Virus record (IMG/VR): IMGVR_UViG_3300020122_000238
Span: 186,001 to 250,000 of that record
Length of the DNA stretch: 64,000 nucleotides
Direction: 5' to 3' (one strand)
Made by a program: the position numbers and the translations under genes. Positions 1 to 64,000 of the stretch are shown one piece after another. How positions within the stretch are numbered: position 1 is the first letter of the stretch; every line of letters starts with the position of its first letter. The notes under the pieces were generated by a model. That model worked only from the letters and a program-made list of their open reading frames with translations. It had not been told where the DNA came from and searched no databases.

Positions 1-66
1 TCTCGACCCTCTCGTGATAGCGAGACTCGCAGGTCGACGGCGCCTCATCCTCAAAATCCTCGAAAT

Positions 67-435
67 TCATGGCTTATCCTCCGGAATCACAGACAACACG
101 AGGGAGAGGGCGCCCAAGGCTTCGTTGGCTCTCTCTGCTTGCTTGACGGAATCCGCGAGGAGCTTCTCCTGGTGTTCCACCACCTTCTTCCGGAAGGCGG
201 GGAGAAGCGCTTGTGCCGCCTCATCGAGGGTCTTGCCCGTCCCCATGATGAAAAGGTTCGGCACGCTCTTGTCTCCGAAGGATTGGGATTGGGTGTCGAT
301 CATGTCGATGTGGACATTGCCCACATTCCCAGCGGGGACTTCCGTCAGGATCTTCACCCTGAACGTGAACAGGGATTGCGGCCGAAGAACCAACGCTTGA
401 GCAGCAAGAAGCCTGAAAATCTCTTCTAAAACCAT
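67..435 (-). CDS. hypothetical protein
   Basis: 122-aa ORF with natural composition; divergent from the HNH gene. Confidence 0.6.
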   Translation of the reverse strand: MVLEEIFRLLAAQALVLRPQSLFTFRVKILTEVPAGNVGNVHIDMIDTQSQSFGDKSVPNLFIMGTGKTLDEAAQALLPAFRKKVVEHQEKLLADSVKQAERANEALGALSLVLSVIPEDKP

Positions 436-823
436 GGCTGACCCTTACACCAATCGTCGCTGGGAACGCGCTCAGAGACGTAGAAAACTACGCGAAAAGG
501 CTGTCTCGTATCTTGGGGGTCGCTGTATGAATCCCAAATGTGGGTACGACCGCTGTATCACGGCGTTCGACTTCCATCACGTGGATGCCCGAGAGAAGGA
601 CTTCACCATCTCGGACCGGATGACCTCCTGGAAGGTGATCCGGTCCGAGCTAGATAGGTGCGTGCTTCTCTGCGCAAATTGCCATCGGGAAGTCCACGAT
701 GGACTTCTACCCGGCTTTCTTGCCGACGATGCTGACAGAGGATTCGATCTTGACGGGCCCGATTTTGATGATCCAACCCTCGGGGAGGACGATGTTCCGG
801 ATCTGCTTGAGGATAGCGCCTAA
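434..823 (+). CDS. HNH endonuclease with acidic tail
   Basis: GGRC..CGY...FDFHH and CVLLCANCHREVH motifs. Confidence 0.8.
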   Translation: MADPYTNRRWERAQRRRKLREKAVSYLGGRCMNPKCGYDRCITAFDFHHVDAREKDFTISDRMTSWKVIRSELDRCVLLCANCHREVHDGLLPGFLADDADRGFDLDGPDFDDPTLGEDDVPDLLEDSA

Positions 824-926
824 CTCGGTCGCGGGAGCATCCGGCGGGGCGACAATCTGAATCGTGGCGGTGAGCTTGGTCATGCCGGTAGGATAGAAGG
901 TTGGCCCCCCCAGGCCAACTTTGCGG

Positions 927-1565
927 CTACGGCTTGTCGGAGGTCGGCGGGTAGAAGAAGGGCTCCACGGGCTTCGGAGTGGTTGCCGGTTCCGGAGTGG
1001 GCTCTTCTTTCTCCAGGATCGGGCGATCCTTCACGAGAAGGTCGAGTGCGGCCTCGGTCAGGGCTTCCTGGAAACCCTTCTCGTTCGAGGTCGGGTTGAA
1101 CATGCCGTCGAGGAGGTTCCGGATGCGTTGGGCCTCCTCGTCGATCAGGGTCATGACGCGGGCCGTTGCCGCGTAGAAGTTGTCCTCGGGGATGATTCGC
1201 ATGTATGAACATCCGCCCGGGATCTCGTCCACCGCATTCGGGGTGACCCCCGTCGTGTTGAGGCCCTGCTTGCCTTCGCCGTAGGAACGGCCCGCTCGCG
1301 GCATGCCCTTGTATTCGCTACCAGCGCTGGCGATCGTACCCGTGAAAACGATGGCCCCCAGCTCAGCGATCCAGAAGACCTTGAGCCCCAGAGCGAGAGG
1401 GGTCGACTCCAGGTAGCTGAACAGGGTCCCCATGCTGCGGGACTTCCTGGTCTCGGTGACAAGACCGAGCGGGAGAGCCACTTCTTGGAGGACCCTCGCC
1501 GTGAGCGTGATGGTCTCCGGAATCGTGTTGTTCTGACGGGAGATATTGAATATTTCTCGAAGCAT
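927..1565 (-). CDS. hypothetical protein
   Basis: 212-aa ORF with a Pro-rich C-terminus, in the minus-strand run. Confidence 0.6.
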   Translation of the reverse strand: MLREIFNISRQNNTIPETITLTARVLQEVALPLGLVTETRKSRSMGTLFSYLESTPLALGLKVFWIAELGAIVFTGTIASAGSEYKGMPRAGRSYGEGKQGLNTTGVTPNAVDEIPGGCSYMRIIPEDNFYAATARVMTLIDEEAQRIRNLLDGMFNPTSNEKGFQEALTEAALDLLVKDRPILEKEEPTPEPATTPKPVEPFFYPPTSDKP

Positions 1566-1583
1566 GGGGATGGTCTTTCGGGG

Positions 1584-2120
1584 CTACAGGACGAACTTTT
1601 TGCGAAATGTTCTATCGAACAGCGCGGACTCTTCCGCGGGGGAGCCGTACAGCAATGACATGTTCGAGATGCCAATGGCAGTCGTGGGGTTGATAGCGAG
1701 CTGCCCCACAACATCGGAGAAGCGGCCTTGAATGAAGGTGCATCCGTCGCGAAAGAAGCGAGGGGTTTCTTTCATGATGTCGATCCCCACGTAGTTGATA
1801 CGAGGGTCAAAGAGGACATGCTGCAAGGCCAGGCAACACCCCACGTCGTAGACCGTAAGTCGCTGCTTTTCCCAGCCCATTCTAGCTCCCATCTCTCTGA
1901 TATCGGCTTTCCTCACGAGAAGCTGTGCGAAATTCTCGTAATCCTCAATGAAGCCGAGGAAGCTCATGTCGATTCCGACTGAATCGTCTTCACACACGAG
2001 CTTCTCGACATACTCGATGAAATCTTCTCGGCGGTCGTCTGGGACTCGCCGGAGGAGAAGCTCCATCTGAGACAGCCCCTTTTCAGGAGACATGGGCGGA
2101 CTCGAAGAGGGCCGCCGCAA
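1584..2120 (-). CDS. class I SAM-dependent methyltransferase-like protein
   Basis: VYDVGCC (motif I-like) followed by YVGID; start uncertain. Confidence 0.5.
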   Translation of the reverse strand: MRRPSSSPPMSPEKGLSQMELLLRRVPDDRREDFIEYVEKLVCEDDSVGIDMSFLGFIEDYENFAQLLVRKADIREMGARMGWEKQRLTVYDVGCCLALQHVLFDPRINYVGIDIMKETPRFFRDGCTFIQGRFSDVVGQLAINPTTAIGISNMSLLYGSPAEESALFDRTFRKKFVL

Positions 2121-2379
2121 GACGATGTTTGCAGTGGGCGCCCCGAAGGGTCGAGTCCGGACAGTTGCAGGTCGAGGTGCGGGCGCGACGGTTCACCCGA
2201 ACGATGTAGTCATGGGTGGGCGCGGACTCGACGAAGTAGACGTGGTCACAGCGACCAGGCTTGACGTTGGCGACGAGCGCCTTGGCTCGCTCCATACGGG
2301 GACCAAGGTCGGGATGCTTCGCGCTCCAACGGGCGACGGTGTCGTTCACAGCGGCGGCGGTAGGGGCTTCACGTTTCAT
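2083..2379 (-). CDS. SWIM zinc-finger protein
   Basis: CNCPD..RGAHCKH motif; class I promoter motif 8 nt upstream. Confidence 0.75.
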   Translation of the reverse strand: MKREAPTAAAVNDTVARWSAKHPDLGPRMERAKALVANVKPGRCDHVYFVESAPTHDYIVRVNRRARTSTCNCPDSTLRGAHCKHRLAAALFESAHVS

Positions 2380-2387
2380 GCTTCCTC

Positions 2388-2413
2388 TACAGGATGGGGC
2401 CCGTCTTGATCAA
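2388..2413 (-). promoter_or_regulatory. class I motif TTGATC-N16-TGTA
   Basis: 8 nt upstream of ATG 2379. Confidence 0.75.
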
Positions 2414-2419
2414 CCAGGG

Positions 2420-2653
2420 TCACACGATTCGTTCGAGAGTCCCTGCTTCCAAATCCTGGAGAGCCCGGATGGTCATGTGCCGTACGAGATTGCTGAAGCC
2501 GTCCCCTTGGGAGGCGAACCCGGCGAACCTCAAGACTGCCAGCCATGCGTATTCAACCCTGAACGCGATCGTCTCCCGGACCCAATCGGGCAACCCAGGG
2601 TGATTTTCGTCCAGGAACTTGTTGGTGGCAAGGAGCCGGTCGATCTCAGGCAT
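2420..2653 (-). CDS. hypothetical protein
   Basis: 77-aa ORF in a tightly packed minus-strand run. Confidence 0.55.
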   Translation of the reverse strand: MPEIDRLLATNKFLDENHPGLPDWVRETIAFRVEYAWLAVLRFAGFASQGDGFSNLVRHMTIRALQDLEAGTLERIV

Positions 2654-2657
2654 GGGG

Positions 2658-2924
2658 TCAGATCGTCCCGGGGCGCCACTTCTTCAGCCATATGTCGTAG
2701 AGCTGGTAGCCACCTCCGGCTTTTGGGTATGCCACCTCACACTCAGCGGCACACTGGGTCGCCAGCTTTTGCTCTTCGGGGGTTCCATCCCGCAAGATGT
2801 ACGGGCAGCTCCCACAGCGAGGGTTGAGGGAATGGCTACACCAGTAAGATTCCTTGCAGTTGTCGCGGATGACGATGCGCGCCTGGTTGGGATTGCTCGC
2901 CTTGTAGCCGGGGTACTTGATCAC
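2658..2924 (-). CDS. Cys-rich hypothetical protein
   Basis: 88 aa with several Cys pairs; overlaps the stop of the upstream gene. Confidence 0.6.
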   Translation of the reverse strand: MIKYPGYKASNPNQARIVIRDNCKESYWCSHSLNPRCGSCPYILRDGTPEEQKLATQCAAECEVAYPKAGGGYQLYDIWLKKWRPGTI

Positions 2925-3166
2925 TCGATCACCCTGATCCCGTCGAGGAGCGCGTTGACCTCGGACATCAAGCAGTGCGGATCGGCCGTGCAGATGAGGG
3001 CGTGGGCGAGCAGCCTCGCCCGATGCTGGGCCGTGGCCAGGTTGGCGTTGACGCAGACGTACAGCTCGTAAGGCTTCCCCAGGCCGAGGAGCACGTTGTA
3101 GCCACCGCCGTTCGGAACGCGGGTAATCAGGACTTCGTCACGGGCTGCCTCCAGTTGGGTCGTCAT
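2921..3166 (-). CDS. hypothetical protein
   Basis: 81 aa; promoter motif 8 nt upstream. Confidence 0.65.
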   Translation of the reverse strand: MTTQLEAARDEVLITRVPNGGGYNVLLGLGKPYELYVCVNANLATAQHRARLLAHALICTADPHCLMSEVNALLDGIRVIE

Positions 3167-3174
3167 GAGGGACC

Positions 3175-3201
3175 TACAGAGGGACGGGGTGGGGTGATCA
3201 A
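3175..3201 (-). promoter_or_regulatory. class I motif TTGATC-N17-TGTA
   Basis: 8 nt upstream of ATG 3166; its TGA is the stop of ORF 3198..3632. Confidence 0.7.
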
Positions 3202-3632
3202 CCCTGATTCTCCTCTGTGATGAGACGGTGAACCCGGCGGAGCAGGATCCGCTTCCACTCGACCTTCTCTGGAGTCAGGTGCGACGGAAGCGGGCAGTCA
3301 GGCGAGAGGATGTTGGGGATCCTACCCTCGTGCTCCTTCATCGCGTCCTGGAGCCGCCGAGCGGTGGATTCCCAGTACGAGATCATGGTCTTGACCTTGT
3401 TCGCCTCCTTCTTCAGATCCTCCTTCCCTTCGGGGGTGGCCTTGGGGAACTGCGCCGAGAGCTTGTTCAGCTCCGCGCGAGCATCGTCGAGCTTCTGAAT
3501 GGGCTCCCGGAGCTGCAACCCCAGAACAGCGATCTGTTCCACAGCATTCGCCTCATCCGCTCCGAGCCGTCGGAGCATGAGGCACTCCATGATATCGAGG
3601 GGGTGATCAACGATAACGCGGCGAGGGAGCAT
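3198..3632 (-). CDS. stand-alone seryl-tRNA synthetase N-terminal coiled-coil (tRNA-binding arm)-like protein
   Basis: ML....DHP....L..R start, heptad coiled coil (RAELNKLS) and IPNILSPDCP match the SerRS N-domain ending IPNIPHPDVP; no catalytic domain. Confidence 0.7.
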   Translation of the reverse strand: MLPRRVIVDHPLDIMECLMLRRLGADEANAVEQIAVLGLQLREPIQKLDDARAELNKLSAQFPKATPEGKEDLKKEANKVKTMISYWESTARRLQDAMKEHEGRIPNILSPDCPLPSHLTPEKVEWKRILLRRVHRLITEENQG

Positions 3633-3633
3633 T

Positions 3634-3861
3634 TCAGATTACCCTTGTGGTGACGGTGGGCGGGAGGAGCTGACAGACGACCTCGAATTCCTTCTCGCAG
3701 TCGTCGCACTCGGTCGTGAGCGTGAAAACCCCCCGAGAAGGCGTTTTCCCGGATTCGATGTCGAAGTCATCGAAGTAGAGGGAATTGGACGCGCCGCAGT
3801 ACGGGCAGTTCGCCTCTTCAGGCATGCCCAACATGTGAACGAGGTCGAGGTTCAGGCCCAT
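3634..3861 (-). CDS. zinc-ribbon protein
   Basis: CPYCG and CDDCE pairs; GGTGTA 10 nt upstream. Confidence 0.65.
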   Translation of the reverse strand: MGLNLDLVHMLGMPEEANCPYCGASNSLYFDDFDIESGKTPSRGVFTLTTECDDCEKEFEVVCQLLPPTVTTRVI

Positions 3862-3871
3862 GCTCCCTTAG

Positions 3872-3877
3872 TACACC
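3872..3877 (-). promoter_or_regulatory. class II motif GGTGTA
   Basis: 10 nt upstream of ATG 3861. Confidence 0.6.
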
Positions 3878-3944
3878 GTTTTTAGGGTCCCAACCCCAAA
3901 AACGTCCCACGGCCTTGGAAATTCTGGTAATTTTGGCCGCTTTC

Positions 3945-3950
3945 GGTGTA
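3945..3950 (+). promoter_or_regulatory. class II motif GGTGTA
   Basis: 11 nt upstream of ATG 3962. Confidence 0.6.
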
Positions 3951-3961
3951 GGGATCTGCCC

Positions 3962-6289
3962 ATGGTCGACTTCCAAATCTTCTCTCTGCAAGACGAAACC
4001 AACCAGGACCCGCGTTGGATCCTCCAGAAGCATGGCCGCCCCCTTCCTCCGGCCGGCACCAAGGTCCTGAAGTGCAAGGTCCAGATCCCGGTCACGAATG
4101 GCGTCGCCCCTCCGGAAGATGGGGATGAACTCACGGCGTACTGGGTCGAGCAAGAGGAGACCACGACAAGCGCTCTCTCCTTGAACGTCTATGCGTGGGG
4201 AGACTACGTGTTCGTCGGGGATCACCACTATACCGATATCAGCTACCAGATCGGTGGTGTCGAAGATGTCGATCCGTTCGTCGAGATGCAGGTCATCGGA
4301 GTGCCGGAGCATCGGCAAGTCCAAGTCACCGAGCAGTACGAAGCAACTTTCGGCTACAACTCGTACGGAAGCCGTTGGTCGTCAAGGACCGTCTCGCAAC
4401 TGGACACCTACAACGATCGCTACGACTACGAGCTGAAGCGCTACGTGCCCGGCGCCCCGTGGAACTTCTGCAAGATGAAGGTCACGGCGGGATCTGTAAC
4501 ACAGGAGATCAACCTCAAGATCCACCGCCCCGTGGGCGGCACCCTCACGTTGGACAATGGGGGGTTGCATACCAGGCTGGAGTTCAAGGCTTCCCTGAAC
4601 TTCTTCGGGCTGCCGCTGACGTGGACCGAGTCGCTGGTGCTCAACTCCGAGCGGTATGGGGGCGGTCGCGATCAGCAGTGGTCGAAGATGACCGAGCTTC
4701 TGCGTGGATACAAGATCACGGAGGGCGCGGATGCGCTCTGGGCTCGATTCCTCGACGACAATGCGAAGAACGGGGAAGATGTCGCGAAGATCAAGGGCAT
4801 CGAGGGGCGGAAGGGAGTCAAGGAAGTCCTCGCTCGGCTGCGTGCCGAGGAGCCGCTTCTCGCCAGGTTCTATGACTGGCTCCACGAGAGCAAGACCTCT
4901 GGAGGGACCAGCAACAACACCTTGCTGGCGGCCTTCCTGACGAAGCACGGGAAGAACTACGATGAGGTCGTCGCCGGCCTTCGTACGGCCATGGCAGCGG
5001 CCCCGGGGAAGGTGACCATCACCAAAAACTGGCGCGGTCGTCGGGGTGGTGCCCATTCCTACTCGTACGAGCAGCCGATGGGGCGGAGGGAAATCTGCCT
5101 CTCGCTCCCTGGTGCTTCCGAGAAGAACGAGGAGCAGCGCTCGAAGAAGGAATGGAACATGCGCAAGGGCGCACGGAACCAGGCCATCGGCTTGGGCGTG
5201 TCCCCCGAAGGGCATCCGACCCTCCTTGCGGCCATCGAGGGTCAGGAAATCCCGCTCAGCCTCTTCCACAAGCACGGAGACGCTCTGGCTCCCGTGAACA
5301 CCGAGTTCGACCTCTGGGAGATGGCCCTCGTTCAGCCGGGCTGGAGGCCGATCCTCTCCGAGATCGCCCACGATGCGAGCCGGCGGAACAAGTACGAGAA
5401 GGACATCACGCCCTACCTCGCCTTCCTGTTCCGGCTGCCCAACTACCTCGATCGGAACACGGAGCCGGGCGCGGGCTGGAAGACGATGCCCAAGTTCGTG
5501 AAGTCGGAGTACGAGCTGGAGATGAAGGACGAAGAGGCGTCAGAAGCGGGGACCACCAAGCGTCGTTCCGCCATGACCCCCGACGTCAACAACGCCAAGA
5601 GGACCGTCGTGGTTCCCTACGTCGCCATGGCGATCTCGGGCATTCAGACGACCTACTGCTACTCGCTCGACTACCAGGTCTTCGAGACGATGGACATCGA
5701 CCGTCAGTCGAGCACCCCGATCGTCCGTGAGCTGGAGAAGAAGCTCAACGGACGCGACGACTACGGGATGATGTACTTCACGCTGACGGGAACGGCGAGG
5801 AACACGGGTTACCCCGCCTTCCTGATCATCTTCGAACGACGGAAGACCCTCTCGAAAACGCACGTACACTTTCATCGGGTTCACCCGTGCCGTTCGAAGG
5901 ACGGTCGGGCCACGCCGGCATCCAAGCTTATCGAGGAGGGGTACAGGTACATGGCGGGCAACATCCGGGCGGAAGAGATCTTCGCACAGCAGGGCGACCT
6001 CATCTTCATCAAGACGGACCAGAAGATCGAGATCACCGATGCTGTGAAGCCGGTGAAGGAGTTCGAGTCCCATTGCTTCGTCCCGAAACAAGACAAGCCC
6101 GTCCTCCTGGCTCCGAACACGACGAAGATCAAGAACCGGCTGGGTCACCTCATCTGCGAGGGCATCTTCATGGTGAAGCACCCCGAGCACGAGAACATCA
6201 AGGCGATGCCGCCCGGGACGTACGAGGTCCGGCGCTGCAAGAGCTACGAGAACAACCCCACGGGCGTCTGGGTCCTCAACATCGACTGA
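3962..6289 (+). CDS. 775-aa hypothetical protein with a C-terminal QGD...HxEH...PPGxY beta domain
   Basis: strong GC3 bias; QQGDLIFIK...HPEHENI..MPPGTYEVRR resembles a small domain I recall from phage/bacterial hypothetical proteins. Confidence 0.85.
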   Translation: MVDFQIFSLQDETNQDPRWILQKHGRPLPPAGTKVLKCKVQIPVTNGVAPPEDGDELTAYWVEQEETTTSALSLNVYAWGDYVFVGDHHYTDISYQIGGVEDVDPFVEMQVIGVPEHRQVQVTEQYEATFGYNSYGSRWSSRTVSQLDTYNDRYDYELKRYVPGAPWNFCKMKVTAGSVTQEINLKIHRPVGGTLTLDNGGLHTRLEFKASLNFFGLPLTWTESLVLNSERYGGGRDQQWSKMTELLRGYKITEGADALWARFLDDNAKNGEDVAKIKGIEGRKGVKEVLARLRAEEPLLARFYDWLHESKTSGGTSNNTLLAAFLTKHGKNYDEVVAGLRTAMAAAPGKVTITKNWRGRRGGAHSYSYEQPMGRREICLSLPGASEKNEEQRSKKEWNMRKGARNQAIGLGVSPEGHPTLLAAIEGQEIPLSLFHKHGDALAPVNTEFDLWEMALVQPGWRPILSEIAHDASRRNKYEKDITPYLAFLFRLPNYLDRNTEPGAGWKTMPKFVKSEYELEMKDEEASEAGTTKRRSAMTPDVNNAKRTVVVPYVAMAISGIQTTYCYSLDYQVFETMDIDRQSSTPIVRELEKKLNGRDDYGMMYFTLTGTARNTGYPAFLIIFERRKTLSKTHVHFHRVHPCRSKDGRATPASKLIEEGYRYMAGNIRAEEIFAQQGDLIFIKTDQKIEITDAVKPVKEFESHCFVPKQDKPVLLAPNTTKIKNRLGHLICEGIFMVKHPEHENIKAMPPGTYEVRRCKSYENNPTGVWVLNID

Positions 6290-6294
6290 CGACC

Positions 6295-6468
6295 ATGAGC
6301 ATCGAGACGTTATCCGAAACACATGACTTAGGGTTTTGCGTCCGATGTCGAGGGGAAGGATATTTCCCCAAAACAGAGCGAATCTTTCGTTGCCCAGGCT
6401 GTCTCAGAGTTTCCAAGACAGCCTGGAATTACATCGACGCAACCCCTGACGAAGCACAGGACATCTGA
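6295..6468 (+). CDS. small zinc-finger protein (57 aa)
   Basis: CVRC and CPGC pairs; ATG 5 nt after the upstream stop. Confidence 0.5.
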   Translation: MSIETLSETHDLGFCVRCRGEGYFPKTERIFRCPGCLRVSKTAWNYIDATPDEAQDI

Positions 6469-6749
6469 TGCCTCCCCCCAAGCAGCCCTTCGTCATCGAC
6501 ATGCGCCACGACGAAACGGCGGACACGCACTACGGCGTCCGCCAAACCTGGGAAGAGGCGCTCCAGGTCGCCCGGAAGTACTGGGAGGGCTGCGACGGGG
6601 AATACGACGAGACGGCCAAGCAGCCGTTCAAGGCTGGGGAGGGGTACGACCAGCAGATATTCGTCAACATGCGCAAGGGCTCGTACCTGTTTCTCTCCGA
6701 TAGCGGAGGATCGGGCCCTTGCATTCGCATCGAACGTGCAACGAAGTGA
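6468..6749 (+). CDS. hypothetical protein
   Basis: TGATG coupling with the upstream ORF; GC3 bias. Confidence 0.65.
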   Translation: MPPPKQPFVIDMRHDETADTHYGVRQTWEEALQVARKYWEGCDGEYDETAKQPFKAGEGYDQQIFVNMRKGSYLFLSDSGGSGPCIRIERATK

Positions 6750-7001
6750 TTACTTCGCGATAGCCTTCGCGAGGTGCTTCAGGTAGGGACGAACGGGGGC
6801 GTTCGCGAAGTCGATCTTGACGAGCATCGTCTTGATCCCCGCCAGCTCCGTCACGGGGGCCGTCTTCATGACGTCCACGAGGATCCCGATGGTCATGTAG
6901 TTGGTCCCGCTGGGCCCCTCCACTTCGAGGGGCTCTTCGAGAGAGATTTCCTTCTCGCTGAGGAAGGTCTTGAGCCACGTCAGGAAGGTCTTAGTAGTCA
7001 T
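6750..7001 (-). CDS. hypothetical phage-type protein
   Basis: 83 aa; class I motif 8 nt upstream. Confidence 0.7.
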   Translation of the reverse strand: MTTKTFLTWLKTFLSEKEISLEEPLEVEGPSGTNYMTIGILVDVMKTAPVTELAGIKTMLVKIDFANAPVRPYLKHLAKAIAK

Positions 7002-7009
7002 GAAGTCCC

Positions 7010-7035
7010 TACAAATTTAGGGCCGCCCAGATCAA
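7010..7035 (-). promoter_or_regulatory. class I motif TTGATC-N16-TGTA
   Basis: 8 nt upstream of ATG 7001. Confidence 0.75.
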
Positions 7036-7082
7036 CCATGAAGTTGGGGATGTGTAACCCCTAATTCGGTGTAAGAAGGGTC

Positions 7083-7280
7083 ATGCCCAAAAAAGCCGAG
7101 AAGTTCTTCGTCACGACCCTCCAGGTTCAGGGGTCGGGCGAGTACCCCTGGGATATGCTCCGGTACGACATGTGCGGACCGAAGACGGAGGGGGAGAACC
7201 TCCGGGCGCACAAGGGACTCGCCGTCGTGGTCGTGGATTACGGGGTCGTCAAGATCTTCCCGGCGGGGATGACCAAGTGA
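7083..7280 (+). CDS. hypothetical protein
   Basis: 65 aa; GGTGTA at 7068-7073. Confidence 0.55.
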   Translation: MPKKAEKFFVTTLQVQGSGEYPWDMLRYDMCGPKTEGENLRAHKGLAVVVVDYGVVKIFPAGMTK

Positions 7281-7558
7281 GTCGCGAAGCCAAGAAGGCT
7301 CCGGGAGATGCCAAACTCCAGCGGGAGAAGCACCTCAAACGCCAAGCAGCTCAAGACGCCATCAGCGCCCTCAAGCGAGGGGAGACGGTCACGGTTCAGG
7401 CTTCTCACGAGGGCTGCCCCGTAACAGTGACCGTCACGCCTATCCCTGAAGAAGGGGCCTGGGGTGTACACGTTCTCTGTCTCGTCGGACGGCGCCTCCA
7501 GGTGATGTCCGACGAGACAAGGAGGGGCGGAACGTCATGGATCGCTTCGGAAGCCTGA
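7277..7558 (+). CDS. hypothetical protein
   Basis: GTG start overlapping the upstream TGA (GTGA). Confidence 0.5.
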   Translation: MSREAKKAPGDAKLQREKHLKRQAAQDAISALKRGETVTVQASHEGCPVTVTVTPIPEEGAWGVHVLCLVGRRLQVMSDETRRGGTSWIASEA

Positions 7559-7637
7559 CGATCCCCAACGAGCAAATCTACGGAATCGTCACCAAAAATC
7601 CCAACGACGCGTAACGCCCGATTTTCGGAGCTACCCC

Positions 7638-7847
7638 ATGATCGTGAAGTTGCAACGCTCTCTCGTCACACGCGAAAACAAAGAGCAAATGTTCCTCTAC
7701 AACGAGGACCGATCCGTGTGCTACCAGGGGGCCCTCACGTCATCCGTGAGAAAACTGATGAACGGGAAAAACAAGGTACACGTCGAGGCCGACCTCAAGA
7801 ATGGGCTTTCGGTCCTCAACGACATCGTACCGAACCAAGAGTGGTGA
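7638..7847 (+). CDS. hypothetical protein
   Basis: 69-aa ORF with natural composition. Confidence 0.55.
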   Translation: MIVKLQRSLVTRENKEQMFLYNEDRSVCYQGALTSSVRKLMNGKNKVHVEADLKNGLSVLNDIVPNQEW

Positions 7848-7874
7848 AATGATCTCTCTTCGTGTGTGGGTTGG

Positions 7875-7900
7875 TTGATCGGGGGTAGGGTTAATCTGTA
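7875..7900 (+). promoter_or_regulatory. class I motif TTGATC-N16-TGTA
   Basis: 8 nt upstream of ATG 7909. Confidence 0.75.
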
Positions 7901-7908
7901 GAGAAACC

Positions 7909-8277
7909 ATGTACCGAACCGCACCCCTCACCGATCGTACCTTCATGGAAACTCTCGCGTCCGAGATCGCGGAGGTCTTCTACAAGACTTCCCTCGAAAA
8001 CGGTACGCAGGACATCGTCATCACGGGCGTCTCCAGTCCGCGTGGGACGCACCTCCTCCGAGGCTACCCGCGGGACCAGTTCATCAACCTGGTGCTGGGC
8101 CCGAACCCGGACATGGAGAACGTTCCCGAGGAGCTGCGCAAGAGCGCCCTGGAGACGGCCCCGTGCGAGAGCGGCTGTGCCACCTGGATCCTCTTCCAGG
8201 AGGGAAGCCCGCGAGCCCCCATTCAGGTGTCGCTCATGCAGCTTCCGCCGCCCCCGCCCGCGTACTGTGACGCCTGA
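7909..8277 (+). CDS. hypothetical protein
   Basis: 122 aa directly after a class I motif. Confidence 0.7.
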   Translation: MYRTAPLTDRTFMETLASEIAEVFYKTSLENGTQDIVITGVSSPRGTHLLRGYPRDQFINLVLGPNPDMENVPEELRKSALETAPCESGCATWILFQEGSPRAPIQVSLMQLPPPPPAYCDA

Positions 8278-8288
8278 AAGGAATTCCA

Positions 8289-8912
8289 ATGAAAGAGCTT
8301 GCTGCTACTGGAATCTTCGGCTGGGAAGGTGCTGAACGTCGGAGCAATCGCTATGGCGCGATTCACATGTGCTCTGAACCCTATGAGGGGCCGGCTCGCG
8401 CCCTTGCCACACACAGGGGTTGTCTCATGACCTTGCTCGGGAAACGGGTTCATCTGACCGTCAAGGTCATCGAATCCCGCAAGAGCACACATCTGGGGGA
8501 TCAGGGACTTCGCATCTTCCCAATACAACCCGAAACGGGGGAGACGGTCGATCTCGGGGTCGGGTATCTTGGTGTTGAGCCAGGATGGGACGGGACCAAC
8601 GATATCGTGCTGAGGCCCGAGGATGGGCGCACGGTCTTTTGGCTGGACCCCCATAAGATGTACCGTCTCCACGATCAAACCGTCGAGGTTTACATCGAAG
8701 AGACGACCGCCCCATGCTCGCCCGCACCTGAGATCGAGGCGAGCACGGAACAGGAAGCCTTTGACAACGGGGAAGGCAGCTTCCAGCTCAAGAATGTGGC
8801 TGCGGGGGAAGAGATCCGCATCCTCCCCCACGTCGAGGACCTTGGGGGAGGAATGTTCTCCTTCAGCCTTCAGCCCGGCAAGGGCGTCAAGATGAAGGTC
8901 ACGAAGCTCTAG
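8289..8912 (+). CDS. hypothetical protein
   Basis: 207 aa, co-oriented and closely packed. Confidence 0.7.
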   Translation: MKELAATGIFGWEGAERRSNRYGAIHMCSEPYEGPARALATHRGCLMTLLGKRVHLTVKVIESRKSTHLGDQGLRIFPIQPETGETVDLGVGYLGVEPGWDGTNDIVLRPEDGRTVFWLDPHKMYRLHDQTVEVYIEETTAPCSPAPEIEASTEQEAFDNGEGSFQLKNVAAGEEIRILPHVEDLGGGMFSFSLQPGKGVKMKVTKL

Positions 8913-8943
8913 TTTTGGGGGTCTTCCGGTGTACTAGTTGCTC

Positions 8944-10074
8944 ATGGCAAGAGCACGCACCTCCAAGACCCCTGCAACTCCCACTCCCACGGAACCCGCC
9001 ACGGCTGCTCGCGAGCTTATTGTAAGCTTCGATACAACGGGATCGATGTTCCCCTGTCTCACCCAGGTGAGACGGAACGTTGGAGCCCTGATCGAGCGCA
9101 TGTTCCGCGAGGTCCCCGGCATCCGTATTGGGCTCATCGCCCACGGCGACTACTGCGACGGGCCCCGGATGATCAGCAAGCACGAGCTGTCCACCGACAT
9201 GCGCTCGCTCAGTCGCTTCGTCGAGACGACGGATTCGACGGGCGGCGGAGATGCGCCTGAGTGCTACGAAGCAGTTCTCCACGAAGCGAGGGGCTTCAAC
9301 TGGACGTCCGGCGAATCCAAGGCCCTTGTGATGATCGGGGATGAAGTTCCCCACGGCCCGGAAGAGCGGCAGAACCGGCACCACTACGACTGGCGCAACG
9401 AGGCCAACAGTCTTCGAGACATGGGCGTCAAAATCTACGGCGTCCAGTGCCTCAACCGCCGACACGCGACCAGCTTCTACTCGACGATCGCTCGCGTCAG
9501 CGGGGGCTACCACCTTCAGCTCGACCAGTTCGCGAACATCACAGAGCTGCTCCTCGCCGTCTCGTATCAGCAGGCGGGGGAGACCCAGCTCCAGAACTAC
9601 GAAGCCGAAGTCCAGGGCTCCGGCCGGATGACTCGGAACCTCGACGCGATCTTCGCTCGGCTGCGAGGGCGGACGGTGGCGGCCACCATGGGCACGACCG
9701 ATCTCCGGGCTGTCCCCTCGGGCCGGTTCCAGGTCCTCACGGTCGACCGCGAGATGGCCATCAAGGCGTTCTGCGAGGGGCAAGGCGTCACTTTCGGCAA
9801 GGGCAGGGGCTTCTACGAGCTGTCCAAGCCCGAGACGGTTCAGGGCACCAAGGAAATCGTTCTCATGGATCGTCGGACTGGGGACCTCTTCACGGGGCCG
9901 AAGGCTCGGGAGATGCTCTCGCTCCCGCTGCACGATGAAGACGTTCGCCTGCGTCCGGCTCACCTCGAAGAGTACGCCGTCTTCATTCAATCTACCTCTG
10001 TAAATAGAAAACTGGTGACTGGGACGCGCCTTCTGTACGAGATCCCGGACTGGGATGCCGCGGTGGCAGCCTGA
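8944..10074 (+). CDS. vWA domain protein
   Basis: MIDAS-like SFDTTGSM, GGGDAPECYE and LVMIGDE; GGTGTA 8928-8933 lies 10 nt before ATG 8944. Confidence 0.85.
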   Translation: MARARTSKTPATPTPTEPATAARELIVSFDTTGSMFPCLTQVRRNVGALIERMFREVPGIRIGLIAHGDYCDGPRMISKHELSTDMRSLSRFVETTDSTGGGDAPECYEAVLHEARGFNWTSGESKALVMIGDEVPHGPEERQNRHHYDWRNEANSLRDMGVKIYGVQCLNRRHATSFYSTIARVSGGYHLQLDQFANITELLLAVSYQQAGETQLQNYEAEVQGSGRMTRNLDAIFARLRGRTVAATMGTTDLRAVPSGRFQVLTVDREMAIKAFCEGQGVTFGKGRGFYELSKPETVQGTKEIVLMDRRTGDLFTGPKAREMLSLPLHDEDVRLRPAHLEEYAVFIQSTSVNRKLVTGTRLLYEIPDWDAAVAA

Positions 10075-10082
10075 CAAACACC

Positions 10083-10283
10083 ATGAGCAAGATCGTTTCC
10101 GCTTCTAGTACTCCGACAGGGGGTTTCAACCTCACCCTGTCGGATGGCTCAATCGTGGACGTGCTCACGATGCCCAAAGAGGCCCGAGACTTTGCCCGAG
10201 ACCTCCGAAATGCGGCCGATCGGCCACAACCCGGTTGTACAGATCCCTCCGATCACTTCGCTGGGCACTGCGGCTGCAAGTAG
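10083..10283 (+). CDS. hypothetical protein
   Basis: 66-aa ORF following the vWA gene. Confidence 0.55.
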   Translation: MSKIVSASSTPTGGFNLTLSDGSIVDVLTMPKEARDFARDLRNAADRPQPGCTDPSDHFAGHCGCK

Positions 10284-10290
10284 GGAACGT

Positions 10291-10470
10291 ATGAACTTTC
10301 ACGAACTTCGGAAAAATGACGAGGAGTTTCGCGGGGTGATTGTCGAGATCGAGCGGAAGGCAAAGGACCACGAGAACCTTCAGCTCTTCCGTCTCATCCT
10401 CGTGTTGATGGCCCTGGCGCTGTTCTTCGACCTGGGTATCGTGGGGCTTCTCCTCCTCTTTACTCGATGA
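10291..10470 (+). CDS. small membrane protein
   Basis: 59 aa with a hydrophobic C-terminal segment. Confidence 0.55.
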   Translation: MNFHELRKNDEEFRGVIVEIERKAKDHENLQLFRLILVLMALALFFDLGIVGLLLLFTR

Positions 10471-10474
10471 CACC

Positions 10475-10937
10475 ATGCCCACCCTCAGCATCCCTGACAT
10501 CTCGAATGTCGAGCTGGCAAAACGCGCGAAGACGATCCGCCCCGTAGGGATGAGAGACGGCAAGCTCTATTACTACGATGCCAAGAGCGACCACCGCAAC
10601 ACGTCGTTCTTGTGGTGTCCCCTCACGACCGAGGAGGCGAAGGGTCAAGCCTCACGGGTTGACCCTTCGCACCTTGCACGCCTTCATGTACGCCGGCTCC
10701 TTCAAGCCCACCGTTCGAGAAGTCATCTCGCAGATCCCCGCAGAGGTCCGCGATGAAGTCGTGGCTTTCCTCGTCGATGGAACGAACACAGTGGACGATA
10801 CCAACCGCGAGCGAGAAGCCCGTGATGCTGGCCTCCATGTGGCGAAGACGACCCTCTACATCGCGGGGAAGCCGCAGCACCAGAAGTCTGAGTTGACTCC
10901 TTTCGGCAAGGCTCTCCTCGACGACGAGATCGGCTGA
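10475..10937 (+). pseudogene. frameshifted hypothetical gene (or sequencing error)
   Basis: protein-like sequence switches frame at AAGGGTC (~10640-10647): ...TEEAK / VKPHGLTLRTLHAF... Confidence 0.6.
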
Positions 10938-10940
10938 TGT

Positions 10941-11303
10941 ATGCCCAAAGAACGTGTCTGGTCTACTCCGCTTCTGAACATCGTGCGGATGCCTCAGGAA
11001 GGGCGAGATCGTCTCCTCCGAGAGGAGATGAAGCTTCGGGCTCTCCTTCGAGCAGAGCAAAAAGAGGAGCTGACACTTCTCGATCTCCTCAAGAAGAAGC
11101 TCGGTAGGCAGAACTACACCTTCGTCAAGGGCCCCGATTGCCGCCTTTGGGTGTGGGAGAATCCGGCTGAGGGTTGGCGGGTCTACGCCAACAACCAACA
11201 TGGCCTGTCCTTCGAGATCCTCGTTCCTGGAAAAGACCCCACCGAAGAAAAAGCGTGGGCTGCCTGGAACGCATATCGGAAGGCTCTCGGCCATCCGGTG
11301 TAG
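10941..11303 (+). CDS. hypothetical protein
   Basis: 120 aa; ends GTG TAG inside a GGTGTA motif. Confidence 0.65.
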   Translation: MPKERVWSTPLLNIVRMPQEGRDRLLREEMKLRALLRAEQKEELTLLDLLKKKLGRQNYTFVKGPDCRLWVWENPAEGWRVYANNQHGLSFEILVPGKDPTEEKAWAAWNAYRKALGHPV

Positions 11304-11312
11304 TCCGCCCCC

Positions 11313-11810
11313 ATGGGCGTTGACTACTCAGCAAATCTGATCTTGGGTGTGGCCGTTTCTCGCGAGGAGCTATTCCCGAGAGACCCCGAATCGACGGTTC
11401 TCTGTAAAAAGGGCCACGTCCGGGAGAACTCCTTCGAGTTCTGCCCCCAAGACGGCACTCCTTTCAAGGAAAAGTACCTCCACAGGCCAACCCCTGCGGT
11501 CCTCGCGTATGCCGAATCGCTGAAGATGTCCCCTGAAGACCTCTTCAGCATCGGAAACTGGGAAAAGAACGTCGGAATCTACGACGGCCAACCCTTCCCC
11601 AGCAGCATGAGCGACAAGGAGATGACCCCCGTGCTCGGGATCGAACTCCTGACAACGGGCAGCCATCGTGGGGGCTCTACTCAAGATGCCATTTCGATGT
11701 CTATCTTGGAAGCGGCGGAAAAGGTGAACCTCATCCGGACCATCGCCCTCAAGATCGGGATCCCCGAGGATCGCCCCATCGAGCTGTACCTCACGCTGAG
11801 CGCGGGCTGA
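11313..11810 (+). CDS. hypothetical protein
   Basis: 165 aa; GGTGTA (11297-11302) 10 nt upstream. Confidence 0.7.
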   Translation: MGVDYSANLILGVAVSREELFPRDPESTVLCKKGHVRENSFEFCPQDGTPFKEKYLHRPTPAVLAYAESLKMSPEDLFSIGNWEKNVGIYDGQPFPSSMSDKEMTPVLGIELLTTGSHRGGSTQDAISMSILEAAEKVNLIRTIALKIGIPEDRPIELYLTLSAG

Positions 11811-11831
11811 TTTGGTGTACTAGCCGAGGGC

Positions 11832-13505
11832 ATGAAACGACGTCTTGCCCTCGGGCTTCTCTTCCTGGTCGCTCTGACCCTGTACTACTACGCCCCGGCG
11901 TTCGTTCGCTGGCGGGTGAGCGAGAAACTCGCAGAGCGCTACCCGGATGTGAAGGTGGACCTCATCGAACCCCAATGGGGGAAGACGGTCCTTCACACCG
12001 TGACGTTCGATCGAGATTGGGTCTGCGGGAAGCTCGACACCGTCACGATCACCTGGAAGGACGCCATCACAATCCAGGGGGGCACCGTTCGCGTGTACCC
12101 CGAAAAGCGGCCCGCATCGACTGGGGAGGGGTCTGGCAAAGACATCACCATCACGGACCTCGAAGGTACAGTGATATCCCCCGAAGGTGTCTTTAGCTTC
12201 GGAGGTCTCTCCCTGCATGGCCCCATGGTGACCATCGACAATGTCGGGGCGCACAGGTATGGCCGAAATGCCTACCTCAATGGGGTCAAGTTCAACAAGA
12301 ACCACCTGGACTTCGTTCACGTCGATTCGGCGTCGATGGTCATCCCGGAAGACGGCCCTGACCAGCTCGGGACGTTGACCGCCACAGCTATCGAGGTCTC
12401 CCGCAACCCCGAAAAGGAATGGCGGGCGTCCATCGAACATGCCGAGATCGCGGAGCTGAAAGCGAGCGCTTCGTCAATCCGTCTCGAAGAGTACACGGGC
12501 GAAGACAAGATCCACCGAATGGCCATCCTTCTGGGGGAAGCCACCATCGAGCACCCGAAGCTCTTCAGCAAGCCTCTGACCGTGCATCAGATGCGAATCC
12601 CGGTGGATGCCTACACGTTCGAGAGCGGAGAATTCACGGTCTGGCACAACTCGGCCTTCACCCCTGTGATCAAGGGGAACTTCAGGAAGAAGACCCTTGA
12701 GGGGAAGGGCTCCTGTTCTGATTGGCTTGAGACATTGCCAGACCAGCTCAGGAACGAGTCCGTCAAGCAATTGGACATGACGGGGAACATGTCGTTCGAT
12801 GTCTCGACGGATCCTCCGCACGCCTTCTTTCTCTACACGTGCAAGGTTTCGTGTGATGTCCCGCTGTTCAAGGCTCTCAAAGAGGTGTTCGTTTACCCTA
12901 TCCTTCAGGCGGATGGATCTCCTGGTCTCCGATCGTCGGGACCGAAGGGGAAAGACTGGACGCCACTCTCCCAGGTGAGCCCTGATGTGGTCACGGCTTT
13001 GACCACCATGGAAGACCCGGGCTTCTTCCAGCATCGAGGGCTCAGTGGGATGGCCATCGAGAACTCGTTCCAGATGAACCTCAAGGCGAACAAGTTCGTG
13101 CGCGGGGGATCGACCCTCACGATGCAGCTCGCGAAGAACCTCTGGCTCACTCAGGAGAAGACCCTCGGCCGCAAGGTTCAGGAGGCCTTCTTGACGATGG
13201 GCTTGGAAAGCTGCCTCTCGAAGGAAGAGATCCTCGCGCTCTACGTGAATGTGGTCGAGTTCGGCAAGGGGCTCTACGGGATCAGCCCGGCGGCCCGGAA
13301 GTACTTCAAGACCTCGGCCATGGGCTTGGCTCCCGAGGAGGCCTTCTACCTCGTGTCGATCCTCCCCCATCCTCGGACCGCCAATCCTCCGGATGCGGCC
13401 ACCTTGACCCGCGTGAAGAAGCTGATAGCCCGGTTCACCAAGGAAGGCCGGATCCCCGATATGGGGATCAACGACAGCCCGATCGACGACGCCGGCTGGG
13501 AGTAG
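11832..13505 (+). CDS. membrane-anchored monofunctional peptidoglycan transglycosylase (GT51)
   Basis: N-terminal TM; EDPGFFQHRG, GGSTLTMQLAKNL, RKVQE, KEEILALYVN and YGISPAARKYF motifs; no transpeptidase domain. Confidence 0.9.
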   Translation: MKRRLALGLLFLVALTLYYYAPAFVRWRVSEKLAERYPDVKVDLIEPQWGKTVLHTVTFDRDWVCGKLDTVTITWKDAITIQGGTVRVYPEKRPASTGEGSGKDITITDLEGTVISPEGVFSFGGLSLHGPMVTIDNVGAHRYGRNAYLNGVKFNKNHLDFVHVDSASMVIPEDGPDQLGTLTATAIEVSRNPEKEWRASIEHAEIAELKASASSIRLEEYTGEDKIHRMAILLGEATIEHPKLFSKPLTVHQMRIPVDAYTFESGEFTVWHNSAFTPVIKGNFRKKTLEGKGSCSDWLETLPDQLRNESVKQLDMTGNMSFDVSTDPPHAFFLYTCKVSCDVPLFKALKEVFVYPILQADGSPGLRSSGPKGKDWTPLSQVSPDVVTALTTMEDPGFFQHRGLSGMAIENSFQMNLKANKFVRGGSTLTMQLAKNLWLTQEKTLGRKVQEAFLTMGLESCLSKEEILALYVNVVEFGKGLYGISPAARKYFKTSAMGLAPEEAFYLVSILPHPRTANPPDAATLTRVKKLIARFTKEGRIPDMGINDSPIDDAGWE

Positions 13506-13506
13506 G

Positions 13507-13532
13507 TTGATCCTGGGGTATCCCTGTATGTA
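13507..13532 (+). promoter_or_regulatory. class I motif TTGATC-N16-TGTA
   Basis: 10 nt upstream of ATG 13543. Confidence 0.75.
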
Positions 13533-13542
13533 AGTATGGGAC

Positions 13543-13791
13543 ATGATCCATTACATCACGGCACATGTCTCTGAAGGTCAAGATCCTACCAACCCCCACC
13601 ATATCGGATACGACGACGAAACGGACGAAATCTGTTTTATTTACAGTAAATGGTACAGTGTGTACCCAGGTCGAAGGGCTCTTCGACCTACATTCGGCAT
13701 TTTTCATAAATGCCTCGCGTCGATCGCTCGGGACGCAATCTTGGCCAAGATTGCGTCGGGGGAGTTGATCCGGAAATTTCCCGTTCTGTAG
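13543..13791 (+). CDS. hypothetical protein (AT-richer)
   Basis: 82 aa after a class I motif. Confidence 0.6.
   Translation: MIHYITAHVSEGQDPTNPHHIGYDDETDEICFIYSKWYSVYPGRRALRPTFGIFHKCLASIARDAILAKIASGELIRKFPVL
13765..13790 (+). promoter_or_regulatory. class I motif TTGATC-N16-TGTA
   Basis: 8 nt upstream of micro-ORF ATG 13799. Confidence 0.7.
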
Positions 13792-13828
13792 GACCTACAT
13801 GGACGTCAAGATCATTAGGCGCAAAGGG

Positions 13829-13854
13829 TTGATCCCCGCGGGTCTGAACCTGTA
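13829..13854 (+). promoter_or_regulatory. class I motif TTGATC-N16-TGTA
   Basis: 8 nt upstream of ATG 13863. Confidence 0.75.
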
Positions 13855-13862
13855 GGAGCTTT

Positions 13863-14072
13863 ATGGTAGACGACGAAGTGTCATCGCGTCCTGAGGACGC
13901 GATGACACCCGAAGAAGCTGAGGCCAAACGGAAAATCGCGCTTGCTGTATGGTGGCAAGCGTTCGCCATTAGCGGCGATTTGGCTGATTCCCCGGTCGGT
14001 CTTGCTTACTATGAGGCCGAAAGAGCCTGTCACCCTTACGGTTGGCTTGGTGGAAAAGTGATCAGAAGTTGA
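13863..14072 (+). CDS. hypothetical protein
   Basis: 69 aa; its stop lies within the next TTGATC. Confidence 0.6.
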   Translation: MVDDEVSSRPEDAMTPEEAEAKRKIALAVWWQAFAISGDLADSPVGLAYYEAERACHPYGWLGGKVIRS

Positions 14073-14094
14073 TCCCTGCGTTCTTCAGCCTGTA
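14069..14094 (+). promoter_or_regulatory. class I motif TTGATC-N16-TGTA
   Basis: 11 nt upstream of ATG 14106. Confidence 0.75.
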
Positions 14095-14105
14095 GGAGCC
14101 TCACC

Positions 14106-14330
14106 ATGAAACCTGATCGATCTGTGCTCCCCTTGATATTTGGGACAAGTCACGAAATTCCCGCTCGGGACGTTCAAATTGGAGATGAGATTGCAATCAG
14201 AAATAGCTGTGGCGGACTAGAGAGTTGGGCCTGTGTAGTGGGTACACTCAAGTACAAAATCATTCAGACGAAGGTTTGCATGTATGACGTATGCCGTGAT
14301 GACGAGTTGGTAGAAGTCCGTGCAAAATGA
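14106..14330 (+). CDS. hypothetical protein
   Basis: 74 aa after a class I motif. Confidence 0.6.
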   Translation: MKPDRSVLPLIFGTSHEIPARDVQIGDEIAIRNSCGGLESWACVVGTLKYKIIQTKVCMYDVCRDDELVEVRAK

Positions 14331-14357
14331 TTCCAACTAGGAATCATAGGGTAAGTC

Positions 14358-14810
14358 ATGCGAAGCATTCTGAGATCGATGATCTGTTCTACTTTTGAGA
14401 GCGTCTGCGGCAAATGGCAGTCCAGACAGCCCGTGCCGCAGGCCTTCAAGTTCACGTTCCGCCTTCAGACGAACCACGAGGTGGAAGAGGGCTACCGCTA
14501 CCTCGACGTCCTGATCTATGGCGAGTCGAACTACGTCCAGGTCTACTGCCGAGAACGGTCGAATGTCATCTCGCTGGACGACATGGAGGAATCGGACCCC
14601 GAGGACCAGACGGGCGAGATGGTCCCCAAAGAGGGGAAGGGCATCGTCAAGACCACGAAGCCGTGGGAAAAGGTCGCCGACCATGATTCGTGCTGGCGCG
14701 AGGGGATCGAGAAAATACTCCAAACCTACGAGCCTCGAATCAACATGCTGGACGCGCCGAACGAGGGATGGTGGTCGCTGGTCTCTCCCAAAAGCGAAGG
14801 GATCAGTTGA
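14358..14810 (+). CDS. hypothetical protein
   Basis: 150 aa; its stop lies within the next TTGATC. Confidence 0.65.
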   Translation: MRSILRSMICSTFESVCGKWQSRQPVPQAFKFTFRLQTNHEVEEGYRYLDVLIYGESNYVQVYCRERSNVISLDDMEESDPEDQTGEMVPKEGKGIVKTTKPWEKVADHDSCWREGIEKILQTYEPRINMLDAPNEGWWSLVSPKSEGIS

Positions 14811-14832
14811 TCCTGATCCCCCAAAATCTGTA
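14807..14832 (+). promoter_or_regulatory. class I motif TTGATC-N16-TGTA
   Basis: upstream of the large vWA gene; followed by GGTGTA at 14851-14856. Confidence 0.7.
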
Positions 14833-14882
14833 CGGGAACCATCTAGTTTCGGTGTAGTACCTACCCAAGGAAAACCAGAAAA

Positions 14883-17477
14883 ATGCCCTCACGATCTTTC
14901 GGAATCACCCCCAGTCTCTTCCTCGTCCTCGCCACCGTCAGCACGGCTACGGCGGCTACGGCGGGCCGTGTGCCCGTCAACAACTACGTCGCCATCGACG
15001 GGTCCGGCAGCATGTACGGGACCATCGACGACCTGCGAAACCAGGTCAAGATGAAGCTCCCGTCGATCATGGGGCCCGACGACACGCTCTCGATGGTCGT
15101 CTTCTCCAGCCGTGGCGAGGTCCACAAGGTCTGCGAGGGCGTCAAGACTTGGGATTTCAAGTCCGTCTACCCGCTCATCGATCGCCTGGTCCGCGCGACC
15201 AACATGACCGGCTTCATCGACCCCCTGAAGGAGATTGCCGCCATGCGCGATCGGGTCGGGGCGAAGCACCCGGGGGCCAACTCGTTCTGGTTCCTCTCCG
15301 ACGGCGACGAGAACCAGGGCAGCAGGGCTCAGGTCATCGAAGCCATGAAGCTCGCGTCCGCCAAGATGGACAGCGTGACGGTCGTCGAGTTCGGTCGGTA
15401 CGCCAACCGCGCGCTCCTGACCGACATGGCCACCACGGGCAACGGTCGCCGCATCTTCGCCCCCAACTTCGCGGCCTACGAGCCGGAGTTCGAGGCCACC
15501 ATGGGCCGCAAGCTCACGGGCGGCAAGCGTGTCGACGTCAAGCTCGACGGGGAGCCCGTCGCGGGCCTCGTGTACGGCTTCCAGGGCAACGATCTGCTCA
15601 CGTTCTCGGTCGCCAACGGACACGTCTCGGTTCCCAAGGACGTCTCGTTCATCTCGTACCTGTCGGCCAGCGCCGTAGGGGAAAACCAACACACCCTGGA
15701 GACCTTCGCGAAGGTCTCCGCCATGGGTGCAACTGCGAACCCCAGGGCCATTTCTCCCACAAGCGAGATGGCCCTCGGCGTCAACCATGCATACGCGGCT
15801 CTCAGCCTCTTCGCGGTGCGCCTCAAGGGCGAGGTCGTGATCCCGCTCCTCAAGTCCCTCGGCGATGTGAAGCTCATCGAGGCCTTCTCGACCTGCTTCG
15901 GCAAGGAGAAGTACTCCGACTTCGAGAAGCTCGCCCGTGAAGCGGCCTTCGGTCGCGGCCGGTTCGAGAAGGGCTACAACCCCGACGCCGTCCCTGCGGA
16001 CGACGCCTTCACGGTCTTCCGCCTCCTGGAGATCCTTACCAAGAACCAGGGCAACAAGCTCCGGATCGAGGAGTTCGAGAAGAGCTACGCGAAGATCGGC
16101 CGCGCGAAGATCGCTTCCGCCGAGAACCTCACGGTGGATGAAGCCGCGAAGGTCGAGGAGTACAACGCCGAGATCGACGTGCTCCGTGCGGACCTGAAGG
16201 GCAAGCGGTCGAGCATGGTCATCGAGCAGATCAAGGAGAAGATCGCCGCCGTCGAGGCGAAGATTCAGGTCATCCTGGACTCGAAGTCTCCGGCCCTCAA
16301 GTTCGAGGCGACCCCGGTCCCGGAAGGGATCCCGATGACGAACCTCATCTTCAACGAGGAGACCCCCAACGTCTCCGTGCAGACGACGCGTCAGGGCAAG
16401 GTGGCCCTCAAGGATCGGATCCAGGCGGAGATGGCTCGCCTCGTCGCGGACAGCAAGGCGAACCCCGCGAACGACAGCGAGAACGCAGACAAGCTCCTCC
16501 AGATCGCCAAGATCCCCGAGGTGATGGACACCTTCCGCTTCCGCAACTACGCGATCCTGAAGGATGGCTGGTGCAACGCCGACGAGCTTCCGGTGCGTCT
16601 GACGAAGGCGACCCTGGACGAGCTGGTCGCGGCGGGCTTCACGATGGCCATGCTCAAGGACCCGCCTGCCAGCTTCCCGACGGCGGGAAATGTCGACGTC
16701 ACGATCATCCTCAAGGGGATGCCGACAATGAACCGCCAGATGGTGAAGGAGACCAGCGCTCGCAAGCTCTTCGAGCTGGAGTACCGCCTCACCAAGCTCC
16801 GGGCGGAGCAGAAGGTCTACAAGGCCTTCAAGACCGAGACGGTGGGGGCGAAGAAGTCGGAAGGCTTCGTGGCCACCTACGGCGAGTACGCGGAGAAGTT
16901 CCTCAAGGAGCTGGGGCTCACGGAGTCCGGAGGCTTCGCTCCGAAGGTGACGACGGCCGACCCGATCGACTTCTACATGAGCCGGATCCTCACGGTCATG
17001 CTCTACGAGGAGGGCGCCAAGGACAAGATCGCGGCCGGCAAGGCAGCGACGGGCAAGCTCGACACGCTCCCCAGCATGGCGGAGCTGAACAAGAAGATCG
17101 CTGCGAACGGCAAGATGGCCGGCGGGGCGGCGCTCATGGCAGAGGTCGTCAAGGAGGTCGAGGCCTTCAAGAAGTCCGATGTCTACACGAAGGCGAAGGA
17201 CCCGGAGGCGCTCTTCGCGGCCTGGATCGAGGGACAGGCCGATCAGACGGTCAAGGAGACGCGTGCGGCGCTCCGTGAGAAGGCCCAGATGGTCTTCTCG
17301 ATCATCGTCGGGCAGGTCTGGTTCTCGGAGCCGGAGTACGCGACCCCGGTCGCCTTCACGATCCCGACGAAGAAGGACCCCAGGAACCTCCTCGGCACCC
17401 TGGCGACGATGACGACGGTCGACGGCTCCAAGGTCGACTTCATCGTCGGGCAGGAAGAGGAAAAGGTCCTCGTCTAG
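14883..17477 (+). CDS. large vWA domain protein (864 aa)
   Basis: N-terminal MIDAS VAIDGSGSM and FLSDGDEN; very strong GC3 bias. Confidence 0.85.
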   Translation: MPSRSFGITPSLFLVLATVSTATAATAGRVPVNNYVAIDGSGSMYGTIDDLRNQVKMKLPSIMGPDDTLSMVVFSSRGEVHKVCEGVKTWDFKSVYPLIDRLVRATNMTGFIDPLKEIAAMRDRVGAKHPGANSFWFLSDGDENQGSRAQVIEAMKLASAKMDSVTVVEFGRYANRALLTDMATTGNGRRIFAPNFAAYEPEFEATMGRKLTGGKRVDVKLDGEPVAGLVYGFQGNDLLTFSVANGHVSVPKDVSFISYLSASAVGENQHTLETFAKVSAMGATANPRAISPTSEMALGVNHAYAALSLFAVRLKGEVVIPLLKSLGDVKLIEAFSTCFGKEKYSDFEKLAREAAFGRGRFEKGYNPDAVPADDAFTVFRLLEILTKNQGNKLRIEEFEKSYAKIGRAKIASAENLTVDEAAKVEEYNAEIDVLRADLKGKRSSMVIEQIKEKIAAVEAKIQVILDSKSPALKFEATPVPEGIPMTNLIFNEETPNVSVQTTRQGKVALKDRIQAEMARLVADSKANPANDSENADKLLQIAKIPEVMDTFRFRNYAILKDGWCNADELPVRLTKATLDELVAAGFTMAMLKDPPASFPTAGNVDVTIILKGMPTMNRQMVKETSARKLFELEYRLTKLRAEQKVYKAFKTETVGAKKSEGFVATYGEYAEKFLKELGLTESGGFAPKVTTADPIDFYMSRILTVMLYEEGAKDKIAAGKAATGKLDTLPSMAELNKKIAANGKMAGGAALMAEVVKEVEAFKKSDVYTKAKDPEALFAAWIEGQADQTVKETRAALREKAQMVFSIIVGQVWFSEPEYATPVAFTIPTKKDPRNLLGTLATMTTVDGSKVDFIVGQEEEKVLV

Positions 17478-17480
17478 GGG

Positions 17481-17506
17481 TTGATCCGAGACATGGTTCC
17501 TCTGTA
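17481..17506 (+). promoter_or_regulatory. class I motif TTGATC-N16-TGTA
   Basis: 11 nt upstream of ATG 17518. Confidence 0.75.
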
Positions 17507-17517
17507 GAAGGGGGACC

Positions 17518-17775
17518 ATGTCTGACTCCTACTCCTCCCGCGTCGCGTTGACCCCCATTATCCGGTGGGTCACCCTCATCCTCCTCTTCGTGATGAAGCA
17601 TGGCGACCTGGTCCCCTCCCATGAGGGATCGGTCGACAGGTACGAGTCTCCCGAAGATTCGGATGAAGATTCGAATGACGAGGTCAATTTTCCTGGCAAC
17701 TCCGTTGACTTCACCCCCGTCGACTGTGTCGACGTAGACGACCTGGATTCAATCGAATCCTACGACATCGTCTGA
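17518..17775 (+). CDS. acidic hypothetical protein with N-terminal hydrophobic segment
   Basis: 85 aa after a class I motif. Confidence 0.55.
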   Translation: MSDSYSSRVALTPIIRWVTLILLFVMKHGDLVPSHEGSVDRYESPEDSDEDSNDEVNFPGNSVDFTPVDCVDVDDLDSIESYDIV

Positions 17776-17794
17776 TCCTGGTGTAACCCCCAGG

Positions 17795-17980
17795 ATGGCC
17801 ATGAAGCTCTTTCACGACGACGACTGCGGGGAACTCCTGGATCAGACCGGGATGTGCCCGAAGTGCAAGTTCTACCCGGACATGCAGAGCACCTCCTTCA
17901 AGGAAGTGTCGGATGCTGAGTATCGGTCCGGGAAGTCGCAAGGACAGACGTACCTCGGAAAGTATCGGACGCCGCTTTGA
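17795..17980 (+). CDS. small zinc-finger protein
   Basis: H.DDCG...CPKC; GGTGTA 17780-17785. Confidence 0.65.
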   Translation: MAMKLFHDDDCGELLDQTGMCPKCKFYPDMQSTSFKEVSDAEYRSGKSQGQTYLGKYRTPL

Positions 17981-18135
17981 TTACCCATCCCTCGAACATC
18001 ACCCAGGATGAAGCTCGGAACATCGGTCTTGCTGTGCTGACAGCAGGACTTGTGGCTGTTGTTGACAGCGTCATACGGCTCGGCTTCTACGAGTTTCAAG
18101 TGTGGCGCGAAGCACGTCGGAAAAAGCCCGAGTAA
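17977..18135 (+). CDS. small membrane protein (52 aa, not in ORF track)
   Basis: TTGA overlap start; IGLAVLTAGLVAVV hydrophobic stretch followed by a basic tail. Confidence 0.45.
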   Translation: MITHPSNITQDEARNIGLAVLTAGLVAVVDSVIRLGFYEFQVWREARRKKPE

Positions 18136-18229
18136 CAAGCTACACCCCGGTGTAGCCGGGTGGCATGAAGCTACTCGGAATTTCTGGGCTTGTCGTTTTC
18201 TATTGCCCCACACAGACACCCAGGACATA

Positions 18230-19558
18230 ATGCGGGCTATGTCTTACCGCAAGATATCAACACGGCGTTTGGAAGTCTACGGCATCTCGGGCAACAAGGG
18301 ACATGGCAAGGACACCTTCGCCAACCTCATCACACAGGCAAACACATCTTACAAAGTTGTCCCTTTCGCAGGGGCACTGAAGCGTATGTCAGCCAGGATC
18401 TTTGGGCTGACATACGCTCAGATGAACGATCCCTCCCTCAAAGAGATACCCCTTCCTCATGCCCGGGACATGGATCTGTTCGTCCCAGCCATGAAAGCCG
18501 AGACTGGACTACACATACAACCGGCGGGCAAGATTGCCCATAGTCCTCGTGAGGTCATGCAGTTTTTCGGGACAGAATATGTCCGAAGGATTCAGGACGA
18601 CTACTGGATCCAAAAACTACTCGCTGAGGTGGGAAACTCTCGACAAGTGCTCATTCCCGACGTCCGCTTTCCGAACGAAGCGGCTGCACTACGTTCTTAT
18701 GGGGGCATCATAATCAAGGTGGAACGGATCGATGCTCCCGTTCCGAAGGATGGGCATCTCTCCGAGACAGAGATGGCCAAAATCATCCCGGATCTTCTAG
18801 TGGGCGCACGGACAGGGGATCTGTCCCTTCCGTCTCGGATCGCGCGTCTCATTGCGATGAACCGTTTCGATTCTGCTACCAGCTACGACTATCGTAAGTC
18901 TAAGGAAGCAATTGCTTCCTATACATCAGGGAAGAGCGCCGAGGAGAGTTCTCTTCTCCTCGGCCACAAGCACCCCTATGCGCTCTACAACACCCTAGAT
19001 TACTATGGGGTACAGCGCCGAAAGCAGGCCCCAAACCGTGTCCACCATAAAGTTGTTGATGGGGTGGTTGGTAAATTCTGCATTCGGTGTGTGTGGCAAC
19101 CTCTGATTGAGTTCAACATGAGCACGAAGGCATGGGACGGTAAACATAGCTTGTGCCGTGCTTGCGCTTCTTTGGATCACAAGGATCGATACCAGAAGTA
19201 CGGGAAGACGGACAGCCTGTCGAGGGTCTACGCGATTTCGAAGAAACAAGCGGCGCAGCGTGGCATTCCCTTCAACTTGAGGGCGAGTGACATCCAATTC
19301 CTTTGGAATGCACAGGGAGGTCGTTGTACTTACAGCGGGCTGGAGATGACGACCGAGCTGAGATCCCCCAACAAGGTCACGATTGACAGAATTGATTCAT
19401 CGAAGGGGTATGAGATCGACAATATCGTTCTCTGCGGCTACCGCGTCAACTTGATGAAACGAGAAATGTCCTTGAGCGAGTTCAAGGGAATGATCCGCAC
19501 GTTGTACGAAAATCTGGCGGGAAGCTCATTCGGGTCGTGCGGCCCGGGGCTGGGCTGA
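18230..19558 (+). CDS. deoxynucleoside monophosphate kinase fused to an HNH-type endonuclease
   Basis: GNKGHGKDT P-loop, PREVMQFFGTE, DVRFPNE; C-terminal CTYSG...TIDRIDSSKGYEIDNIVLC. Confidence 0.85.
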   Translation: MRAMSYRKISTRRLEVYGISGNKGHGKDTFANLITQANTSYKVVPFAGALKRMSARIFGLTYAQMNDPSLKEIPLPHARDMDLFVPAMKAETGLHIQPAGKIAHSPREVMQFFGTEYVRRIQDDYWIQKLLAEVGNSRQVLIPDVRFPNEAAALRSYGGIIIKVERIDAPVPKDGHLSETEMAKIIPDLLVGARTGDLSLPSRIARLIAMNRFDSATSYDYRKSKEAIASYTSGKSAEESSLLLGHKHPYALYNTLDYYGVQRRKQAPNRVHHKVVDGVVGKFCIRCVWQPLIEFNMSTKAWDGKHSLCRACASLDHKDRYQKYGKTDSLSRVYAISKKQAAQRGIPFNLRASDIQFLWNAQGGRCTYSGLEMTTELRSPNKVTIDRIDSSKGYEIDNIVLCGYRVNLMKREMSLSEFKGMIRTLYENLAGSSFGSCGPGLG

Positions 19559-19704
19559 AGGGGGCCACGGGGCTGCACGTGAGCGAGGTTGAGCAGATGT
19601 CGATCCCCAACGAGGACTTCCACGTTGTCATCGTCAACGACGGGACCCTCGATGACCTGGCAGTCTCCGCCCGGAAGGCAGCCGAGCATTTGCTCTTTGG
19701 TTGA
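19516..19704 (+). pseudogene. orphan 3' remnant of a second dNMP kinase
   Basis: startless frame GGKLIRVVRPGAGLKGATGLHVSEVEQMSIPNEDFHVVIVNDGTLDDL...* matches the dNMP-kinase C-terminus (GG.IxV.R...HxSE...D.xI.NDGTL). Confidence 0.75.
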
Positions 19705-19741
19705 GGGCATTTTGGTGTAAGATCCCCCAGGAGGATCTTCC

Positions 19742-20047
19742 ATGGGCTGGGCTGCACACCACATCGCGAAGCTTCAAAAGGGTGAGGTCGTTCAATTTCG
19801 ACCTCACGGTCACTCGATGACGGGGAAGATCGAGAGCGGCCAGCTCGTGACAATCGAGCCCTTGCTGATGGCGACCACCCTGGAGCCAGGGGACATCGTT
19901 CTTTGCAAGGTGAAGGGCAACGAGTACGTTCACCTCATCTCCGCGGTGCGCGATCGGCAGTACCAGATATCCAACAATCGCGGACATGTCAACGGGTGGG
20001 TGACCCGAGGAGCTATCTTCGGGAAGTGCGTGCGGGTGGAGCCATGA
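19742..20047 (+). CDS. S24/S26 peptidase-like single-domain protein
   Basis: GHSMTGKIESGQLV...PGDIVL...YVHLI. Confidence 0.65.
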   Translation: MGWAAHHIAKLQKGEVVQFRPHGHSMTGKIESGQLVTIEPLLMATTLEPGDIVLCKVKGNEYVHLISAVRDRQYQISNNRGHVNGWVTRGAIFGKCVRVEP

Positions 20048-20253
20048 ATTACCGTGCGACCACACATCTGTCGTTCGGGCCTGGGAGAAACCTACTCCTC
20101 AGAGTAGGTGAGACCACTTCTTCAGAAGTGGTCAGAAAACACCCCGCACTTCAAGGAGCCATTCGCCAGGGGTGGTTGGTGGAAGTCCCTGAAGTCTCGC
20201 ATGAGATATACCCCACCTGGCAAGCCCATTTACTTGCGGACGAGACCATCTGA
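20044..20253 (+). CDS. small paralogue 1 with C-terminal TW..LL-acidic tag
   Basis: MNYRAT...AIRQGWL...PTWQAHLLADETI. Confidence 0.7.
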   Translation: MNYRATTHLSFGPGRNLLLRVGETTSSEVVRKHPALQGAIRQGWLVEVPEVSHEIYPTWQAHLLADETI

Positions 20254-20255
20254 GC

Positions 20256-20444
20256 ATGCCGTATAGGGCGACCCGAGAATTCTACTACTCGCTGATGCTC
20301 GGCGACATCACGGTATACAAAGACGACATCGTATCGGACTGGGAAGTGAAAGAGTACAATCTGGAGGACGCCATCAAGCAGGGTTGGCTCATCTCATCCG
20401 AGCCCCCTACTTGGCAAGAGCGCTTGCTCGCGGACGACATATGA
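20256..20444 (+). CDS. small paralogue 2 with C-terminal tag
   Basis: MPYRAT...AIKQGWL...PTWQERLLADDI. Confidence 0.7.
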   Translation: MPYRATREFYYSLMLGDITVYKDDIVSDWEVKEYNLEDAIKQGWLISSEPPTWQERLLADDI

Positions 20445-20638
20445 AGTACCGCGCTTTGAGCCCGTTCATAATGGGTCCCTTCACAGACCCTTTATCGTTG
20501 AGCAAGGGGTCTGTGGTGAGCACAGAGGACTTCGCGAAGTACCCGTACCTGACGCATGCCCTGAAGCAGGGGTATCTGGAGGAAATCCCTGAGCCGAAGG
20601 TCTTGACATGGCACGACCACCTCATGGAAGACGACTGA
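20441..20638 (+). CDS. small paralogue 3 with C-terminal tag
   Basis: MKYRAL...ALKQGYL...LTWHDHLMEDD. Confidence 0.7.
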   Translation: MKYRALSPFIMGPFTDPLSLSKGSVVSTEDFAKYPYLTHALKQGYLEEIPEPKVLTWHDHLMEDD

Positions 20639-20645
20639 GGGTGCC

Positions 20646-21017
20646 ATGGCTGAAATCGACGACATGTGGGACCTCTTGCATACACCATCCCCAGCCCCTC
20701 CTCGAACCTCGGGCAAGATCGAACACATACAGTGCTTTCGAGGGCTTCGTTTGGAGCCTAAACCCCATCTCGTGCTTGGCACAACGATAGAAGGTCTCCG
20801 GTTTGCCATTGAAAAGCTCTGGTGGGAAATCGATGCTTTTTCCTTGGAGAAGGAAATCACAGGTCCCCTCCCCTGTCTGATCTATCCTCAGAAGCACTGG
20901 CAAGAGATTCAGCAAGAATTAGCCTACATACAAGCCTCTTTGAGCCAGGCATTTATTGGGACAATGGACTGCTTTGTCATTGATTGTTTCTACTTCCACT
21001 CTGCGGAAGACGTCTGA
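20646..21017 (+). CDS. hypothetical protein with acidic-W-Pro N-terminal segment
   Basis: starts MAEIDDMWDLLHTPSPAPP. Confidence 0.6.
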   Translation: MAEIDDMWDLLHTPSPAPPRTSGKIEHIQCFRGLRLEPKPHLVLGTTIEGLRFAIEKLWWEIDAFSLEKEITGPLPCLIYPQKHWQEIQQELAYIQASLSQAFIGTMDCFVIDCFYFHSAEDV

Positions 21018-21152
21018 AGCCGGGTCCTGTTTTGCGATCCCTCTGGGACCCTTTCCCGCATGTCAGAAGACGACGCTGACGCCTTCTATAGATCCTACAA
21101 AACTGAAGTCCTGCACACATCTGAAATTCTTCGCACAAAAGGTCTCTGGTAG

Positions 21153-21178
21153 TTGATCCGCGGACGAGTCGAGCTGTA
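21153..21178 (+). promoter_or_regulatory. class I motif TTGATC-N16-TGTA
   Basis: 12 nt upstream of ATG 21191. Confidence 0.75.
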
Positions 21179-21190
21179 TTGCTCCCCGCC

Positions 21191-21355
21191 ATGACGATCG
21201 ACTACAACGACCTCTTCCACGCGAAACCCGCGGATGTCGTCAGGCTTGCCCGAGCTATCAAGATTCCGCTCGGGACGAAGTCCCACGATTCCCTGTGCAA
21301 GGCCGTCGCGCAGTGGATCCGCAAGAACCCCACCCCGAAGCTGAAAAACCGCTAG
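21191..21355 (+). CDS. small basic protein (54 aa, not in ORF track)
   Basis: MTIDYNDLFHAKPADVVRLARAIKIP...; follows a class I motif; GC3 bias. Confidence 0.6.
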   Translation: MTIDYNDLFHAKPADVVRLARAIKIPLGTKSHDSLCKAVAQWIRKNPTPKLKNR

Positions 21356-21439
21356 GGATTCCGAGGGTTTAGCAACAATCGTCCGCCAGCCTGTTGATTT
21401 GTGTGAAAAGCACACCATGGTTGGTGTAGAAGAAACACC

Positions 21440-22156
21440 ATGAGTCACACGTACGAATATCCCCGACCGTCTGTCACGGTCGACTGCGTTGTCTTCGGCG
21501 TCGCAGACCATCTCAAGGAGATGCACGTTCTCCTGGTCCGCCGTGGCTCCGCCCCCTTTCAGGGGTTGTGGGCTCTTCCGGGCGGGTTCGTCGAGACCTC
21601 GGATACCAGAGACCAGGGTGAGTCCCTGGACGAAGCGGCGCAACGTGAGCTGAGCGAGGAGACGGGAGCCCAAGTGGGTTTTCTGGAGCAGCTCGGCACG
21701 TATGGGACGCCCGGAAGGGATCCGCGAGGTCGAGTGATCTCGGTCGCCTACTACGCTCTGGTCCGCCTCGAAGACCATCCGGTCAAGGGTGGTGATGACG
21801 CGGCAGAGGCCAAGTGGTGGCCTCTGCCGAAAGCCCTCCGGCTATACAAGGCTTTCGACCACGACAAGATTCTCAAGGATGCTTGGGCGAGGCTACAGGC
21901 GAAGGTTCGGTATGCCCCCATCGGGTTCAACCTTCTTCCGCCGAAGTTCTCTCTGACGGAGCTGCAATCCCTCTACGAGCTGATCCTCAATCGGACGCTC
22001 GACAAGCGGAACTTCCGCAAGCGCATCCTGGCAATGGGCATCCTCAAAGAGGCGGGTGTCCAGGTTGGTGTCCCGCACCGACGAGCGTGCCTCTACAGAT
22101 TCGACAGCGTTGCTTACAAGCGAGCTGTTCGTGACGGTTTCAACTTCGAGATTTGA
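21440..22156 (+). CDS. nrtR: NrtR-family Nudix/wHTH transcriptional regulator
   Basis: [44 protein letters not shown] and [10 protein letters not shown]; adjacent to nadV. Confidence 0.85.
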
Positions 22157-22166
22157 TGGAGACCCC

Positions 22167-23552
22167 ATGACCACGTACGAAACGAACCCGATCCTCGACA
22201 CCGATAGCTACAAGCTCTCGCACCCCGAGCTGCAATACCCGGCGAACATGACGAGCATGTTCCACTACTTCGAGTCGCGCGGTGGCCGCTACGGCTCGAC
22301 CCTCTTCTTCGGCCTCAGCTATCTGTGCCAGGAGTACCTCAGCAAGGGCTTCACGCAGGACCACGTCAACGAGGCGGCCGACTTCGCCGCAGCCCACGGT
22401 GAGCCCTTCCCCAAGGCCGCCTGGGACCGTCTGGTGGCCAAGGGCGGCTACTACCCGGTGAAGATCAACGCGGTCCCGGAAGGCACGCTCGTCCCGACGC
22501 ACAACGTGCTCATGACGACGGAGTCGACGGACCCCGAGGCCCCGTGGGTCGGTTCGTGGATCGAGAACCAGCTCGTGCGCCTCTGGTATCCGATCACCGT
22601 CGCCACCCAGTCGTTCTTCATCAAGAAGATCATCTTCGAGGCCCTCGTGAAGTCCTCGGATGATCCGGTCGGCGAGATCGGATTCAAGCTCCACGACTTC
22701 GGCAGCCGTGGCGTCAGCTCGCGGGAATCGGCTGGCATCGGCGGCATGAGCCACCTGGTCAACTTCCTCGGTTCGGACACCATCGAGGGCATCCGCTACG
22801 CCAACCACTACTACACGGACAAGATGGCGGGCTTCTCGATCCCCGCGTCGGAGCACTCGACGATCACGAGCTGGGGCAAGTCGAACGAGATCGACGCCTA
22901 CCGCAACATGGTTCACCAGTTCGCGAAGCCGGGCAAGATGTTCGCCTGCGTCAGCGACTCCTACGATCTCTACAACACGGTCGAGAACATCTGGGGTGAC
23001 ATCCTCCGCGAGGAGATCAAGGAGTCGGGTGCGACCCTCGTGATCCGGCCGGACTCGGGCAATCCCTCGGAGGTCATCCTCAAGTGCCTCCAGATCTTGG
23101 AGCGCAAGGTCGGGATGACGACCAACACCAAGGGCTTCAAGGTCCTCCCGAAGTACATCCGCCTGATCCAGGGCGACGGCGTGAACGAAGAGTCGATTCG
23201 CGAGATCCTCAACGTGATGATGGCCAACGGCTACAGCGCCTCGAACATCGGATTCGGCATGGGTGGCGCTCTGCTCCAGGGTGTCAATCGCGACACCCAG
23301 CGCTTCGCCTACAAGTGCTCGGAGGTCCTGGTCGATGGTGAGACCCGCGAGGTCTTCAAGGACCCCGTCACCGACAAGGGCAAGCGCTCGAAAGCGGGCC
23401 GCGTCGACCTCATCCACGAGAACAGCGAGTTTAAGACCGTTCGGGGTACACGTCGGAACAGCGCTCTCATCTCGGTCTTTGAGAACGGCAAGATCCTGGT
23501 TCAGCCGACCCTCGCCGAGATCCGGAAAATCTCGGAACGTCACATCTTCTGA
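22167..23552 (+). CDS. nadV: nicotinamide phosphoribosyltransferase (NAMPT)
   Basis: DTDSYKLSH, LHDFGSRG, PASEHST, VSDSYD, VIRPDSG, IQGDG, FGMGGALLQ. Confidence 0.95.
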   Translation: MTTYETNPILDTDSYKLSHPELQYPANMTSMFHYFESRGGRYGSTLFFGLSYLCQEYLSKGFTQDHVNEAADFAAAHGEPFPKAAWDRLVAKGGYYPVKINAVPEGTLVPTHNVLMTTESTDPEAPWVGSWIENQLVRLWYPITVATQSFFIKKIIFEALVKSSDDPVGEIGFKLHDFGSRGVSSRESAGIGGMSHLVNFLGSDTIEGIRYANHYYTDKMAGFSIPASEHSTITSWGKSNEIDAYRNMVHQFAKPGKMFACVSDSYDLYNTVENIWGDILREEIKESGATLVIRPDSGNPSEVILKCLQILERKVGMTTNTKGFKVLPKYIRLIQGDGVNEESIREILNVMMANGYSASNIGFGMGGALLQGVNRDTQRFAYKCSEVLVDGETREVFKDPVTDKGKRSKAGRVDLIHENSEFKTVRGTRRNSALISVFENGKILVQPTLAEIRKISERHIF

Positions 23553-23640
23553 CCCCAAGAAGAAACCTTCGGTAGGTGAAGGGTATCTGGTGTACCTCTC
23601 ATCTACCGAAGCCTACCCCCAAGAAGAAAAGAGGCCCATC

Positions 23641-23820
23641 ATGGGTTCCAGCGTCTACAGCGAAGAGTTCAGCGACAAGGCCAAGCAGGCTGTGAGCGAG
23701 ACCGTCCCGGCGACCCCGGCGGTGGTGTCTCCGCCGGGAACGGAGACCAAGGAAGAGCCCTCCGTCCCGACCCCGGCTCCCACCACGACCCCGACCGGCG
23801 AGACCCCGGCGACCCCCTGA
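23641..23820 (+). CDS. 59-aa Pro/Thr-rich peptide whose N-terminus mimics the downstream vWA protein
   Basis: MGSSVYSEEF versus MGGSSYSEDF; GC3-biased codons. Confidence 0.55.
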   Translation: MGSSVYSEEFSDKAKQAVSETVPATPAVVSPPGTETKEEPSVPTPAPTTTPTGETPATP

Positions 23821-23895
23821 AGCAATGTTGGGGTTGCTGCATAGTGCGAGTAGCCCCAACACCTGCTCACCTGAGACGAAGAAAGAGAGTCCACC

Positions 23896-24855
23896 ATGGG
23901 CGGATCCAGCTACAGCGAAGACTTCTACCATGCCCGAGCCAAAGAGCGCGAACGTACGAAGACCCCGACCTTCGCACACAGCGTGACGACGGCCACGAAG
24001 CCGGCCCACGAGCAGCGTACGCACGCACTGCTCGACCCCAAGAACAAGCTCATCCGCGAGTCGCGCGATTCGAAGGCTCATCCCGAGTCCCTCGCCGTCG
24101 CCGTGATGTTTGACGTGACGGGCTCGATGGCGGCGACTCCGACGGTCTTCCAGACCAAGCTTCCGCGGCTGATGAACCTCCTCACGGCGACCGGCGTCCA
24201 GCACCCGCAGCTCCTCTTCGGATGCGTCGGTGACGCGGTCTCCGACAAGGGCTCGATTCAGATCGGCGAGTTCGAGTCCGGCAACGAGATGGACGAGACC
24301 TTCAGCCACGTCTGGCTGGAAGGTCATGGTGGCGGCACGAACCAGGAGAGCTACCAGAACGCGCTCTACTTCTTCGCCCGGCACACGCAGATCGACTGCG
24401 TCGAGAAGCGCAACAAGAAGGGCTACCTCTTCTTGCTCGGTGACGAGGAGGCCTACCCCGTGGTGCGCCGACGGGAAGTCGAGGCGCTCTTCGGCGAGAC
24501 GATCCAGGAGGATATCTCGCTGGAGAACATCATTGCGGAAGCCCACGACAAGTACAACGTCTTCTTCGTCATCCCGGCCGAGACGCAGGGAGGGCGGAAC
24601 CCGGCGATCCGCAACTACTGGGTCGACCGCTTCGACGAAACCCACGTTCTCAACCTGACCTCCGCCGAGGGCGTGGCCGAAACGATCGCCCTCACCGTGG
24701 GGCTCTGCGAAGGGACGACCAACCTCGACGCGGCTCGCCAGGACCTCGTGACCGCGGGTGTCTCGACCAAGCTGATCAACGACACCATCGCCAGCCTGAC
24801 GCCCCTCGCTGAGAGCCTCGGCAAGGCCAGCACCAGCTCGACCATCCGGCTCTAG
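23896..24855 (+). CDS. vWA-like protein of the type linked to PurA-like genes
   Basis: FDVTGSM, VGDA..D, EGHGGG..ESY, ARHT.IDC.EKR.KKGYLF..GDE. Confidence 0.85.
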   Translation: MGGSSYSEDFYHARAKERERTKTPTFAHSVTTATKPAHEQRTHALLDPKNKLIRESRDSKAHPESLAVAVMFDVTGSMAATPTVFQTKLPRLMNLLTATGVQHPQLLFGCVGDAVSDKGSIQIGEFESGNEMDETFSHVWLEGHGGGTNQESYQNALYFFARHTQIDCVEKRNKKGYLFLLGDEEAYPVVRRREVEALFGETIQEDISLENIIAEAHDKYNVFFVIPAETQGGRNPAIRNYWVDRFDETHVLNLTSAEGVAETIALTVGLCEGTTNLDAARQDLVTAGVSTKLINDTIASLTPLAESLGKASTSSTIRL

Positions 24856-24858
24856 GGG

Positions 24859-24884
24859 TTGATCAGACGGGCCGTTCTCTTGTA
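24859..24884 (+). promoter_or_regulatory. class I motif TTGATC-N16-TGTA
   Basis: 10 nt upstream of TTG 24895. Confidence 0.7.
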
Positions 24885-24894
24885 CAGTCCGACA

Positions 24895-25310
24895 TTGCAA
24901 CCCAACACGTTCTGCGGCTTCTGCGGCTTCCGATTTTTCGAGGGAGCCGCATGGCCTCGGAAGTGTTCAAATTGTACACGAACAACCTACCGGAATCCAA
25001 TGCCGGTAGTCGTGGCCATCATTTTCGTTCGTGGATTCGACCCCGACGAAAGTACCACATGGAAGTCTCCGAAGAAGTAGGAATAGTCACCTCTTCTTTG
25101 GAGTACCGTCTCCTCAACATCAAGACATCAACCACAGGATCGAGCCTGCTCATCTTCTGTGCAGGTCCGATCGTCCGCTGGGACGAGGTCGAATGGGCAT
25201 TCAAACCCAACAGGGAGGTCTCCGAGGTTGCTGTTGCCACCTTCGAGACTGAGCTGGGCTTCTCGCTTCACACGGAAGCCCTTCGTCAATACGCCCTCAA
25301 CCCAGTATAA
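24895..25310 (+). pseudogene. disrupted Zn-ribbon Nudix hydrolase
   Basis: FCGFCG..WPRKCSNC...YRNPMPVV in one frame and EVSEEVGI (end of Nudix box) plus the C-terminus in another; the strand leading to PGG is missing. Confidence 0.7.
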
Positions 25311-25361
25311 TTTTCCTCGCATGGGGATCTATACAAGGCTCCCCACCTTGTATAGATCCCC

Positions 25362-25568
25362 ATGCCCATCGAACTCTCTCCCCAGCTCATGAACACCCTC
25401 GCCGGCTTGATCGGTGAAGGCGCTTCCATCGATGACCTGTTCGCCCGTCTGCGGGAGGAAGGGGACATCCCGGAACACGAGTTTCCGGGCATCCTCTGCA
25501 AGGTGCTGACGACCACCTTGGCGGAGAACACCAACAACTTCCGCAACCAGCTCGTGAAGTTCCTGTGA
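25362..25568 (+). CDS. hypothetical protein
   Basis: 68 aa; GC3 bias. Confidence 0.6.
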   Translation: MPIELSPQLMNTLAGLIGEGASIDDLFARLREEGDIPEHEFPGILCKVLTTTLAENTNNFRNQLVKFL

Positions 25569-25843
25569 ACCTCGAAATTCACGACAACACGACGGATGAG
25601 GGGGGCACCTTGATAGGAGTCGCCAGAAATCTGGACTACATGTACCAGGCGGAGCAGTGGGTGATCGACTCCAAGGACGAGAGGCGGGTCGCTCGCTTCG
25701 TCCTGTTCTCGGGCCCTATGACGCCGATTCGCGAATGGCGTATGGTCAACGGAGAGCCGAGCGACGTCCCCATCACGCCGGGGACGGTCGCCGATCCCCG
25801 AACGTTCGCCCGCGAGACAACGGACCGAACATGTAGAGGTTGA
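25565..25843 (+). CDS. hypothetical protein
   Basis: GTGA overlap start; its stop lies within the next TTGATC. Confidence 0.6.
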   Translation: MNLEIHDNTTDEGGTLIGVARNLDYMYQAEQWVIDSKDERRVARFVLFSGPMTPIREWRMVNGEPSDVPITPGTVADPRTFARETTDRTCRG

Positions 25844-25865
25844 TCGGCAGCTCCCTCGGACTGTA
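25840..25865 (+). promoter_or_regulatory. class I motif TTGATC-N16-TGTA
   Basis: 8 nt upstream of ATG 25874. Confidence 0.75.
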
Positions 25866-25873
25866 GGACGGGC

Positions 25874-26107
25874 ATGAACACTGAAGAAATGGTGGACGCC
25901 CTATTCGCCAACAAGCCCGTGAAAGTCAGAGTGCCCGAAACGGGCCTGGCGTTCACGATCGCTCCGAAGAGGGGGTCTTTCGGGATCCTGTTCTTCGGGA
26001 TCATCCCCGAGGGAAAGAAGCGCGCTCTGAAAACTCATGGGTACATGCTCATGGGGCGGAATGAGATGTGGGCCTGGGTAAACAGTCTTGAGTCCGTGGA
26101 GAACTGA
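25874..26107 (+). CDS. hypothetical protein
   Basis: 77 aa after a class I motif. Confidence 0.65.
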   Translation: MNTEEMVDALFANKPVKVRVPETGLAFTIAPKRGSFGILFFGIIPEGKKRALKTHGYMLMGRNEMWAWVNSLESVEN

Positions 26108-26108
26108 C

Positions 26109-26468
26109 ATGTTGAGCACCATTGAACGAGCCATTGCTCTCAGAACGCACTACCGGGAAATCCTGGTCGCTCGCAACGGACACTGGGGTACTTGCTCTGG
26201 GTGCCCTCGCGACGAAGATGGTGTCCCACACCCTGGACGCTGTTCGGAGTATTCGCGATCCGATCATCACATTCCGGCCAGCGAAACGCATCGTGGTGAA
26301 GGCGTAAACACGACCGAAGCCATCGCTGCATTGGCTCGGGTTCTTTACGAGCGCGCTCCGAAGCCTGTGAAGACTGGCCACGCGGAAGCCGACGCGAAAG
26401 CGGAATGGCTGGCTGCGTGGGGCTGTGTGGAAGAAGCCGAGAAGAAATTTTATCCTCCTCGTGGTTGA
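26109..26468 (+). CDS. hypothetical protein
   Basis: ATG 1 nt after the upstream stop; its stop lies within the next TTGATC. Confidence 0.55.
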   Translation: MLSTIERAIALRTHYREILVARNGHWGTCSGCPRDEDGVPHPGRCSEYSRSDHHIPASETHRGEGVNTTEAIAALARVLYERAPKPVKTGHAEADAKAEWLAAWGCVEEAEKKFYPPRG

Positions 26469-26490
26469 TCGACAGCCACCCCCGACTGTA
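26465..26490 (+). promoter_or_regulatory. class I motif TTGATC-N16-TGTA
   Basis: 8 nt upstream of ATG 26499. Confidence 0.75.
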
Positions 26491-26498
26491 GGACTCCC

Positions 26499-26861
26499 AT
26501 GACGACCACCAAGTACGACTTCACCAAGCTCACCGCGGACCTCAAGGCTGGCCTCCTCGTGGCCAAGCAGGTTGCGGCGGCCACCCACGACGGCGGCACC
26601 TGTAACTTCGACGCCCCCAAGTTCCACTTCGATCGTTCACCGTCCCCCAAGGTGCGGGCGGAGTTCGAGAAGGCCGCAACGGAAGCGGGGGTTCCCGGCT
26701 ACTGGACGGGGGACACGTTCGGCCGTCACCAAAACCGTCGCTTCGTCTTCGGTCCCGGGTGCGGCGGGCAGGGCCACTCGCGCACGAAGGCCGCGGAAGC
26801 TCTCAAGGATCACCTCGTCGCTGCGGGCTGGGACGTCAGCATGTACTACCAGGCGGACTGA
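26499..26861 (+). CDS. hypothetical protein
   Basis: 120 aa; strong GC3 bias. Confidence 0.75.
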   Translation: MTTTKYDFTKLTADLKAGLLVAKQVAAATHDGGTCNFDAPKFHFDRSPSPKVRAEFEKAATEAGVPGYWTGDTFGRHQNRRFVFGPGCGGQGHSRTKAAEALKDHLVAAGWDVSMYYQAD

Positions 26862-27106
26862 TCATGGGACGCCTGGTAGTTACCGTGAGGGGAGAATGCG
26901 AGCACCACAAGCGACGCGGACATCTACTGTGATGTCCGCGTCGCTTGTGGTGCAACGATCCTCCGCGTCGAGATGATAGGGGACTACCCCTCCACGGGCG
27001 CCCACATCTACGTGAAGTGCCAAAAATCTCCCGCCGAGCTGTCCGCGGCTATCGACGCTGCGGACGAGATCCCGCAATATTCAATCAGGACGGAAGTAGA
27101 GCGAAA

Positions 27107-28423
27107 ATGAGTAACGTAATCCTGATCGCGGGCCTCAACTACGGAGATGAGGGCAAGGGGACGACCGTCGACTACCTCGCTCGGAAGCACGAAGCGCACA
27201 CGGTCGTCCGCTACAACGGCGGAGCCCAAGCAGGCCATTCGGTGGTCCTGGAGGATGATCGGCACCACACCTTCGCCCAGTTCGGGAGCGCCACCTTCGT
27301 CCCTGGGGTGAAGACGCACCTCAGCCGGCACATGCTCATCAACCCGATCTTCATGATGTCTGAGGAGAAGCACCTCCGCACTGTCGGCGTCGAGGATGCC
27401 TTCGAACGGATGACCATCGAACGGGATGCGCTGATCACGACTCCCTACCATGTCGCCGCGAATCGCATCCGGGAGATGGCTCGCTCAAACCGCCACGGAT
27501 CTTGTGGGATGGGAATCGGCGAGACGGTGAGCAGTCACCTGTTCCACCCTCAAGAGGATCTCCGGATTGGGGATCTGGAAGGGCCAATCACCGCGCGATT
27601 GGAGCAGATCCGAGCGCGGTATTTGTGGGAGCTGGCTACTCTGCACATTCCCGAGTGCAAGTTCCGCGACTACGATTGCATCTGCCCGTTCAAGCATGAA
27701 TGGGGCATGCTCTTGAACAAGAGCCTTCTCCCCTTGATTGTGGGGTTGCTCACGGGATTTCTCAAGCTCCCGCTCAAGGTTGTCGATGAGACCTACCTCC
27801 CGCTCATCATGGGGGAAGGGACCACGATCTTCGAGGGTGCTCAGGGTGTCCTCCTTGATCAGGACTACGGGTTCCACCCCTACACGACCTGGTCCGACAC
27901 GACCTTCAGCAACGCCCTCAACCTGATCGAAGGCTTCTCTGGAGACGTAAGGAAGATCGGGATCGTTCGATCCTACATGACCCGGCACGGGGCGGGCCCA
28001 TTCGTCACGGAAGATGTCACCCTCCAGCTCCCCTCCACGAAGGTTGAGCACAACTCGCTCAATCCCTGGCAATCGAATTTCCGGGTGGGGCATTTCGACG
28101 CCTTCGCGACCAATTACGCCCTCAAGGTGATTGGGGGTGTCGACGAGATCGCCATGACACACTGCGATGTGCCAAGTAGTGGTAAAATTTGTGTTGGATA
28201 CAGGGGAGAGTTTACCCCCGAAGTGCTTCAGGATATGCCGCATGTGAAGCATATTCGTGAAGACCTCGACGTTCGTACGGGTATCACAAATGCTCTTTTC
28301 AATGTCTTTCCGGTGTACTTGACCGATGTGGCAGAGAAGGATTTCATCCCCAAAATTGAAGATTTCGTGGGGACTCCCATCACCATCAAGTCGTACGGCC
28401 CCACGGCCAAGGACAAGCGATAA
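27107..28423 (+). CDS. divergent adenylosuccinate synthetase (PurA)-like ligase
   Basis: GDEGKG, GGAQAGH, EGAQGVLLD, TRHGAGPF and SYGP are present; the aspartate-binding TTGRxR loop is replaced by HNSLNPWQSNFR. Confidence 0.85.
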   Translation: MSNVILIAGLNYGDEGKGTTVDYLARKHEAHTVVRYNGGAQAGHSVVLEDDRHHTFAQFGSATFVPGVKTHLSRHMLINPIFMMSEEKHLRTVGVEDAFERMTIERDALITTPYHVAANRIREMARSNRHGSCGMGIGETVSSHLFHPQEDLRIGDLEGPITARLEQIRARYLWELATLHIPECKFRDYDCICPFKHEWGMLLNKSLLPLIVGLLTGFLKLPLKVVDETYLPLIMGEGTTIFEGAQGVLLDQDYGFHPYTTWSDTTFSNALNLIEGFSGDVRKIGIVRSYMTRHGAGPFVTEDVTLQLPSTKVEHNSLNPWQSNFRVGHFDAFATNYALKVIGGVDEIAMTHCDVPSSGKICVGYRGEFTPEVLQDMPHVKHIREDLDVRTGITNALFNVFPVYLTDVAEKDFIPKIEDFVGTPITIKSYGPTAKDKR

Positions 28424-29337
28424 TGGACCCCATCAAGATCATCCTCCCGCCCACCAGGCCCAAGCACGCGACGAACGCGTGGGAAGCCCTCATGGCGGAT
28501 GATGATGGTATCCTTGAGGGTGATACCGCGACCTTCACCTTCGACACGAAGGTTGCGGAAGGGGACCTCTGCGACATCTACCGAGGCACCTACAACGGCC
28601 GCCCGGCGGCTTTGAAGGTGTCCCATGGGGTCGACGTCAACGACCTCGTCGAGCATGAGGCGGACGTCATCCGGCACCTCTTCCCCGCAGAAGAGGCGAA
28701 CGTCGGGTTCCTCCGCTACCTCTCCAAGCTCAGCTACTCCTTCCATGACGAACGGGAGGGAAAGCGGATCAACGTCTTCCCCTGGCTCGGAGAACATGTC
28801 TCCGTCGCCGACATCCTGAAGGCGTATCCAGGCGGCATCGAGTACCAAAACATGGTCTGGATGTTCAAGCGTGGACTGGAAGGCCTCGGATACGTTCACG
28901 AAAAGAACGTCATTCACGGTGCGGTCCTCCCCCCGCATCTGCTGATCCATCCGGCCGACCACGGGGCCAAGCTGATCGACTGGTCCTACGCCGTCCTCAA
29001 CGCGGACGCACGACGGAACAAGGTCCGGGCCATGTCCGCACCCTGGAGGTCCTTCTATGCCCCCGAGATTCCCGGGAAAGGGATCCCGACGGCGGCGACG
29101 GATATCTACATGCTGGCCAAGTGCATGGTCGCTCTGCAAGGCGGGGACGTCACCACGGACGCGATGCCGGATACGACCCCAGAGCCCATTCAGAGGTTCT
29201 TGAGGGAGTGCCTGTCTCCCATGCAGCACCTTCGGCCGAACAGCGCATGGGATCTCGTCGAGGAGTTCAACGCGCTTCTTCGCTCCGTGATCGGCCCGCC
29301 GAAATACTTCAAGTTCGAGATGTCCCCCAAGGTGTAA
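28423..29337 (+). CDS. Ser/Thr kinase-fold protein lacking the catalytic HRD Asp (pseudokinase-like)
   Basis: AALKV and EHE kept; HGAVLPPH replaces HRDLKPEN; DWS replaces DFG; coupled to the PurA-like gene. Confidence 0.75.
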   Translation: MDPIKIILPPTRPKHATNAWEALMADDDGILEGDTATFTFDTKVAEGDLCDIYRGTYNGRPAALKVSHGVDVNDLVEHEADVIRHLFPAEEANVGFLRYLSKLSYSFHDEREGKRINVFPWLGEHVSVADILKAYPGGIEYQNMVWMFKRGLEGLGYVHEKNVIHGAVLPPHLLIHPADHGAKLIDWSYAVLNADARRNKVRAMSAPWRSFYAPEIPGKGIPTAATDIYMLAKCMVALQGGDVTTDAMPDTTPEPIQRFLRECLSPMQHLRPNSAWDLVEEFNALLRSVIGPPKYFKFEMSPKV

Positions 29338-29339
29338 TC

Positions 29340-29501
29340 ATGCTGAGTATGCAAAATATCCCGCCCGTCTGTGGGATCGTCATCGTGGTGGTTCTCATCC
29401 TCTCCGCTCTGGGGGTGGAAAATCGCTACTTGGGATACTTCATTATCGGAGCGGCGTTGGCCATGATTCTCGATGTGATCATCATGTGGGCACGTAAATA
29501 A
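29340..29501 (+). CDS. small two-TM membrane protein
   Basis: 53 aa with two hydrophobic stretches. Confidence 0.55.
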   Translation: MLSMQNIPPVCGIVIVVVLILSALGVENRYLGYFIIGAALAMILDVIIMWARK

Positions 29502-29532
29502 CGTTCTCCCACTCTGGCCGTAGAGGAGTTCC

Positions 29533-29841
29533 ATGTTCAAATTCAACGGAGGCCGGGGCGCAACGATATGTGACTTCTGCCGGACCATGTTGACCAGCGG
29601 GTCCCGCCAGATTCGACCTTTTCTCACGGTCAAGATGATGGAAGGGTCCGAAGAGCATCTCGCTTTGGTCCACCTGTGTGACGCACAGTGCTTGGCCAAG
29701 AAGATCGACCGCGTGGTCGATCAGACCGAAGCGGGCTGGGGTGACGACCACGACTTCGGAGCTGAGAACCTGCAACTCCTGATCGCCGCCCTCAAAGAGC
29801 AAGGCGTCAGGGAGGCTCGCCGTATCACGCAGCCTCGATAA
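29533..29841 (+). CDS. hypothetical protein
   Basis: MFKFNGGRGATICDFC; 102 aa. Confidence 0.6.
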   Translation: MFKFNGGRGATICDFCRTMLTSGSRQIRPFLTVKMMEGSEEHLALVHLCDAQCLAKKIDRVVDQTEAGWGDDHDFGAENLQLLIAALKEQGVREARRITQPR

Positions 29842-29897
29842 ACACAGCACACACCTAAAGTATTGACCTACCTCACGTCATACGTCAATATGTACGT

Positions 29898-30599
29898 ATG
29901 GGACGTCCTGCCACAGACCTGACGGATTTCAGGTCTGGTAAACTAACAGCCACACATCGAGAAGGGAGCACTGCTCAAGGAGCTGCTCTCTGGTTCTGCC
30001 GTTGCGATTGCGGGGAATTCGTACTCGTTCGAGGCACCAAGCTCAAATCAGGACAGATACAATCCTGTGGGTGCGGGATGCGTGAGTACCAAAACAGCCC
30101 AAAAGACTGGGAGATTCACGGTCAGGCGGGCACCCCAAAACGCAAGCCCACATCACTTTACAACACCTGGACCCTGATGCGATCCAGGTGTTGTAAAGTG
30201 AGAAACCCTGACTATCCGTCATATGGCGGGCGGGGGGTACAAGTGTGTGAAAGATGGCTAAATAGCTTCACGGCTTTCCAAGAAGATATGGGGCCGAAGC
30301 CGGGAGCCTCATACACAATCGATCGTATCGATGTCAACGGGAACTACACCCCCGAAAATTGTAGGTGGGCCACACGTAAAGAACAGGCGAGAAACCGCCG
30401 AGATAATGTCTTTGTGTCTTACGAAGGTGAGACGCTGTGCCTCACAAACTGGTCCGAACGTTTCGGGGTTGCAGCTAGAGACATCAAACGAAGGCTGTAC
30501 TTGGGCTGGTCTATTGAGCGAGCCCTGAGAGAACCTTCTCGTATGCTACCCAAGAGGCGACATGGTGACTCCGAAAGAAGTGGGCTGGGGATCGTATAA
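29898..30599 (+). CDS. free-standing HNH homing endonuclease
   Basis: WFCRCDCG, SCGC, YGGRGVQVCERW, TIDRIDVNGNYTPENCRWAT..EQARN; AT-richer than flanks. Confidence 0.85.
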   Translation: MGRPATDLTDFRSGKLTATHREGSTAQGAALWFCRCDCGEFVLVRGTKLKSGQIQSCGCGMREYQNSPKDWEIHGQAGTPKRKPTSLYNTWTLMRSRCCKVRNPDYPSYGGRGVQVCERWLNSFTAFQEDMGPKPGASYTIDRIDVNGNYTPENCRWATRKEQARNRRDNVFVSYEGETLCLTNWSERFGVAARDIKRRLYLGWSIERALREPSRMLPKRRHGDSERSGLGIV

Positions 30600-31689
30600 A
30601 TCCTATGAAGGACCGATTTGGCTCGGTCGCGATACCCCCTACAAGATGCCCGACGCCCCTACAAGTGCGGAGAAAGTGATGACTGTCATCACAAGTACGG
30701 AAGGGGGGTCCTTCTCAGCGATCAACATGTACGACCGCATGGTTATTTCATGCGGCATTTTGCAGTGGGGCGAGGCAGGCCAGTACAGCGTCTCCGATAT
30801 GATCGGGGCCATCGTTGACCAGGCAGGGGGCTTCCCGAAGCCTTTCCAAACCCAGCTCTCCAACGTCGACATCAACTTCGAGAAGAACGCCAAGGGGCGC
30901 TGGAGGTTCTTCTTCCGGGACTTCCGAGGTGAGGTCGACCGTCTCGGAGAGCAGAAGCAGCTCTTCTTGCTCCGCTCGAATGGCCTGAAGGGGACATGGG
31001 ACGAGGGCTCCAAGGAGTACGCCAAGAGCTGGGCAGCGGCTATCGCGAGCACCCTGGCACTCCCCGAGGCGCAGAAGGTCCAGGTTGCCTTCACGGTCCC
31101 GAAACTCTTGAGCTTCATCACGCCCGAGGCCCATGCGATCCTTTGGGAAGGGTCTCTCACGACGGACGCATCCGCCATGTCTTCTGGCTGGATCGGGGCT
31201 CTCCGTTCGGCCTACCTTTCCTTCGCCGCCAATCTCCCCATGGTCGCAAGCAACCAGCTCAAGATCGCGGTCGCGAAGTCAAAGGCTCCGAAGTGGTCCT
31301 CGGACTGGTGCATCGACATCTTGAAGCAGCTCACCTTTGGGCCGCAGATCACGATCTACCCGGTCCGCTACAACGGGATCCGGCCGGTCATTGAGCGGAT
31401 CTACGGTGTGGACCTACCTGACTTCGCTGCGGATCTCCAGGCATGGAGCGCGAAGCTGGGGATCGACCCGACGGATTCGATGCCTCCTTTCCTGACCCCG
31501 AAAGAGATTCAGATGGAGCTGATCGCAGAGGGTTATGACCTCGGGCCGGCGGGAGCTGATGGGCGGATTGGGGTCAAGACCACGGATGCCTTGTTTGCAT
31601 TCCAGGCAATACACGGGCTCAAGGTCGACGGAATCATCGGACCCATGACCCGCAAGGCTCTTCTGGCCGAGTGGCAGCGGCGGAACTAG
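30562..31689 (+). CDS. putative endolysin: lysozyme-like N-domain plus C-terminal PG_binding_1 domain
   Basis: C-terminal IQMEL..GYDLGPAGADG.IG.KT.DAL.AFQ..HGL.VDGIIGP.T; N-terminal EGGS.SAINMYD...SCGILQW. Confidence 0.7.
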   Translation: MVTPKEVGWGSYKSYEGPIWLGRDTPYKMPDAPTSAEKVMTVITSTEGGSFSAINMYDRMVISCGILQWGEAGQYSVSDMIGAIVDQAGGFPKPFQTQLSNVDINFEKNAKGRWRFFFRDFRGEVDRLGEQKQLFLLRSNGLKGTWDEGSKEYAKSWAAAIASTLALPEAQKVQVAFTVPKLLSFITPEAHAILWEGSLTTDASAMSSGWIGALRSAYLSFAANLPMVASNQLKIAVAKSKAPKWSSDWCIDILKQLTFGPQITIYPVRYNGIRPVIERIYGVDLPDFAADLQAWSAKLGIDPTDSMPPFLTPKEIQMELIAEGYDLGPAGADGRIGVKTTDALFAFQAIHGLKVDGIIGPMTRKALLAEWQRRN

Positions 31690-31749
31690 AGGAGGCGCCA
31701 AGTCGGAAGATGTAGGAGCTTGGGCGCATCCCACATCTTCACACCGACA

Positions 31750-32466
31750 TCAGATCGTCGGGATGGTCATCGACTCGACCGGCTCATCGACGGCCTCCGG
31801 CTTCAAGATGTCCGCGGTCGTGAAGCTCGGGATGTGCGTGCCGAACCAGCGAACAGCAACCCCCATGCGGAGCTGGCTCTCCTTGGAGCCGCCCTCGCAT
31901 GTGCCGCTCGCATAGGCCCGGAGACCCTCCAGCGTGCCAAGACGTGAGCACGAAGCCACCGACGACTTCATCAAGTGATGCGCCGCTCGAAAGCACTTCT
32001 TCCGATCCGCTAGCAGCTCGTCAGCCGTCCACCCAATCTGGACATCGGCTGCATCATCGTAGGGAGAAGCCCAGCGACTCAGGGTCTTGTTCCAGTCCCT
32101 CGTTCGCCCCTTACCCACGTTGATCTGCATCAAGCAGACGCTCTTCCCACCGTCGCCTCGAAGGAGGCCATTGTCCACCTTCGAGGCGAAACGACCCGAC
32201 TCAAAGTAGGCCCCTCCGAGCATTGCCGCAGCCGTGCGAACAAGCCCATGGTCTGGACCTTTTGCCGGGGTGCTGTAGAAAGAAGGCTCGCTCATGACCA
32301 CTTCAGCAAGGTCTTGGGCAGTCTGCTCATACCGTGCCTGGGTTTGCTCGGGAGTTTCGAGACCTCCCCCATATTGGGTGTGACCCGGCGGAGACTTAGT
32401 CACCAAGAACGTCAGGATCCAAGAAACAAGCAACTTCACAATCAACCTCCTGAAAGCCTGACCCAA
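31750..32466 (-). CDS. secreted lysozyme/lytic-transglycosylase-fold protein
   Basis: N-terminal hydrophobic signal; YFESG...GDGGKSVCLMQI. Confidence 0.55.
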   Translation of the reverse strand: MGQAFRRLIVKLLVSWILTFLVTKSPPGHTQYGGGLETPEQTQARYEQTAQDLAEVVMSEPSFYSTPAKGPDHGLVRTAAAMLGGAYFESGRFASKVDNGLLRGDGGKSVCLMQINVGKGRTRDWNKTLSRWASPYDDAADVQIGWTADELLADRKKCFRAAHHLMKSSVASCSRLGTLEGLRAYASGTCEGGSKESQLRMGVAVRWFGTHIPSFTTADILKPEAVDEPVESMTIPTI

Positions 32467-32605
32467 AAAGGGTAGGGCTGGCCTTTCTACACCAGATAAA
32501 GTCTAAATCAAGAGAAATCGACGTAATTATGAGCCTTTTGGGGATCCACACCCCCAAAAGGCTCATAATTTCTAGAACGCCTACACTTCTGGTGTAGACG
32601 CCCTT

Positions 32606-33121
32606 GTGACCATCGACGCAAAGAAGCTCCGGGCGATTCACGAGATGTTCCTGTGCAAGTCTCCGGACTCGACTCAAGAACTCCTCTACACAGCATACCC
32701 CAAAGCACGAGGTTTCTCCCACAATGAACGGAATCTAGCGGTTCTCGACGCGACCATCATTTTGGGGCTAGCTCAGACGTGGCCGGAAAACGAAGAGGAA
32801 CCGAACCAGGTGTTTTTCTTGGTCCGGTCCGCAGACGAGCTGGTCTGGTGTCTGAAAAGGCTCAAGGAGATCGCCAGAGGCTTCTTCGAGCGCCTCAAGC
32901 AGATGCCCAGTCAGAAGGAGGCCAAGGTGCAAGCGGCAAAGCTCATTGCCTCTTTCTTCAACAACCTTCGTATCGGGATCTCCACTCAGTTTGACGAGCC
33001 CCCGGCAAACTGGGTGTCCTTTAGCTACCTCGCATCCGACCCGGTCCCGACCTGGATGCGAGACAAGCTTATCCCTGTGCCTGTGCAACAGGACATGTTC
33101 GCCGGAGTCGAGGAGCAGTGA
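32606..33121 (+). CDS. hypothetical protein
   Basis: GTG start 9 nt after GGTGTA (32591-32596). Confidence 0.7.
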   Translation: MTIDAKKLRAIHEMFLCKSPDSTQELLYTAYPKARGFSHNERNLAVLDATIILGLAQTWPENEEEPNQVFFLVRSADELVWCLKRLKEIARGFFERLKQMPSQKEAKVQAAKLIASFFNNLRIGISTQFDEPPANWVSFSYLASDPVPTWMRDKLIPVPVQQDMFAGVEEQ

Positions 33122-33213
33122 GTATGTCCAGAGAGTAGACTTTCACGTTTTCCGTCTAGTACGTGATCCAACATACTAGACGATACCCGTCGAAGTCGGT
33201 GTAACCTCTCCCC

Positions 33214-34029
33214 ATGTATGACGATGCCTCGCTGGACGATTACTGGGCCATGTTGCGGCCCCCCGAGCCCATGCCGTCCCCTGTGATCTCCCTTGAGACC
33301 GCTACCGAATGGCTGAAAACCATTGGGGCTCCGAGACATTCTCCCCTCTTGGTAGTCCCTGGTACATCTGTGGAGCGTTGCAGCGTTTTTCGGGCTCTGG
33401 GGAAAGTCGTGGACAGCACCTACTTCGAGTGCGACCTGGAAAACGCCTCCTGGTTAGAGGTGGGTCTCGACACGACCATCGCAGCTCTCGTCTCCTGTCA
33501 GGACCTCGATCTGGAGGGCACCATTCGAACGATGGCTGACACGTCCCATTACCTGGAGCATGACGTGTACCGGATTCTCTGGGAAATTCGGTTCTTGCGT
33601 CGTGAAGATCGGCATCAAGCGGACGAGCTGTTCGATATCTTCCGGCGATTGGTCCGTGACACACAACTTCGAGAACATGAGGTTCGGAGGCTCCGGGACC
33701 TTGGCATCTCGAAGTTCATCTTCTCTTTCCGGGAGAAAGTGGAAGTGCTGTGCTTCCTCCGCACCCTCGCCTCTCAGAACGAAATCCCGAGTCGCCTGGT
33801 TCTTTCTTTCGACGGGTTGGACCAGGCCATACAAGCTGAGAACAAGGGGGTTCTTCGCCAGCTCGTGATGCTCATCTCTGAAGTCCGACGTTGGACGCTA
33901 ATCACCAGTTGCCCGATTGGCATCCTCCTGGGTTTTTCAGCGGCCCGAAGTAATACCGCAAAACTCCGCAAGCTCAATCAGAATCTCACCGCCGAAATGG
34001 AGGCCGGGCTCGCCTGGACCAAGTCATGA
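33214..34029 (+). CDS. hypothetical protein with N-terminal acidic-YW-Pro tag
   Basis: MYDDASLDDYWAMLRPPEP; GGTGTA 10 nt upstream. Confidence 0.7.
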   Translation: MYDDASLDDYWAMLRPPEPMPSPVISLETATEWLKTIGAPRHSPLLVVPGTSVERCSVFRALGKVVDSTYFECDLENASWLEVGLDTTIAALVSCQDLDLEGTIRTMADTSHYLEHDVYRILWEIRFLRREDRHQADELFDIFRRLVRDTQLREHEVRRLRDLGISKFIFSFREKVEVLCFLRTLASQNEIPSRLVLSFDGLDQAIQAENKGVLRQLVMLISEVRRWTLITSCPIGILLGFSAARSNTAKLRKLNQNLTAEMEAGLAWTKS

Positions 34030-34535
34030 TCCGGATCAATTTCACTTGCGATGTTGTCGAACTCGAACCGCTCAACACTGACGAGTACGACGGCCTGCTC
34101 ATGGTGATCTCCACAGCCACCACCCCGATTGGAGGGAATGACCAGGTGAAACATCAGGATACGGCGACGGGGGAATGGGACGACATCCCTGTTTCTGCGG
34201 GGGCCCGCTCAACAGGGGGGTTGGTCTTCCGGGAGCGGCAAGTCACTCTGCCGGGGAAGTACCTGATCCGCTCCGCGATCCGCAATGGGAAAGAGCCCTT
34301 CAGGACTTTCGACCTCTTCCTCGAACATCTGGGAGACCGAAATGCCCGCCTCACGGTCGAGCCTGGAAGCACCCTTGCGTTCTGGATCATGGGCAACTTC
34401 GACCCGATCTTGATCGGTGCAGAGCGTACGATCATTCACATCGAGAATGGGCAAATCACGTTGATCGACACAGGGAAGCCGAGCGATCAGCGCCGTCCGA
34501 CCGCCTGGGAGAAAATGGACGACGACGACATCTAG
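34026..34535 (+). CDS. hypothetical protein with C-terminal tag
   Basis: ends PTAWEKMDDDDI. Confidence 0.7.
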   Translation: MIRINFTCDVVELEPLNTDEYDGLLMVISTATTPIGGNDQVKHQDTATGEWDDIPVSAGARSTGGLVFRERQVTLPGKYLIRSAIRNGKEPFRTFDLFLEHLGDRNARLTVEPGSTLAFWIMGNFDPILIGAERTIIHIENGQITLIDTGKPSDQRRPTAWEKMDDDDI

Positions 34536-34556
34536 CTCTTGGTGTCCATAGAAGGG

Positions 34557-35159
34557 ATGCCCCCTCGTCACCATCAACTAGACCCCCAAAGTGGAATGGG
34601 TATGAGCCCTCCGCACTGCCTCGTCTGTCGGGCCAGCTTCAACCCCAACGAGCCGCTCACCTCATGCGACCATATCTCGATCGACGACCTGAAGATCCAG
34701 ACAGTCTACGACATCGACATGGACGAGAAGCCCATCGGCATGGGGCTCTCGGGGGAGTGCTTCAACCTGAAGTGCCCCGACTGCAAGCAGACCTTCATGC
34801 AGCTCCGCAAGTCCATGCACGGGCTCTTCTATGGGTGCCCTTCCTACCCCGCGTGCAAGGGCACTCACGGGGCCAATGCGGACGGCGCTCCGAAGGGCAT
34901 CCCTGGAGACTTCGCGACCCGTCAGGCCCGTATAGCGGTTCACCTGGTCTTCGATCGTATATGGAATCAACCTGGCTCCAACCTGACCCGAATCCAGGCC
35001 TATACCTGGATGGCTTGGGAAATGAGGCTGGGAATCATGGAAGCCCATATCGCACGCTTCGACATTGAAATGTGCGAGAAGCTCGTCTCCCTGGTGAAAA
35101 AACACTTCGGGGTCACGAACGCGTGGGAAGCCATCCTCGACGACTCCATCTGGGATTGA
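34557..35159 (+). CDS. zinc-finger protein (topoisomerase Zn-ribbon/DUF3268-like) with C-terminal tag
   Basis: CPDC...FYGCPSYPAC.GTHGA..DG.P.G.P...TRQAR..VH..FD.IW; ends TNAWEAILDDSIWD. Confidence 0.75.
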   Translation: MPPRHHQLDPQSGMGMSPPHCLVCRASFNPNEPLTSCDHISIDDLKIQTVYDIDMDEKPIGMGLSGECFNLKCPDCKQTFMQLRKSMHGLFYGCPSYPACKGTHGANADGAPKGIPGDFATRQARIAVHLVFDRIWNQPGSNLTRIQAYTWMAWEMRLGIMEAHIARFDIEMCEKLVSLVKKHFGVTNAWEAILDDSIWD

Positions 35160-35183
35160 CGTCGTAAGACGCTACCCCGAAGG

Positions 35184-35408
35184 ATGGGTCCCCCAACAGC
35201 GTTTGCCGGGGGTTCATTTTGCGCCCGCGGACCCATGCGTCTTATCGACGGACCCTACGGCCGGTTCTACGGCTGCAAGCACTGGCCTGACTGTGTGTCT
35301 CGAATTCCGGCCGAGTATGACGGTACGCCGAAGTACCCGAAAAAGAAGCTGCCCCGAAGTCATTCGCGGGGCAGCTTCTTTCGGACGACTTCGACTAGTC
35401 GTTGGTGA
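35184..35408 (+). CDS. degenerate topoisomerase-type Zn-ribbon ORF
   Basis: PMRLIDGPYGRFYGCKHWPDC; the first Cys pair is incomplete. Confidence 0.4.
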   Translation: MGPPTAFAGGSFCARGPMRLIDGPYGRFYGCKHWPDCVSRIPAEYDGTPKYPKKKLPRSHSRGSFFRTTSTSRW

Positions 35409-35841
35409 CGGTCTCGACCGTCCAGTAAGGCGGGAGGGGCTCGGCGATCCGAGCGGCCATGGCCTGGACGACGTCCAGGGGAGTTCCGTGCAGGTTCCGA
35501 GCTGCCGCCTTCTCGACAGAGCACTCGATGCGCAGGATGGCCGCCTCGTACCCGAAGGCCGAAGCCGCGAGCATGTAAGGCGCGATCTCGGCAACCGACG
35601 TGTTCGTGTTGTCGACGACGATGAGACTCCAGTCGGCCTCCAACGCAATGAGGAATCTCTTGAAGCACCTTCCGTGCGCTTCCCCGATCTTGGTGGGATC
35701 GAACTCATACTCCCCCGCCTCGTTGACCATGAATTGGTCGGTGGAGACGATGACCGCCTGGTTGACACCCTCGACCAGCTTTTTTGCAATCGTGGACTTC
35801 CCCGATCCCGACAGACCTTGCAAAACGATAACCTTCGGCAT
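35395..35841 (-). CDS. AAA_33/polynucleotide-kinase-like P-loop protein
   Basis: GLSGSGKST, VSTDQF, IVVDNTN. Confidence 0.8.
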   Translation of the reverse strand: MPKVIVLQGLSGSGKSTIAKKLVEGVNQAVIVSTDQFMVNEAGEYEFDPTKIGEAHGRCFKRFLIALEADWSLIVVDNTNTSVAEIAPYMLAASAFGYEAAILRIECSVEKAAARNLHGTPLDVVQAMAARIAEPLPPYWTVETVTND

Positions 35842-35850
35842 GTGTACATC

Positions 35851-35876
35851 TACACAGGAAGAGGGAGGGGGATCAA
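35851..35876 (-). promoter_or_regulatory. class I motif TTGATC-N16-TGTA
   Basis: 9 nt upstream of ATG 35841; one of a divergent pair. Confidence 0.75.
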
Positions 35877-35891
35877 CCATATTTTCCCTGG

Positions 35892-35917
35892 TTGATCCCC
35901 CTCCCGGTGTTTTTGTA
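35892..35917 (+). promoter_or_regulatory. class I motif TTGATC-N16-TGTA
   Basis: 10 nt upstream of ATG 35928. Confidence 0.75.
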
Positions 35918-35927
35918 AGACGACCAC

Positions 35928-37253
35928 ATGACGGCCACCCAAATGCACTTTCGGATCGATGGGGACGACTTCACTCGCATCGCCAGGGATTTCTTTCTGG
36001 AGGAGCGCCCTGATGCTGCGTGGCGCTTCATCACGGAAGGCCTGATGGGTGGTGAGCCAGGACAAGCCGAGCACTACGCCAAGCTCATCCTCAACGGAAA
36101 GACCAAGCTCATCGGCAACGAGACCGTGGGGCTGGAGCCGGTCGACGATGACGCGGCTGACTTTCAAAAGCAGGCCCGGTACATCTACGCCGGGCGCATC
36201 CGTAAAGAGGGCCGATGGTGGCGGCCGAGAGCCAAGGTCACGAACTTCGGCCCCGAGGATTGGCCGAAGGGAGCTGTGGCAGGTGATCAAGCCACCACGG
36301 CAGGCAAGGCGCATCTCCACGAGATCGGACGTCAGCGCGTCGCCCACTACGAGCTCAAGGACGAGCGCGTCTTCGATGTCGAAGGGGATTCCCTCATCTT
36401 CGAGCCGTGTGGAGAGCCACCGCATTGGTGGCCGGTTAACCGCACGACCGATGCCGCCCTCAAGGATTTCTTGGCCGCCGGGCGCAAGCTGGAGCTGGAT
36501 GGCTGGTCGCGTCGCTACCAGGTCCGTACCAAGAAGATCACCCCGCCGCCCCTCACGGACGACGAAAAGAGGGCCATTGCTGCCAAGCGGGCCAAGGAAG
36601 ACGAGGAAGATCGGAAGAAGATTGCAGCCTTCTCGATGAAGTGCACCATCATCGGGGCTCAGGTGGTGCTCCAAGCCGGCGAGGACACGTTCGACATGCC
36701 CTTGGAGGACGGGACGACGATCAAGGTCCCGCGGGCTCCGTTCGAAAACTGGGCCCTCCGGAACACGTCGCTGAGCCACCTCGCCCCGGCGTGGCAACCA
36801 ATATCCACGCCGGGGATGAAGATGCCGGGGGACGATGTCTTCCACACGGACTGGGTTCTCGGGGCCCAGCAGACGCTCAAGTCGGCCTATGAGGGCCCGG
36901 TCAAGGATGCCTCCTGGACTGCACGGTTCGATCTGCAACGGAAGCTGGGCAACTGGGAGTGTGGTGTCGTCGTCTCGGGGGAAGATGTGACGGGTGTGGT
37001 CGGCAAGGGCATCCTTGTGCTGTCCGACCTCGACCCCAAGAACCTCGAAGCCGTGATGAAGTCGAAAGCCGTCATCACGCAAGCGGGAGGGAGGCTCGCG
37101 CACCTGGCTCTGGTGGCCATGGAGCACTGCGTCCCGATCCTGCTTGTCCCCGACGCTCTGACCCGATACCCCAAGGGGGCGAAGTTGACCCTCTCGCCGA
37201 AAGACGGGAAGATCCACACGAGGGAGATCGGGGCCATCTACGACTGCGGTTGA
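35928..37253 (+). CDS. hypothetical protein with C-terminal PEP-utilising enzyme mobile (phospho-His swivel) domain
   Basis: KAVITQAGGRLAHLALVAMEHCVPIL matches the TxxGGxxxH..IVA.E..IP signature. Confidence 0.75.
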   Translation: MTATQMHFRIDGDDFTRIARDFFLEERPDAAWRFITEGLMGGEPGQAEHYAKLILNGKTKLIGNETVGLEPVDDDAADFQKQARYIYAGRIRKEGRWWRPRAKVTNFGPEDWPKGAVAGDQATTAGKAHLHEIGRQRVAHYELKDERVFDVEGDSLIFEPCGEPPHWWPVNRTTDAALKDFLAAGRKLELDGWSRRYQVRTKKITPPPLTDDEKRAIAAKRAKEDEEDRKKIAAFSMKCTIIGAQVVLQAGEDTFDMPLEDGTTIKVPRAPFENWALRNTSLSHLAPAWQPISTPGMKMPGDDVFHTDWVLGAQQTLKSAYEGPVKDASWTARFDLQRKLGNWECGVVVSGEDVTGVVGKGILVLSDLDPKNLEAVMKSKAVITQAGGRLAHLALVAMEHCVPILLVPDALTRYPKGAKLTLSPKDGKIHTREIGAIYDCG

Positions 37254-37275
37254 TCCCGGTCGCCCACTTGCTGTA
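37250..37275 (+). promoter_or_regulatory. class I motif TTGATC-N16-TGTA
   Basis: 8 nt upstream of ATG 37284; its TGA is the upstream stop. Confidence 0.75.
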
Positions 37276-37283
37276 GGTGAAAC

Positions 37284-37523
37284 ATGGACCGTCGAACCAA
37301 CTACGAAGATCGCACCATCCGTCGTCTGACCCGCATCATGTACCCCAAGTACGTGGAGGTCATGAAGAAGGGGGTGGCGCAGGGTGACATCTGGACCCTG
37401 AACGTCTCTGGGAAGAATGTCCTCGCCATCATCGGCGACGGAAACATCACCGTGATGGCGGATGGCGGGGGCTTCCGCCAGGTGGGCACCCCCAAGCGCA
37501 GCAAGTACACCCCCATCTTCTGA
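37284..37523 (+). CDS. hypothetical protein
   Basis: 79 aa after a class I motif. Confidence 0.7.
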   Translation: MDRRTNYEDRTIRRLTRIMYPKYVEVMKKGVAQGDIWTLNVSGKNVLAIIGDGNITVMADGGGFRQVGTPKRSKYTPIF

Positions 37524-37527
37524 CCCC

Positions 37528-37743
37528 ATGTCGACCCCTCAGCACCCTTCCCTGGAAGAACGCCTCAGTCTCTCTTGGGCCTCGTGGCTGCACTCGCATG
37601 AGGACGCAACACAGAAGTGCCCGGTGGTCCACTGCGAGCATAACCGCCCGCTTGGGACTATGCCGGGCTCCTCGTGTTGTTGCTCGTGGTGTCAAGGCCC
37701 GCCTTGGCCGATAAAAGAGCCGAATCCTAGTCCGAAGGTGTAA
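37528..37743 (+). CDS. Cys/His-rich small protein
   Basis: CPVVHCEH...CCCSWC; ends GTG TAA inside GGTGTA. Confidence 0.5.
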   Translation: MSTPQHPSLEERLSLSWASWLHSHEDATQKCPVVHCEHNRPLGTMPGSSCCCSWCQGPPWPIKEPNPSPKV

Positions 37744-37746
37744 TCT

Positions 37747-38211
37747 ATGGCGATGAACCCCGACGCCGTAGCCGTGTGGCAAGACTTGAAGACATGGGCG
37801 ATCCCTATCTTCGAGTGGTGCAAGGTGCATCCCTGGGGTGTTCTTACGTTCAACTTGTTCTTCGTCCTCGGGTGTTTCGACTCCTACCGCAGAGGGGCTC
37901 GCAAATACCGGCGTCTGGCAGAAGCTCAACAACTTCGAGACAGCAAACTGATCCGGGGCCTGGAGCAAAATGTGGAAAGTCGCATCCGGCGCCTGGACCA
38001 AGTGCAGCAAGCGCTTGCGGATCTTCGAGCGCAAGTCGCGTTGATTCGACCTGGGGGTGAGACAACGCCTGAACTCTTCCCCGAGATCCCGTCGCCACCC
38101 AAGAAGGCTCCGCGAAAGTCTCGGGCAAAGAAGGTCCCGCCGGAGCCGACCACATGGCACTCAAAGCTCCTCGACGACGGGGATGACATTGGGACGGCCG
38201 AGAAGAAGTAG
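37747..38211 (+). CDS. membrane-anchored coiled-coil protein with C-terminal tag
   Basis: TM near the N-terminus, coiled coil, TTWHSKLLDDGDD near the end. Confidence 0.7.
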   Translation: MAMNPDAVAVWQDLKTWAIPIFEWCKVHPWGVLTFNLFFVLGCFDSYRRGARKYRRLAEAQQLRDSKLIRGLEQNVESRIRRLDQVQQALADLRAQVALIRPGGETTPELFPEIPSPPKKAPRKSRAKKVPPEPTTWHSKLLDDGDDIGTAEKK

Positions 38212-38214
38212 ACG

Positions 38215-38958
38215 ATGCCTACCCCTGACGACGACATCCTCAAAGAGTACTGGGAAGACCTACAGGTTGGGCCGGTCCCGGACCCCACCCTCCCGAGCTT
38301 CTACGGGAAGCATCCTGGAGACCTGGTCATCGGGACATCCAAGGATCGGATCCTTGTTCGGATCCACCCCGACGGCACTCTGACCTATGGCCCGGACTAC
38401 ACGCCGGATGAAGCTGCGGTCGAGTTCTGGACGCAAATGTGCGTTCGTCGTATGGAGTCTGAAGAGCGGGTGATGCACCTCGGAGTCGTCGAGTCGATGC
38501 TCATTCGCATGGGGAACGCCGACCTCAACTACGAGGGCCGACAGAGGCAAGCTCAAGCCGAGGGCGCGACAGACCACGATCGCTTCCAAGCGGAGATGGC
38601 CCGACGCAACCTCGAAGCCATCGTTCACCAGACGATCGAATTCGGACGTGGCCTGGTCGCTCGTCCGGATGCTCCGGCTCCCATCGTGCCTGAACCTGCC
38701 CCCTCGGACGTGGACGGTCCTCCGGTCGATTACGAGCAGTATTCGTCCCCCATCGCGGATCCCCCTCCGACTCCGCGACCCTCGGCGAACCTTCAAGATG
38801 CGTGGAACATGATGAGCAACAGGCTCGAAGAGGCCGCAGCTCGTCGCCCCGTGGAGCACAGGCGAGCCCCTGGGTTTGGCAATGGCGTCGGGCCTTGTGT
38901 GTGTGGCGCTGCCTGGGATTTCAGGCAGCGTCGATGTTCGACCAGGAATTCTGGTTGA
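38215..38958 (+). CDS. hypothetical protein with N-terminal acidic-YW-Pro tag
   Basis: MPTPDDDILKEYWEDLQVGPVPDP. Confidence 0.75.
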   Translation: MPTPDDDILKEYWEDLQVGPVPDPTLPSFYGKHPGDLVIGTSKDRILVRIHPDGTLTYGPDYTPDEAAVEFWTQMCVRRMESEERVMHLGVVESMLIRMGNADLNYEGRQRQAQAEGATDHDRFQAEMARRNLEAIVHQTIEFGRGLVARPDAPAPIVPEPAPSDVDGPPVDYEQYSSPIADPPPTPRPSANLQDAWNMMSNRLEEAAARRPVEHRRAPGFGNGVGPCVCGAAWDFRQRRCSTRNSG

Positions 38959-38981
38959 GCGGATCAATCGAGTCGAAGATC

Positions 38982-39179
38982 ATGGAATTCGCGAGCATCG
39001 TCACTGAGTACCTCGAACTCGTTGGCTCGTATGCACTGGTCGACGAGTTCGAGGTAAGCCTAGTCACGGTCGAACGTTGGGCGACCGGCATTGCGACCCC
39101 ACACCCGAAGATCCAGGAGCTTGTCACGGCTTGGGTCCTCAAGCAGAAGCCGCTTGCAATTCTCGCTGTCTTGCTGTAG
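38982..39179 (+). CDS. small HTH-like protein
   Basis: LVDEFEVSLVTVERWATG...PHP resembles an XRE/Cro HTH. Confidence 0.5.
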   Translation: MEFASIVTEYLELVGSYALVDEFEVSLVTVERWATGIATPHPKIQELVTAWVLKQKPLAILAVLL

Positions 39180-39217
39180 GCTGGTTTCTCTGGATCGGTC
39201 GTGGTGAGTGGGCATGG

Positions 39218-39251
39218 AAGCCCGGGAAGTTTTGACTTCCCGGGCTTTTTT
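39218..39251 (+). terminator. intrinsic terminator
   Basis: 13-bp stem AAGCCCGGGAAGT/ACTTCCCGGGCTT, 4-nt loop, T tail; lies between convergent genes. Confidence 0.85.
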
Positions 39252-39994
39252 CATTGGCCAACGCCAGGCAGACGCACAAGTTTCAGGGCCCCGTTGTGGC
39301 TAACGAGAGGCGCCAGCTCGGGACTCCGGAACACGTCGAACAGGTGCATATCCTGACCGTCGACCGTGCAGCCCAACGAGACAAGGGTGACCGTCTGGCT
39401 GTAGTCCGTGTGCGCCATGTTGTGTCGCCACCCACAACCCTGAATGACGCGGACGAAGCGCCCCTTGGAGTCCTTCGAAAGAGAGACATTGGCTTCCCCT
39501 CGGATGCCCTTGTACCCCACGCCCTCGAAGTGCCAGCCGTAGTTCTCGACGAAGCCCGGGTGCGAGAGAATGGCGTTGTCGAGGACCCAGTGCTTGCCGA
39601 CGTTGCACACGAGGCCCTCAGGGTTCCCTTGCGCAGCGAGAGCCGTGTCAATCCGGCCGCTATGGGCGAGCATTGCAGCCGTTGAAGAATTGAACGGCTG
39701 AATCGAAGGCCCGAGAGTAACAACTTTCTGCGTCCAGATGAGATCCGCCAGCTTCGGGGTGAGTAGAGAACAGCCAAGAAGATCCGCGAGGTGCTGCTCC
39801 GTTTCGGCGGAAGCGTTGATCCGCACGCCCTCGATTTTGAGCGCATCCGAGAAGACCTGGAACTCGGCGTGGTGATCGCCATGGTCGGAGGTGACCGTGG
39901 ACCACAAGATAGGGTCAAAGGTCCCTTCTGCGACGAGTGCTCGGATTGCTTGTTCGCGAGCAGGGCCAGCGGACGGGGGAAGGTTCAGGCTCAT
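39251..39994 (-). CDS. hypothetical protein
   Basis: 247 aa with GC3 bias; ENYGWH and HNMAHTDYSQ conserved-looking motifs. Confidence 0.75.
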   Translation of the reverse strand: MSLNLPPSAGPAREQAIRALVAEGTFDPILWSTVTSDHGDHHAEFQVFSDALKIEGVRINASAETEQHLADLLGCSLLTPKLADLIWTQKVVTLGPSIQPFNSSTAAMLAHSGRIDTALAAQGNPEGLVCNVGKHWVLDNAILSHPGFVENYGWHFEGVGYKGIRGEANVSLSKDSKGRFVRVIQGCGWRHNMAHTDYSQTVTLVSLGCTVDGQDMHLFDVFRSPELAPLVSHNGALKLVRLPGVGQ

Positions 39995-40027
39995 ACTGAG
40001 GATCTTCCTAAAAAAACCCTATACACG

Positions 40028-41065
40028 ATGGCCATGATCGGACTCCGGGTGCCTCCCGAAACTGCTCAACTCCTGAAGCAGATCGACCTCAAGGGATTTG
40101 GGGTCCCCGAGCCTATGGATCAAGCGCACATCACGCTGCTCCATTTGGGGGATGATGTTCCGATTGAGTCTCTGACCGAGGCAATTCGGGTGTTGTACAC
40201 AGTGGCCTCGAAGACCAGACCATTTGCTGTGCAGACGAGCCGAGCGACAACCTTCCCGCCCCAAGATGGGAAGAAGACTCCCATGATTGCTCAGGTGGAC
40301 TCCAATGCCCTCCACGACTTCCACCGAGCCCTACAAGAAGCCTTCGAGGCTGCCGGGATCGACTTCTCGAAGAAGTGGCCCGAGTTCAAGCCTCATGTGA
40401 CTTTGGGGTATTCTAAAGACCCTTTGGTCGATGCAGACCACGTATTCGATGAGACTTTCCCTACGGTCGAGTGGGGCGCCCATGAAGCTGTGCTTTTTGG
40501 GGGTGACAAAGGAAAACAGACCATGATGGTAACAACCCCCTTCTCTCTGAGCCCCTTTCGCCAGGCTGTCCGACAGGCCATGTTCCGAGCTGCCAACCGG
40601 CCCTACGAACACGACCAGGAGGCTCAAAGCGAGAAGAAGGAGCTTCTTAAGAAGCTCGAATTGCTTTCCCAAGCAGCCTATGCTTCGGGAGACAACGCAA
40701 TGGCGTCCTTCGCAGAAAGTCTGGGGATGCAACTCGAACGAGCGGACACAGCCTGGAACTTCAGTCTCCCCCAAGAACGGAAACTCCGGGAAGGCCTACA
40801 ACAGTACCATCACCTGATGTCTCACCCGGCTGAGCTTGATCGACTGTTTGAAGAGAAGAACCGAGCCCCTCAAGTCAGCCCCGCGGAGCAGACGAGAAAC
40901 CTTCGGATCCGAATCAACCAGCTCCTCGATGCCGCGAAGCAAGATGGGGACAACTGGGTGATCAGTTTCGCAACCAATATCGGGAACATGGTGCGAAACA
41001 ACCGACAGCTATCTCCCGCTCAAAGCAACGCGCTGGAGAAAGCATTCAAGAAGTACCGTCTTTGA
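40028..41065 (+). CDS. 2H phosphoesterase (LigT/Acb1-like) with C-terminal extension
   Basis: two HxT motifs: AHITLLHLG and KPHVTLGY. Confidence 0.75.
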   Translation: MAMIGLRVPPETAQLLKQIDLKGFGVPEPMDQAHITLLHLGDDVPIESLTEAIRVLYTVASKTRPFAVQTSRATTFPPQDGKKTPMIAQVDSNALHDFHRALQEAFEAAGIDFSKKWPEFKPHVTLGYSKDPLVDADHVFDETFPTVEWGAHEAVLFGGDKGKQTMMVTTPFSLSPFRQAVRQAMFRAANRPYEHDQEAQSEKKELLKKLELLSQAAYASGDNAMASFAESLGMQLERADTAWNFSLPQERKLREGLQQYHHLMSHPAELDRLFEEKNRAPQVSPAEQTRNLRIRINQLLDAAKQDGDNWVISFATNIGNMVRNNRQLSPAQSNALEKAFKKYRL

Positions 41066-41435
41066 GATTCGAGCCCCAGTAAATGACGTCATTCTGAGAG
41101 TACGACCTCGCGTGCCCCATTTCTTCGAGCCACGCGAGACCGTGCCGTAGAAGGGCAGAGGAGACCCCCGACGTCTTCCGCCACGCTTCGAGTTGGGGCC
41201 ACGTCCGAGGCTCCGACAAGTACTTGGAGATGGGGGCAGTCCACCCCACCCAACAGGGGTCCGTGAGAGTTGGAGCCCGCACATCCGAGAGCCGATGGTC
41301 GAACTTGTTCCTGGGAACCCCAGGAACAAGTTCGGGTTTTTTGGTGCGGGAGGGTCTCTTCACAGACGGGACTTTTGCTGCGGGGGCCACGTTGGAAACA
41401 GGGAACCCCAAGTCGTCTTCTGTCTCTTGCCACAT
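41046..41435 (-). CDS. hypothetical protein
   Basis: 129 aa; GGTGTA (41445-41450) 9 nt upstream. Confidence 0.6.
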   Translation of the reverse strand: MWQETEDDLGFPVSNVAPAAKVPSVKRPSRTKKPELVPGVPRNKFDHRLSDVRAPTLTDPCWVGWTAPISKYLSEPRTWPQLEAWRKTSGVSSALLRHGLAWLEEMGHARSYSQNDVIYWGSNLKDGTS

Positions 41436-41498
41436 CCCCGTCCCTACACCGACATTTTTATCGTTGCAGGATTACCCAAAGAATCGTAGGAAATAGGT

Positions 41499-42308
41499 AT
41501 GGCCACCGTAATCGCCCAATGCAAGAGCTGTCATCAGATGATCTATTGGGAGGACCACATCGCCGGAGCGTGTTCCTGCCCTGAAGGCTCCTTGCGTCAG
41601 CTTCTCGCGCAGAAGCAACGTCGGCCGGCAACAATGGCTCGAACCGCGAGCCAAGCTCCAGTTCGTCAACAACTTCCGGACCTTACCCCCGAGATGCTCC
41701 TATCGAGCAGTGCCCTCCGAGAAATGCGAGCGGCCGAGGGCCACACGCATCGGATGCCTGCTCCTCGGCCTCCCCGAAATGAGGACAGGAACGCCTATCG
41801 GCGTGAGTATGCCGCCTCCTTCGACTCCGAGGATGAGCCCGCTGAAGACCCGGCGGCGTCCCTGGGGAGCCTGGAGGACATCTGGGGAGGGGCTGTGGCG
41901 AGGGATACCGGACGGCGAGGGAGCCTCGACATCGACTTCTCGACCGGGGAGCTGGATTACGAACCGCCTGTGCAGCAAGCACGGCCTTCGGGCATGGGAG
42001 CCGCCAGCCTTCCTCGCTTCAATGTCACCCGTCCTCCGGTGGATCAGACCGCGTTCCGCCGAGAGCTGGTCGGGGCCAACATGCGTGAGATCGGCCGGAC
42101 CCGAAACGGGCAGGTGATCTTCTCCGATCGGAGCACCCGCTCGGTTGATGAGCCCGCGCCTCGCCCCAGCTTCATCGAGCACACCTCCAGGACGGTGCCT
42201 GCCTCGCAAGCAAACGCCAGAACGGCCGCGATTCGAGCCGCGGAGCATGCGAAGCTCCCGACGGCGTTCGAGGTTCTACAGAGGCCCTTCCTCGAAGACG
42301 ACGACTGA
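41499..42308 (+). CDS. largely disordered protein with N-terminal Cys motif and variant C-terminal tag
   Basis: CKSCH..CSC; ends PTAFEVLQRPFLEDDD. Confidence 0.7.
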   Translation: MATVIAQCKSCHQMIYWEDHIAGACSCPEGSLRQLLAQKQRRPATMARTASQAPVRQQLPDLTPEMLLSSSALREMRAAEGHTHRMPAPRPPRNEDRNAYRREYAASFDSEDEPAEDPAASLGSLEDIWGGAVARDTGRRGSLDIDFSTGELDYEPPVQQARPSGMGAASLPRFNVTRPPVDQTAFRRELVGANMREIGRTRNGQVIFSDRSTRSVDEPAPRPSFIEHTSRTVPASQANARTAAIRAAEHAKLPTAFEVLQRPFLEDDD

Positions 42309-42349
42309 TTTGGGGTCGTCTTGGGAGTCCCTTGGTGTACTCTCAAGGA

Positions 42350-42740
42350 ATGGACCTCGAAGCATTCTCAAGCCCGCAATGAGGACGAGCGCCTGGAAAT
42401 GCAAGTCATCCTCGTGGGGCAAAAGGGGTCTGTCCCCGAGACGGTCAAAGACATCATTCAGGTTGTCCCGGACTTGTTCGAGATGACCATCGAACAAGTC
42501 CGTGATCATCTGGCTCATGTCCAGCCTCAGATCCCCACGTTCATCATCTTGCCCGAAGTGGCAGAGGAGCTGCTGGGGTTGAATCTGACGCAGATATACG
42601 CCTGTGTGACACAGGCGGTTCTGGACCTCAAGCTCACCCCGAACGAGCCCAACGAGCCCAACGAGCTGGTCCGTGGCGTCAGGGACATGTCCGCGGAGCT
42701 GGTCCGCCTGCATCGCAATCGTCTCTTCCCGGCCAAATAG
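42350..42740 (+). pseudogene. hypothetical gene with a probable early frameshift
   Basis: ATG 42350 lies 10 nt after GGTGTA but is out of frame with the main ORF; next in-frame ATG is 42399. Confidence 0.5.
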
Positions 42741-42777
42741 GCTCAGGACAGCCATGGGGCGGTGTAGTCCCGCCTCC

Positions 42778-43215
42778 ATGCTAGACATTTCTTCTCCCGA
42801 GTCCTTCATCAAGGGTCTCGAAGTCCTCAACACCCTCCGAGACCTCGTCGTCGACAATTCCACGAAGAAGGGCTTTCGAGCCCAGCTCATGTTGGGCTTG
42901 ACGGCAGCTCAGATCGCGGGCCCGATCGGCACCCTCATCCGAGCTGCCGTGATGACGATGAACGAAGTCGGCGAGCTGGCCGAGTTCTGGGAGTCGTTCC
43001 GGGATGGAACTCTCTTCTCGGAATGCGATAAGGCCGAGAAGATGCGCTTGATGGGGCTACCCGTTCTCACGAGTGCCGAAGAAGAAGTCGCGGACTCCTT
43101 CATTCGGAATCTCGATCGGGCAGAAGCCTTCAACGTTGATGTGGCGAAGGCGGTCGCCGTGAAGATGCTGATGAACGCAGGGCGCGCGCATCTTCACGGC
43201 GGAAAATTGGCATAG
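42778..43215 (+). CDS. hypothetical protein
   Basis: ATG 11 nt after GGTGTA (42761-42766). Confidence 0.7.
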   Translation: MLDISSPESFIKGLEVLNTLRDLVVDNSTKKGFRAQLMLGLTAAQIAGPIGTLIRAAVMTMNEVGELAEFWESFRDGTLFSECDKAEKMRLMGLPVLTSAEEEVADSFIRNLDRAEAFNVDVAKAVAVKMLMNAGRAHLHGGKLA

Positions 43216-43246
43216 TTGGAGGAAGTGCTTGTAAAGCGTCTCAGGT

Positions 43247-43865
43247 ATGACACTGAGCGACGAAGCACGACAACAAAAAATTAGAGCCAAAGCTGAAGGA
43301 CGAGCTTGGAGGGAAGCCAACCCCAAGCTCGTCCTTCAGGGTATCCGGCGGTGTGCCCGATGTGGTTATATCGGGCAGCAAGAAACAGATTTCATTGCTG
43401 ATGCTCGGTGTCAAGGGGGCTACCGAAATGTGCCGAAAGTGTATTCGGGAATCTTCAGTCAAGTATCGTGAGACAAATCACGACGAGCTTCGCGAACGAT
43501 TCAAGAAGTGGCACCAAGCGAACATGGAAACATACCGAGCTAGCAAAAGAGCGTCTAACAAGAAACATGCGGTAAAGATCGCAGTGCAGAAGCGATCCGC
43601 TCGTCTCAAGCGGAATTATGGCCTCACGCTTGAGGATTACGAACACATGCTAGCGGAACAGGGGGGTGCATGTGCGATCTGTCACGACACTCCAAACGGG
43701 CGTTGGACGAAATTGAATATCGACCATTGCCACATAACCGGAAAAGTCCGGGGCCTTCTTTGCGTCAACTGTAACCGGGCTCTGGGGTATCTCAAGGATG
43801 ACCCCTCTAGGGCGATCCGTTGTGCAGAGTATCTTCAAATTAGCAAAGAAGGGAAGCTTCCCTGA
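43247..43865 (+). pseudogene. endonuclease VII-type homing endonuclease split by a frameshift
   Basis: YGLTLEDY..ML.EQGG.CAIC...IDHCH.TGKVRGLLC.NCN.ALG; N-terminal CxxC...CxxC finger split across frames at a G5 run (~43415). Confidence 0.7.
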
Positions 43866-43942
43866 TGGACACTATTCCCCCGCGGATCCCGATCCCAAGC
43901 CGTACTAGTACGGCTTGGGATCGGGATCCGCGGGAAGCGGGC

Positions 43943-44503
43943 CTAGAAGCAGGTCCCCTCGCTGAACCATCCGCCGGCTTTGTTCTGGGCCGTGCAGATG
44001 CTTCCGTGCTTGCAGTAGCCGAGATCCGCCGGGTTACCCGAGCAGAGAAGCTTCCTCATCGGGTCATCCCACTTCCCCTGGAAGAGATTGTACCCGTTGG
44101 GAGAAGTATTCCCCGACCCGTCGCACCCAAGCACCGTGATGTACCCACCCTCAGGAGCCGGCACAGCACAGACGACAGGGACATGGGGCAAGCAGACTCC
44201 ATCGAGACAGACTCCGTCGGGGCACAGATCCCCATCTGTCGCACAGAACCCGCCCCCCGAAGACGAAGACGAAGACGAAGACGCCGAAACGGATGTTGAC
44301 GAGCTGGTCTCGCCCGTCCCTCCGGCCGTACCCATCTCACCCCCAGCTCCGCCGAGTCCAGGCATCCCCCCCATGCCGCCCATGCCGCCCGTACCCGAAG
44401 AGCCGGCGTTCGTTGCGGTCGTGCTGCCGCCAGATCCCGAAGGGTCAGGGGTGGAAGCACAGCCAGTCAAAACCAAGATTCCCAAGAGAACGATGTTCTT
44501 CAT
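43943..44503 (-). CDS. lipoprotein with Gly/Ser linker and Cys-rich domain (paralogue A)
   Basis: lipobox LTGC, GGMGGMGG linker, C..DGVC.DGVC; GGTGTA 10 nt upstream. Confidence 0.75.
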   Translation of the reverse strand: MKNIVLLGILVLTGCASTPDPSGSGGSTTATNAGSSGTGGMGGMGGMPGLGGAGGEMGTAGGTGETSSSTSVSASSSSSSSSGGGFCATDGDLCPDGVCLDGVCLPHVPVVCAVPAPEGGYITVLGCDGSGNTSPNGYNLFQGKWDDPMRKLLCSGNPADLGYCKHGSICTAQNKAGGWFSEGTCF

Positions 44504-44563
44504 GTTTTTGGGGTACACCGAAGCCAGGGTCTTACTTCCCTGGTTTCGATGTACGGGGGATCC

Positions 44564-45109
44564 TTAGTTCGTCGAGTTGGCGAGGTAACAGGTCCCGCGC
44601 ATCATGAAGAACGGCCCCCCATTGGGGTACACGACCGTCACCGCGCAGGAGTCGCCGTTGTCGCAGAACCCGATCTCCTCGACCTTGCCCGTGCAGAGCT
44701 GAAGAGCCGCCGCCCAGTCCTCGTTGGTGGGCACATCGGGCAGCGGACCATCCGTCTTGTAGATGGTGACCCCGTGCGGGGGAAAGCCGACTGCGTCGAT
44801 CCCATCCTTGCCGTCGCAGCCCTTCACGAAGAGGGAGGGCTTGGCCGGGTCCTTGTCCACGATCTGACAGGTGACCGGGATGCGCTCGACGCACTCACCC
44901 TGGAAGCAGATGCCCGTGGTGGGTCCGCCGCCTTCCAAGGGGCAGACGGTTCCGTTTTCCCCACAGAGGTTCGGTTTGCCGCCCGTACCGGAGCTGGATG
45001 AAGTCGTCGTCGTCGAGCTGGATGCGTCGGACCACGGAGCAGTATCGTCCGTGCCGCAGCCGCAGCCGAAGATGAAACCAGAGAAAATGATCAAAATGGT
45101 GTGCTTCAT
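44564..45109 (-). CDS. lipoprotein with Ser/Thr linker and Cys-rich domain (paralogue B)
   Basis: IFGC lipobox, SSSTTTTSSSSGTGG linker, Cys spacing shared with paralogue A. Confidence 0.75.
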   Translation of the reverse strand: MKHTILIIFSGFIFGCGCGTDDTAPWSDASSSTTTTSSSSGTGGKPNLCGENGTVCPLEGGGPTTGICFQGECVERIPVTCQIVDKDPAKPSLFVKGCDGKDGIDAVGFPPHGVTIYKTDGPLPDVPTNEDWAAALQLCTGKVEEIGFCDNGDSCAVTVVYPNGGPFFMMRGTCYLANSTN

Positions 45110-45117
45110 GTCGCCTC

Positions 45118-45143
45118 TATAGTCCGACCTGGATTCGGATCAA
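45118..45143 (-). promoter_or_regulatory. class I variant TTGATC-N16-TATA
   Basis: 8 nt upstream of ATG 45109. Confidence 0.65.
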
Positions 45144-45164
45144 CTGGTGTAAGTAAAAAAAGAT

Positions 45165-45647
45165 ATGCCTAAGCTCGACAAGAAACTCCGCCTGGAAGTC
45201 GCACAGACCGTGCTCGATGGGGGGTCCGTCCTCTTCCTCACTCCGAACTCAGAAATGAATGACCGGGTTGCGGACCTCTTCAGGAAGGCATTCGTGGAGA
45301 ACGCCATGGATGTCACAGGCTGCGCGGAACTCACCGCCCGCAAGCTCATGAAGCCCGAAGGCGCAAATCCGAGCTATGTCCAGCTCGCGAAAGGCCCCGG
45401 GCATGCCTTCTTCCACCCGAACCAGGACATGACCGCCGACGAAGAGATCGGGAACCCCACCTTCGTCTACTGGCCGACCGAGGGCGGGGACTACCAGAAG
45501 GTGCCCTATAACACATGGAAGCGAGAGCGTCGGGCTCACCTCTGGCGGCCGGTTCACCTGAAGGGACAGCTCCTTTGGGAAGACACGCCGGCTGTGATTG
45601 CGGGCCCGTCGAATGCGTGGGCCAAGATCCTGGAGGATGACCTGTGA
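45165..45647 (+). CDS. hypothetical protein with C-terminal tag
   Basis: ends SNAWAKILEDDL; GGTGTA 45146-45151. Confidence 0.75.
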   Translation: MPKLDKKLRLEVAQTVLDGGSVLFLTPNSEMNDRVADLFRKAFVENAMDVTGCAELTARKLMKPEGANPSYVQLAKGPGHAFFHPNQDMTADEEIGNPTFVYWPTEGGDYQKVPYNTWKRERRAHLWRPVHLKGQLLWEDTPAVIAGPSNAWAKILEDDL

Positions 45648-45880
45648 CCCCAAGCGAGATGAAGCTGGCGGGCATTCTCCTGGAGATGGCGGCCGACGAG
45701 TTCGGCAATCACAGCTGCAACGACTTCAAGTTGCCACCGATGCCGGAGACAGCCGTGCTCACCCTCCTCACGGAGTACTACGCCCCGGATCCGATCCCTG
45801 AGCTTCAGAGCCCCATCCTCAACGACGCCATCCTCATGTCGATGATGGCCAAGAAGCTCCTGGTGGATGCCGGGCCATGA
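45644..45880 (+). CDS. hypothetical protein
   Basis: GTGA and ATGA coupling on both sides. Confidence 0.65.
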   Translation: MTPSEMKLAGILLEMAADEFGNHSCNDFKLPPMPETAVLTLLTEYYAPDPIPELQSPILNDAILMSMMAKKLLVDAGP

Positions 45881-46302
45881 GCACGACGGCATGGGACCTG
45901 ATCCTGAACGATTTCGATGAAATCGAAGACCGGATCACGGCGGCCTGCCTCGCCTGCAAAGCCCGAGGGATTGTTGTCCAGTCTGGCGACTGGGGCGTCA
46001 CCTATGACGAAGACACCCACAAGTGGGTCCAGGGTACACCTTGGCGGGAGAGCACCTCTCTCCCTGTGAATCTCCTCGGCGCCTTGTTGCTCATCGAGAA
46101 CCCTTTCCCCGAGATGTACGTGTACGAGAACCGCACATGTTACGCGCCCACCGACACGGTGAGTAGACTTTTGGGCGTTGGGATCGCCTGGACTCTCTCA
46201 TTCTTCGCGGGGTGGGATGCAGCTCGGTTCCCCTCTTCGGGAGTCAGGACCGCCTATGACTTCGGGCAGCGGTTGGCAACAGAGATTTCATGTCCTCTGT
46301 GA
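45877..46302 (+). CDS. hypothetical protein carrying the tag at its N-terminus
   Basis: starts MSTTAWDLILNDFDE. Confidence 0.65.
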   Translation: MSTTAWDLILNDFDEIEDRITAACLACKARGIVVQSGDWGVTYDEDTHKWVQGTPWRESTSLPVNLLGALLLIENPFPEMYVYENRTCYAPTDTVSRLLGVGIAWTLSFFAGWDAARFPSSGVRTAYDFGQRLATEISCPL

Positions 46303-46345
46303 AATCTCTGAATGTCCGGGATAATTTCTGGTGTACTACGAGAAT

Positions 46346-46669
46346 ATGACCGACCCCACTTCGATTCCGACCGCAACCGCAACTGCAACTGCAACCCCGA
46401 AGCGCATCAAGCGCCCGACCAAGAAGACCTCGGCGAAGAAAACCGCCAAGAAGGTGGCCAAGAAGACCGTGGACACCACCATCAACGCCGTGGCTGCGTG
46501 GGCGACCACCAAGGCCAAGGCCAAGAAGGGTGACCGTGCCATGTTCGAGGCTGCCGCTGGCTTCCTCAACCAGCTCGCCAGCGCTCAGGCGGCGCTCCTC
46601 GCGAACCTCAGCCCCAGCGTGCTGAAGGCCGTCAAGGATCGCCTCGCTGCACTCCCGTACGGAAAGTGA
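46346..46669 (+). CDS. basic Lys/Ala/Thr-rich (histone H1-like) protein
   Basis: KRPTKKTSAKKTAKKVAKK; GGTGTA 10 nt upstream. Confidence 0.7.
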   Translation: MTDPTSIPTATATATATPKRIKRPTKKTSAKKTAKKVAKKTVDTTINAVAAWATTKAKAKKGDRAMFEAAAGFLNQLASAQAALLANLSPSVLKAVKDRLAALPYGK

Positions 46670-46673
46670 ACGC

Positions 46674-46715
46674 AAAAAAGCCCCCGGAGCAGCACGCTGC
46701 TCCGGGGGCTTTTTT
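46674..46715. terminator. bidirectional intrinsic terminator
   Basis: perfect 20-bp inverted repeat AAAAAAGCCCCCGGAGCAGC / GCTGCTCCGGGGGCTTTTTT between convergent genes. Confidence 0.9.
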
Positions 46716-46719
46716 CATT

Positions 46720-47583
46720 TCAGCCCGCCTTCTTCCAGCCGTCTTCCGTCAACGTGACCCTGAACGTCCCCTTCGGGTTGTCCTTCGAGGTCCCGTTGTC
46801 ACGCTCGTTCAGCCAGAACCGGATGCCCAGCCCCGGCTTCTGGTGAAGAAGCCACACGAAGCAGACCCCGCCGCCATTCTCCAGCTCGCGAGAGACGACC
46901 ATCGGACGACCGTCGCGGTGGACCAGGATGCGCTCATCCGCGTCCTTGATGCGACGGAGGTTGTTGACCGTGCAGTTCGAGTTACGCGTGCAACCCGCCC
47001 GCTTCGCCGAGTGAATGACCGCCGTGCCGACGATCGTGTAGTACTTGCCAGCGATCTGGCAGGGAACCGTCTCGATGAAGGGGTGCTTCAACCCCTTCGA
47101 GAAACGATCCGCCGCCTCCTCCAGAGCCACCTGAAGGCCATCCTTCGGGGGAGCCGGAGCAGGCTCGTTCAGGTCCTCCAGAAGGAGGTCCATGTCCGCC
47201 GGATCGAGCGCGAGATTCACACCCGGGTTCGAGGGAGGAGTCTTGTCCTCCTCCTTCTTCCCCTGGAGGAAGTTCTGGAGAGCCTCTTCCGTCTTGGACT
47301 GGACAGGACGGAAGAGATTCCGGAGTGCCTCTTCCATCTTGTCCACGACAGGAGGAAGCTGCATCGCCATCGGAGGCTGCGGGAAGAGCCTGGATAGAAT
47401 CGTCCAGGCGTGGCGGTTCGTCTCCGCCGGGTACTGCTTGCCCATCGGCTCCAACATCAGCAGCTCCAGGAACTTGGTCCGCACAGCGTCCGCCTTGTCG
47501 GGCCGGAGAGCACCCTCCGAGACGAGAACCGTCGTGAGGGTCTGGAGTAGAAACGAGTTCGAGCCTTCCTTGATCTTCGCCAT
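46720..47583 (-). CDS. hypothetical protein
   Basis: 287 aa from MAKIKEG; GC3 bias. Confidence 0.7.
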   Translation of the reverse strand: MAKIKEGSNSFLLQTLTTVLVSEGALRPDKADAVRTKFLELLMLEPMGKQYPAETNRHAWTILSRLFPQPPMAMQLPPVVDKMEEALRNLFRPVQSKTEEALQNFLQGKKEEDKTPPSNPGVNLALDPADMDLLLEDLNEPAPAPPKDGLQVALEEAADRFSKGLKHPFIETVPCQIAGKYYTIVGTAVIHSAKRAGCTRNSNCTVNNLRRIKDADERILVHRDGRPMVVSRELENGGGVCFVWLLHQKPGLGIRFWLNERDNGTSKDNPKGTFRVTLTEDGWKKAG

Positions 47584-47709
47584 GACACACCTCTGTGTGA
47601 GTGTTTCGACCCTCGATCCCCCACTGAGGACTTCGAGGGAGGCCGAGACTCCTCTGAGCCCCGGTCGTATACCCACTCTACACCAGAGATATCGTGTCTC
47701 AGACGGAAA

Positions 47710-48009
47710 TCAGAAGTCTTCGTCTTCTTTTAGCAACCGCTCATGCCACGTCCGAATTTTTTGAGCCCGAAGTCTGGCGAGGGGGCTAGGAAACAGAACA
47801 TCATACCCACGCAACTCACTCCGGAATGGCCCTCTGTAGCCTTCTTTGAAGATGACACGAATTCTAAATGAGTCCCTCGTAAAAATGGACTCCAACACGG
47901 CTTCAACCATCGAATCAGAACGGAAAAGAGAGACAATATGACGGAAACGAGTTTTCTCCTCAATCGTGAAGGTAGGGAACTCCAAGTCCCAAACGACTTG
48001 ATTAGACAT
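47710..48009 (-). CDS. hypothetical protein with C-terminal tag (AT-richer)
   Basis: ends RTWHERLLKEDEDF. Confidence 0.65.
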   Translation of the reverse strand: MSNQVVWDLEFPTFTIEEKTRFRHIVSLFRSDSMVEAVLESIFTRDSFRIRVIFKEGYRGPFRSELRGYDVLFPSPLARLRAQKIRTWHERLLKEDEDF

Positions 48010-48010
48010 A

Positions 48011-48406
48011 TCAGTCCTCCAGGATGGCATCCCAAACCGTGGGACCCTTCAAAGAATGAAACTGGTTGATAAAGTTTACCCATGAAGTAATTCGGAATTG
48101 TCTTGAATCATCGTGACTATAAGACAGCCAGCCATTTTTGATGGTCATAACGGAGACCATGTTTTTAAAATGTGTGGGATCCTTGTCTACAAAAACGGCG
48201 TCATGGTGTACCCAATGAGGAACGGGGGTGCCTTCATATTTCGGATGGAAAGGCGACCAAAAACGCTCAACTCTCTCAAGAGAAGTACATCCTGGTCGAC
48301 TCTCCCCCACGGCCAAAAGCCAGAGCCCATTGTCCGAGAAAGCCACGACCTCCGCCCAATACCCGGGCCCCTCAAGTTCCAACCAATCCCCAATTTCGTA
48401 GGCCAT
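48011..48406 (-). CDS. hypothetical protein with C-terminal tag (AT-richer)
   Basis: MAYEIGDW... ends PTVWDAILED; GGTGTA (48416-48421) 9 nt upstream. Confidence 0.65.
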   Translation of the reverse strand: MAYEIGDWLELEGPGYWAEVVAFSDNGLWLLAVGESRPGCTSLERVERFWSPFHPKYEGTPVPHWVHHDAVFVDKDPTHFKNMVSVMTIKNGWLSYSHDDSRQFRITSWVNFINQFHSLKGPTVWDAILED

Positions 48407-48421
48407 ACAAGAGATTACACC

Positions 48422-48748
48422 ATGAAGTGGAACGTCGACAAAGCCCTGACCGACTTGGCGAAGTGGGCGAGCGATCGGGACACCTTGGCGGGCATCTCGC
48501 AGGTCTACGTGGACGCTTCGAGGGCGACAGAGGTTGGGGTGCATCCGACCCCGCCCGAGACGAAGAAGGGGGTCGTCTACGTCTGGAAGGTGTACCTGCT
48601 CGCCGGGATGAACATCCACAGTTTCTACGGCCGGACGATTCAGGAGGCCTACCACAAGGCTCGCCGGATGCTTCGGCCCCCGGTCGGCAAGTCGACCAAG
48701 AAGAAGGTTGATCGGTTCAAACGTCGGCGTGTAGGACACGAGCAATGA
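48422..48748 (+). CDS. hypothetical protein
   Basis: MKWNVDKAL...; GC3 bias. Confidence 0.6.
   Translation: MKWNVDKALTDLAKWASDRDTLAGISQVYVDASRATEVGVHPTPPETKKGVVYVWKVYLLAGMNIHSFYGRTIQEAYHKARRMLRPPVGKSTKKKVDRFKRRRVGHEQ
48708..48733 (+). promoter_or_regulatory. class I motif TTGATC-N16-TGTA
   Basis: 11 nt upstream of ATG 48745. Confidence 0.7.
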
Positions 48749-48990
48749 GCACAGTAGAATCCAAAGAGCCTGCCTGCTTCGCCATTTCGTTGGCAGTCAG
48801 TTCCTACATCGTTACCACGGCGGTCCGATCAGGAGGGACCGTGGTGTATGTCACAAAAAGTGTGGGAACTCACGCTCATCACAAGTACATCGGGACCTTC
48901 GGAGCTGAGGATGAAACTCCGGAGATGGAGCATCTCCGAGGCTACCGAGATTTACTGCTCGACACTGTCAAGAGGATGTTCGTGAAATGA
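48745..48990 (+). CDS. hypothetical protein
   Basis: 81 aa after a class I motif. Confidence 0.6.
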   Translation: MSTVESKEPACFAISLAVSSYIVTTAVRSGGTVVYVTKSVGTHAHHKYIGTFGAEDETPEMEHLRGYRDLLLDTVKRMFVK

Positions 48991-49265
48991 AAGAAAAAAA
49001 GCCCCCCATCTCTCTGAAGGCTGTCCGCAAGGTGTGCAGCTTGCCGGGGAACAAGGCAAGCGTCGCCTGGTGGGATGACACGCTTCACGTCTGGTGGTAC
49101 AAGCCTTTGAGCATCGAAGCCGCACAGGGGCGCCTGAACAAGCTTCTGGACGACAAGGATGTGCATGACGGGCGTTGCCCCTACGCCCTGAGCCCCAAGC
49201 CGGGGGCTCGTCCCGCCCTCACGGTCGACGACGTGTACACGCCTCCGAAGCACATCCTGGAGTAA
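48987..49265 (+). CDS. hypothetical protein
   Basis: ATGA coupling with the upstream ORF. Confidence 0.65.
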   Translation: MKEKKPPISLKAVRKVCSLPGNKASVAWWDDTLHVWWYKPLSIEAAQGRLNKLLDDKDVHDGRCPYALSPKPGARPALTVDDVYTPPKHILE

Positions 49266-49348
49266 GAATTTTGGGTACGCGAGCCTGAATCCCTATATGG
49301 TCAAGACTCGCGTACGTCGTCCGGTGGACCTTCCCAGTAATGGGTGAG

Positions 49349-49684
49349 CTACGATGCTCTTGAGCCATTCGACCGCGGAATCAACAGCGGGCAAACCCGG
49401 CGGGCGTGGTGGAAAGCCACGCCATTTTCTCTAGAACTCCTCGTCGAGCCTCTCCCACCCCGTGAGATACGGGAGTTTCGGTGGGGTGAGTGGCGGGGTT
49501 CAGGATTGGAGCAAGGCTCCACAAGAATCGAACCTACCCCGATTGGGAAGTAGGTTGCTATCTCCTTCGAACAACGCGTGCAGATGTAGAAGTGCTTTGC
49601 CCAAAGCCCAATCGCACCGGACTCAACCTGAGTCCGGTGCGATTGGGGGCAAAAGAGGTGCCCAGCGTTATACGTCGTCGCCAT
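49349..49684 (-). CDS. possible Zn-ribbon protein containing an internal palindrome
   Basis: FCPQ...YICTRC; overlaps the stop of the upstream gene. Confidence 0.4.
   Translation of the reverse strand: MATTYNAGHLFCPQSHRTQVESGAIGLWAKHFYICTRCSKEIATYFPIGVGSILVEPCSNPEPRHSPHRNSRISRGGRGSTRSSRENGVAFHHARRVCPLLIPRSNGSRAS
49607..49647. repeat. perfect 19-bp inverted repeat
   Basis: CCCAATCGCACCGGACTCA-ACC-TGAGTCCGGTGCGATTGGG. Confidence 0.9.
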
Positions 49685-50033
49685 CAAGATGCTCCCAAAC
49701 CGTGGGGTTGGTCTCTGGCAGCTTCGGTTGAGCTTGCGCCATCGGGGGCAGAGTTGTTCTCAGAACGAGGCTCAGAAGCTCTGAATCACCCCGCGGTCGA
49801 GCTTGTGCCTGAAGCTGGGCTCGTAGCTCCCTGCGTTCTCGGATGATCCTCTCCAGGACCTCGACGGAGTTCTCGTCGCTGTCTTCCGCGTACCTTTGCA
49901 GACGTTCCGTGAGCTGCTTGAGGAGGACTGCATCTTCAGACTCCGTGTGAACGTAGGCAAGGAGCTTGCCTACGCCAATTGCTATCGCAATGAGCAGCAC
50001 CGCGAGACCAAGGGTAACAATGAAAGCGATCAT
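49668..50033 (-). CDS. membrane-anchored coiled-coil protein with C-terminal tag
   Basis: N-terminal TM; ends PTVWEHLDGDDV. Confidence 0.7.
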   Translation of the reverse strand: MIAFIVTLGLAVLLIAIAIGVGKLLAYVHTESEDAVLLKQLTERLQRYAEDSDENSVEVLERIIRERRELRAQLQAQARPRGDSELLSLVLRTTLPPMAQAQPKLPETNPTVWEHLDGDDV

Positions 50034-50422
50034 CCGATCTCCTCTTCATCCGAGAGCAAGGCCGCAGCTCCCGCCGGTTGCGGGGGAGGAGTAGGTTCTT
50101 CAAACACATCTCCTCCCGCCCAGACCACTTCACCCCCACGAGTACAAATATAGCCAAAGCAAGAGGCCTTAAGCCCCCTCACGATTTCCCGAGTGTCATC
50201 GAGAACCTGACTGTGAGGTGGCGTCTCGTTGCCATCCTTGAAGGTTGTCCCTGTCCCCCCCACAGTCAGAGACAGGAGAGCAGAGTACTTGGTGTTCTGC
50301 GAGAGCTTCTTGGTTGATGCGAGGGCGCCCACTGTATACCCTTTGGCCACCAATCCCGCAATAATGCGAGGGATGTGCATCTCGGATATGAGGGTCACCC
50401 AAAGTCGACACGTAGCTTCCAT
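50030..50422 (-). CDS. hypothetical protein
   Basis: 130 aa; ends ALLSDEEEIG; ATGA coupling. Confidence 0.6.
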   Translation of the reverse strand: MEATCRLWVTLISEMHIPRIIAGLVAKGYTVGALASTKKLSQNTKYSALLSLTVGGTGTTFKDGNETPPHSQVLDDTREIVRGLKASCFGYICTRGGEVVWAGGDVFEEPTPPPQPAGAAALLSDEEEIG

Positions 50423-50498
50423 GACGTCTCCAAAAAAAGGAAGGTCTGTCCCGCTTTCGGGACAGACCTTCCTTACACCTCAACCAGAGCGAACCTGC

Positions 50499-51665
50499 TT
50501 ACCAGTCGGAGCCGCCGCCGCTGGAGTCCGAGCTGGACGATGAGTCCGAGCTGGACGATGAGTCCGAGCTGCTTCCTCCGCGGTCCGAGGGCGGAGAAGT
50601 CGAGGAGACCCAGTTCGAGGACCCGCCACCCGCATCGTAGCTCGAAGAACCTCCCGAGCTGGGCTCGTAGCTCGGCGTGGGCGTGTAGCTGTGACGTTGG
50701 ATCGGAACCTCACGCTCGATGTACACGTCCCGCTCGACGACGCGACCCCGATCCCGATGCAAGGCATCTCCGATGAGCATGCCCGTGAGCAGGTCGTTGC
50801 CATTCGAGCCGTAGTGGCCACCGTACCCGCCGTTGTTGTTGATGACCGTCGTGGAACTCGATGCAGCGGCAGCCGCGGGAGCCGGCTGGATGTAGGTGGG
50901 AGCCGCGACCCGGCGAGGAATGGGGGTGCTCGCCACGTTGTAGTCACCTCGGCCGATGCCACCCGTCCTCGCCCTGGCGGCCCCTGCTGAGGCGCTGGCT
51001 GTCGCCGTGGACTTCCGGATACCCTCGGCCCACGCACCTTCCTCGATGTTCCGCGAGCGCATTTCCTGAGCTTCCTCGCGGGTTTCGTTCAACACGGCCT
51101 GGTAGCGGGCCTGATCCGCCTGCGACTTGCGGTACAGGTAGATGGCGAACCAGACGAGCGAGCCGACACCGAGGAGGATGAGAGCCCAGCCACCGACACC
51201 GAGGCCTTCATGCACGACGATCGGGGGCGGGGGAGCGAGAGTCCCGCTGGTCGTCCTGGTCGACACATCGGCACGGGCTCCGATGGCCGTGAGTCCGCCC
51301 ACCCAGTTCTTCTCGCGAAAGGCCGGATTGCCCGCGGCGAAGATGGAGTCCTGATCGAGGGCCTTCACCGGGACGCCGACCCCGAACCGAACGATCGTCG
51401 AGTGATGGTCCGGATCGAGCGCGATGACGATGACGTTGGGCGAGTCCACCCAGGCTTTGGCCGCGCTGACGAGCGCTTCCTTGGCGGGCGAAACCCGGAT
51501 GAGGACATGGGTCTCGAAGGACCAGCTCGACCCTCTGGCCTGGAGGTTCGCGACATCAGCCGACGAAAGCAGATGCGCCTCATCGTTGACGACGACATGT
51601 CCAGCCATGGCGGACAAGGTCCAGAAGAAGACGGCGAATGCGAGGGAAATGCTGTGTTTTTTCAT
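50499..51665 (-). CDS. TPM (DUF477-like) domain membrane protein with Gly/Ser-rich tail
   Basis: signal peptide, VNDEAHLLS, one TM, C-terminal SSGGGSDW tail. Confidence 0.7.
   Translation of the reverse strand: MKKHSISLAFAVFFWTLSAMAGHVVVNDEAHLLSSADVANLQARGSSWSFETHVLIRVSPAKEALVSAAKAWVDSPNVIVIALDPDHHSTIVRFGVGVPVKALDQDSIFAAGNPAFREKNWVGGLTAIGARADVSTRTTSGTLAPPPPIVVHEGLGVGGWALILLGVGSLVWFAIYLYRKSQADQARYQAVLNETREEAQEMRSRNIEEGAWAEGIRKSTATASASAGAARARTGGIGRGDYNVASTPIPRRVAAPTYIQPAPAAAAASSSTTVINNNGGYGGHYGSNGNDLLTGMLIGDALHRDRGRVVERDVYIEREVPIQRHSYTPTPSYEPSSGGSSSYDAGGGSSNWVSSTSPPSDRGGSSSDSSSSSDSSSSSDSSGGGSDW
50524..50571. repeat. 18-bp tandem repeat (about 2.7 copies) encoding a Ser-rich tail
   Basis: unit GAGTCCGAGCTGGACGAT. 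Confidence 0.85.
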
Positions 51666-51679
51666 GTCTTCTCTTCAAT

Positions 51680-52786
51680 CTACACCAGCTTGAGATCAAC
51701 CGAAGCGCGTTCAAGAGAGTCGAACGATGCCCTCAAATCCCCGACACCACCACGGTAGGCGAGAGCGTAAGGGGTAGGGTTGTCCCCAGCGGCATCCGTC
51801 AGTTTTTTGGAAACGGCGTGCCCGATCAGACCTTCCAAGATGATCATGGCACCCACACCCCCATTTCGGATCTTATGCGCGAGGTTGGATGATATCTTGT
51901 GCCCGCCGTTGTCGGTGGGATACCATTCGGCCTCGATGTTGAAGCGCTCCCGAATCGTCCGGAGCTTCTCGTCTTTGACGATGCCCCCGATGATGACGAG
52001 CGGCTTGTTTTGAAGCCGGGCCCTGAGCGTGGGCCATTCCCCAGGGGTGACTGTCTTCGCGAGGATCACATCTTCTTCCCCCTCGAAGGCGGCGAGCTTC
52101 TCCCTGGATTCGCGGGCGATCCTATCCCAGTCGTCGTTATGATCCTTCGCGAGTCCTCGTACGTAGTTGTGGGGGCAGTTGTCCCCACGGACCTTGGAGA
52201 GCAGGGGGATCGAGCGTTCGACCTGCCAGAACAGGTGATGGGTTGAGGGCAGCCGCGTCAACATCTGGCGCACCTCAGCCGTGAGAGCCTGCACGTAGGT
52301 TTGGATCTGAGCAGGGGGTTTCTTCCGAAGATCTGACGTGGCGAAATCCTCGATCTCATCGAGGATCCTCTGTGCACTATGTGCGAGAGGATCTTCCTCG
52401 ACTGCCGGGTCTTCGTGCGGGGGTGCCTGGGGTGGGAGGACCACCTTGACAGGAGGCACCTCTACCACCTTGACAGGGACAGGCGAGGCTTTCAGCTCTT
52501 GCGGGGGAGCTTGAAACGGAACCGCACCGATCAACTCCAGAAGGCTTGTCAACGCATCGCATAGTTTGAGACGCTCTGCATCGATGATTGAAGGCGCTGG
52601 AGTGGACGCTTCCTGTTTGATGGCCGCGAGCATGGCGGCGATCGTTCGTTGTTCCGCATCCTCTCTGTGCGCGACCTCGAAGGAGGTGAGTCGTTCGCGG
52701 AGACATGCGACCATGTCAGATATCGGCCGCACCTCGGCTTCGACGCTGAGAGCACAGGCATTGTATAGTAAATTGGGCAGTTCCAT
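51680..52786 (-). CDS. helical protein with C-terminal DUF2325-like domain
   Basis: LVIIGG...AMIILEGLIGHAVSKKL; start uncertain; ends GTG TAG inside GGTGTA. Confidence 0.6.
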   Translation of the reverse strand: MELPNLLYNACALSVEAEVRPISDMVACLRERLTSFEVAHREDAEQRTIAAMLAAIKQEASTPAPSIIDAERLKLCDALTSLLELIGAVPFQAPPQELKASPVPVKVVEVPPVKVVLPPQAPPHEDPAVEEDPLAHSAQRILDEIEDFATSDLRKKPPAQIQTYVQALTAEVRQMLTRLPSTHHLFWQVERSIPLLSKVRGDNCPHNYVRGLAKDHNDDWDRIARESREKLAAFEGEEDVILAKTVTPGEWPTLRARLQNKPLVIIGGIVKDEKLRTIRERFNIEAEWYPTDNGGHKISSNLAHKIRNGGVGAMIILEGLIGHAVSKKLTDAAGDNPTPYALAYRGGVGDLRASFDSLERASVDLKLV

Positions 52787-52862
52787 TGTTTCCCGAGTTA
52801 CCTTTGAAAGGTGTACAATGTAGGCAAAAATGGCCTCGTTGAGGTTCTCCCTTCTATACACC

Positions 52863-52893
52863 GGGGAGCCCTGGGGGTAAAACAGGGCTCCCC
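52863..52893. repeat. 11-bp stem-loop between divergent GGTGTA motifs
   Basis: GGGGAGCCCTG-N9-CAGGGCTCCCC. Confidence 0.7.
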
Positions 52894-52935
52894 GCACGTC
52901 GACCTAGAATACAAATTGCCGGTGTATAGGCCAAC

Positions 52936-53325
52936 ATGTCCGACGACGACTTGGAAGAATACTGGGAGGTCAGTGTCCTCCCTCCCCGCCCTCCTGGTCT
53001 TCTCCAACCTTTGGGCCCTCCGGAAGGATCTGGAGGGCCTCTCTATATTTTTGGAAAGGCCTCTGTGCTCTATTTGGAGGTAGGGGCCGCAAATTGCGAG
53101 CGCTTTGGAGACCGGCAACCCATTACGATGACCCCCGTATCTGACACAGGGGGCACGCAATGGCGACTCAGCCCGGAATTCCGATTTACACGATCAGCAC
53201 TCATCTCAAGGTTCGATCTTTGGGATAATCCAAGCGGCGGGCGCAAGCTATACACCTCTGACTTCGAGCCTCTCAACGTTGGCCCTGAGTATACATTCAC
53301 CTTCCACCTGAATATTAAAATTTGA
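52936..53325 (+). CDS. tail-fibre-associated-like beta protein with N-terminal acidic-YW-Pro tag
   Basis: MSDDDLEEYWEVSVLPPRPP; LWDNPSGGRKLY is similar to ORF 59224. Confidence 0.65.
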   Translation: MSDDDLEEYWEVSVLPPRPPGLLQPLGPPEGSGGPLYIFGKASVLYLEVGAANCERFGDRQPITMTPVSDTGGTQWRLSPEFRFTRSALISRFDLWDNPSGGRKLYTSDFEPLNVGPEYTFTFHLNIKI

Positions 53326-53326
53326 C

Positions 53327-53608
53327 ATGCCTACCGATCGCCAAACCCTCGTCGCTGTTCTATCGCTCCCTCCGGGCAAGCTATCCCCGCGAGAGAAGAC
53401 CATCTTCACGCAGTGGCTCGATACTCTCGACGCTGGAGTCATCGCCCTGACCAAGGGGCAGCGAAAGTGGGTGGATGATGTCTTCGTGAAAAATGAGCTA
53501 GACAAGGGGGAGCGGCCTCCCCCCAAGCCGCTGAAGGGGCGCATCAAGAATGAGCAGCCCCTCGACAAGATGCCCCGACCTCTGCGTCCCCCGGGGCGAT
53601 CGAAATGA
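53327..53608 (+). CDS. hypothetical protein
   Basis: 93 aa; GC3 bias. Confidence 0.7.
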   Translation: MPTDRQTLVAVLSLPPGKLSPREKTIFTQWLDTLDAGVIALTKGQRKWVDDVFVKNELDKGERPPPKPLKGRIKNEQPLDKMPRPLRPPGRSK

Positions 53609-54240
53609 GCGGTACCCATGAAAATCTCATGGGGCAGGTCTTCGGTCGCCTCACGGTAATCGCGGGCCCGACCCATAAACGTGGGCGCACAGCCTGGATG
53701 TGTCTGTGCTCATGCAGCAAACGAAACTCTTTTATCGTTTGCTCGAAAGAGTTGAAGATGGGGCAGTCCACCTCATGCGGTTGCATCAAGGATGAGCTTC
53801 ATCGCGTCCGCCTCGCAACACATGGGATGTCCGAAACCCCTGAATACCGTGCCTGGCAGCTCATCAAGAACAGATGTGGAAACCCCAAGGCAAGAGAGTA
53901 CCTCTACTACGGGGGACGGGGAATCAAGCTATACGACGCCTGGCAGACCTCCTTTGTGCTATTCCACACACATCTTGGGCCAAGACCCTCACCCCTACAT
54001 TCTGTGGATCGGCATCCCGACATGAATGGGGACTATGCACCTGGTAACGTTCGATGGGCAACCTCCAAAGAGCAGAACAGAAATCGTAGAAACAACGTAC
54101 TAATCGTAGTTGGCGGGCGCACAATAACGTTGGCACAGGCTGCCGAAGAAGCTGGCCTCCCTTACGGTCTGGTGTATCGAAGATTCGTCAGAGATAAATT
54201 TACACCTGAATTGACTCTCAAACCTCCTGGACGAAAATGA
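53605..54240 (+). CDS. free-standing HNH homing endonuclease
   Basis: WMCLCSC, SCGC, YGGRGI, SVDR...NGDYAPGNVRWAT.KEQNRN; paralogue of 29898; ATGA-coupled on both sides. Confidence 0.85.
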   Translation: MSGTHENLMGQVFGRLTVIAGPTHKRGRTAWMCLCSCSKRNSFIVCSKELKMGQSTSCGCIKDELHRVRLATHGMSETPEYRAWQLIKNRCGNPKAREYLYYGGRGIKLYDAWQTSFVLFHTHLGPRPSPLHSVDRHPDMNGDYAPGNVRWATSKEQNRNRRNNVLIVVGGRTITLAQAAEEAGLPYGLVYRRFVRDKFTPELTLKPPGRK

Positions 54241-54797
54241 AACGCTGGGATCCTGACATCGAGGATTACATCGACGAGACGAATGGCGAGGAGCCGGATA
54301 TCGAAGACGATATCCGCTTCAAGCTCGATATGGTCGAGATGATCCGTACCGAGTTGGGAGACAAGAAAGCAGCTTTGGCTCAAACCACGCTGAAGATCCC
54401 CGAGCTGGACTATTCTATGTCCTTCCACGTCGGGATGTGGCTGCGCCATGCTGAAGACGAAGTAACCAGAGTTCGTCTCGAAATATTGGAGGTTCGAGAC
54501 GAAACCTGTCTCGTCTACTGCGTCGGGTGGGAGGAGCCGACTGAGAAAACAAAGAAGATACTCTGTTGGTATAGAATATCTGAACCCCCCTCGACGGCTC
54601 TGCCATCTTGGGTGAAGCCGGGTGCGTACTTCGGCAGCAATTCTCGCAACAGATGGTGCATTCTTACCATCAAAGAGGGCATGTTCACAGCGAAGCGTAC
54701 ACGCGATCAGTACTTCGCCACCTGGACATCAGAGGACCTGTTCGACGAGTGCCGTCCCATCCTCACGGCATGGGAACAGCTCGACGACTTGGGATAG
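54237..54797 (+). CDS. hypothetical protein with C-terminal tag
   Basis: acidic N-terminus; ends LTAWEQLDDLG. Confidence 0.7.
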   Translation: MKRWDPDIEDYIDETNGEEPDIEDDIRFKLDMVEMIRTELGDKKAALAQTTLKIPELDYSMSFHVGMWLRHAEDEVTRVRLEILEVRDETCLVYCVGWEEPTEKTKKILCWYRISEPPSTALPSWVKPGAYFGSNSRNRWCILTIKEGMFTAKRTRDQYFATWTSEDLFDECRPILTAWEQLDDLG

Positions 54798-54799
54798 CT

Positions 54800-55105
54800 A
54801 TGGCTCGTTTCTGTACACACTTTTCCGATATCGACTGCTGTGATGTCCCTTGTTCAAGGCAAGGCTGTGGACACGAATGCTCGTACCACGAAGAGAAGTT
54901 GTGCATTGGCGTGGGTTGTACCTGCACAGCCTTCGACAACACCCCCGTTGTCCGAGATCACCATGCTGAGGACCTCAGCTTCATCCTGGAGCTGAGGACT
55001 GCGACCCCCGAGAAGCTCCGCGAGCTTGAGATCAACCTGCACTTTGGGGGTCCACAGTGGCAGCGCATCGCAGTTGAACGAGAAGTCTCAAAAAGATCGG
55101 TGTAG
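54800..55105 (+). CDS. Cys/His-rich protein
   Basis: CTH..DCCDVPC..GCGHEC.YH..C..VGCTC. Confidence 0.6.
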   Translation: MARFCTHFSDIDCCDVPCSRQGCGHECSYHEEKLCIGVGCTCTAFDNTPVVRDHHAEDLSFILELRTATPEKLRELEINLHFGGPQWQRIAVEREVSKRSV

Positions 55106-55114
55106 TCGCTCGGG

Positions 55115-55687
55115 ATGTTGACGAAGAAGATCCTGACGGCGACGAAGCATTACCTGAGCAAGACCCCCGAAGAGAACCGCGCCTATGGCCTGGTTACGGA
55201 TGGGAAGATCAACCCCGGCACCTTCCGCTTCATGCCGGTGCTGGCGTGGCTTCGCAAGAAGCCCGAGAGGAGCAGGATTGTCCTCTCGGGCTTCTTGCTG
55301 CGCATGACGGAAGGTGCTTTCGTGGGAGGCCTCGACTGGTCCATCCCGCTGAACCCGGAAACCGAGAACGACGCCGCGAACCTTCTCTCGTCCTTCGGGT
55401 GGGACAATCGAGTGTGGCCTTCAGACCCGGGCTGGCCCGACGATCTGCCGGATGAGGAACACACGCTGCACGGGATGCTCAAGAAGAAGGGCATCTTGGA
55501 GACGCTCACGTTCCCGCCGAAGGAATCGGGCAACAGGGTGATGACGCTTCATGTGCTGAAGGTGTCGAACCCCTTCCCGCTGCCGATCCTGGTTGCTGAT
55601 GAAGACCGTCAGGAGGTGGCCCCCGAGATGCTCTCGAAACTTCGAGAGCTGGTCGCCGACCCGAGCTGCTTCTCGCTGTCCTCCTAG
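55115..55687 (+). CDS. hypothetical protein
   Basis: 190 aa; GGTGTA (55099-55104) 10 nt upstream. Confidence 0.75.
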   Translation: MLTKKILTATKHYLSKTPEENRAYGLVTDGKINPGTFRFMPVLAWLRKKPERSRIVLSGFLLRMTEGAFVGGLDWSIPLNPETENDAANLLSSFGWDNRVWPSDPGWPDDLPDEEHTLHGMLKKKGILETLTFPPKESGNRVMTLHVLKVSNPFPLPILVADEDRQEVAPEMLSKLRELVADPSCFSLSS

Positions 55688-56277
55688 TCGTCCGCGAGAA
55701 GGTGCCCCCACGCGTTGTCAGGTCTACCTTTGGGCCCTCTCGTCCGAAGCAACCTGACAATGGGGAGATCGGCTGCCGCAGCCAGGGAATCATCCAGCTC
55801 CCTGGTTGCGATGGAGCACTGGTCGATGTGGTGCGCGGGATTTGAGATGTCCCGCACCGTGATGAGCCACACCCCCTTCTTCTTCTGAATGTAGACCCCA
55901 GCCCGCCAGGTGTTCATGACCTTCGTGTTGGGGTCTTGGGCTCCCGTGGCGACATCGAATGGCTCTGGGATCAAAGCCATCGTGTTCTCCGTCTCACGGT
56001 AGAGATGTTTCCCGAAGGGCCGTCGCGTGTACTCCGTGCTGATCTGGTTCAGCGGAATTTGAGTCTCATGGCAGACAGTATCCCACCGCGTAAGAATTCC
56101 CCCAGGCACGAGAGTGGTGATTGGCCCTGTAGTTCTTGACCCGTGGGGGGTCGTCAGGTCAGGCCGCCAGGTCACGATCCCATCAACCTCGGAGGTCTTC
56201 AGCGATCGAATCACAACATGACCGGGGCACATGTCCCCCAAAATCATGACAGGCTTCTGCATCAGGACAAGGATCAT
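55684..56277 (-). CDS. hypothetical protein with C-terminal tag
   Basis: ends DNAWGHLLADD; GGTGTA 10 nt upstream. Confidence 0.65.
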   Translation of the reverse strand: MILVLMQKPVMILGDMCPGHVVIRSLKTSEVDGIVTWRPDLTTPHGSRTTGPITTLVPGGILTRWDTVCHETQIPLNQISTEYTRRPFGKHLYRETENTMALIPEPFDVATGAQDPNTKVMNTWRAGVYIQKKKGVWLITVRDISNPAHHIDQCSIATRELDDSLAAAADLPIVRLLRTRGPKGRPDNAWGHLLADD

Positions 56278-56287
56278 CTTGAGGATC

Positions 56288-56301
56288 TACACCGCGGTGT
56301 A
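56288..56301. promoter_or_regulatory. palindromic back-to-back pair of class II motifs
   Basis: TACACCGCGGTGTA; ATGs at 56277 (-) and 56312 (+), each 10 nt away. Confidence 0.75.
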
Positions 56302-56311
56302 CTCTAGCGAC

Positions 56312-57031
56312 ATGGGATCGACCCCCAAAAAGACCCCTGTGAAGTACCACTCCTGGTGGACCGAGAAAGCCGTACCTCATCGGAACATGTTGATGGTGAG
56401 GTACGACTACGGGCACTCCAGGGTCGATAGATCCTTGTACGGATGTCTGGTCGTCGGAGACGACCAGACGCTCCTCTGGCTCAGCAGTGAGGAGATCCGG
56501 GAAAAGTGGAAGCCCTTCCGCGTACCCTTCTCGGCAGTTATTCCTCTGGGGGTGTGGCCCCAGTGGGTGACTCGACGAGATGTCCAATGGCACACAGCGC
56601 CAGACCATCCTCGGCGAATGACCATCGTCTCGTACAAGCCCAAGAGCTTCTGGCTTGCAACCACCACCGTGGTCGAGCCCTTCGAGGGCCCAAGATTCCA
56701 AGTCTACAGAGCAACGCAGAGTTTCAAGGTTGATCACGAGATGGTGCAATACGGGGACCATCTCACCCTCGATAGAGACTACAACGTGTGGACCGTGCGT
56801 AAGAAGAGCATCGCTCGGTTCTGCAACCGGGAGATCACAGCCTTCCTTGCTATGCAATACCTCATCCCCGTGATTCAACCGAGCGGGATGCCCTTCGATT
56901 GGAGCATTCAGAAGTTCACCACACGCTTCTGGAGTCTCCACACTTTCGCTCAGAACCATCGGCCTCTGATGCCCTCAAAACCGACCGCTTGGGACGTTGT
57001 GATGGCCGACGAATTCGAGGAAATGGTGTAG
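56312..57031 (+). CDS. hypothetical protein with C-terminal tag
   Basis: ends PTAWDVVMADEFEEMV. Confidence 0.7.
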   Translation: MGSTPKKTPVKYHSWWTEKAVPHRNMLMVRYDYGHSRVDRSLYGCLVVGDDQTLLWLSSEEIREKWKPFRVPFSAVIPLGVWPQWVTRRDVQWHTAPDHPRRMTIVSYKPKSFWLATTTVVEPFEGPRFQVYRATQSFKVDHEMVQYGDHLTLDRDYNVWTVRKKSIARFCNREITAFLAMQYLIPVIQPSGMPFDWSIQKFTTRFWSLHTFAQNHRPLMPSKPTAWDVVMADEFEEMV

Positions 57032-57040
57032 GTATAGCCC

Positions 57041-57586
57041 ATGGGAATCCTCGATCGTGTTGTGCGTCGCGTCTGTGAAAAAGTCTCCAAGTGGGCCCCT
57101 TCGTGGCGCATGATCACCCGAGGTGACAACGAGCCCTACCTGAAGAGGTACTACTTCTTCAGGCGTGAATGGGTTCTGGAATGGTTCGAGACTCAGGGTT
57201 GGGAGACCCCGAGGTTCGTGGCCAAGATCCCCTCGCTCTACCTTCACCATTTCGTGGCGGGGGATGATGAGGTCGAGCTGCACAACCATCCCTTCAAGAA
57301 GAGCCTCGCCCTCGTTCTGACGGGCGGGTATCACGAGGAACGTAAGGTGGGGAACGAGGTCCACAGCCGGATCGTCCCGCCCTGGTCCTTCAACCTCATC
57401 GACGCCAATACCTTCCACAAGGTGGAACTCCTCGACAAGGAGAAGGGCGCCTGGACCATCTTCCTTTCGGGAGAGCGTACCCAGCGCTGGGGTTTTTGGC
57501 ATCCGGAGACGTTCGAGTACGTCGACTGGGAAAACCATGTGGACGCCCGCCCCAACCCCGAGGCAAGGCTTCACCATGCCCCCTAG
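57041..57586 (+). CDS. cupin-like protein
   Basis: LYLHHF...D..LHNHPF..SLALVL.GGY.E...FHKV...WTIF. Confidence 0.65.
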   Translation: MGILDRVVRRVCEKVSKWAPSWRMITRGDNEPYLKRYYFFRREWVLEWFETQGWETPRFVAKIPSLYLHHFVAGDDEVELHNHPFKKSLALVLTGGYHEERKVGNEVHSRIVPPWSFNLIDANTFHKVELLDKEKGAWTIFLSGERTQRWGFWHPETFEYVDWENHVDARPNPEARLHHAP

Positions 57587-57908
57587 AATGTGGGCTGGGG
57601 GGCCCCTCTACCCTGACTGGTTGGTCATCAACCAACTCGTTGAGACGACGGCAAGACACCCAGGGATACGACAACAATCAGTCATTACCAGGATCACTGA
57701 CGGGTTGGTGTACGTCCGATCAAATACCGGCATCGGAGATATTTGGTATCGAGCAGAGCACTTCGTGGACGAATGGCGGGTGCTTCATACCCCCCTGAAG
57801 AACGATCTCGCTCCCGAGGACTACAGGTGGGAGCCCAAGCCTGTCGAGCCCCCCAAGCCCGCTCCGACGTGGCATGAGCTCCTCATTGACGATGACTTCG
57901 ACATCTAG
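57576..57908 (+). CDS. hypothetical protein with C-terminal tag
   Basis: ends PTWHELLIDDDFDI. Confidence 0.7.
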   Translation: MPPRMWAGGPLYPDWLVINQLVETTARHPGIRQQSVITRITDGLVYVRSNTGIGDIWYRAEHFVDEWRVLHTPLKNDLAPEDYRWEPKPVEPPKPAPTWHELLIDDDFDI

Positions 57909-57933
57909 TCGAAGTCATCGTCAATGAGGAGCT
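57877..57933. repeat. perfect 26-bp inverted repeat formed by the 3' ends of two convergent genes
   Basis: AGCTCCTCATTGACGATGACTTCGAC-ATCTA-GTCGAAGTCATCGTCAATGAGGAGCT. Confidence 0.95.
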
Positions 57934-58621
57934 GCTCCCAGGCAGTGGGCCAGAAGATGTGGACCCTGGGGGTGGCCGGAGGGGGAGGGGGCTGCGTCGG
58001 CACCCCGGGAAGGTACCTCCCCATCAGAGAGGGGGTCTCGGTCGGATCGAACTCCGGGACTTCAACTCGACGTCGCATGTTTTCCAAAGCCCGCGTGTTG
58101 AAGACCATGTCCCCAACGTGTTCGTGAGCCGTTAACCCCTCGCCGGAAATCCGATCCATGGCGTCGAAGACCCGCTGGTCCTCTTCCTCTCGAAGACGCT
58201 CTTGCGCGAACATCTCTCGTGTCCTCACAACATCCTGCCACACAGTATTAGGGGCAACCTGCACGAAGGAGGGCGTAAACTCCTCTCGGAAAACCGAGTA
58301 CCTGGGGTCAGGAGAGGGTTCTCCAATCCCGTAGACGTTGCGGAACGTTTCTTGGGAGACGCACAGATCCACGTGGACCATACGCTCCATGATCTCCATT
58401 TCCTCCGATAGGTTGAGGGATGAGGGCAGCAAAGGAAGCAACTGTATGGGGGGTGCCGGTAGGATGGGGAGCGCCGGTAGGACCGGTAGGATGGGGAGCG
58501 CCGGTAGGACCGGTAGGAGCCCCATCCTCCTGATCACTTCATTCGCACGCTCACGTATGTCTTGGAGCACCAGATGCTCCAGAACTCGCCGGATGAGAGG
58601 GACACCATCACGAGGGGGCAT
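57905..58621 (-). CDS. hypothetical Pro-rich protein with C-terminal tag
   Basis: ends PTAWEQLLIDDDFD; GGTGTA (58631-58636) 9 nt upstream. Confidence 0.65.
   Translation of the reverse strand: MPPRDGVPLIRRVLEHLVLQDIRERANEVIRRMGLLPVLPALPILPVLPALPILPAPPIQLLPLLPSSLNLSEEMEIMERMVHVDLCVSQETFRNVYGIGEPSPDPRYSVFREEFTPSFVQVAPNTVWQDVVRTREMFAQERLREEEDQRVFDAMDRISGEGLTAHEHVGDMVFNTRALENMRRRVEVPEFDPTETPSLMGRYLPGVPTQPPPPPATPRVHIFWPTAWEQLLIDDDFD
58456..58518. repeat. 27-bp tandem repeat (about 2.3 copies) encoding LPx repeats
   Basis: unit CCGGTAGGATGGGGAGCGCCGGTAGGA. Confidence 0.85.
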
Positions 58622-58662
58622 GGAGAGCCCTACACCACCTTTCCGCGGTGTAGGGCAGGAAG

Positions 58663-59136
58663 ATGGCTGACGAAGATCCGGATGATTTGAGCGCGGACTG
58701 GAAACTGATCGGAGGACCTCCGCCTCCTCCCGAAGAACCCCCTCCGATCAGTGCAACCGAAGCCATCGAGCGCATGGTGATGGCTTCGGTTCAGTACTTG
58801 GCCATCCTATCGGCAAGGGTGGAAAAGTCCCCATCCATCACCATACAGGTGCATCACAAGAAGGACGCAGAGGGGCAAATCGTCACGACCTGGTCTGCCC
58901 AATACCGCTCCGAGTCGAACCCAGCCATCAGCCTGGTCCCCAGTACGCAGTTCCCCACCATCGACGAAGCCGTTGAGAGCTTGCATAGCAACATGGCTAC
59001 CATGCTCTCGAATCAGTTGAGAGCATGGCAAAAAGAGGCGGCCTCGCACCAACAGCAGATGGAGGAGAAGTTCAAGATCGCTTCCTCCATCGCTACGATC
59101 TTGGGGAATTTAGGGGTTCCGCAGACGAAAGTCTAG
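58663..59136 (+). CDS. hypothetical protein with N-terminal acidic-W-polyPro tag
   Basis: MADEDPDDLSADWKLIGGPPPPPEEP; GGTGTA 10 nt upstream. Confidence 0.7.
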   Translation: MADEDPDDLSADWKLIGGPPPPPEEPPPISATEAIERMVMASVQYLAILSARVEKSPSITIQVHHKKDAEGQIVTTWSAQYRSESNPAISLVPSTQFPTIDEAVESLHSNMATMLSNQLRAWQKEAASHQQQMEEKFKIASSIATILGNLGVPQTKV

Positions 59137-59223
59137 CCTTACAGGCTACGTCTGTGTTACCCTCGCCTCGAAACCCTGCCAGATCAGCGCGATCTAGGGC
59201 AAAGCCGGTGTATAGGAGTACTC

Positions 59224-59649
59224 ATGAGCGAAGACCTGTATGATTTGGACAGCTATTGGGAGTTGAGGGTTCTACCTCCTCGGCCTCCCGAACCTGAGAT
59301 CGAAGCAGCGCCAGAACCCATTCAAGAACTCACTTTCACTCCGAGGGGAGTGTACTTGGGCCTATTCACAGCCCTACCCCAAGACACCAATGAGGGTGTG
59401 GAGCTTACCGATACCAGATACGCTCGCGCATCTGTGAATCCCAGATTCACATCAAACAGTAGGGGGGAATCGGTAGCTGAGATCACACACCGATTCCCCC
59501 CTATGAGCACTCCCGTGGTTGTGATGGGTGGGGGTCTTTGGGATGCCCCTGTGGGGGGCAATCTCCTCTACTTTTCAAGCCTAGCCGTGAATCTCCGCGT
59601 CGACCTCGGAATGAACGCGGAGATTCACCTCACCGTCTCTGCTGACTAG
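59224..59649 (+). CDS. tail-fibre-associated-like protein with N-terminal acidic-YW-Pro tag
   Basis: VYLGLFTALP...YARA...LWDAPVGGNLLY resembles a small family often annotated as phage tail fibre protein. Confidence 0.65.
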   Translation: MSEDLYDLDSYWELRVLPPRPPEPEIEAAPEPIQELTFTPRGVYLGLFTALPQDTNEGVELTDTRYARASVNPRFTSNSRGESVAEITHRFPPMSTPVVVMGGGLWDAPVGGNLLYFSSLAVNLRVDLGMNAEIHLTVSAD

Positions 59650-60035
59650 AGCTGTACCTTCACCTGAGCGTAAGCGAGCGCATCGGCCCAGCCCTCTTCG
59701 GAGGCGGGAAAGCGAGCGGAAGGACCCGGGGCCTCCGTGGCGTCACGAGAAGCCTTCTTAGGGTCTCGGAAGTGCGGGTCGATGGTCCGCCAGCGCATCG
59801 CATTCAGAGACGAGACGCCCAGATAGACGAGGACCTTCACCCCCTCGTAACTGCATGTCTTGCAGTTGGGGTAGGACACCTTGATGACGAGGTGCCGTCC
59901 AACCGCAACTGCGTCCACGATTGTGTAGTTCTTGGCGTCGGGTGTCTTGGGCACGGAGGAGTAGCTTTCGTAGGGGTCTCTGTAGTCCTTGTGGCTGCTA
60001 CAGCTCGGGTCATTGGCGCTGTGTCGACAGGTCAT
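59646..60035 (-). CDS. hypothetical phage-type protein
   Basis: NY.IV...G..LVIKVSYPNC..YEG.KVLVY...DPHF...ARF...GW. Confidence 0.7.
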   Translation of the reverse strand: MTCRHSANDPSCSSHKDYRDPYESYSSVPKTPDAKNYTIVDAVAVGRHLVIKVSYPNCKTCSYEGVKVLVYLGVSSLNAMRWRTIDPHFRDPKKASRDATEAPGPSARFPASEEGWADALAYAQVKVQL

Positions 60036-60059
60036 GGGCTCTCTTCAAGGGTAAGACGT

Positions 60060-60299
60060 TTAGACGTAACGTGGATCCCGCAAGTACGGAAACAGCTCTT
60101 GCATCGAACCAGGCTTGGCCGGAGGGAACCCTTCACCATCCGGCACCCCCAGCATCTTGCTGAAGTTCGGCTCGCCCGTTTCAGCCGCCATATCATTCAG
60201 GGTATCGGCGAAAGACGCTGCCAGATCCTCCGGAAGATCGGGGTTGGCGTCGATGGCCTTTTGTTCTGCGGGCGTCCAGTTCGTCGTCTTCATCGTCAC
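60060..60299 (-). CDS. hypothetical protein
   Basis: 79 aa coupled to the upstream gene. Confidence 0.6.
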   Translation of the reverse strand: MTMKTTNWTPAEQKAIDANPDLPEDLAASFADTLNDMAAETGEPNFSKMLGVPDGEGFPPAKPGSMQELFPYLRDPRYV

Positions 60300-61429
60300 T
60301 TCGCCGTGTTGCGCAGCTCGGTCGAGCTGATGTCCCAGCGGCCCGGGACGTCCTTGAACAGAAAGACAAGGATGTCGACGACATCCTTGTGGGCGTAGAT
60401 GATGTCACTGCCCGTCTTGTACTCACCCTTGACGAGCCGACCGAGCACGTAAAAGCGCGTGCAGTGGGCCGAGAACTCCTCCAGCAAGGGCGCGACTTCG
60501 ATGCCCCACTTGGGGTCGAGCATCGTCGCCAGGGTGTCCGCCCCGAGCACGAAGGCAGCACCCGGGAAGGCCTTCGCCTTGTCGAGGAAGAGCGGGTCGT
60601 TCTCCGACAAGAGGTAGTTACGCCCTCGCATCCCAGCCACCCGTTGCAACAGCTCCGGGACCGTGACAGGCGTCTTGTGGACCGGGTTGATGGTGGTCAT
60701 GTGGACCAACGTCTGGTAGAACCTGTAGGCGAGAAGATGCGCTTCCCGGCCCCCCTTCTCGTGCCCATCATGGAAGGGATTGAAGCTCCCCGGGTAGATA
60801 AGGGTCGTCAGGGGGTTGATGTCCGCAGCCGTTCCGCGCGTCCCATCCGCCTTGAAGTAGGGGTGAGCGAAGAGACGAGCCCGCGCTTTGTCCATGGCCT
60901 CGATGGGCTCGAACTTCACCCCGAGGATGTCGGGGTCGACCGGGAGGCCCATCGCTCGCGAGAGGATGTTCAACCCCATCGAATCGGCGATCATCCCGTC
61001 CACCGTGCGCTGCTCCCAGCCCACTCCTTTGGGGATGACAGCGGAGGCGATGTAGCAGCCCCCATCACCGAAGGCCGCGACGAAGATCCGGTGATCTCCC
61101 CGGTGCTCCCGAGTCGAAGCGACCGAAGCAGCGAGGCCAATCCCGATTGCCTTCGAGCCAGGCTTCACGGCCCGGAGGTACGCGGTCATGGCGAGGTCGA
61201 GCGCGATGTTCTCGTCGCAGTACTTCTCGGGGATGAATCCGAGATGGCGCGCGGTGGCCTCGGGCTCGTACGGGAAGCACGCTTCGATGAAGAAGTTAGA
61301 AATGCCCGGAGGAGCCCAGAGGCGGGACTGGACCCCTGCTCCGGCCCCCGTGGCGATGACGACGACCCGTGGAGCGTCAGCCCCAAGGTCGCGGAGGATT
61401 TCGATGTTGCGTGTGGTGTTGGTGCTCAT
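60296..61429 (-). CDS. CinA-like domain fused to a nicotinamide-nucleotide adenylyltransferase (NMNAT)-like domain
   Basis: YPGSFNPFHDGH (HxGH), FVLGADT, DISSTELR; N-terminal TGAG...GIGLAASVAS...RGDHRIFVA. Confidence 0.75.
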   Translation of the reverse strand: MSTNTTRNIEILRDLGADAPRVVVIATGAGAGVQSRLWAPPGISNFFIEACFPYEPEATARHLGFIPEKYCDENIALDLAMTAYLRAVKPGSKAIGIGLAASVASTREHRGDHRIFVAAFGDGGCYIASAVIPKGVGWEQRTVDGMIADSMGLNILSRAMGLPVDPDILGVKFEPIEAMDKARARLFAHPYFKADGTRGTAADINPLTTLIYPGSFNPFHDGHEKGGREAHLLAYRFYQTLVHMTTINPVHKTPVTVPELLQRVAGMRGRNYLLSENDPLFLDKAKAFPGAAFVLGADTLATMLDPKWGIEVAPLLEEFSAHCTRFYVLGRLVKGEYKTGSDIIYAHKDVVDILVFLFKDVPGRWDISSTELRNTAK

Positions 61430-61440
61430 GTTGTCGGCTC

Positions 61441-61466
61441 TACAAGACGAGAAAGCCACGGATCAA
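61441..61466 (-). promoter_or_regulatory. class I motif TTGATC-N16-TGTA
   Basis: 11 nt upstream of ATG 61429. Confidence 0.75.
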
Positions 61467-61583
61467 CCAGGATTCTCTTCGGGGTTGTGGGTCCCCACAG
61501 AGATCGGACCAGTGGCGTCGATGTAGCATAGCCTAACCTTCCAGGGCTTCCTTCTCCCGAAGGACATGGTGCTTTGGGGCACC

Positions 61584-61862
61584 TTAAAAATCGTCGTCTT
61601 CCAAGAGGAAGGCCACATGTGGGGGAGGCAGAAGCCGTAACCGACTCACGAGCACGCCTGCATGTGTCGTCTCCCCATACTGAAGATCCAGGGGGCATAC
61701 AGTGACCCACCCCTTCTGGAAATGATACCCGGGAGTGGAGTTGTCGCGCACTCCCGAAATCAATCGAACTTTTCTCCCCTGCCAACTATAACCCAAGCGA
61801 CCTTCGACGATGTATATCTCGGGAGAAAAGTTGGCACGTGGTTGAGGACAGTCTTCGCTCAT
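61584..61862 (-). CDS. hypothetical protein with variant acidic tail
   Basis: ATGA coupling; ends HVAFLLEDDDF. Confidence 0.5.
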   Translation of the reverse strand: MSEDCPQPRANFSPEIYIVEGRLGYSWQGRKVRLISGVRDNSTPGYHFQKGWVTVCPLDLQYGETTHAGVLVSRLRLLPPPHVAFLLEDDDF

Positions 61863-62083
61863 TTGCGGTGGAAGACCTTGATCTCCCCCTCGGTCTCTTC
61901 GACGGAAGCCAGCATTTGCAGGGCTTCTTGGGCGGTTCGGACCTTCTCCCGAGTGCTGTAGGTGAAGGCCCAAGATCGTACGTCAACCCATCCGTCGGTA
62001 TCCCCCGCCCACCAATACCTCCGAGCCCAGCGATTGGCGGCAGAGGTATCAACACGCACATCTCGACGGATGATGTAGAGCAT
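61859..62083 (-). CDS. hypothetical protein
   Basis: 74 aa directly downstream of the DUF4419-like gene. Confidence 0.55.
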   Translation of the reverse strand: MLYIIRRDVRVDTSAANRWARRYWWAGDTDGWVDVRSWAFTYSTREKVRTAQEALQMLASVEETEGEIKVFHRK

Positions 62084-62086
62084 GGA

Positions 62087-63178
62087 CTACTTCGCAGCCG
62101 GCTCGTCGCGCACAGCCCAGCCGATGGCCGGACGCACGATGAGGCTCTCCTCGTTCTGTGATACGCCAACGAAGCCCCCGAGGAACTCCATCTCGAACTT
62201 CGCGTCGTAGTAGAGCCAGGTGAACGGGACCTTCGAGAGACCGAGCGAGAAATCGGAGGGGTTGGGCCCTCCGCACATGTCCCCGATGCCCCGGGACCAC
62301 TTGTCGAGCGCGCGGTTCTTCCCGCGCGTGAGGTACGGGAAGAGCACGTTGATCCAACCCGTCACGTACGGCCCGCCGCTACCCCCGCCCTCATGGTAGA
62401 AGCTCTCCCAGAACTTGGGGTCGGCCTTACCTTCGGCCGACTCGATGACCTTGTCCAACACGGGGAGCAGCGCGTCAATCCACCACCCAAGGTCGTACTC
62501 CGCGAGGACCGCTGCCCGCGCCTTGACCCGACGCCAGTCTTCCACGGTGCCGAGCAGGGTGATCTCCGGGATGCCGCATGCCGTCCGCATGCCGTATGTG
62601 AAGTAGGCGCTCATGGCGTCCATGAGGACAATCTCGGAGGCCGCCTTCTCGATCAGGCCGGTCGTCGAGAAGTCCGCAACGATGAGGTCACGGGTCTTGC
62701 CGATGTGCTGGGCGAGCTGGTCAGAGAACTCACCGAAGGCTCCCGGCCAATCATTATCGGCGGAGCCCTTCACGAAGAAGTCCCGCACGACCTCGATGTG
62801 CTCCTTCCCCTCGTGCTTGACGAAGCGGCTCCGGAGCTTCTCCGCATTCTCATTGACATGGGCCGCGAAGCCCTGCGCGATGCAGAGCCAGAAGTCGTCC
62901 GGGCTCAGGGCGAACGGGTAGTGGTGATCGAAGGCGATGTGGACAGCCGAGATGAAGGGGTTGATGCTGACGGTGTCCCCTTTTCTCTCCGACTTGCGGG
63001 TTCCGATGAGGGTCTCCGAGCTGGAGGCCGCTGCTTCGGGGGGAGCACCCCCAACGAGCCGGTGAATGGCTTCACCAACGGCAATACCGGCATCATAGGG
63101 CCGGTATTTGTTTTTGATCTGGGTGTACGGAGCTTCCGCGAGGGCGATCTTTTTGATCGTGGCTTTGAAGGTCTGCAT
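62087..63178 (-). CDS. DUF4419-like protein
   Basis: LSPDDFWL.IAQGF..HVNENAEKLR..FV.HEGK, FSTT, CGIP.ITL.GT.EDW, YVTGWI. Confidence 0.75.
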   Translation of the reverse strand: MQTFKATIKKIALAEAPYTQIKNKYRPYDAGIAVGEAIHRLVGGAPPEAAASSSETLIGTRKSERKGDTVSINPFISAVHIAFDHHYPFALSPDDFWLCIAQGFAAHVNENAEKLRSRFVKHEGKEHIEVVRDFFVKGSADNDWPGAFGEFSDQLAQHIGKTRDLIVADFSTTGLIEKAASEIVLMDAMSAYFTYGMRTACGIPEITLLGTVEDWRRVKARAAVLAEYDLGWWIDALLPVLDKVIESAEGKADPKFWESFYHEGGGSGGPYVTGWINVLFPYLTRGKNRALDKWSRGIGDMCGGPNPSDFSLGLSKVPFTWLYYDAKFEMEFLGGFVGVSQNEESLIVRPAIGWAVRDEPAAK

Positions 63179-63204
63179 GAGGACCTCTTACACCAAGACG
63201 ACCC

Positions 63205-63534
63205 TCAAGAGAGGAAGAAAAAGTCCACCCTTTTGCCCTCGAACTCCCAAACCTCGACGATCTTCTCATCCTGAGACCCCAAGCTCCGCCACCTCGCCTG
63301 GACGATGTCCTTGTCGTAGAGCTTCTTCAGCCCAGCGCCTCGAAGGATCTGTTCCACCCAGAGCTTGTCCTGATCAGCGGACGACGCCGGGTAGACGATC
63401 AGATCCATGTCTTTGGTGCTCGACCCCTTGATCAAAACACTCCCCGTCAAGCCGAGATAGTACCTCGGCTTGAGAAGCTCGGAAAGCGTGAGAATGAAGG
63501 TCAGGCCGGAATCTCGATCCCAGGTGATAGGCAT
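63205..63534 (-). CDS. minimal Pol-beta-like nucleotidyltransferase
   Basis: LTGSVLIKGSSTKDMDLIV (GS..G...DxD) and a third acidic in RVDFF; GGTGTA 10 nt upstream. Confidence 0.65.
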   Translation of the reverse strand: MPITWDRDSGLTFILTLSELLKPRYYLGLTGSVLIKGSSTKDMDLIVYPASSADQDKLWVEQILRGAGLKKLYDKDIVQARWRSLGSQDEKIVEVWEFEGKRVDFFFLS

Positions 63535-63557
63535 CCCCAGGGGCTACACCAACCAGG

Positions 63558-63989
63558 TCAGAGCGATTCCGTCTCAAGCCACCAAAAATGAGGCAAGTAC
63601 TCTGCGGGTACGAATGGAGATTGACGTCCAGCCACTCGCATAGGTTGGAAATTCACCAGAAGGCGAAGCAAGGTTTCGAACTCCCAAGGTTCTGGTGTTT
63701 TGGGGTCCTTGAGCCATTCTTCAATGAAACCGCGCTGCTCGTATCGAAATCTGGACAGAAAAACTCTTGTCTCAAGAAGTTTGTGCGCCGCGACCATCTG
63801 ATCATAGGCAAGAGCATCCAGTCGAGCCTGCATCTCTACAGAGATGCAGGCTTCCGGCACTCGAAGTCGGAAGCGTTCGGGAACAACAGTTTGAGGGTTC
63901 CAGTCTTCAAGACCCAAGGATGCTCGAAGTTCATTGATATAGGACAGCAGAGAAGAAGACAGACGAAACAATTCTCGTGTCCCCTCCAC
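63558..63989 (-). CDS. hypothetical protein
   Basis: 143 aa, AT-richer. Confidence 0.55.
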   Translation of the reverse strand: MEGTRELFRLSSSLLSYINELRASLGLEDWNPQTVVPERFRLRVPEACISVEMQARLDALAYDQMVAAHKLLETRVFLSRFRYEQRGFIEEWLKDPKTPEPWEFETLLRLLVNFQPMRVAGRQSPFVPAEYLPHFWWLETESL

Positions 63990-64000
63990 ATAGATCCAGT

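What the first reader, a model, noticed from the sequence alone, without database searches (positions are those of the whole stretch)
2388..61466. Class I promoter-like motif RGTTGATC-N16-TGTA in 20 copies with near-invariant spacing and almost no leader
Seen: 14 plus-strand copies (7875, 13507, 13765, 13829, 14069, 14807, 17481, 21153, 24859, 25840, 26465, 35892, 37250, 48708) and 6 minus-strand copies (2413, 3201, 7035, 35876, 45143, 61466). All 20 have RGTTGATC. The spacer is 16 in 19 copies and 17 in one, and one has TATA for TGTA. In 19 copies the start codon follows 8-12 nt later, mostly with no Shine-Dalgarno. Established: this has the two-box geometry of a sigma70-family promoter but non-housekeeping boxes. 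Inference: promoters for a phage-encoded or alternative host sigma factor, making leaderless or near-leaderless mRNAs for small early-type genes.
Basis: partly seen in the sequence, partly recalled or inferred. Interest (0 to 1): 0.7.

Follow-up and report, generated by a model that had tools for sequence, protein, structure and literature searches.

The report
Phage sigma-factor promoters making leaderless mRNAs
A two-box DNA signal repeated about 20 times in this stretch of an uncultivated ~363-kb phage is almost certainly a family of promoters, probably read by a sigma factor that the phage clade itself encodes, placed so close to each gene that the messenger RNA should begin at or within a few bases of the start codon.

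Summary
All 20 copies are at the stated places: 18 exact against 0.01 expected, one with a 17-nt spacer, one with TATA. There is also one degenerate extra copy.

The full consensus is R-GTTGATC-N16-TGTAGGA-N5-ATG. The A of ATG is most often the 9th base after TGTA. It is usually preceded by C.

The window lies in a 275-kb fragment of a ~363-kb phage genome from IMG/VR. That fragment has 38 copies. A relative at 80-94% identity has 87. Between the two, the boxes and the ATG are 96-100% conserved and the spacer about 80%.

No RNA polymerase gene was found. The relative encodes a divergent ECF-like sigma factor (302 aa, with sigma region 2 split by an insertion). The motif sits directly upstream of that gene. 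The same holds for sigma homologues in five further lineages, down to 32% identity. This self-promoter pattern is the usual way cognate ECF promoters are assigned.

The nearest known promoter type is ECF11 (TGATCC-N16-CGTA). This motif has a spacer one base shorter and TGTA in place of CGTA.

Still inferred, not shown: the transcription start site, dependence on this sigma factor, timing of expression, and the host. I rate it a new variant of a known kind.

The parts
2377..2415 (-). Class I promoter plus start codon. GGTTGATC-N16-TGTA-N8-ATG, driving a 98-aa ORF (2083-2379).
   Evidence: boxes conserved in G001
3164..3203 (-). Class I promoter with a 17-nt spacer. ATG 8 nt after TGTA; 81-aa ORF (2921-3166).
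6999..7037 (-). Class I promoter, N16, ATG at +8; 83-aa ORF (6750-7001).
7873..7911 (+). Class I promoter, N16, ATG at +8; 122-aa ORF (7909-8277).
13505..13545 (+). Class I promoter, N16, ATG at +10; 82-aa ORF (13543-13791).
13763..13801 (+). Class I promoter, N16, ATG at +8. It opens only a 17-codon ORF that ends in the TAG of the next promoter's TGTAG. A perfect hairpin lies just upstream.
13827..13865 (+). Class I promoter, N16, ATG at +8; 69-aa ORF (13863-14072).
14067..14108 (+). Class I promoter, N16, ATG at +11; 74-aa ORF (14106-14330).
14805..14832 (+). Class I promoter with no start codon behind it. It is a remnant: in G001 the orthologous promoter drives a small gene that is missing here. 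A class II element (GGTGTA at 14851) and the 864-aa vWA-like gene (14883-17477) follow.
17479..17520 (+). Class I promoter, N16, ATG at +11; 85-aa ORF (17518-17775).
21151..21193 (+). Class I promoter, N16, ATG at +12; 54-aa ORF (21191-21355).
24857..24897 (+). Class I promoter, N16. The only candidate start is TTG at +10 (61-aa ORF), so the gene assignment is uncertain.
25838..25876 (+). Class I promoter, N16, ATG at +8; 77-aa ORF (25874-26107).
26463..26501 (+). Class I promoter, N16, ATG at +8; 120-aa ORF (26499-26861).
35839..35878 (-). Class I promoter, N16, ATG at +9; 148-aa P-loop kinase-like ORF (35395-35841). It stands back to back with the next entry, the two -35 boxes 13 nt apart.
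35890..35930 (+). Class I promoter, N16, ATG at +10; 441-aa ORF (35928-37253) with a PEP-utilising mobile domain.
37248..37286 (+). Class I promoter, N16, ATG at +8; 79-aa ORF (37284-37523).
45107..45145 (-). Class I promoter variant with TATA for TGTA (TGTA in G001). ATG at +8; 181-aa ORF (44564-45109).
48706..48747 (+). Class I promoter, N16, ATG at +11; 81-aa ORF (48745-48990).
51663..51701 (-). GGTTGATC-N16-TGAA-N8-ATG; 388-aa ORF (50499-51665). A GGTGTA also lies inside the spacer.
61427..61468 (-). Class I promoter, N16, ATG at +11; 377-aa cytidylyltransferase-like ORF (60296-61429).

Best explanation
The motif is a family of promoters. I propose this mechanism.

1. Host core RNA polymerase carries a phage-encoded, divergent ECF-like sigma factor. 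This is the 302-aa P0001 family, encoded in the part of the genome that the window's record lacks.
2. The C-terminal helix-turn-helix of that sigma reads GTTGATC as a -35 element.
3. Its split region 2 reads TGTA(GGA) as a -10 element, across a fixed 16-bp spacer.
4. Transcription starts at the purine 9 nt after TGTA. In most copies that purine is the A of the ATG. In the copies where the ATG lies 9-12 nt after TGTA the leader would be 1-4 nt.
5. The result is many short, mostly monocistronic, leaderless transcripts for small accessory genes.
6. The sigma gene carries the same promoter, so the circuit reinforces itself.

Shown here: the motif, its geometry, its conservation, its position relative to genes, the sigma-like gene and its self-promoter.

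Inferred: which protein reads the motif, the exact start site, and leaderless translation.
For: Statistics:
- 18 exact copies in the window against 0.01 expected.
- 38 copies in the 275-kb record, 35 of them with spacer exactly 16.
- 87 copies in relative G001, with 0 for the reversed control pattern.

Position:
- 33 of 38 copies (G000) and 68 of 87 (G001) have a start codon 8-13 nt after TGTA on the same strand. The mode is 8 nt.
- In 17 of 27 same-strand cases the -35 box abuts or overlaps the upstream gene's stop codon.

Selection: in 24 orthologous G000/G001 pairs the boxes and the ATG are 96-100% identical and the spacer about 80%. Indels in the spacer restore a length of 16.

Start-site geometry:
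- The position before the ATG is C in 24 of 35 copies. The 9th base after TGTA is a purine in 30 of 35.
- A second promoter class, YGGTGTA, places the ATG at 10 nt instead of 8. A distance that is sharp and differs by class fits a start codon tied to the transcription start.

No phage RNA polymerase:
- No Pfam beta, beta' or T7-type hit (beta' PF00623 was searched in G000 only, and the T7-type search had no positive control).
- No DFDGD-type catalytic motif in six frames of G000 or G001. Together the two records span essentially the whole genome.

Sigma factor:
- TIGR02937 matches 9 of 9 family members, best E-value 3.4e-7. Sigma70_r2 matches 7 of 9.
- The AlphaFold model has pLDDT 85.6. Its best structural matches are almost all sigma domain 2 (Z 5-7, about 80 residues, rmsd about 3 Å).

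Self-promoter: the motif lies directly upstream of the sigma gene in G001, L041, L044, L045, L166 and, as GTTGATC-N16-CGTA, in L164. Sigma identity to P0001 across these runs from 100% down to 32%. About half of ECF sigmas autoregulate, and this is how their promoters are predicted (bioRxiv 10.1101/2020.06.23.168245).

Clade restriction:
- In IMG/VR only this phage group has the motif in many copies.
- It is at chance level in 301 Planctomycetota genomes.

Architecture: it resembles ECF11 promoters, TGATCC-N16-CGTA (PMC5507510, PMC4336711, PMC5036791).
Against: - There is no transcript data, so neither the start site nor sigma dependence is observed.
- The sigma gene is not in the window's own 275-kb record. 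Its presence there is inferred from synteny with G001.
- Three of nine sigma lineages show no motif upstream: L042, L165 and the short L163.
- A self-dependent sigma needs a first trigger. Only in G001 is a class II element seen just upstream of the sigma promoter.
- The structural Z-scores are middling, Foldseek E-values are not significant, and the best sequence match to solved structures has E 0.06.
- AGGA five bases before the ATG could be a ribosome site, which would fit leadered transcripts from upstream promoters.
- A second phage protein with a sigma region 4 domain (236 aa, G000 23072-23782) could also read a -35-like box.
Confidence: 0.6

Rival explanations
1. Class I promoters are read by a host-encoded alternative sigma factor, for example an ECF11-type RpoE/ChrR-like sigma that the phage exploits. 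The phage sigma-like protein would then serve another promoter class.
For: The -35 core TGATC(C) and the xGTA -10 box closely resemble experimentally defined ECF11 promoters, TGATCC-N16-CGTA. One G000 copy and the L164 sigma promoter have CGTA itself.
Against: Counted the same way, the spacer is one base shorter than in ECF11, and the -10 box is TGTA in 35 of 38 copies. Host ECF sigmas are normally held inactive by anti-sigma factors, which makes them a poor basis for about 90 promoters. The phage clade carries its own sigma, with this motif upstream of the gene in 6 lineages. The motif is not enriched in 301 Planctomycetota genomes, although the host is unknown.
Confidence: 0.14
2. Class I promoters are early promoters for the host housekeeping sigma. 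TTGATC would be a near-consensus -35 box, and the unusual -10 box would be tolerated or helped by a phage factor.
For: TTGATC matches TTGACA at 4 of 6 positions, including TTGA. A 16-bp spacer to TGTAGG is within 17 +/- 1. That register puts +1 exactly on the A of the ATG. The genes driven are small ORFans, typical of early genes.
Against: In that register the -10 box has G at -11 and G at -7, where primary sigmas need A and T. This rests on established knowledge of sigma70 region 2. The G preceding TTGATC is invariant and the purine before it is present in 34 of 35 copies, which a primary sigma would not require. Canonical sigma70-type sites are not above chance near the sigma gene.
Confidence: 0.1
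3. Another phage factor reads the motif. Candidates are the 236-aa protein with a sigma region 4 domain and a second helix-turn-helix, acting as an activator on the GTTGATC box, or an unrecognised phage RNA polymerase.
For: The 236-aa protein has a clear region 4 match (Pfam 2.5e-13; TIGR02937 at 48 bits, above the cut-off) but no region 2. Many large proteins of the phage have no annotation.
Against: No promoter-gene link ties this protein to the motif; its own gene has a Shine-Dalgarno-type upstream region. No catalytic RNA polymerase motif exists in either record. The two-box asymmetric geometry is what a complete sigma reads.
Confidence: 0.1
4. The motif is not a promoter. It would instead be an operator for a repressor, a recombination or mobile-cassette boundary, or a translation signal.
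For: The motif marks the boundaries of small gene cassettes, some of which differ between relatives. AGGA before the ATG could be a ribosome site.
Against: The two boxes are unrelated in sequence and are neither direct nor inverted repeats. The strict 16-bp spacing, single orientation towards the gene, C/A at the predicted -1/+1 and the copy upstream of a sigma gene all fit a promoter.
Confidence: 0.04

Closest known systems
ECF11-type promoters (RpoE/ChrR of Rhodobacter sphaeroides, RpoE2 of Shewanella, PSPTO_1043 of Pseudomonas syringae): TGATCC-N16-CGTA
   Same: Both have a TGATC(C) core in the -35 box, a four-base xGTA -10 core and a rigid spacer. In both the sigma gene is preceded by its own promoter.
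   Different: Here the -35 box is extended to R-GTTGATC, and the spacer is one base shorter (TGATC-N16 against TGATC-N17). The -10 box is TGTA(GGA), not CGTA. The sigma is phage-encoded and only remotely like SigE of R. sphaeroides (2q1z, Z 4.9). No ChrR-like anti-sigma was seen. Most copies abut a start codon.
Promoters for phage-encoded sigma factors (Bacillus phage SPO1 gp28 and gp33/34, T4 gp55, the phiEco32 ECF-like sigma). Recalled from my own knowledge; SPO1's switch to phage sigmas is also stated in the abstract of PMC13401047.
   Same: A phage redirects host core polymerase to its own promoter set with a sigma of its own. T4 gp55 (7d7d) is among the structural matches.
   Different: This sigma family has region 2 split by an insertion of about 120 aa. 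The promoters are ECF-like two-box sites in about 90 copies, and nearly all sit directly on a start codon.
'-10 region adjacent to ORF' leaderless expression in Deinococcus-Thermus (PMC12340547), and leaderless transcripts of Thermus phage phiYS40 (Sevostyanova 2007; recalled, and listed in that paper's references)
   Same: A promoter element lies a fixed few bases before the ATG, so that the transcript starts at the start codon.
   Different: Those use the housekeeping TANNNT -10 element of the host primary sigma. Here the element is TGTA with a GTTGATC -35 box, is clade-specific, and is probably read by a phage sigma.

Membership tests
ECF (group IV) sigma-dependent promoter | Asymmetric two-box site with a rigid spacer of about 16-18 bp | tested here: met
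   Spacer 16 in 35 copies, 17 in 3 and 15 in 1. The two boxes are unrelated in sequence.
ECF (group IV) sigma-dependent promoter | The same motif lies upstream of a cognate ECF-type sigma gene (autoregulation) | tested here: met
   The motif lies upstream of the sigma gene in G001, L041, L044, L045, L164 and L166. It is absent in L042, L165 and L163.
ECF (group IV) sigma-dependent promoter | Transcription depends on that sigma in vivo or in vitro | not testable with these tools
   No RNA runs were listed. The protein-DNA complex job was not folded.
ECF11 (RpoE/ChrR) promoter family | Consensus TGATCC-N16-CGTA | tested here: not met
   The -35 core matches, but the spacer is one base shorter and the -10 box is TGTA in 35 of 38 copies.
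ECF11 (RpoE/ChrR) promoter family | The sigma is an ECF11 orthologue paired with a ChrR-type anti-sigma | tested here: not met
   The sigma family has only 228 representatives and does not merge with general ECF sigmas. SigE of R. sphaeroides scores Z 4.9. The neighbouring genes show no anti-sigma domain.
Housekeeping sigma70-type -35/-10 promoter | -10 hexamer with A at -11 and T at -7 (TAnnnT) | tested here: not met
   In the register that puts +1 on the ATG, the hexamer is TGTAGG, with G at -11 and G at -7.
Housekeeping sigma70-type -35/-10 promoter | -35 box TTGACA-like, spacer 17 +/- 1 | tested here: met
   TTGATC matches at 4 of 6 positions, with a spacer of 16 to TGTAGG.
Leaderless-mRNA promoter architecture | The start codon sits at the position expected for +1, with pyrimidine at -1 and A at +1, and is ATG rather than GTG or TTG | tested here: met
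   ATG lies 8 nt after TGTA in 24 of about 38 copies. The position before it is C in 24 of 35, and the position itself is A in 29 of 35. The start is ATG in 36 of 38.
Leaderless-mRNA promoter architecture | Mapped primary 5' end on the start codon | not testable with these tools
   No RNA runs were listed.
Sigma70-family protein (the 302-aa P0001 family) | Sigma region 2 and region 4 recognisable by sequence profile and by fold | tested here: met
   TIGR02937 matches 9 of 9 members and Sigma70_r2 matches 7 of 9, all below the curated cut-offs. The model has pLDDT 85.6, and its top structural matches are sigma domain 2 at Z 5-7. Foldseek E-values are not significant.

The most novel reading that the evidence does not exclude
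A clade of huge phages (about 235-380 kb) runs its accessory genome as roughly 90 or more single-gene, truly leaderless transcription units. These are driven by a self-activating, structurally unusual ECF-like sigma factor with region 2 split by an insertion that carries an extra helix-turn-helix. A second leaderless promoter class, YGGTGTA-N10-ATG, covers much of the rest of the genome. Translation of the phage would then be largely independent of Shine-Dalgarno pairing. The promoter boxes would double as the stop codons (TGA, TAG) of the upstream genes.
Probability: 0.35. Interest if true: 0.75.

Novelty: new variant of a known kind. Interest (0 to 1): 0.6.

Why it matters
Transcription programmes of huge uncultivated phages are almost unknown, and their genes are mostly unannotated.

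- **Annotation.** A sharply defined, clade-specific promoter with a fixed offset to the start codon marks true gene starts, including ORFs of 50-100 aa. It also splits the genome into regulatory classes without any culture.
- **A testable system.** Pairing the promoter with a phage-borne sigma gives an orthogonal sigma-promoter pair that can be tested directly in vitro.
- **Translation.** If the transcripts are truly leaderless, this is a large natural case of a virus relying on leaderless translation. That bears on how such phages take over, or bypass, host translation initiation, and on what their hosts are.

Tried and rejected
- **RNA evidence.** Two searches for sequencing runs listed only DNA runs holding about 10% of the sampled words, and no RNA run. 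Read-laying was therefore not used.
- **Close relatives in GenBank phages.** None found by DNA or protein search.
- **Host identification.**
  - A genome scan with the phage DNA ligase found nothing.
  - The phage GroEL matched only three Planctomycetota MAGs at 43-45% identity. This is a weak lead, not a host call.
  - Class I is at chance level in 301 Planctomycetota genomes. The one outlier, G260 with 18 hits, is a repeated IS-like sequence.
  - Class II is only about 1.5-2 times its control in 41 of those genomes.
- **Dam methylation of the GATC inside the -35 box.** Rejected as special. GATC is common (2118 copies, observed/expected 0.95).
- **Structure of the sigma.** Foldseek on the better model gave no significant E-value, although sigma factors dominate its list.
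- **Complex prediction.** The sigma with promoter DNA was not folded by the tool, so it gives no evidence either way.
- **tRNA genes as a start-site ruler.**
  - The class I hit 4 nt before tRNA-Leu in G001 is probably a chance match inside a hairpin loop.
  - A class II site ends exactly 10 nt before tRNA-Ile.
  - A class I/II hybrid ends 12 nt before a tRNA with anticodon TCA.
  - These are compatible with the model but not decisive.
- **Z-genome idea.** The adenylosuccinate-synthase-like gene scores better to PurA than to PurZ, both far below the curated cut-offs.
- **Literature.** No paper links GTTGATC to a phage promoter.

Full report
**1. What the sequence is**

The window is bases 186001-250000 of a single 275,300-bp IMG/VR virus record. 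The record is linear, 58% G+C, and rated 58% complete by CheckV.

It has no close relative among GenBank phages. Two IMG/VR contigs encode a 91% identical copy of its 864-aa vWA-like protein.
- G001, 350 kb, is collinear with the window's record at 80-94% nucleotide identity but circularly permuted.
- G001 positions 235.7-328 kb correspond to the part that the window's record lacks.
- A protein of that region also lies on a 362,830-bp contig, so the whole genome is about 363 kb.
- That missing part holds 40 tRNA genes and a tmRNA gene.

**2. The observation**

RGTTGATC-N16-TGTA occurs 18 times in the window, against 0.01 expected.

In the whole record the exact boxes occur 35 times with spacer 16, three times with 17 and once with 15.

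Aligning the 35 copies extends the consensus to R-GTTGATC-N16-TGTAGGA-N5-ATG.
- The position before the ATG is C in 24 of 35 copies.
- The 9th base after TGTA is a purine in 30 of 35.

The start codon follows TGTA by exactly 8 nt in 24 copies in G000 and by 9-13 nt in most others. In G001 it follows by 8 nt in 45 of 87.

The genes driven are short: median 97.5 aa against 160.5 for all my called genes. Most have no family match.

In 17 of 27 same-strand cases the -35 box abuts or overlaps the stop codon of the upstream gene. Six times that stop is the TGA inside GTTGATC.

Copies cluster in the accessory arm. G000 175-275 kb holds 29 of the 38; the long same-strand structural and replication block holds few.

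**3. It is under selection and specific to this clade**

In 24 orthologous promoter pairs between G000 and G001, the -35 box, the TGTA and the ATG are 96-100% identical. The spacer averages about 80%, and where indels occur the spacer returns to 16.

G001 has 87 strict copies and G002 has 28, with 0 for the reversed control pattern.

In IMG/VR, multi-copy contigs are only G001, G002 and a third contig from the same sample series. All other contigs have single hits, as expected by chance.

The copy at 14805, which has no start codon, is a remnant. In G001 the same promoter drives a small gene followed by a hairpin.

**4. What reads it**

*No phage RNA polymerase was found.*
- No Pfam beta, beta' or T7-type match. 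Beta' (PF00623) was searched in G000 only, and the T7-type search had no positive control.
- No DFDGD-type catalytic motif in any frame of G000 or G001.

The host core enzyme is therefore the likely polymerase.

*The -10 box does not fit a primary sigma.* In the register that puts +1 on the ATG it reads TGTAGG, without A-11 or T-7.

*The geometry is that of ECF promoters.* The closest published type is ECF11: TGATCC-N16-CGTA in P. syringae, Shewanella and R. sphaeroides (PMC5507510, PMC4336711, PMC5036791). The match is not exact. Here the spacer is one base shorter and the -10 box is TGTA.

*The clade encodes an ECF-like sigma.* G001 carries a 302-aa protein at 280163-281071, minus strand, which JGI labels as sigma-24 family.
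- All nine close homologues match TIGR02937 (best E-value 3.4e-7), and seven match Sigma70_r2. All these scores are below the curated cut-offs.
- A profile search of 1.84 billion proteins finds only 228 representatives, so this is a separate, divergent family.
- With a 50-sequence alignment the AlphaFold model reaches pLDDT 85.6.
- An exhaustive structural comparison ranks sigma domain 2 of SigB, RpoE, SigE, AlgU, SigK, SigW, SigR, sigma70, T4 gp55 and others at the top. Z is 5-7 over about 80 residues at about 3 Å rmsd, spanning model residues 9 to about 205.
- Region 2 therefore appears to be split by an insertion of roughly 120 residues, and a helix-turn-helix domain follows at the C-terminus.
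- Foldseek E-values and the sequence search of solved structures are not significant on their own.

**5. The link between sigma and motif**

The class I motif lies immediately upstream of this sigma gene in G001, with 8 nt between TGTA and the ATG. The same holds for sigma homologues in other lineages:

| Locus | Sigma identity to P0001 | Motif upstream of the sigma gene |
|---|---|---|
| L044 | 60% | class I |
| L041 | 52% | ATTGATC-N16-TGTA-N8-ATG |
| L045 | 51% | class I |
| L166 | about 34% | class I |
| L164 | about 32% | GTTGATC-N16-CGTA |

L166 is a 235-kb contig of an NCBI assembly. Its 12.9 kb held here carries six copies of GTTGATC-N16-TGTAGTACCCnCATG.

Three lineages show no motif: L042, L165 and the short L163.

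A motif shared upstream of orthologous ECF sigma genes is the standard criterion for assigning cognate promoters, since about half of these sigmas autoregulate (10.1101/2020.06.23.168245).

This is the main reason I prefer the phage sigma over a host sigma. It remains an inference. The sigma gene is absent from the window's own incomplete record, and a self-dependent sigma needs a trigger. Only in G001 is a class II element seen just upstream.

**6. Leaderless reading**

No transcript data exist. The argument rests on geometry.
- The distance from TGTA to the start codon is sharply peaked.
- The peak differs by class: 8 nt for class I and 10 nt for YGGTGTA.
- There is a pyrimidine-purine step at the predicted -1/+1.
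- The start is ATG in 36 of 38 copies.

Copies with the ATG at +11 keep a purine at the 9th base, which would give a 3-nt leader.

This layout parallels the '-10 region adjacent to ORF' mode described for Deinococcus-Thermus (PMC12340547).

Against a purely leaderless picture, AGGA often lies five bases before the ATG. It could serve read-through transcripts.

**7. Verdict**

I rank the parts of the explanation as follows:
- promoter identity: very likely;
- assignment to the phage ECF-like sigma: the best-supported option, about 0.6;
- leaderless initiation: likely but unmeasured;
- 'early' timing: unsupported.

The motif is not a member of ECF11 but works like an ECF promoter. I rate it a new variant of a known kind.

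Noticed in passing
Window, 28 sites, e.g. 3944-3964(+), 7067-7085(+), 8927-8946(+), 11296-11315(+), 33197-33216(+), 56275-56294(-)/56295-56314(+), 63176-63195(-): A second promoter-like class, Y-GGTGTA-N10-ATG, with no -35 box. G000 has 45 copies at exactly 10 nt and G001 has 53. It is also common in the distant relative L042, which lacks class I. It precedes helicase, structural and accessory genes. Its start codon sits 2 nt further from TGTA than in class I.
   Followed up: partly
G000 23072-23782 (+) = L002:3072-3782: A 236-aa protein with a clear sigma region 4 domain (Pfam 2.5e-13), a second helix-turn-helix, an acidic N-terminus and no region 2. It could be a -35-box-binding regulator or a sigma mimic. 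One weak hit is to a Planctomycetaceae-specific sigma subfamily.
   Followed up: partly
G001 242.6-265.7 kb and 302161-302233 (the part missing from the window's record): An array of 40 tRNA genes, a tmRNA (tag ANDNALVPMQMAA) and a tRNA with anticodon TCA. One class II site ends exactly 10 nt before tRNA-Ile, so the predicted start site coincides with the mature 5' end.
   Followed up: partly
Window 27107-28423 (+): A divergent adenylosuccinate-synthase-like gene. PHROGs labels it PurZ-like, but NCBIfam scores it higher to PurA (168 bits) than to PurZ (42 bits), both far below the cut-offs. Whether the phage makes 2-aminoadenine DNA is open.
   Followed up: partly
Window 35851-35917: Two class I promoters back to back on opposite strands, their -35 boxes 13 nt apart. 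Similar divergent pairs, and overlaps of class I with class II, occur at window 45144/45146 and elsewhere.
   Followed up: no
Window 13725-13755 and 13880-13912: Perfect GC-rich inverted repeats without a T-run. One lies just upstream of the class I promoter at 13763 and one inside the next small ORF. They may be terminators or processing sites between the single-gene units.
   Followed up: no
G001 240297-242015 (-) = L034:297-2015: A phage-encoded GroEL. The only genome-collection relatives sharing its peptide words are three Planctomycetota MAGs at 43-45% identity. This is a weak hint to the host phylum.
   Followed up: partly
G000 29680-33072 (+) = L002:9680-13072: A 1130-aa protein containing an intein with a LAGLIDADG homing endonuclease domain.
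   Followed up: no
Whole G000 and G001: CTAG is strongly depleted (observed/expected 0.51 and 0.39). TTAA is very rare (55 and 29 copies). GATC is not depleted.
   Followed up: no
Window 22167-23552, 18230-19558, 28423-29337, 39791-41065: Accessory genes in the window: a nicotinamide phosphoribosyltransferase, a dNMP kinase fused to an HNH/endonuclease VII-like domain, a protein kinase-like gene with a weak match to defence kinase MAD6, and an RNA ligase-like gene.
   Followed up: no
L040/L041, L042, L044 and G001 278163-279458: An N6/N4 DNA methyltransferase gene lies a few genes from the sigma-like gene in several lineages, so this neighbourhood is conserved.
   Followed up: no

What the first reader, a model, noticed from the sequence alone, without database searches (positions are those of the whole stretch)
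3198..3632. Stand-alone seryl-tRNA synthetase tRNA-binding arm
Seen: the whole 144-aa protein aligns by eye to the SerRS N-terminal domain through the IPN...D.P junction, then ends; no catalytic domain appears in the window. Established: this coiled-coil arm binds the long variable arm of tRNA-Ser/Sec. Inference: a tRNA-binding decoy or shield that protects or sequesters class II tRNAs from host tRNA-targeting defences, biases translation, or interferes with host SerRS.
Basis: partly seen in the sequence, partly recalled or inferred. Interest (0 to 1): 0.7.

Follow-up and report, generated by a model that had tools for sequence, protein, structure and literature searches.

The report
Free-standing SerRS tRNA-binding arm in megaphage
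A giant bacteriophage carries, as a small gene of its own, the coiled-coil "arm" that seryl-tRNA synthetase uses to grip serine tRNAs; the arm has no enzyme attached and carries a new tail helix, and it belongs to a rare, conserved phage family that probably handles tRNAs.

Summary
Window 3198-3632 (minus strand) encodes a 144-aa protein that matches Pfam Seryl_tRNA_N end to end, above the curated cut-off. A profile of its family matches the N-terminal 124 residues of solved SerRS at E=5e-17. An AlphaFold2 model (pLDDT 96.9) superposes on SerRS N-domains over about 105-118 residues.

It is not a gene fragment:
- About 25 cluster representatives of 130-176 aa share the whole length.
- They share a C-terminal helix (residues 121-143) that SerRS lacks.
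- dN/dS against a 94%-identical copy is 0.12.

It is not a split SerRS. No class-II catalytic core is found in the window's 275-kb record, in two close relatives, or in a 446-kb family-bearing phage rated 100% complete.

Four tRNA-contacting positions of SerRS helix 1, the invariant Asn among them, are conserved.

In four of about ten lineages a PTH2 peptidyl-tRNA hydrolase lies just downstream, and in two of those a Thg1-like enzyme follows it. The window's lineage has lost that neighbour. A 90%-identical relative carries 40 tRNAs, including two long-arm tRNA-Ser.

Best reading: a tRNA-Ser/class-II tRNA-binding accessory of the phage's tRNA toolkit. No tRNA binding has been measured.

The parts
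3198..3632 (-). Gene for the 144-aa free-standing SerRS-N-like protein ('SerN'), stop codon included
   Evidence: ORF and translation. PF02403 40.1 bits, above the 28.2 cut-off. Family of full-length homologues. dN/dS 0.12 against L005.
3570..3632 (-). Residues 1-21: two short N-terminal helices (4-9, 11-19), with family-conserved M1 L2 P3 R4 I7 E16 L18 R21
   Evidence: AF2 secondary structure. Column conservation. Aligns with SerRS residues 1-21.
3441..3560 (-). Residues 25-64: long helix 1 of the hairpin, the tRNA-facing helix in SerRS. It carries the conserved polar stripe D/E49, R/K52, N56, S59, plus invariant F62.
   Evidence: Contact residues of human SerRS (D51, N54, N58, S61) from PMC4666401, mapped by the invariant-Asn register.
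3327..3434 (-). Residues 67-102: long helix 2 of the antiparallel coiled coil
   Evidence: Hydrophobic a/d positions and the K81/E88/E95/E102 stripe are conserved.
3285..3320 (-). Residues 105-116: the I-P-N-I-x-x-P-D-x-P-L junction that leads into the catalytic domain in SerRS
   Evidence: P106 and N107 are invariant; P109 and P114 are 19 of 20. Aligned to the SerRS junction.
3204..3272 (-). Residues 121-143: family-specific amphipathic C-terminal helix (L131 invariant; K127, R132, H135, L137, E140, Y/E141, N142 conserved). It has no counterpart in the SerRS alignments.
   Evidence: AF2 helix with block pLDDT 98. A matching helix is predicted in a distant subfamily member. Conservation. Foldseek and VIA-align SerRS matches mostly stop at about residue 109-122.
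3634..3861 (-). Upstream 75-aa Cys4 zinc-ribbon gene. Its stop is 1 nt before the SerN ATG, so the two are probably co-translated.
   Evidence: Weak zinc-ribbon Pfam hits. 48% identical orthologue in the same place in L002. Not conserved across the wider family.
2921..3166 (-). Downstream 81-aa gene of unknown function. It lies where PTH2 lies in relatives.
   Evidence: No Pfam, PHROG or PADLOC hit. No similarity to PTH2. Conserved in L005 with dN/dS 0.18.
2083..2379 (-). SWIM zinc-finger gene, a synteny anchor shared with the 52%-identical relative
   Evidence: PF04434. 68% identical orthologue in L002.

Best explanation
The gene encodes a stable, free-standing copy of the seryl-tRNA synthetase tRNA-binding arm. 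The family-specific C-terminal helix probably caps the base of the arm where the catalytic domain used to pack, or serves as a docking site. I infer that the protein still recognises the shape of tRNAs with a long variable arm, tRNA-Ser first, through the polar face of helix 1. I infer further that it acts as a non-catalytic tRNA-handling factor, a specificity or presentation subunit or chaperone, in the megaphage's own tRNA maintenance toolkit. Ancestrally it was encoded next to a PTH2 peptidyl-tRNA hydrolase, and in one branch a Thg1-like 5'-end repair enzyme as well. In the window's lineage that neighbour has been lost from the locus and the arm gene persists alone. Shown: homology, autonomy, purifying selection, conserved contact residues, the gene neighbourhood, and tRNA-Ser genes in a close relative. 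Inferred: tRNA binding, the tRNA class bound, and the link to salvage.
For: Homology: PF02403 above cut-off over its full length. All 20 members hit it. Family profile against SerRS 2dq3 gives E=5.4e-17 over residues 1-124 with only a 2-residue gap at the hairpin tip, so arm length is kept. The AF2 model has pLDDT 96.9. Foldseek's top 12 hits are SerRS N-domains, most with TMq about 0.62-0.70 and rmsd about 2.3-4 A (1sry_A: TMq 0.44, rmsd 5.3 A).

Autonomy and selection: 22 cluster representatives of 89-176 aa (most 130-176; two are partial, 89-90 aa) in 1.84 billion; most match end to end (four only to about residue 115), and more turn up. The C-terminal helix is conserved and is predicted again in a 35%-identical subfamily. 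dN 0.028, dS 0.226, ratio 0.12.

Contact residues: human SerRS D51, N54, N58 and S61 contact the variable arm (PMC4666401). The equivalent family columns are acidic in 17 of 20, basic in 16 of 20, Asn in 19 of 20 and Ser in 13 of 20.

Context: PTH2 lies directly downstream in L002/3/4, L035/L037 and L036, and two genes further on in L018/19. Thg1 follows PTH2 in L018 and L037. The 90%-identical relative G001 has 40 tRNAs plus a tmRNA, including tRNA-Ser of 85 and 88 nt; the 88-nt one folds with a 7-bp variable arm, while the 85-nt one folds no better than shuffles (z -0.43). The window's record stops about 7 kb short of that array.

Precedent: SerRS acts as a tRNA-Ser-presenting partner for METTL6, whose entries appear among the hits. 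Stand-alone aaRS RNA-binding domains (KTSC) and PTH2/Thg1 are noted in jumbo phages (PMC7824862).
Against: No binding data exist. Most family members are net acidic, with pI 5.0-6.8, which is unusual for an RNA binder acting alone. In SerRS the catalytic domain of the other subunit supplies much of the tRNA affinity. The equivalents of the SerRS contact residues R9, R44 and R47 are not conserved. PTH2 is adjacent in only about four of ten lineages. All these phages share wider synteny, for example RNase HII a few kb downstream, so adjacency may be partly inherited rather than selected. The window's own lineage lacks adjacent PTH2 and lacks Thg1, CCA-adding enzyme and RtcB in the 58-73% of the genome held. 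Structure alone does not tell this hairpin from generic alpha-hairpins, which reach VIA Z 10-11, the same as SerRS.
Confidence: 0.45

Rival explanations
1. Shield or decoy. The arm coats the variable arm of tRNA-Ser and so blocks host toxins or defences that pick out tRNA-Ser by that arm, such as MenT/AbiEii-type nucleotidyltransferases.
For: The same evidence for retained variable-arm recognition applies. MenT3 inactivates tRNA-Ser and needs its long variable loop (PMC11162799 and PMC11541572). The window carries other likely counter-defence or repair genes: NAMPT and a 2H/LigT/Acb1-like phosphoesterase.
Against: No toxin of that kind is tied to this phage's unknown host. A stoichiometric shield would also hinder SerRS, which uses the same surface. 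There is no PADLOC or anti-defence family match. The neighbourhood in relatives points to salvage enzymes rather than anti-defence islands.
Confidence: 0.2
2. Repurposed coiled coil. The arm survives as a protein-protein scaffold or adaptor, with the C-terminal helix and N-terminal helices as an interaction module, and no longer binds tRNA.
For: Net acidic composition. The strongest family-specific conservation includes non-SerRS features: R4, F62 and the C-terminal helix. Long alpha-hairpins of this shape serve many protein-binding roles. The SerRS hairpin is used as an inert rigid module in engineered chimeras (PDB 5eiu and 8fd6).
Against: The SerRS-specific polar stripe on helix 1 is kept across members only about 30% identical, including the Asn that is invariant in SerRS. 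That is not needed for a mere scaffold. tRNA enzymes recur next door.
Confidence: 0.2
3. Host shut-off or translation bias. The arm sequesters host tRNA-Ser or competes with host SerRS to depress host translation while phage tRNAs escape.
For: It would compete for the same tRNA surface as SerRS. The phage lineage brings its own tRNA-Ser genes.
Against: SerRS recognition is shape-based, with few base contacts, so phage tRNA-Ser would be bound too. The isolated arm is expected to bind weakly. The gene is not in a recognisable early or host-takeover cluster.
Confidence: 0.07
4. Split seryl-tRNA synthetase. The arm works in trans with a separately encoded arm-less catalytic subunit, as PylSn does with PylSc.
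For: Split aaRS are known, and the arm is essential for tRNA-Ser charging in SerRS (established knowledge).
Against: No PF00587 core at E<=1 in G000, G001 or G002, and none at E<=0.1 in G003, a family-bearing phage record rated 100% complete, or in G004. The C-terminal helix occupies the chain where the core would continue.
Confidence: 0.05
5. Decaying remnant of a once complete phage SerRS gene, with no function.
For: It is a truncated form of a longer enzyme, and one source annotated a homologue simply as seryl-tRNA synthetase.
Against: The same length and ends recur in about 25 divergent clusters. dN/dS is 0.12. A conserved new C-terminal helix is present. No catalytic-domain remnants lie downstream.
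Confidence: 0.03

Closest known systems
N-terminal tRNA-binding domain of bacterial-type seryl-tRNA synthetase (Pfam PF02403, 'tRNA-binding arm')
   Same: Homologous over the whole domain: two short N-terminal helices, an antiparallel hairpin with helices of about 40 residues and the same length, the invariant helix-1 Asn with its polar neighbours, and the IPN...P.VP exit.
   Different: No catalytic domain follows. A conserved amphipathic helix (residues 121-143) follows instead. SerRS R8/R9 is replaced by a hydrophobic residue, and a family-specific R4 and F62 appear. It is encoded by phages and most members are net acidic.
Free-standing tRNA-binding domains derived from aaRS (Trbp111/Arc1p-type OB-fold proteins; PylSn of split bacterial PylRS; KTSC-domain proteins noted in jumbo phages)
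   Same: A non-catalytic RNA-binding module of an aaRS, encoded as a small separate protein. Jumbo-phage KTSC proteins were likewise proposed to support phage translation or ribosome rescue (PMC7824862).
   Different: Different folds and different parent enzymes. PylSn has a cognate catalytic partner, which is absent here. As far as my searches show, no free-standing SerRS arm has been described in phages.
SerRS as tRNA-Ser-presenting cofactor of METTL6 (PDB 8p7b, 8p7d)
   Same: A precedent for the SerRS arm selecting tRNA-Ser on behalf of another enzyme. This is the adaptor logic proposed here for PTH2 or other partners (entries seen).
   Different: There the full dimeric SerRS is used. Here only the arm exists, and no partner has been shown.
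Short PF02403-only proteins in metagenomic bacteria/CPR, and the Seryl_tRNA_N accessory cluster next to type XI-like retrons
   Same: They show that the arm occurs outside full-length SerRS (AFDB clusters of 113-169 aa; Atlas clusters of 134-138 aa; retron survey PMC13712802).
   Different: The AFDB matches align only to residues 1 to about 117-121 and do not cover the C-terminal helix. They may be fragments or split genes. The retron-linked proteins belong to host defence loci, not to phages.

Membership tests
Seryl_tRNA_N domain (PF02403) | Score above Pfam's gathering cut-off over most of the model | tested here: met
   40.1 bits against 28.2, profile positions 1-107 of 108. 20 of 20 family members match.
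Seryl_tRNA_N domain (PF02403) | Fold: short N-terminal helices plus a long antiparallel two-helix arm of SerRS length | tested here: met
   AF2 pLDDT 96.9 with helices 4-9, 11-19, 25-64 and 67-102. SerRS chains align over residues 1-109 at 1.7-2.0 A. Generic hairpins reach the same Z, so the fold alone is not decisive.
Seryl_tRNA_N domain (PF02403) | Invariant helix-1 Asn and neighbouring polar residues that contact the tRNA variable arm | tested here: met
   N56 in 19 of 20, S59 in 13 of 20, basic residue at 52 in 16 of 20, acidic residue at 49 in 17 of 20. These map to human N58, S61, N54 and D51. The equivalents of R9, R44 and R47 are not kept.
Seryl_tRNA_N domain (PF02403) | Binds tRNA-Ser/tRNA-Sec through the long variable arm | not testable with these tools
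   Needs EMSA, anisotropy or CLIP.
Seryl-tRNA synthetase, the enzyme (TIGR00414 / class II aaRS) | Class-II catalytic core with motifs 1-3 in the same chain | tested here: not met
   The protein ends at residue 144. TIGR00414 scores 26.5 bits against a 301.65 cut-off. No PF00587 in the record.
Split aaRS (PylSn/PylSc-like two-gene synthetase) | A separately encoded cognate catalytic subunit in the same genome | tested here: not met
   No PF00587 match in G000, G001 or G002, nor in G003, rated 100% complete, or G004. The window's own genome is only 58% held, so the test is not exhaustive for it.
Pseudogene or gene fragment | Relaxed selection, variable ends, no lineage-wide conservation | tested here: not met
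   dN/dS 0.12. Most of 22 cluster representatives (130-176 aa) match over their full length. A conserved C-terminal helix is present.
Known phage protein families or defence/anti-defence families | Significant match to a PHROG or PADLOC model or to a sequenced phage | tested here: not met
   Best PHROG E=0.013. PADLOC gives only a 12.5-bit coiled-coil hit. No tblastn hit in 50,697 phage records. BFVD gives only generic coiled coils.

The most novel reading that the evidence does not exclude
The arm is a class-II-tRNA selector that megaphages use to aim or protect. It either docks through its new C-terminal helix onto PTH2-type hydrolases or other tRNA enzymes to make them tRNA-Ser-specific, or it masks the variable arm from MenT/AbiEii-like toxins. 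Either would be a previously unrecognised way for a virus to manage one tRNA class, by borrowing only the recognition module of a synthetase.
Probability: 0.2. Interest if true: 0.8.

Novelty: new variant of a known kind. Interest (0 to 1): 0.58.

Why it matters
Free-standing pieces of aminoacyl-tRNA synthetases have repeatedly turned out to have functions of their own. Here the piece is the only known protein module that recognises tRNAs by their long variable arm. It is kept under selection in megaphages that carry dozens of tRNAs and, in relatives, PTH2, Thg1, CCA-adding enzyme and RtcB.

If it binds tRNA-Ser, it offers three things:
- a simple, testable handle on how giant phages protect, repair or sort one class of tRNA during infection;
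- a minimal natural tRNA-Ser/Sec recognition module of 144 aa for biochemistry and engineering;
- a candidate antagonist of toxins that target tRNA-Ser.

If it does not bind tRNA, it documents how a synthetase domain is stabilised by a new capping helix and reused for something else.

Tried and rejected
- Complex prediction of the 52%-identical homologue P0003 with its overlapping PTH2 neighbour scored 0.00 and gave no verdict. This is neither evidence for nor against binding.
- tblastn of the protein against 50,697 phage records found no match.
- PHROGs, PADLOC and BFVD structures gave nothing meaningful.
- VIA-align re-ranking put generic alpha-hairpins (ESCRT-III, prefoldin, dynein stalk) at the same Z as SerRS. 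Structural Z therefore cannot prove the relationship; the sequence profile does.
- The promoter and terminator scan of 1-4300 found no more sites than shuffles do.
- I looked for a conserved upstream partner. The small ORFs upstream of family members are unrelated, apart from the close L002 orthologue of the zinc ribbon.
- I looked for PTH2 remnants downstream of the gene in the window and in L005 and found none.
- I tested whether absence of tRNAs in the window's record is meaningful. It is not, because the record ends about 7 kb before the relative's tRNA array.
- A stop-codon reassignment check on the 275-kb record was uninformative. The standard code already gives 92.5% cover by open frames in this GC-rich DNA, so there is no sign that another code is needed.
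- The search for related loci with the full family alignment failed for lack of a conserved 7-10-residue stretch, so genome contigs could not be scanned.
- Literature searches found no description of a free-standing SerRS arm in phages.

Full report
**What is there**

Window 3198-3632 holds, on the minus strand, an ATG-to-TGA frame of 144 codons. Its ATG lies one base after the stop of a 75-aa Cys4 zinc-ribbon gene (3634-3861). An 81-aa gene follows after 31 bases (2921-3166). All of these genes run leftward, away from a divergent 775-aa gene that starts at 3962.

The window is bases 186001-250000 of a 275.3-kb IMG/VR virus record. The record is linear, CheckV rates it 58% complete, and its GC content is 58%. 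Close copies of the region occur in sediment, microbial-mat and soil metagenomes.

**Is it really the SerRS arm?**

Yes, on sequence evidence.
- The protein scores 40.1 bits (E=4.6e-10) on Pfam Seryl_tRNA_N, above the 28.2-bit cut-off. The match covers profile positions 1-107 of 108.
- The full serS model matches only its N-terminal 129 positions, at 26.5 bits against a 301.65-bit cut-off.
- Alone, the protein finds SerRS chains in the PDB at E=9e-5.
- A profile of 20 family members finds Aquifex SerRS residues 1-124 at E=5.4e-17, with a single 2-residue gap at the hairpin tip. Nine further SerRS entries follow.
- All 20 members hit PF02403, and no other Pfam family is shared by more than one member.

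The structural evidence agrees but is weaker.
- An AlphaFold2 model built on the family alignment has mean pLDDT 96.9 and pTM 0.83. Its helices span residues 4-9, 11-19, 25-64, 67-102 and 121-143.
- Foldseek's first twelve PDB hits are SerRS N-domains, most with TM by query about 0.62-0.70 (one 0.44), 118-127 aligned columns and rmsd mostly 2.3-4 A.
- On re-alignment, generic alpha-hairpins reach the same Z (10-11) as SerRS. Only the SerRS chains also cover the N-terminal helices (residues 1-109 at 1.7-2.0 A).

So the sequence profile proves the relationship, and shape alone would not.

**It is a family, not a fragment**

An exhaustive HMMER scan of 1.84 billion cluster representatives found 23 proteins at E<=1e-3. 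Twenty-two of them are 89-176 aa long (most 130-176; two are partial, 89-90 aa), and most match the query from end to end; four match only to about residue 115. A profile search added three more.

Two of the shorter hits (P0022, P0026) look like truncated genuine SerRS, and I left them out of the family alignment.

Family-wide conserved positions:
- N-terminus: M1, L2, P3, R4, I7, E16, L18, R21.
- Arm: G38, D/E49, R52, N56, S59, F62, L73, K81, E88, E95, E102.
- Junction: I105, P106, N107, P109, D112, P114.
- C-terminal helix: K127, L131 (invariant), R132, H135, L137, E140, Y141, N142.

That last helix has no counterpart in the SerRS alignments. It is predicted with block pLDDT of about 98 in this protein. 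It is predicted again in a member only about 35% identical, whose model has pLDDT 89.7 and a helix at 130-155. Its hydrophobic residues follow an a/d spacing. I therefore infer that it packs on the base of the arm, where the catalytic domain would sit. I could not inspect coordinates to confirm this.

Two IMG/VR contigs, of 350 kb (G001) and 128 kb (G002), carry a 94%-identical copy. Against it the gene shows 19 synonymous and 8 non-synonymous codon differences. That gives dN 0.028, dS 0.226 and a ratio of 0.12, similar to the neighbouring SWIM gene at 0.08.

**Not a split synthetase**

No class-II core (PF00587) is detectable in four places:
- the window's whole record;
- G001, rated 73% complete, and G002;
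- G003, a 446.5-kb phage record rated 100% complete that carries a family member;
- G004.

The positive controls found the core in all 14 reference genomes each time.

**Does it still look able to bind tRNA?**

[quoted passage not shown] Residues R9, R44, R47, D51, N54, N58 (absolutely conserved) and S61 make the contacts, and K104 and R107 contact the elbow. D51A abolishes activity (PMC4666401).

I anchored the register on the invariant Asn. The family columns then read as follows:

| Human SerRS | Family column | Conservation |
|---|---|---|
| N58 | 56 | Asn in 19 of 20 |
| S61 | 59 | Ser in 13 of 20 |
| N54 | 52 | basic in 16 of 20 (Arg in Aquifex as well) |
| D51 | 49 | acidic in 17 of 20 |
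| R47 | 45 | not conserved |
| R44 | 42 | not conserved |
| R8/R9 | 8 | hydrophobic; an invariant R4 sits one turn earlier |

The conserved positions 49, 52, 56 and 59 are spaced so that they fall on one face of the helix. Arm length is preserved.

Against strong independent binding, most members are net acidic, with pI 5.0-6.8. The basic face of the C-terminal helix seen in this protein is limited to its close subfamily.

**Context**

A 52%-identical homologue (P0003) lies on 69-kb and 144-kb metagenome contigs that are collinear with the window. The shared order is zinc ribbon, arm gene, SWIM, HNH, RNase HII, D12 methylase and topoisomerase IB.

On those contigs the arm gene's stop overlaps by 4 bp the start of a 122-aa PTH2 peptidyl-tRNA hydrolase (PF01981, 71.6 bits).

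In a second subfamily, about 33% identical, two arrangements occur:
- UvrD, Kelch, arm, PTH2, an inserted GIY-YIG gene, Thg1, NAD ligase, in G003 (L037), with the same arm-PTH2 adjacency in G004.
- UvrD, a prenyltransferase-like gene, arm, two small genes, PTH2, Thg1, in L018/L019.

The PTH2 proteins are orthologous, at 38-62% identity.

Six other lineages, the window's among them, have no PTH2 within the sequence held. No PTH2 remnant is left in the window.

G001 has only a weak 105-aa PTH2 paralogue, 260 kb away beside a tRNA with anticodon tca.

G003 also has a CCA-adding enzyme and RtcB. G000 and G001 do not in the parts held, and they lack Thg1 as well.

The window's record contains no tRNA gene. 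However, its first base aligns to G001 position 235760 at 93% identity, and G001's tRNA array begins at 242.6 kb. That array holds 40 tRNAs and a tmRNA. It includes tRNA-Ser(gct) of 85 nt and tRNA-Ser(gga) of 88 nt; the latter folds with a 7-bp variable-arm stem. G003 has 58 tRNA matches.

**Interpretation**

Shown:
- The protein is a homologue of the SerRS arm that has become an autonomous, selected phage protein with an added helix.
- The phages that carry it encode no SerRS core.
- They do carry large tRNA sets.
- In several lineages a PTH2, with or without Thg1, lies next to the gene.

Inferred:
- The protein binds long-variable-arm tRNAs through helix 1.
- It serves the phage's tRNA maintenance, as a selector, presenter or chaperone.
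- The C-terminal helix acts as a cap or a docking surface.

Toxins of the MenT/AbiEii type do single out tRNA-Ser by its variable loop (PMC11162799 and PMC11541572). Nothing here ties such a toxin to this phage.

The remaining readings rank as follows:
- A tRNA-independent scaffold role is the main alternative.
- The split-synthetase reading is largely excluded.
- The pseudogene reading is excluded.

**Novelty**

I found no description of a free-standing SerRS arm in phages.
- It is absent from PHROGs, from 50,697 sequenced phage records and from BFVD.
- A broad comparative survey of jumbo phages lists PTH2, Thg1, CCA-adding enzyme and a stand-alone LysRS KTSC domain, but no seryl element (PMC7824862).
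- Short PF02403-only proteins exist in metagenomic bacteria and next to some retrons, but the matches seen do not cover the C-terminal helix.

I rate it a new variant of a known kind. The domain is known, and so is the practice of freeing aaRS tRNA-binding modules. This particular module, its capping helix and its phage setting are new. Interest is moderate to high because the hypothesis is specific and cheap to test.

Noticed in passing
window 22056-23552 (+): NAMPT-type nicotinamide phosphoribosyltransferase (NAPRTase 202 bits plus NAMPT_N). This is an NAD+ salvage gene, of the sort phages use against NAD-depleting defences.
   Followed up: no
window 26945-28423 (+) and 28423-29337 (+): A 492-aa adenylosuccinate-synthetase-like protein (214 bits) with an N-terminal extension, directly followed by a protein-kinase-like gene. 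A PurA/PurZ-type enzyme in a phage could point to modified purine metabolism. I did not examine this.
   Followed up: no
window 39791-41065 (+): A 424-aa protein with a 2H phosphoesterase / LigT domain and a weak Acb1 match. It could be an RNA-end repair or cyclic-nucleotide-degrading (anti-CBASS-like) enzyme.
   Followed up: no
window 11832-13505 (+), 30562-31689 (+), 18050-19558 (+), 8938-10074 (+), 14883-17477 (+): A PBP-type transglycosylase (157 bits), a peptidoglycan-binding-domain protein, a dNMP-kinase-like protein and a VWA-domain protein. An 864-aa protein also matches phrog_2426 (unknown function) at E=1.7e-121.
   Followed up: no
L015 (G001:241000-258500) and L016: The close relative's tRNA array has 40 tRNAs and a tmRNA (tag ANDNALVPMQMAA). 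ARAGORN calls five tRNA-Leu of only 74-78 nt beside one of 86 nt. Those five would be Leu anticodons on tRNAs without a long variable arm, if the calls are right.
   Followed up: no
L017 2162-2234 and 2532-2849 (G001); L040 1361-1434 (G003): A weak, short PTH2 paralogue sits beside a suppressor-type tRNA in two distant phages: anticodon tca in G001 and cta in G003. A crude stop-codon check of the window's record showed no need for another code.
   Followed up: partly
L005 6432-6750 (G001): The 94%-identical relative has an extra Cys-rich small ORF of about 105 aa inserted immediately after the arm gene's stop. The window lacks it, so the spot downstream of the gene is an indel hot spot.
   Followed up: partly
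G000:C1:181680-182459 (outside the window); L002 10561-11397: A eukaryotic-type topoisomerase IB (PF01028) is conserved at 73% identity between the window's phage and the 52% relative. RNase HII and a D12 methyltransferase lie nearby.
   Followed up: no
L018 2863-3219 and 1954-2580; L031 6844-7287; L032 12345-12474: Other translation- or RNA-linked genes lie near family members in relatives: a ribosomal L7/L12 C-terminal-domain protein, a Pol-beta-type nucleotidyltransferase, an EpmC-like (EF-P hydroxylase) protein and a Pnkp-like kinase-phosphatase.
   Followed up: no
window 434-823 (+) and 2083-2379 (-): An HNH-like endonuclease (weak match, with paralogues elsewhere in the record) and a SWIM zinc-finger protein flank the operon. 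Both are conserved in the 52% relative.
   Followed up: partly

What the first reader, a model, noticed from the sequence alone, without database searches (positions are those of the whole stretch)
3872..63550. Class II single-box motif GGTGTA about 10 nt before start codons (more than 30 copies): a second regulon
Seen upstream of ATG/GTG at about 9-12 nt, e.g. 3872, 3945, 7068, 8928, 11297, 11814, 17780, 21423, 32591, 33198, 41445, 42761, 44514, 46330, 48416, 52921, 55099, 56288, 56296, 57025, 58631, 58647, 59207, 63189, 63545. It shares TGTA with class I but I saw no conserved -35 box. Many tagged and N-tagged genes belong to this class, while class I genes carry almost no tags. Established analogue: single-box T4 late promoters. 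Inference: a middle or late regulon, which would fit the tagged proteins being virion-bound. It could instead be a translation-initiation signal.
Basis: partly seen in the sequence, partly recalled or inferred. Interest (0 to 1): 0.66.

Follow-up and report, generated by a model that had tools for sequence, protein, structure and literature searches.

The report
Single-box GGTGTA promoter for leaderless genes
A strictly conserved seven-base signal (C/T-GGTGTA) sits exactly ten bases before the ATG of about a fifth of the genes of this uncultivated huge phage and its relatives; it is most likely a promoter without a -35 box that starts transcription at the start codon itself (leaderless mRNA), a new variant of a known way of expressing genes.

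Summary
GGTGTA occurs 57 times in the window (10.7 expected). All 25 listed sites are present, each with an ATG or GTG 9-12 nt downstream. Genome-wide (a 275 kb virus fragment), 44 of 170 copies have an ATG at spacer exactly 10, the best fixed-spacing score of all 4096 hexamers. The full signal is Y-GGTGTA-N10-ATG, with no -35 box and no Shine-Dalgarno in the spacer.

It is under selection. It is unchanged at 32 of 32 alignable sites in an 89%-identical relative, and it is enriched in relatives with about 68-78% portal identity.

With the ATG's A as +1, the motif's TA falls at -12/-11. One relative extends it to a TAnnnT hexamer followed by 6 nt and ATG. The phage's two-box "class I" promoter also abuts the ATG at the canonical -35 distance. 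Copies further from a start carry a Shine-Dalgarno.

Best reading (about 0.65): a -35-independent promoter producing leaderless mRNAs.

The "late, virion" inference is not supported. The genes served are ligase, helicase, methylase, ClpX-like, nucleotide and NAD enzymes, and many small accessory genes.

No RNA data exist, the host is unknown, and the reading factor is unidentified. A translation signal remains a minority rival.

The parts
446..451 (-). YGGTGTA box, spacer 10 to the ATG of ORF 67-435 (122 aa)
3872..3877 (-). box, spacer 10, ORF 3634-3861 (75 aa); first gene of a divergent pair
3945..3950 (+). box, spacer 11, ORF 3962-6289 (775 aa); divergent partner of 3872
7068..7073 (+). box, spacer 9, ORF 7083-7280 (65 aa)
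8928..8933 (+). box, spacer 10, ORF 8944-10074 (376 aa, weak vWA)
11297..11302 (+). box, spacer 10, ORF 11313-11810 (165 aa); the TA of the box is part of the upstream gene's TAG stop
11814..11819 (+). box, spacer 12, ORF 11832-13505 (557 aa, PF00912 transglycosylase)
17780..17785 (+). box, spacer 9, ORF 17795-17980 (61 aa)
21423..21428 (+). box, spacer 11, ORF 21440-22156 (238 aa, Nudix + NrtR winged helix)
29331..29336 (+). box (A, not Y, before it), spacer 12, ORF 29349-29501 (50 aa)
32591..32596 (+). box, spacer 9 to a GTG, ORF 32606-33121 (171 aa)
33198..33203 (+). box, spacer 10, ORF 33214-34029 (271 aa, N-terminal tag)
37737..37742 (+). box (A before it), spacer 10, ORF 37753-38211 (152 aa, C-terminal tag)
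41445..41450 (-). box, spacer 9, ORF 41046-41435 (129 aa)
42761..42766 (+). box, spacer 11, ORF 42778-43215 (145 aa)
44514..44519 (-). box, spacer 10, ORF 43943-44503 (186 aa, lipoprotein-like N-terminus)
46330..46335 (+). box, spacer 10, ORF 46346-46669 (107 aa)
48416..48421 (-). box, spacer 9, ORF 48011-48406 (131 aa, low coding score)
52921..52926 (+). box, spacer 9, ORF 52936-53325 (129 aa, N-terminal acidic/W tag)
55099..55104 (+). box, spacer 10, ORF 55115-55687 (190 aa)
56288..56301 (.). two back-to-back boxes (TACACC-GC-GGTGTA). With their two 10-nt spacers they fill the whole 34-nt gap between the divergent ATGs of ORF 55684-56277(-) and ORF 56312-57031(+)
57025..57030 (+). box, spacer 10, ORF 57041-57586 (181 aa)
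58631..58652 (.). divergent pair of boxes: 58631-58636(-), spacer 9, ORF 57905-58621; and 58647-58652(+), spacer 10, ORF 58663-59136. The intergenic gap is 41 nt
59207..59212 (+). box, spacer 11, ORF 59224-59649 (141 aa, N-terminal tag)
63189..63194 (-). box, spacer 10, ORF 62087-63178 (363 aa, DUF4419)
63545..63550 (-). box, spacer 10, ORF 63205-63534 (109 aa)
14851..14856 (+). probable leadered copy: box 26 nt before the ATG of the 864-aa vWFA-like gene (14883-17477), with an AAGGA Shine-Dalgarno in between; a class I box pair lies just upstream (14806 onward)
19714..19719 (+). probable leadered copy: box 22 nt before the ATG of ORF 19742-20047, with AGGAGGA in between
45146..45151 (+). box with spacer 13 to the ATG of ORF 45165-45647 (160 aa, C-terminal tag)
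51681..51686 (-). box with spacer 15 to the ATG of ORF 50499-51665 (388 aa)

Best explanation
YGGTGTA is the single recognition element of a -35-independent promoter. If the A of the ATG is +1, the box occupies -17 to -11, and its T and A fall at -12 and -11, the two nucleating positions of sigma-70-family -10 elements. RNA polymerase would melt the DNA there and start at or within 1-2 nt of the ATG. The resulting mRNA has no leader and no Shine-Dalgarno and would be translated as a leaderless message. Shown: the motif, its spacing, its purifying selection, its conservation across a phage clade, the lack of a Shine-Dalgarno in the spacer, and the parallel geometry of the two-box class I promoters. 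Inferred: the transcription start, the polymerase, and the specificity factor. The polymerase is probably the host's, because no phage RNAP motif was found. The specificity factor is unknown; a conserved one fits best, because the box is invariant across phages whose own sigma-like protein and two-box promoters have both diverged. The genes served suggest an early or middle class (DNA metabolism and host takeover), not a late class.
For: 1) Spacing is sharply fixed: 44 sites at spacer 10 against about 2 expected, the top score of all 4096 hexamers.
2) Geometry: TA + 4 nt + 6 nt + ATG matches the TANNNT -10 motif that lies 6-7 bp before ORFs in Deinococcus-Thermus, where it was shown experimentally to be a promoter for leaderless genes (PMC12340547).
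3) In relative G003 the box extends to cGGTGTATGkT. T at -7 occurs in 39 of 55 sites (p = 8e-16), giving a full TAnnnT hexamer followed by 6 nt and ATG.
4) The class I motif, GTTGATC-N16-TGTAGGAC-N4-ATG (34 copies at exactly N16), puts its -35-like box at -34 to -29 from the ATG's A. G003 has a differently spelt two-box class, CCGAAC-N16/17-GTAGTA-N5-ATG (30 of 40 at fixed spacing), with the same geometry. Unambiguous two-box promoters in this clade therefore also abut the ATG.
5) A Shine-Dalgarno is present in 4 of 54 copies at spacer 9-12 but in 11 of 28 copies at spacer 13-60 (p = 8e-4). The G003 ortholog of gene 148736 keeps the box but has a 23-nt leader containing AGGAGGA.
6) Genes that are first in a divergent pair, and so must own a promoter, are class I or II in 24 of 48 cases, against 62 of 278 co-directional genes (p = 1.5e-4). 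Two divergent pairs have gaps of only 34 and 41 nt that hold little beyond two boxes and their spacers.
7) Selection: GGTGTA is identical at 32 of 32 alignable sites between G000 and G001 (192 of 192 bases against about 87% in flanks and spacer, P about 2e-12). The spacer sequence itself is unconstrained.
8) The exact pattern is enriched in G001 (51 copies), G002 (24), G003 (55), G005 (5), G006 (7) and G007 (8), against 0-3 for the reversed control. It is kept at orthologous ligase and helicase genes and at orthologs of two genes of unknown function (140647 and the ClpX-like 163376) despite 43-54% protein identity.
9) Start codons are ATG in 57 of 62 class II genes.
10) No phage IF1, IF3 or S21 was found that could reprogram ribosomes. 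No NADFDGD-type RNAP motif was found.
Against: No transcript 5' ends are available, because no sequencing run holds this sequence. T at -7 is not conserved in G000 itself (11 of 44). The TG of the box sits at -14/-13, one base off the canonical extended -10 position. Intragenic copies are only mildly depleted: sense 17 against 25.3 expected, antisense 35 against 43.2, so about 50 would-be internal promoters are tolerated. Terminator-like hairpins are not enriched just upstream: 7 of 69 sites against 8.5% of random positions. Many class II genes lie within 10-30 nt of a co-directional upstream gene, a layout that a translational signal would also give. C at -1 is not specific to this class: SD-led genes have 45% C. 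No specificity factor is identified, and the host is unknown.
Confidence: 0.65

Rival explanations
1. GGUGUA is an RNA-level translation-initiation element, a non-Shine-Dalgarno ribosome-binding or enhancer site. It would be read on longer transcripts by the ribosome or by a phage or host RNA-binding factor.
For: It lies where ribosome-binding sites lie. It has fixed spacing to the start codon. It occurs before many genes inside tight co-directional arrays, with a median gap of 26 nt. It replaces the Shine-Dalgarno, which is present in only 4 of 54 copies. Intragenic depletion is slightly stronger on the sense strand.
Against: Only GGUG can pair with the canonical 16S tail (CACC), and the following UA cannot. 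GGUG sits 12 nt from the AUG, several nt beyond the spacing expected for that part of the anti-SD (established SD geometry; the host rRNA was not seen). The near-total intolerance of mismatches is unlike Shine-Dalgarno sites. Copies at 13-60 nt carry their own Shine-Dalgarno. First genes of divergent pairs with 34-41 nt gaps would need further promoters inside the neighbouring gene, and no other conserved upstream element exists. G003 extends the box into a TAnnnT hexamer. No phage IF1, IF3 or S21 was found.
Confidence: 0.13
2. The box is the binding or cleavage site of a regulator acting on promoters or mRNAs that are defined by something else. Examples are a phage repressor or activator operator, or an endoribonuclease processing site that creates short-leader mRNAs.
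For: A few copies form palindromes: TACACC-N2-GGTGTA at 56288/56296 and 18141/18149, and GGTGTACACC at genome position 156153. The element is strictly conserved, as protein-binding sites are.
Against: Most sites are single and asymmetric, whereas dimeric regulators need dyads. No other promoter-like element accompanies them. A cut at the box would leave a 10-nt leader with no Shine-Dalgarno. Strict orientation and spacing to the ATG fit a start-site-determining element.
Confidence: 0.08
3. It is a true T4-type late promoter, read by a gp55-like factor coupled to replication and driving virion genes.
For: It is a single box near -10 without a -35 box. Some copies precede genes inside the structural region, for example 96273 (1079 aa) and 83593.
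Against: The sequence is unrelated to TATAAATA. Most annotated targets are DNA-metabolism and auxiliary genes, not structural genes. The terminase and portal genes, like most of the structural block, lack the box. No gp55 or gp33 homolog was identified.
Confidence: 0.07

Closest known systems
The -10 motif (TANNNT) adjacent to ORFs in Deinococcus-Thermus, driving leaderless genes (PMC12340547); similar layouts in Actinobacteria (PMC4633059, PMC3160421)
   Same: A lone -10-type element 6-7 bp before the start codon, no Shine-Dalgarno, ATG preference, and TA at -12/-11. G003 shows the full TAnnnT hexamer.
   Different: Here the conserved part is the upstream extension plus TA (YGGTG-TA). In G000 the -7 T is not conserved. 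The element is almost invariant and phage-borne. The host and the sigma factor are unknown.
Thermus phage phiYS40 middle/late genes, mostly leaderless (as summarised in PMC3594737)
   Same: A large phage that expresses a temporal class of genes as leaderless mRNAs.
   Different: phiYS40 changes host IF2 and IF3 levels. No such factor, and no phage IF1, IF3 or S21, was seen here. The promoter sequences could not be compared because the primary paper is not held.
T4 late promoters (TATAAATA at about -10; gp55/gp33/gp45)
   Same: A single short box with no -35 box, defining a phage regulon.
   Different: The sequence differs. T4 late mRNAs have leaders with Shine-Dalgarno sites. T4 late targets are virion genes, whereas here they are mainly DNA-metabolism and accessory genes.
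Extended -10 (TGnTATAAT) promoters of sigma-70-family holoenzymes
   Same: Independence from a -35 box, bought by extra contacts just upstream of the -10 TA.
   Different: The TG here is at -14/-13 rather than -15/-14, and GG at -16/-15 is also invariant.
ECF-sigma two-box promoters (for example the AAC ... CGT type), relevant to the companion class I
   Same: Class I (GTTGATC-N16-TGTA) and G003 class I' (CCGAAC-N16/17-GTAGTA) have ECF-like spacing. They change together with a divergent phage sigma-like protein.
   Different: Class II lacks the -35 partner and does not change between the phages.

Membership tests
Leaderless-gene promoter (-10 element abutting the ORF) | -10-like element ending 6-7 bp before the start codon | tested here: met
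   GGTG-TAnnnn + 6 nt + ATG in 44 sites; the spacer distribution is 9:11, 10:44, 11:7, 12:7.
Leaderless-gene promoter (-10 element abutting the ORF) | TANNNT consensus (A at -11 and T at -7) | tested here: inconclusive
   TA is invariant. T at -7 occurs in 39 of 55 sites in G003 but only 11 of 44 in G000, 15 of 51 in G001 and 10 of 24 in G002.
Leaderless-gene promoter (-10 element abutting the ORF) | No Shine-Dalgarno; AUG strongly preferred | tested here: met
   A Shine-Dalgarno is present in 4 of 54 sites. ATG is the start in 57 of 62 genes. The ATG excess over SD-led genes is not significant (p = 0.2).
Leaderless-gene promoter (-10 element abutting the ORF) | Primary transcript 5' end at the start codon | not testable with these tools
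   No sequencing run holding the sequence was listed.
T4-type late promoter | Single box near -10, no -35 box | tested here: met
   There is no information content upstream of -17.
T4-type late promoter | TATAAATA-like sequence | tested here: not met
   The consensus is YGGTGTA.
T4-type late promoter | Drives late, virion genes | tested here: not met
   Targets are ligase, helicase, Dam methylase, ClpX-like, NT5C, Nudix and transglycosylase genes. The terminase and portal genes lack the box.
T4-type late promoter | gp55/gp33 homologs | not tested
   No dedicated profile was run. Only Sigma70 r2 and r4 families were searched.
Shine-Dalgarno ribosome-binding site | Complementarity to the 16S 3' tail at 5-9 nt from the AUG | tested here: not met
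   By sequence reasoning, only GGUG:CACC can pair, and it lies 12 nt from the AUG. The host rRNA itself was not available.
Shine-Dalgarno ribosome-binding site | Tolerance of partial matches | tested here: not met
   Of 18 single-mismatch variants, only GGTGTC and GGTGTG reach 9 sites, against 44 for the exact box.

The most novel reading that the evidence does not exclude
The invariant YGGTGTA box is read by a so far unrecognised, clade-conserved specificity factor. This could be functionally like T4 gp55 but unrelated in sequence, or a host-sigma appropriator. The result would be a portable 7-bp promoter that makes leaderless mRNAs in a whole lineage of huge phages, alongside a fast-evolving ECF-like sigma and promoter pair. 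Less likely, it is a new SD-independent translation element.
Probability: 0.25. Interest if true: 0.7.

Novelty: new variant of a known kind. Interest (0 to 1): 0.5.

Why it matters
It gives a precise, testable rule for where about 20% of the genes of an uncultivated huge-phage lineage start, which corrects start-codon calls. It implies that about 30% of the genes (class I plus class II) are expressed as leaderless mRNAs. It points to a two-tier transcription programme: an invariant single-box class and a lineage-specific two-box class that co-varies with a phage sigma-like protein. If confirmed, a 7-bp box plus ATG would be one of the most compact complete expression signals known. It would also hint that the unknown host translates leaderless mRNA efficiently.

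Tried and rejected
- RNA evidence: the look-up of sequencing runs listed no run.
- Host: two genome-contig scans with the ligase, as a single protein and as an alignment, gave nothing useful. The phage collection gave only distant (30%) vWFA homologs in Ackermannviridae-like phages.
- Phage RNAP or sigma in G000: no T7-like RNAP, RpoB domain or Sigma70_r2, and no NADFDGD motif in G000-G003. A 236-aa protein at genome 23072-23782 has a Sigma70_r4 domain, but it could be a small terminase subunit.
- Terminator immediately upstream of the box: not enriched.
- Avoidance of the box inside genes, against a synonymous-codon shuffle: only mild, z about -2 (sense) and -1.5 (antisense). This does not discriminate between a DNA-level and an RNA-level signal.
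- C at -1 as a start-site signature: also common before SD-led genes, so it was dropped as evidence.
- Phage IF3, IF1 and S21: none.
- Literature: no paper links GGTGTA to a phage promoter. The primary phiYS40 paper is not held.
- Rfam and tRNA scans of the window: nothing.

Full report
CONTEXT. The window is bases 186001-250000 of a single 275.3 kb IMG/VR virus record. The record is linear, CheckV estimates it at 58% complete, and its GC content is 58%. It encodes a large terminase, a portal, a baseplate wedge, a family-A-like DNA polymerase, helicases, ribonucleotide reductase and NAD-dependent ligase. It is therefore a fragment of a huge tailed phage. I built a rough codon-usage gene caller (about 330 genes). 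It misses some small genes, so the gene counts below are approximate.

OBSERVATION. GGTGTA occurs 57 times in the window, against 10.7 +/- 3.0 expected; none of 100 shuffles reached even 19. In all, 29 of the 57 copies are of this kind. Genome-wide there are 170 copies. ATG lies at spacer 10 in 44, at 9 in 11, at 11 in 7 and at 12 in 7, with about 2 per position elsewhere. GTG and TTG show almost no peak. GGTGTA ranks first of all 4096 hexamers for a fixed distance to ATG. Aligning the 44 sites shows one further constrained position, C or T just before the box (43 of 44). Nothing else is conserved from -50 to -18, and no purine-rich block appears in the spacer. Single-base variants are hardly used. 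The flanks are not conserved, so the signal is not a repeated DNA element.

A SECOND, TWO-BOX CLASS SETS THE FRAME. Of 108 GTTGATC copies, 34 have TGTA exactly 16 nt downstream, nearly all followed by ATG 8 nt later. Counting from the A of the ATG as +1, TTGATC occupies -34 to -29. That is the canonical place of a -35 hexamer. A motif pair that can hardly be anything but a promoter therefore already places the transcription start on the ATG. Relative G003 has a differently spelt class with the same geometry: CCGAAC-N16/17-GTAGTA-N5-ATG, with 30 of 40 copies at fixed spacing. Leaderless layout is thus a general habit of this phage group.

GEOMETRY OF CLASS II. With spacer 10 and +1 at the A of the ATG, the box spans -17 to -11, with T at -12 and A at -11. 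The notional hexamer TAnnnn ends 6 nt before the ATG. This is the arrangement of the TANNNT motif that lies about 6-7 bp before ORFs in Deinococcus radiodurans, where it was shown experimentally to act as the -10 region for leaderless genes (PMC12340547). In G003 the box is extended to cGGTGTATGkT, with T at -7 in 39 of 55 sites (p = 8e-16), which is a full TAnnnT hexamer. In G000 that T is not conserved (11 of 44).

SELECTION AND SPREAD. G001 is a more complete relative: 350 kb, 89% nucleotide identity over the aligned regions, and 92-99% identity for the proteins compared. It keeps GGTGTA unchanged at all 32 alignable sites, 192 of 192 bases against about 87% identity in flanks and spacer (P about 2e-12). 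The ATG is equally fixed, the spacer sequence is free, and three-base periodicity of substitutions begins at the ATG. The exact pattern GGTGTA-N10-ATG is enriched in relatives whose portal is 67-78% identical:
- G001: 51 copies
- G002: 24 copies
- G003: 55 copies
- G005: 5 copies
- G006: 7 copies
- G007: 8 copies
The reversed control pattern gives 0-3 in each. The pattern is not enriched in relatives with 46-52% portal identity and lower GC content (G004, G010). It is retained at orthologs with only 43-54% protein identity: the ligase and helicase genes and the orthologs of genes 140647 and 163376. The ligase alignment starts at the predicted Met in all three phages. Class I, by contrast, is confined to G000 and G001.

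PROMOTER OR TRANSLATION SIGNAL? Four results favour a promoter.
- Copies 13-60 nt from a start carry a Shine-Dalgarno in 11 of 28 cases. Copies at 9-12 nt carry one in 4 of 54 (p = 8e-4). Window examples are 14851 and 19714.
- The G003 ortholog of the ATPase gene 148736 keeps the box but has a 23-nt leader with AGGAGGA.
- Genes that are first in a divergent pair need their own promoter. They are class I or II in 24 of 48 cases, against 62 of 278 co-directional genes (p = 1.5e-4). In the window, the divergent pairs at 56277/56312 and 58621/58663 are separated by 34 and 41 nt. These gaps hold little more than two back-to-back boxes and their spacers.
- No other conserved element exists upstream that could be the promoter for these genes.

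Three points argue against a Shine-Dalgarno-type reading, from established anti-SD geometry. Only GGUG could pair with the canonical tail (CACC). It lies 12 nt from the AUG, which is too far. The invariant UA and the preceding pyrimidine would be unexplained. The phage's other genes use ordinary GGAGG-type sites, so the host ribosome appears conventional. No phage IF1, IF3 or S21 was found.

TESTS THAT DID NOT HELP. Terminator-like hairpins are not enriched upstream. Depletion of the box within coding sequence is mild on both strands: 17 against 25.3 on the sense strand and 35 against 43.2 on the antisense strand. C at -1 is common before SD-led genes too. The excess of ATG over SD-led genes is not significant. 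No RNA data could be found.

WHO READS IT? No phage RNA polymerase was detected, so the host enzyme is the likely polymerase. G002, G003 and G001 encode a roughly 300-aa protein with a Sigma70 region 2 match: 29.3 and 25.8 bits against a cut-off of 24 in G003 and G002, and an ortholog in G001 at E = 4e-20. The G000 fragment lacks it. It is only 26-34% identical between G001 and G002/G003. In each phage it is preceded by that phage's own two-box promoter. I infer that it reads class I and class I', and that it autoregulates. Class II is invariant across these phages. It is therefore more likely read by something conserved: the host's own sigma, or an unidentified conserved phage factor. This step is inference only.

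TIMING AND REGULON. About 70 genes in G000 carry the box. Those with annotation are:
- NAD-dependent ligase
- SF2 helicase
- an AAA/clamp-loader-like ATPase
- a metallophosphoesterase
- NT5C nucleotidase
- a ClpX-like ATPase
- a Dam-class methylase
- Nudix/NrtR
- a PBP-type transglycosylase
- Bax1-I
- DUF4419
The rest are many small ORFs in the accessory arm, where the window lies. The terminase and portal genes, like most of the structural block, lack the box. This is an early or middle profile, not a late one.

TAGS. By a regular expression they occur in 12 of 72 class II genes, 0 of 27 class I genes and 13 of 241 other genes (p = 0.03 and p = 0.002). Several untagged-class carriers lie just downstream of class II genes.

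VERDICT. The best explanation, at about 0.65, is a single-box promoter for leaderless mRNAs that is independent of a -35 box, conserved in a clade of uncultivated huge phages, and serves early or middle functions. It works like the Deinococcus-Thermus and phiYS40 leaderless promoters, and like T4 late promoters in being single-box. It is not a sequence member of either group. It is a new variant of a known kind, of moderate interest.

Noticed in passing
window 2408, 3196, 7030, 7874, 13764, 13828, 14068, 14806, 17480, 21152, 24858, 25839, 26464, 35871, 35891, 37249, 48707, 61461 (GTTGATC starts; either strand): Class I two-box promoter, GTTGATC-N16-TGTAGGAC-N4-ATG. There are 34 genome copies at exactly N16. 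All 24 class I genes in my gene set start with ATG. The class is confined to G000 and G001. Its -35 box contains GATC, and the phage encodes a Dam-class methylase (genome 183148-184080) that is itself behind a class II box, so methylation control of class I is conceivable.
   Followed up: partly
for example window 20256-20444, 34026-34535, 34596-35159, 37753-38211, 45165-45647, 49668-50033, 54237-54797, 55684-56277, 56312-57031, 57708-57908, 57905-58621 (C-terminal tags); 33214, 38215, 52936, 58663, 59224 (N-terminal tags): About 20-25 small proteins share a terminal peptide: a C-terminal ...P-T-A-W-E-x-L-L-x-D-D-D(F/I), or an N-terminal acidic run followed by Y-W-E-x-L. It looks like a short linear motif for a common partner. 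The acidic-hydrophobic tip recalls SSB-type tails. The phage also encodes a ClpX-like ATPase (genome 163376-164623).
   Followed up: partly
window 27107-28423: An adenylosuccinate-synthetase homolog whose best PHROG is the PurZ-type family (phrog_1211, E = 7.5e-78; Pfam Adenylsucc_synt). Whether the phage makes 2-aminoadenine DNA was not examined. If it does, the 'A' of the box would be modified.
   Followed up: no
window 21440-23552: An NAD-salvage pair: a Nudix protein with an NrtR winged-helix domain (behind a class II box) followed by nicotinamide phosphoribosyltransferase.
   Followed up: no
window 14806-14883: Tandem signals before the 864-aa vWFA/CobT-like gene: a class I box pair whose ATG position reads ATC, then a GGTGTA box, then a 26-nt leader with AAGGA.
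   Followed up: partly
window 18141-18154; genome 156153-156162: Palindromic box pairs (TACACC-CC-GGTGTA and GGTGTACACC) in which only one side, or neither side, faces a clear gene.
   Followed up: no
L083:166-1071 (-), L088:793-1701 (-), L089:1408-2340 (+): Relatives encode a divergent sigma-70-family protein of about 300 aa, with region 2 split by an insertion. It is preceded by the phage's own two-box promoter and, in G002 and G003, also by a canonical TTGAC-N17/18-TAnnAC promoter. It is absent from the G000 fragment.
   Followed up: partly
L050:11600-12600 (G003, about 351.6-352.6 kb): A repeat-spacer array in relative G003, with period about 72 nt and a roughly 36-nt repeat beginning CTCAAAGGTGGCCC. 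It is CRISPR-like.
   Followed up: partly
genome 23072-23782 (L002:3072-3782): A 236-aa protein with a clear Sigma70 region 4 domain (E = 2.5e-13) but no region 2. It lies between a fused NusG/KOW-like plus 5'-3' exonuclease gene and the structural block. It could be a transcription factor or a small terminase subunit.
   Followed up: partly
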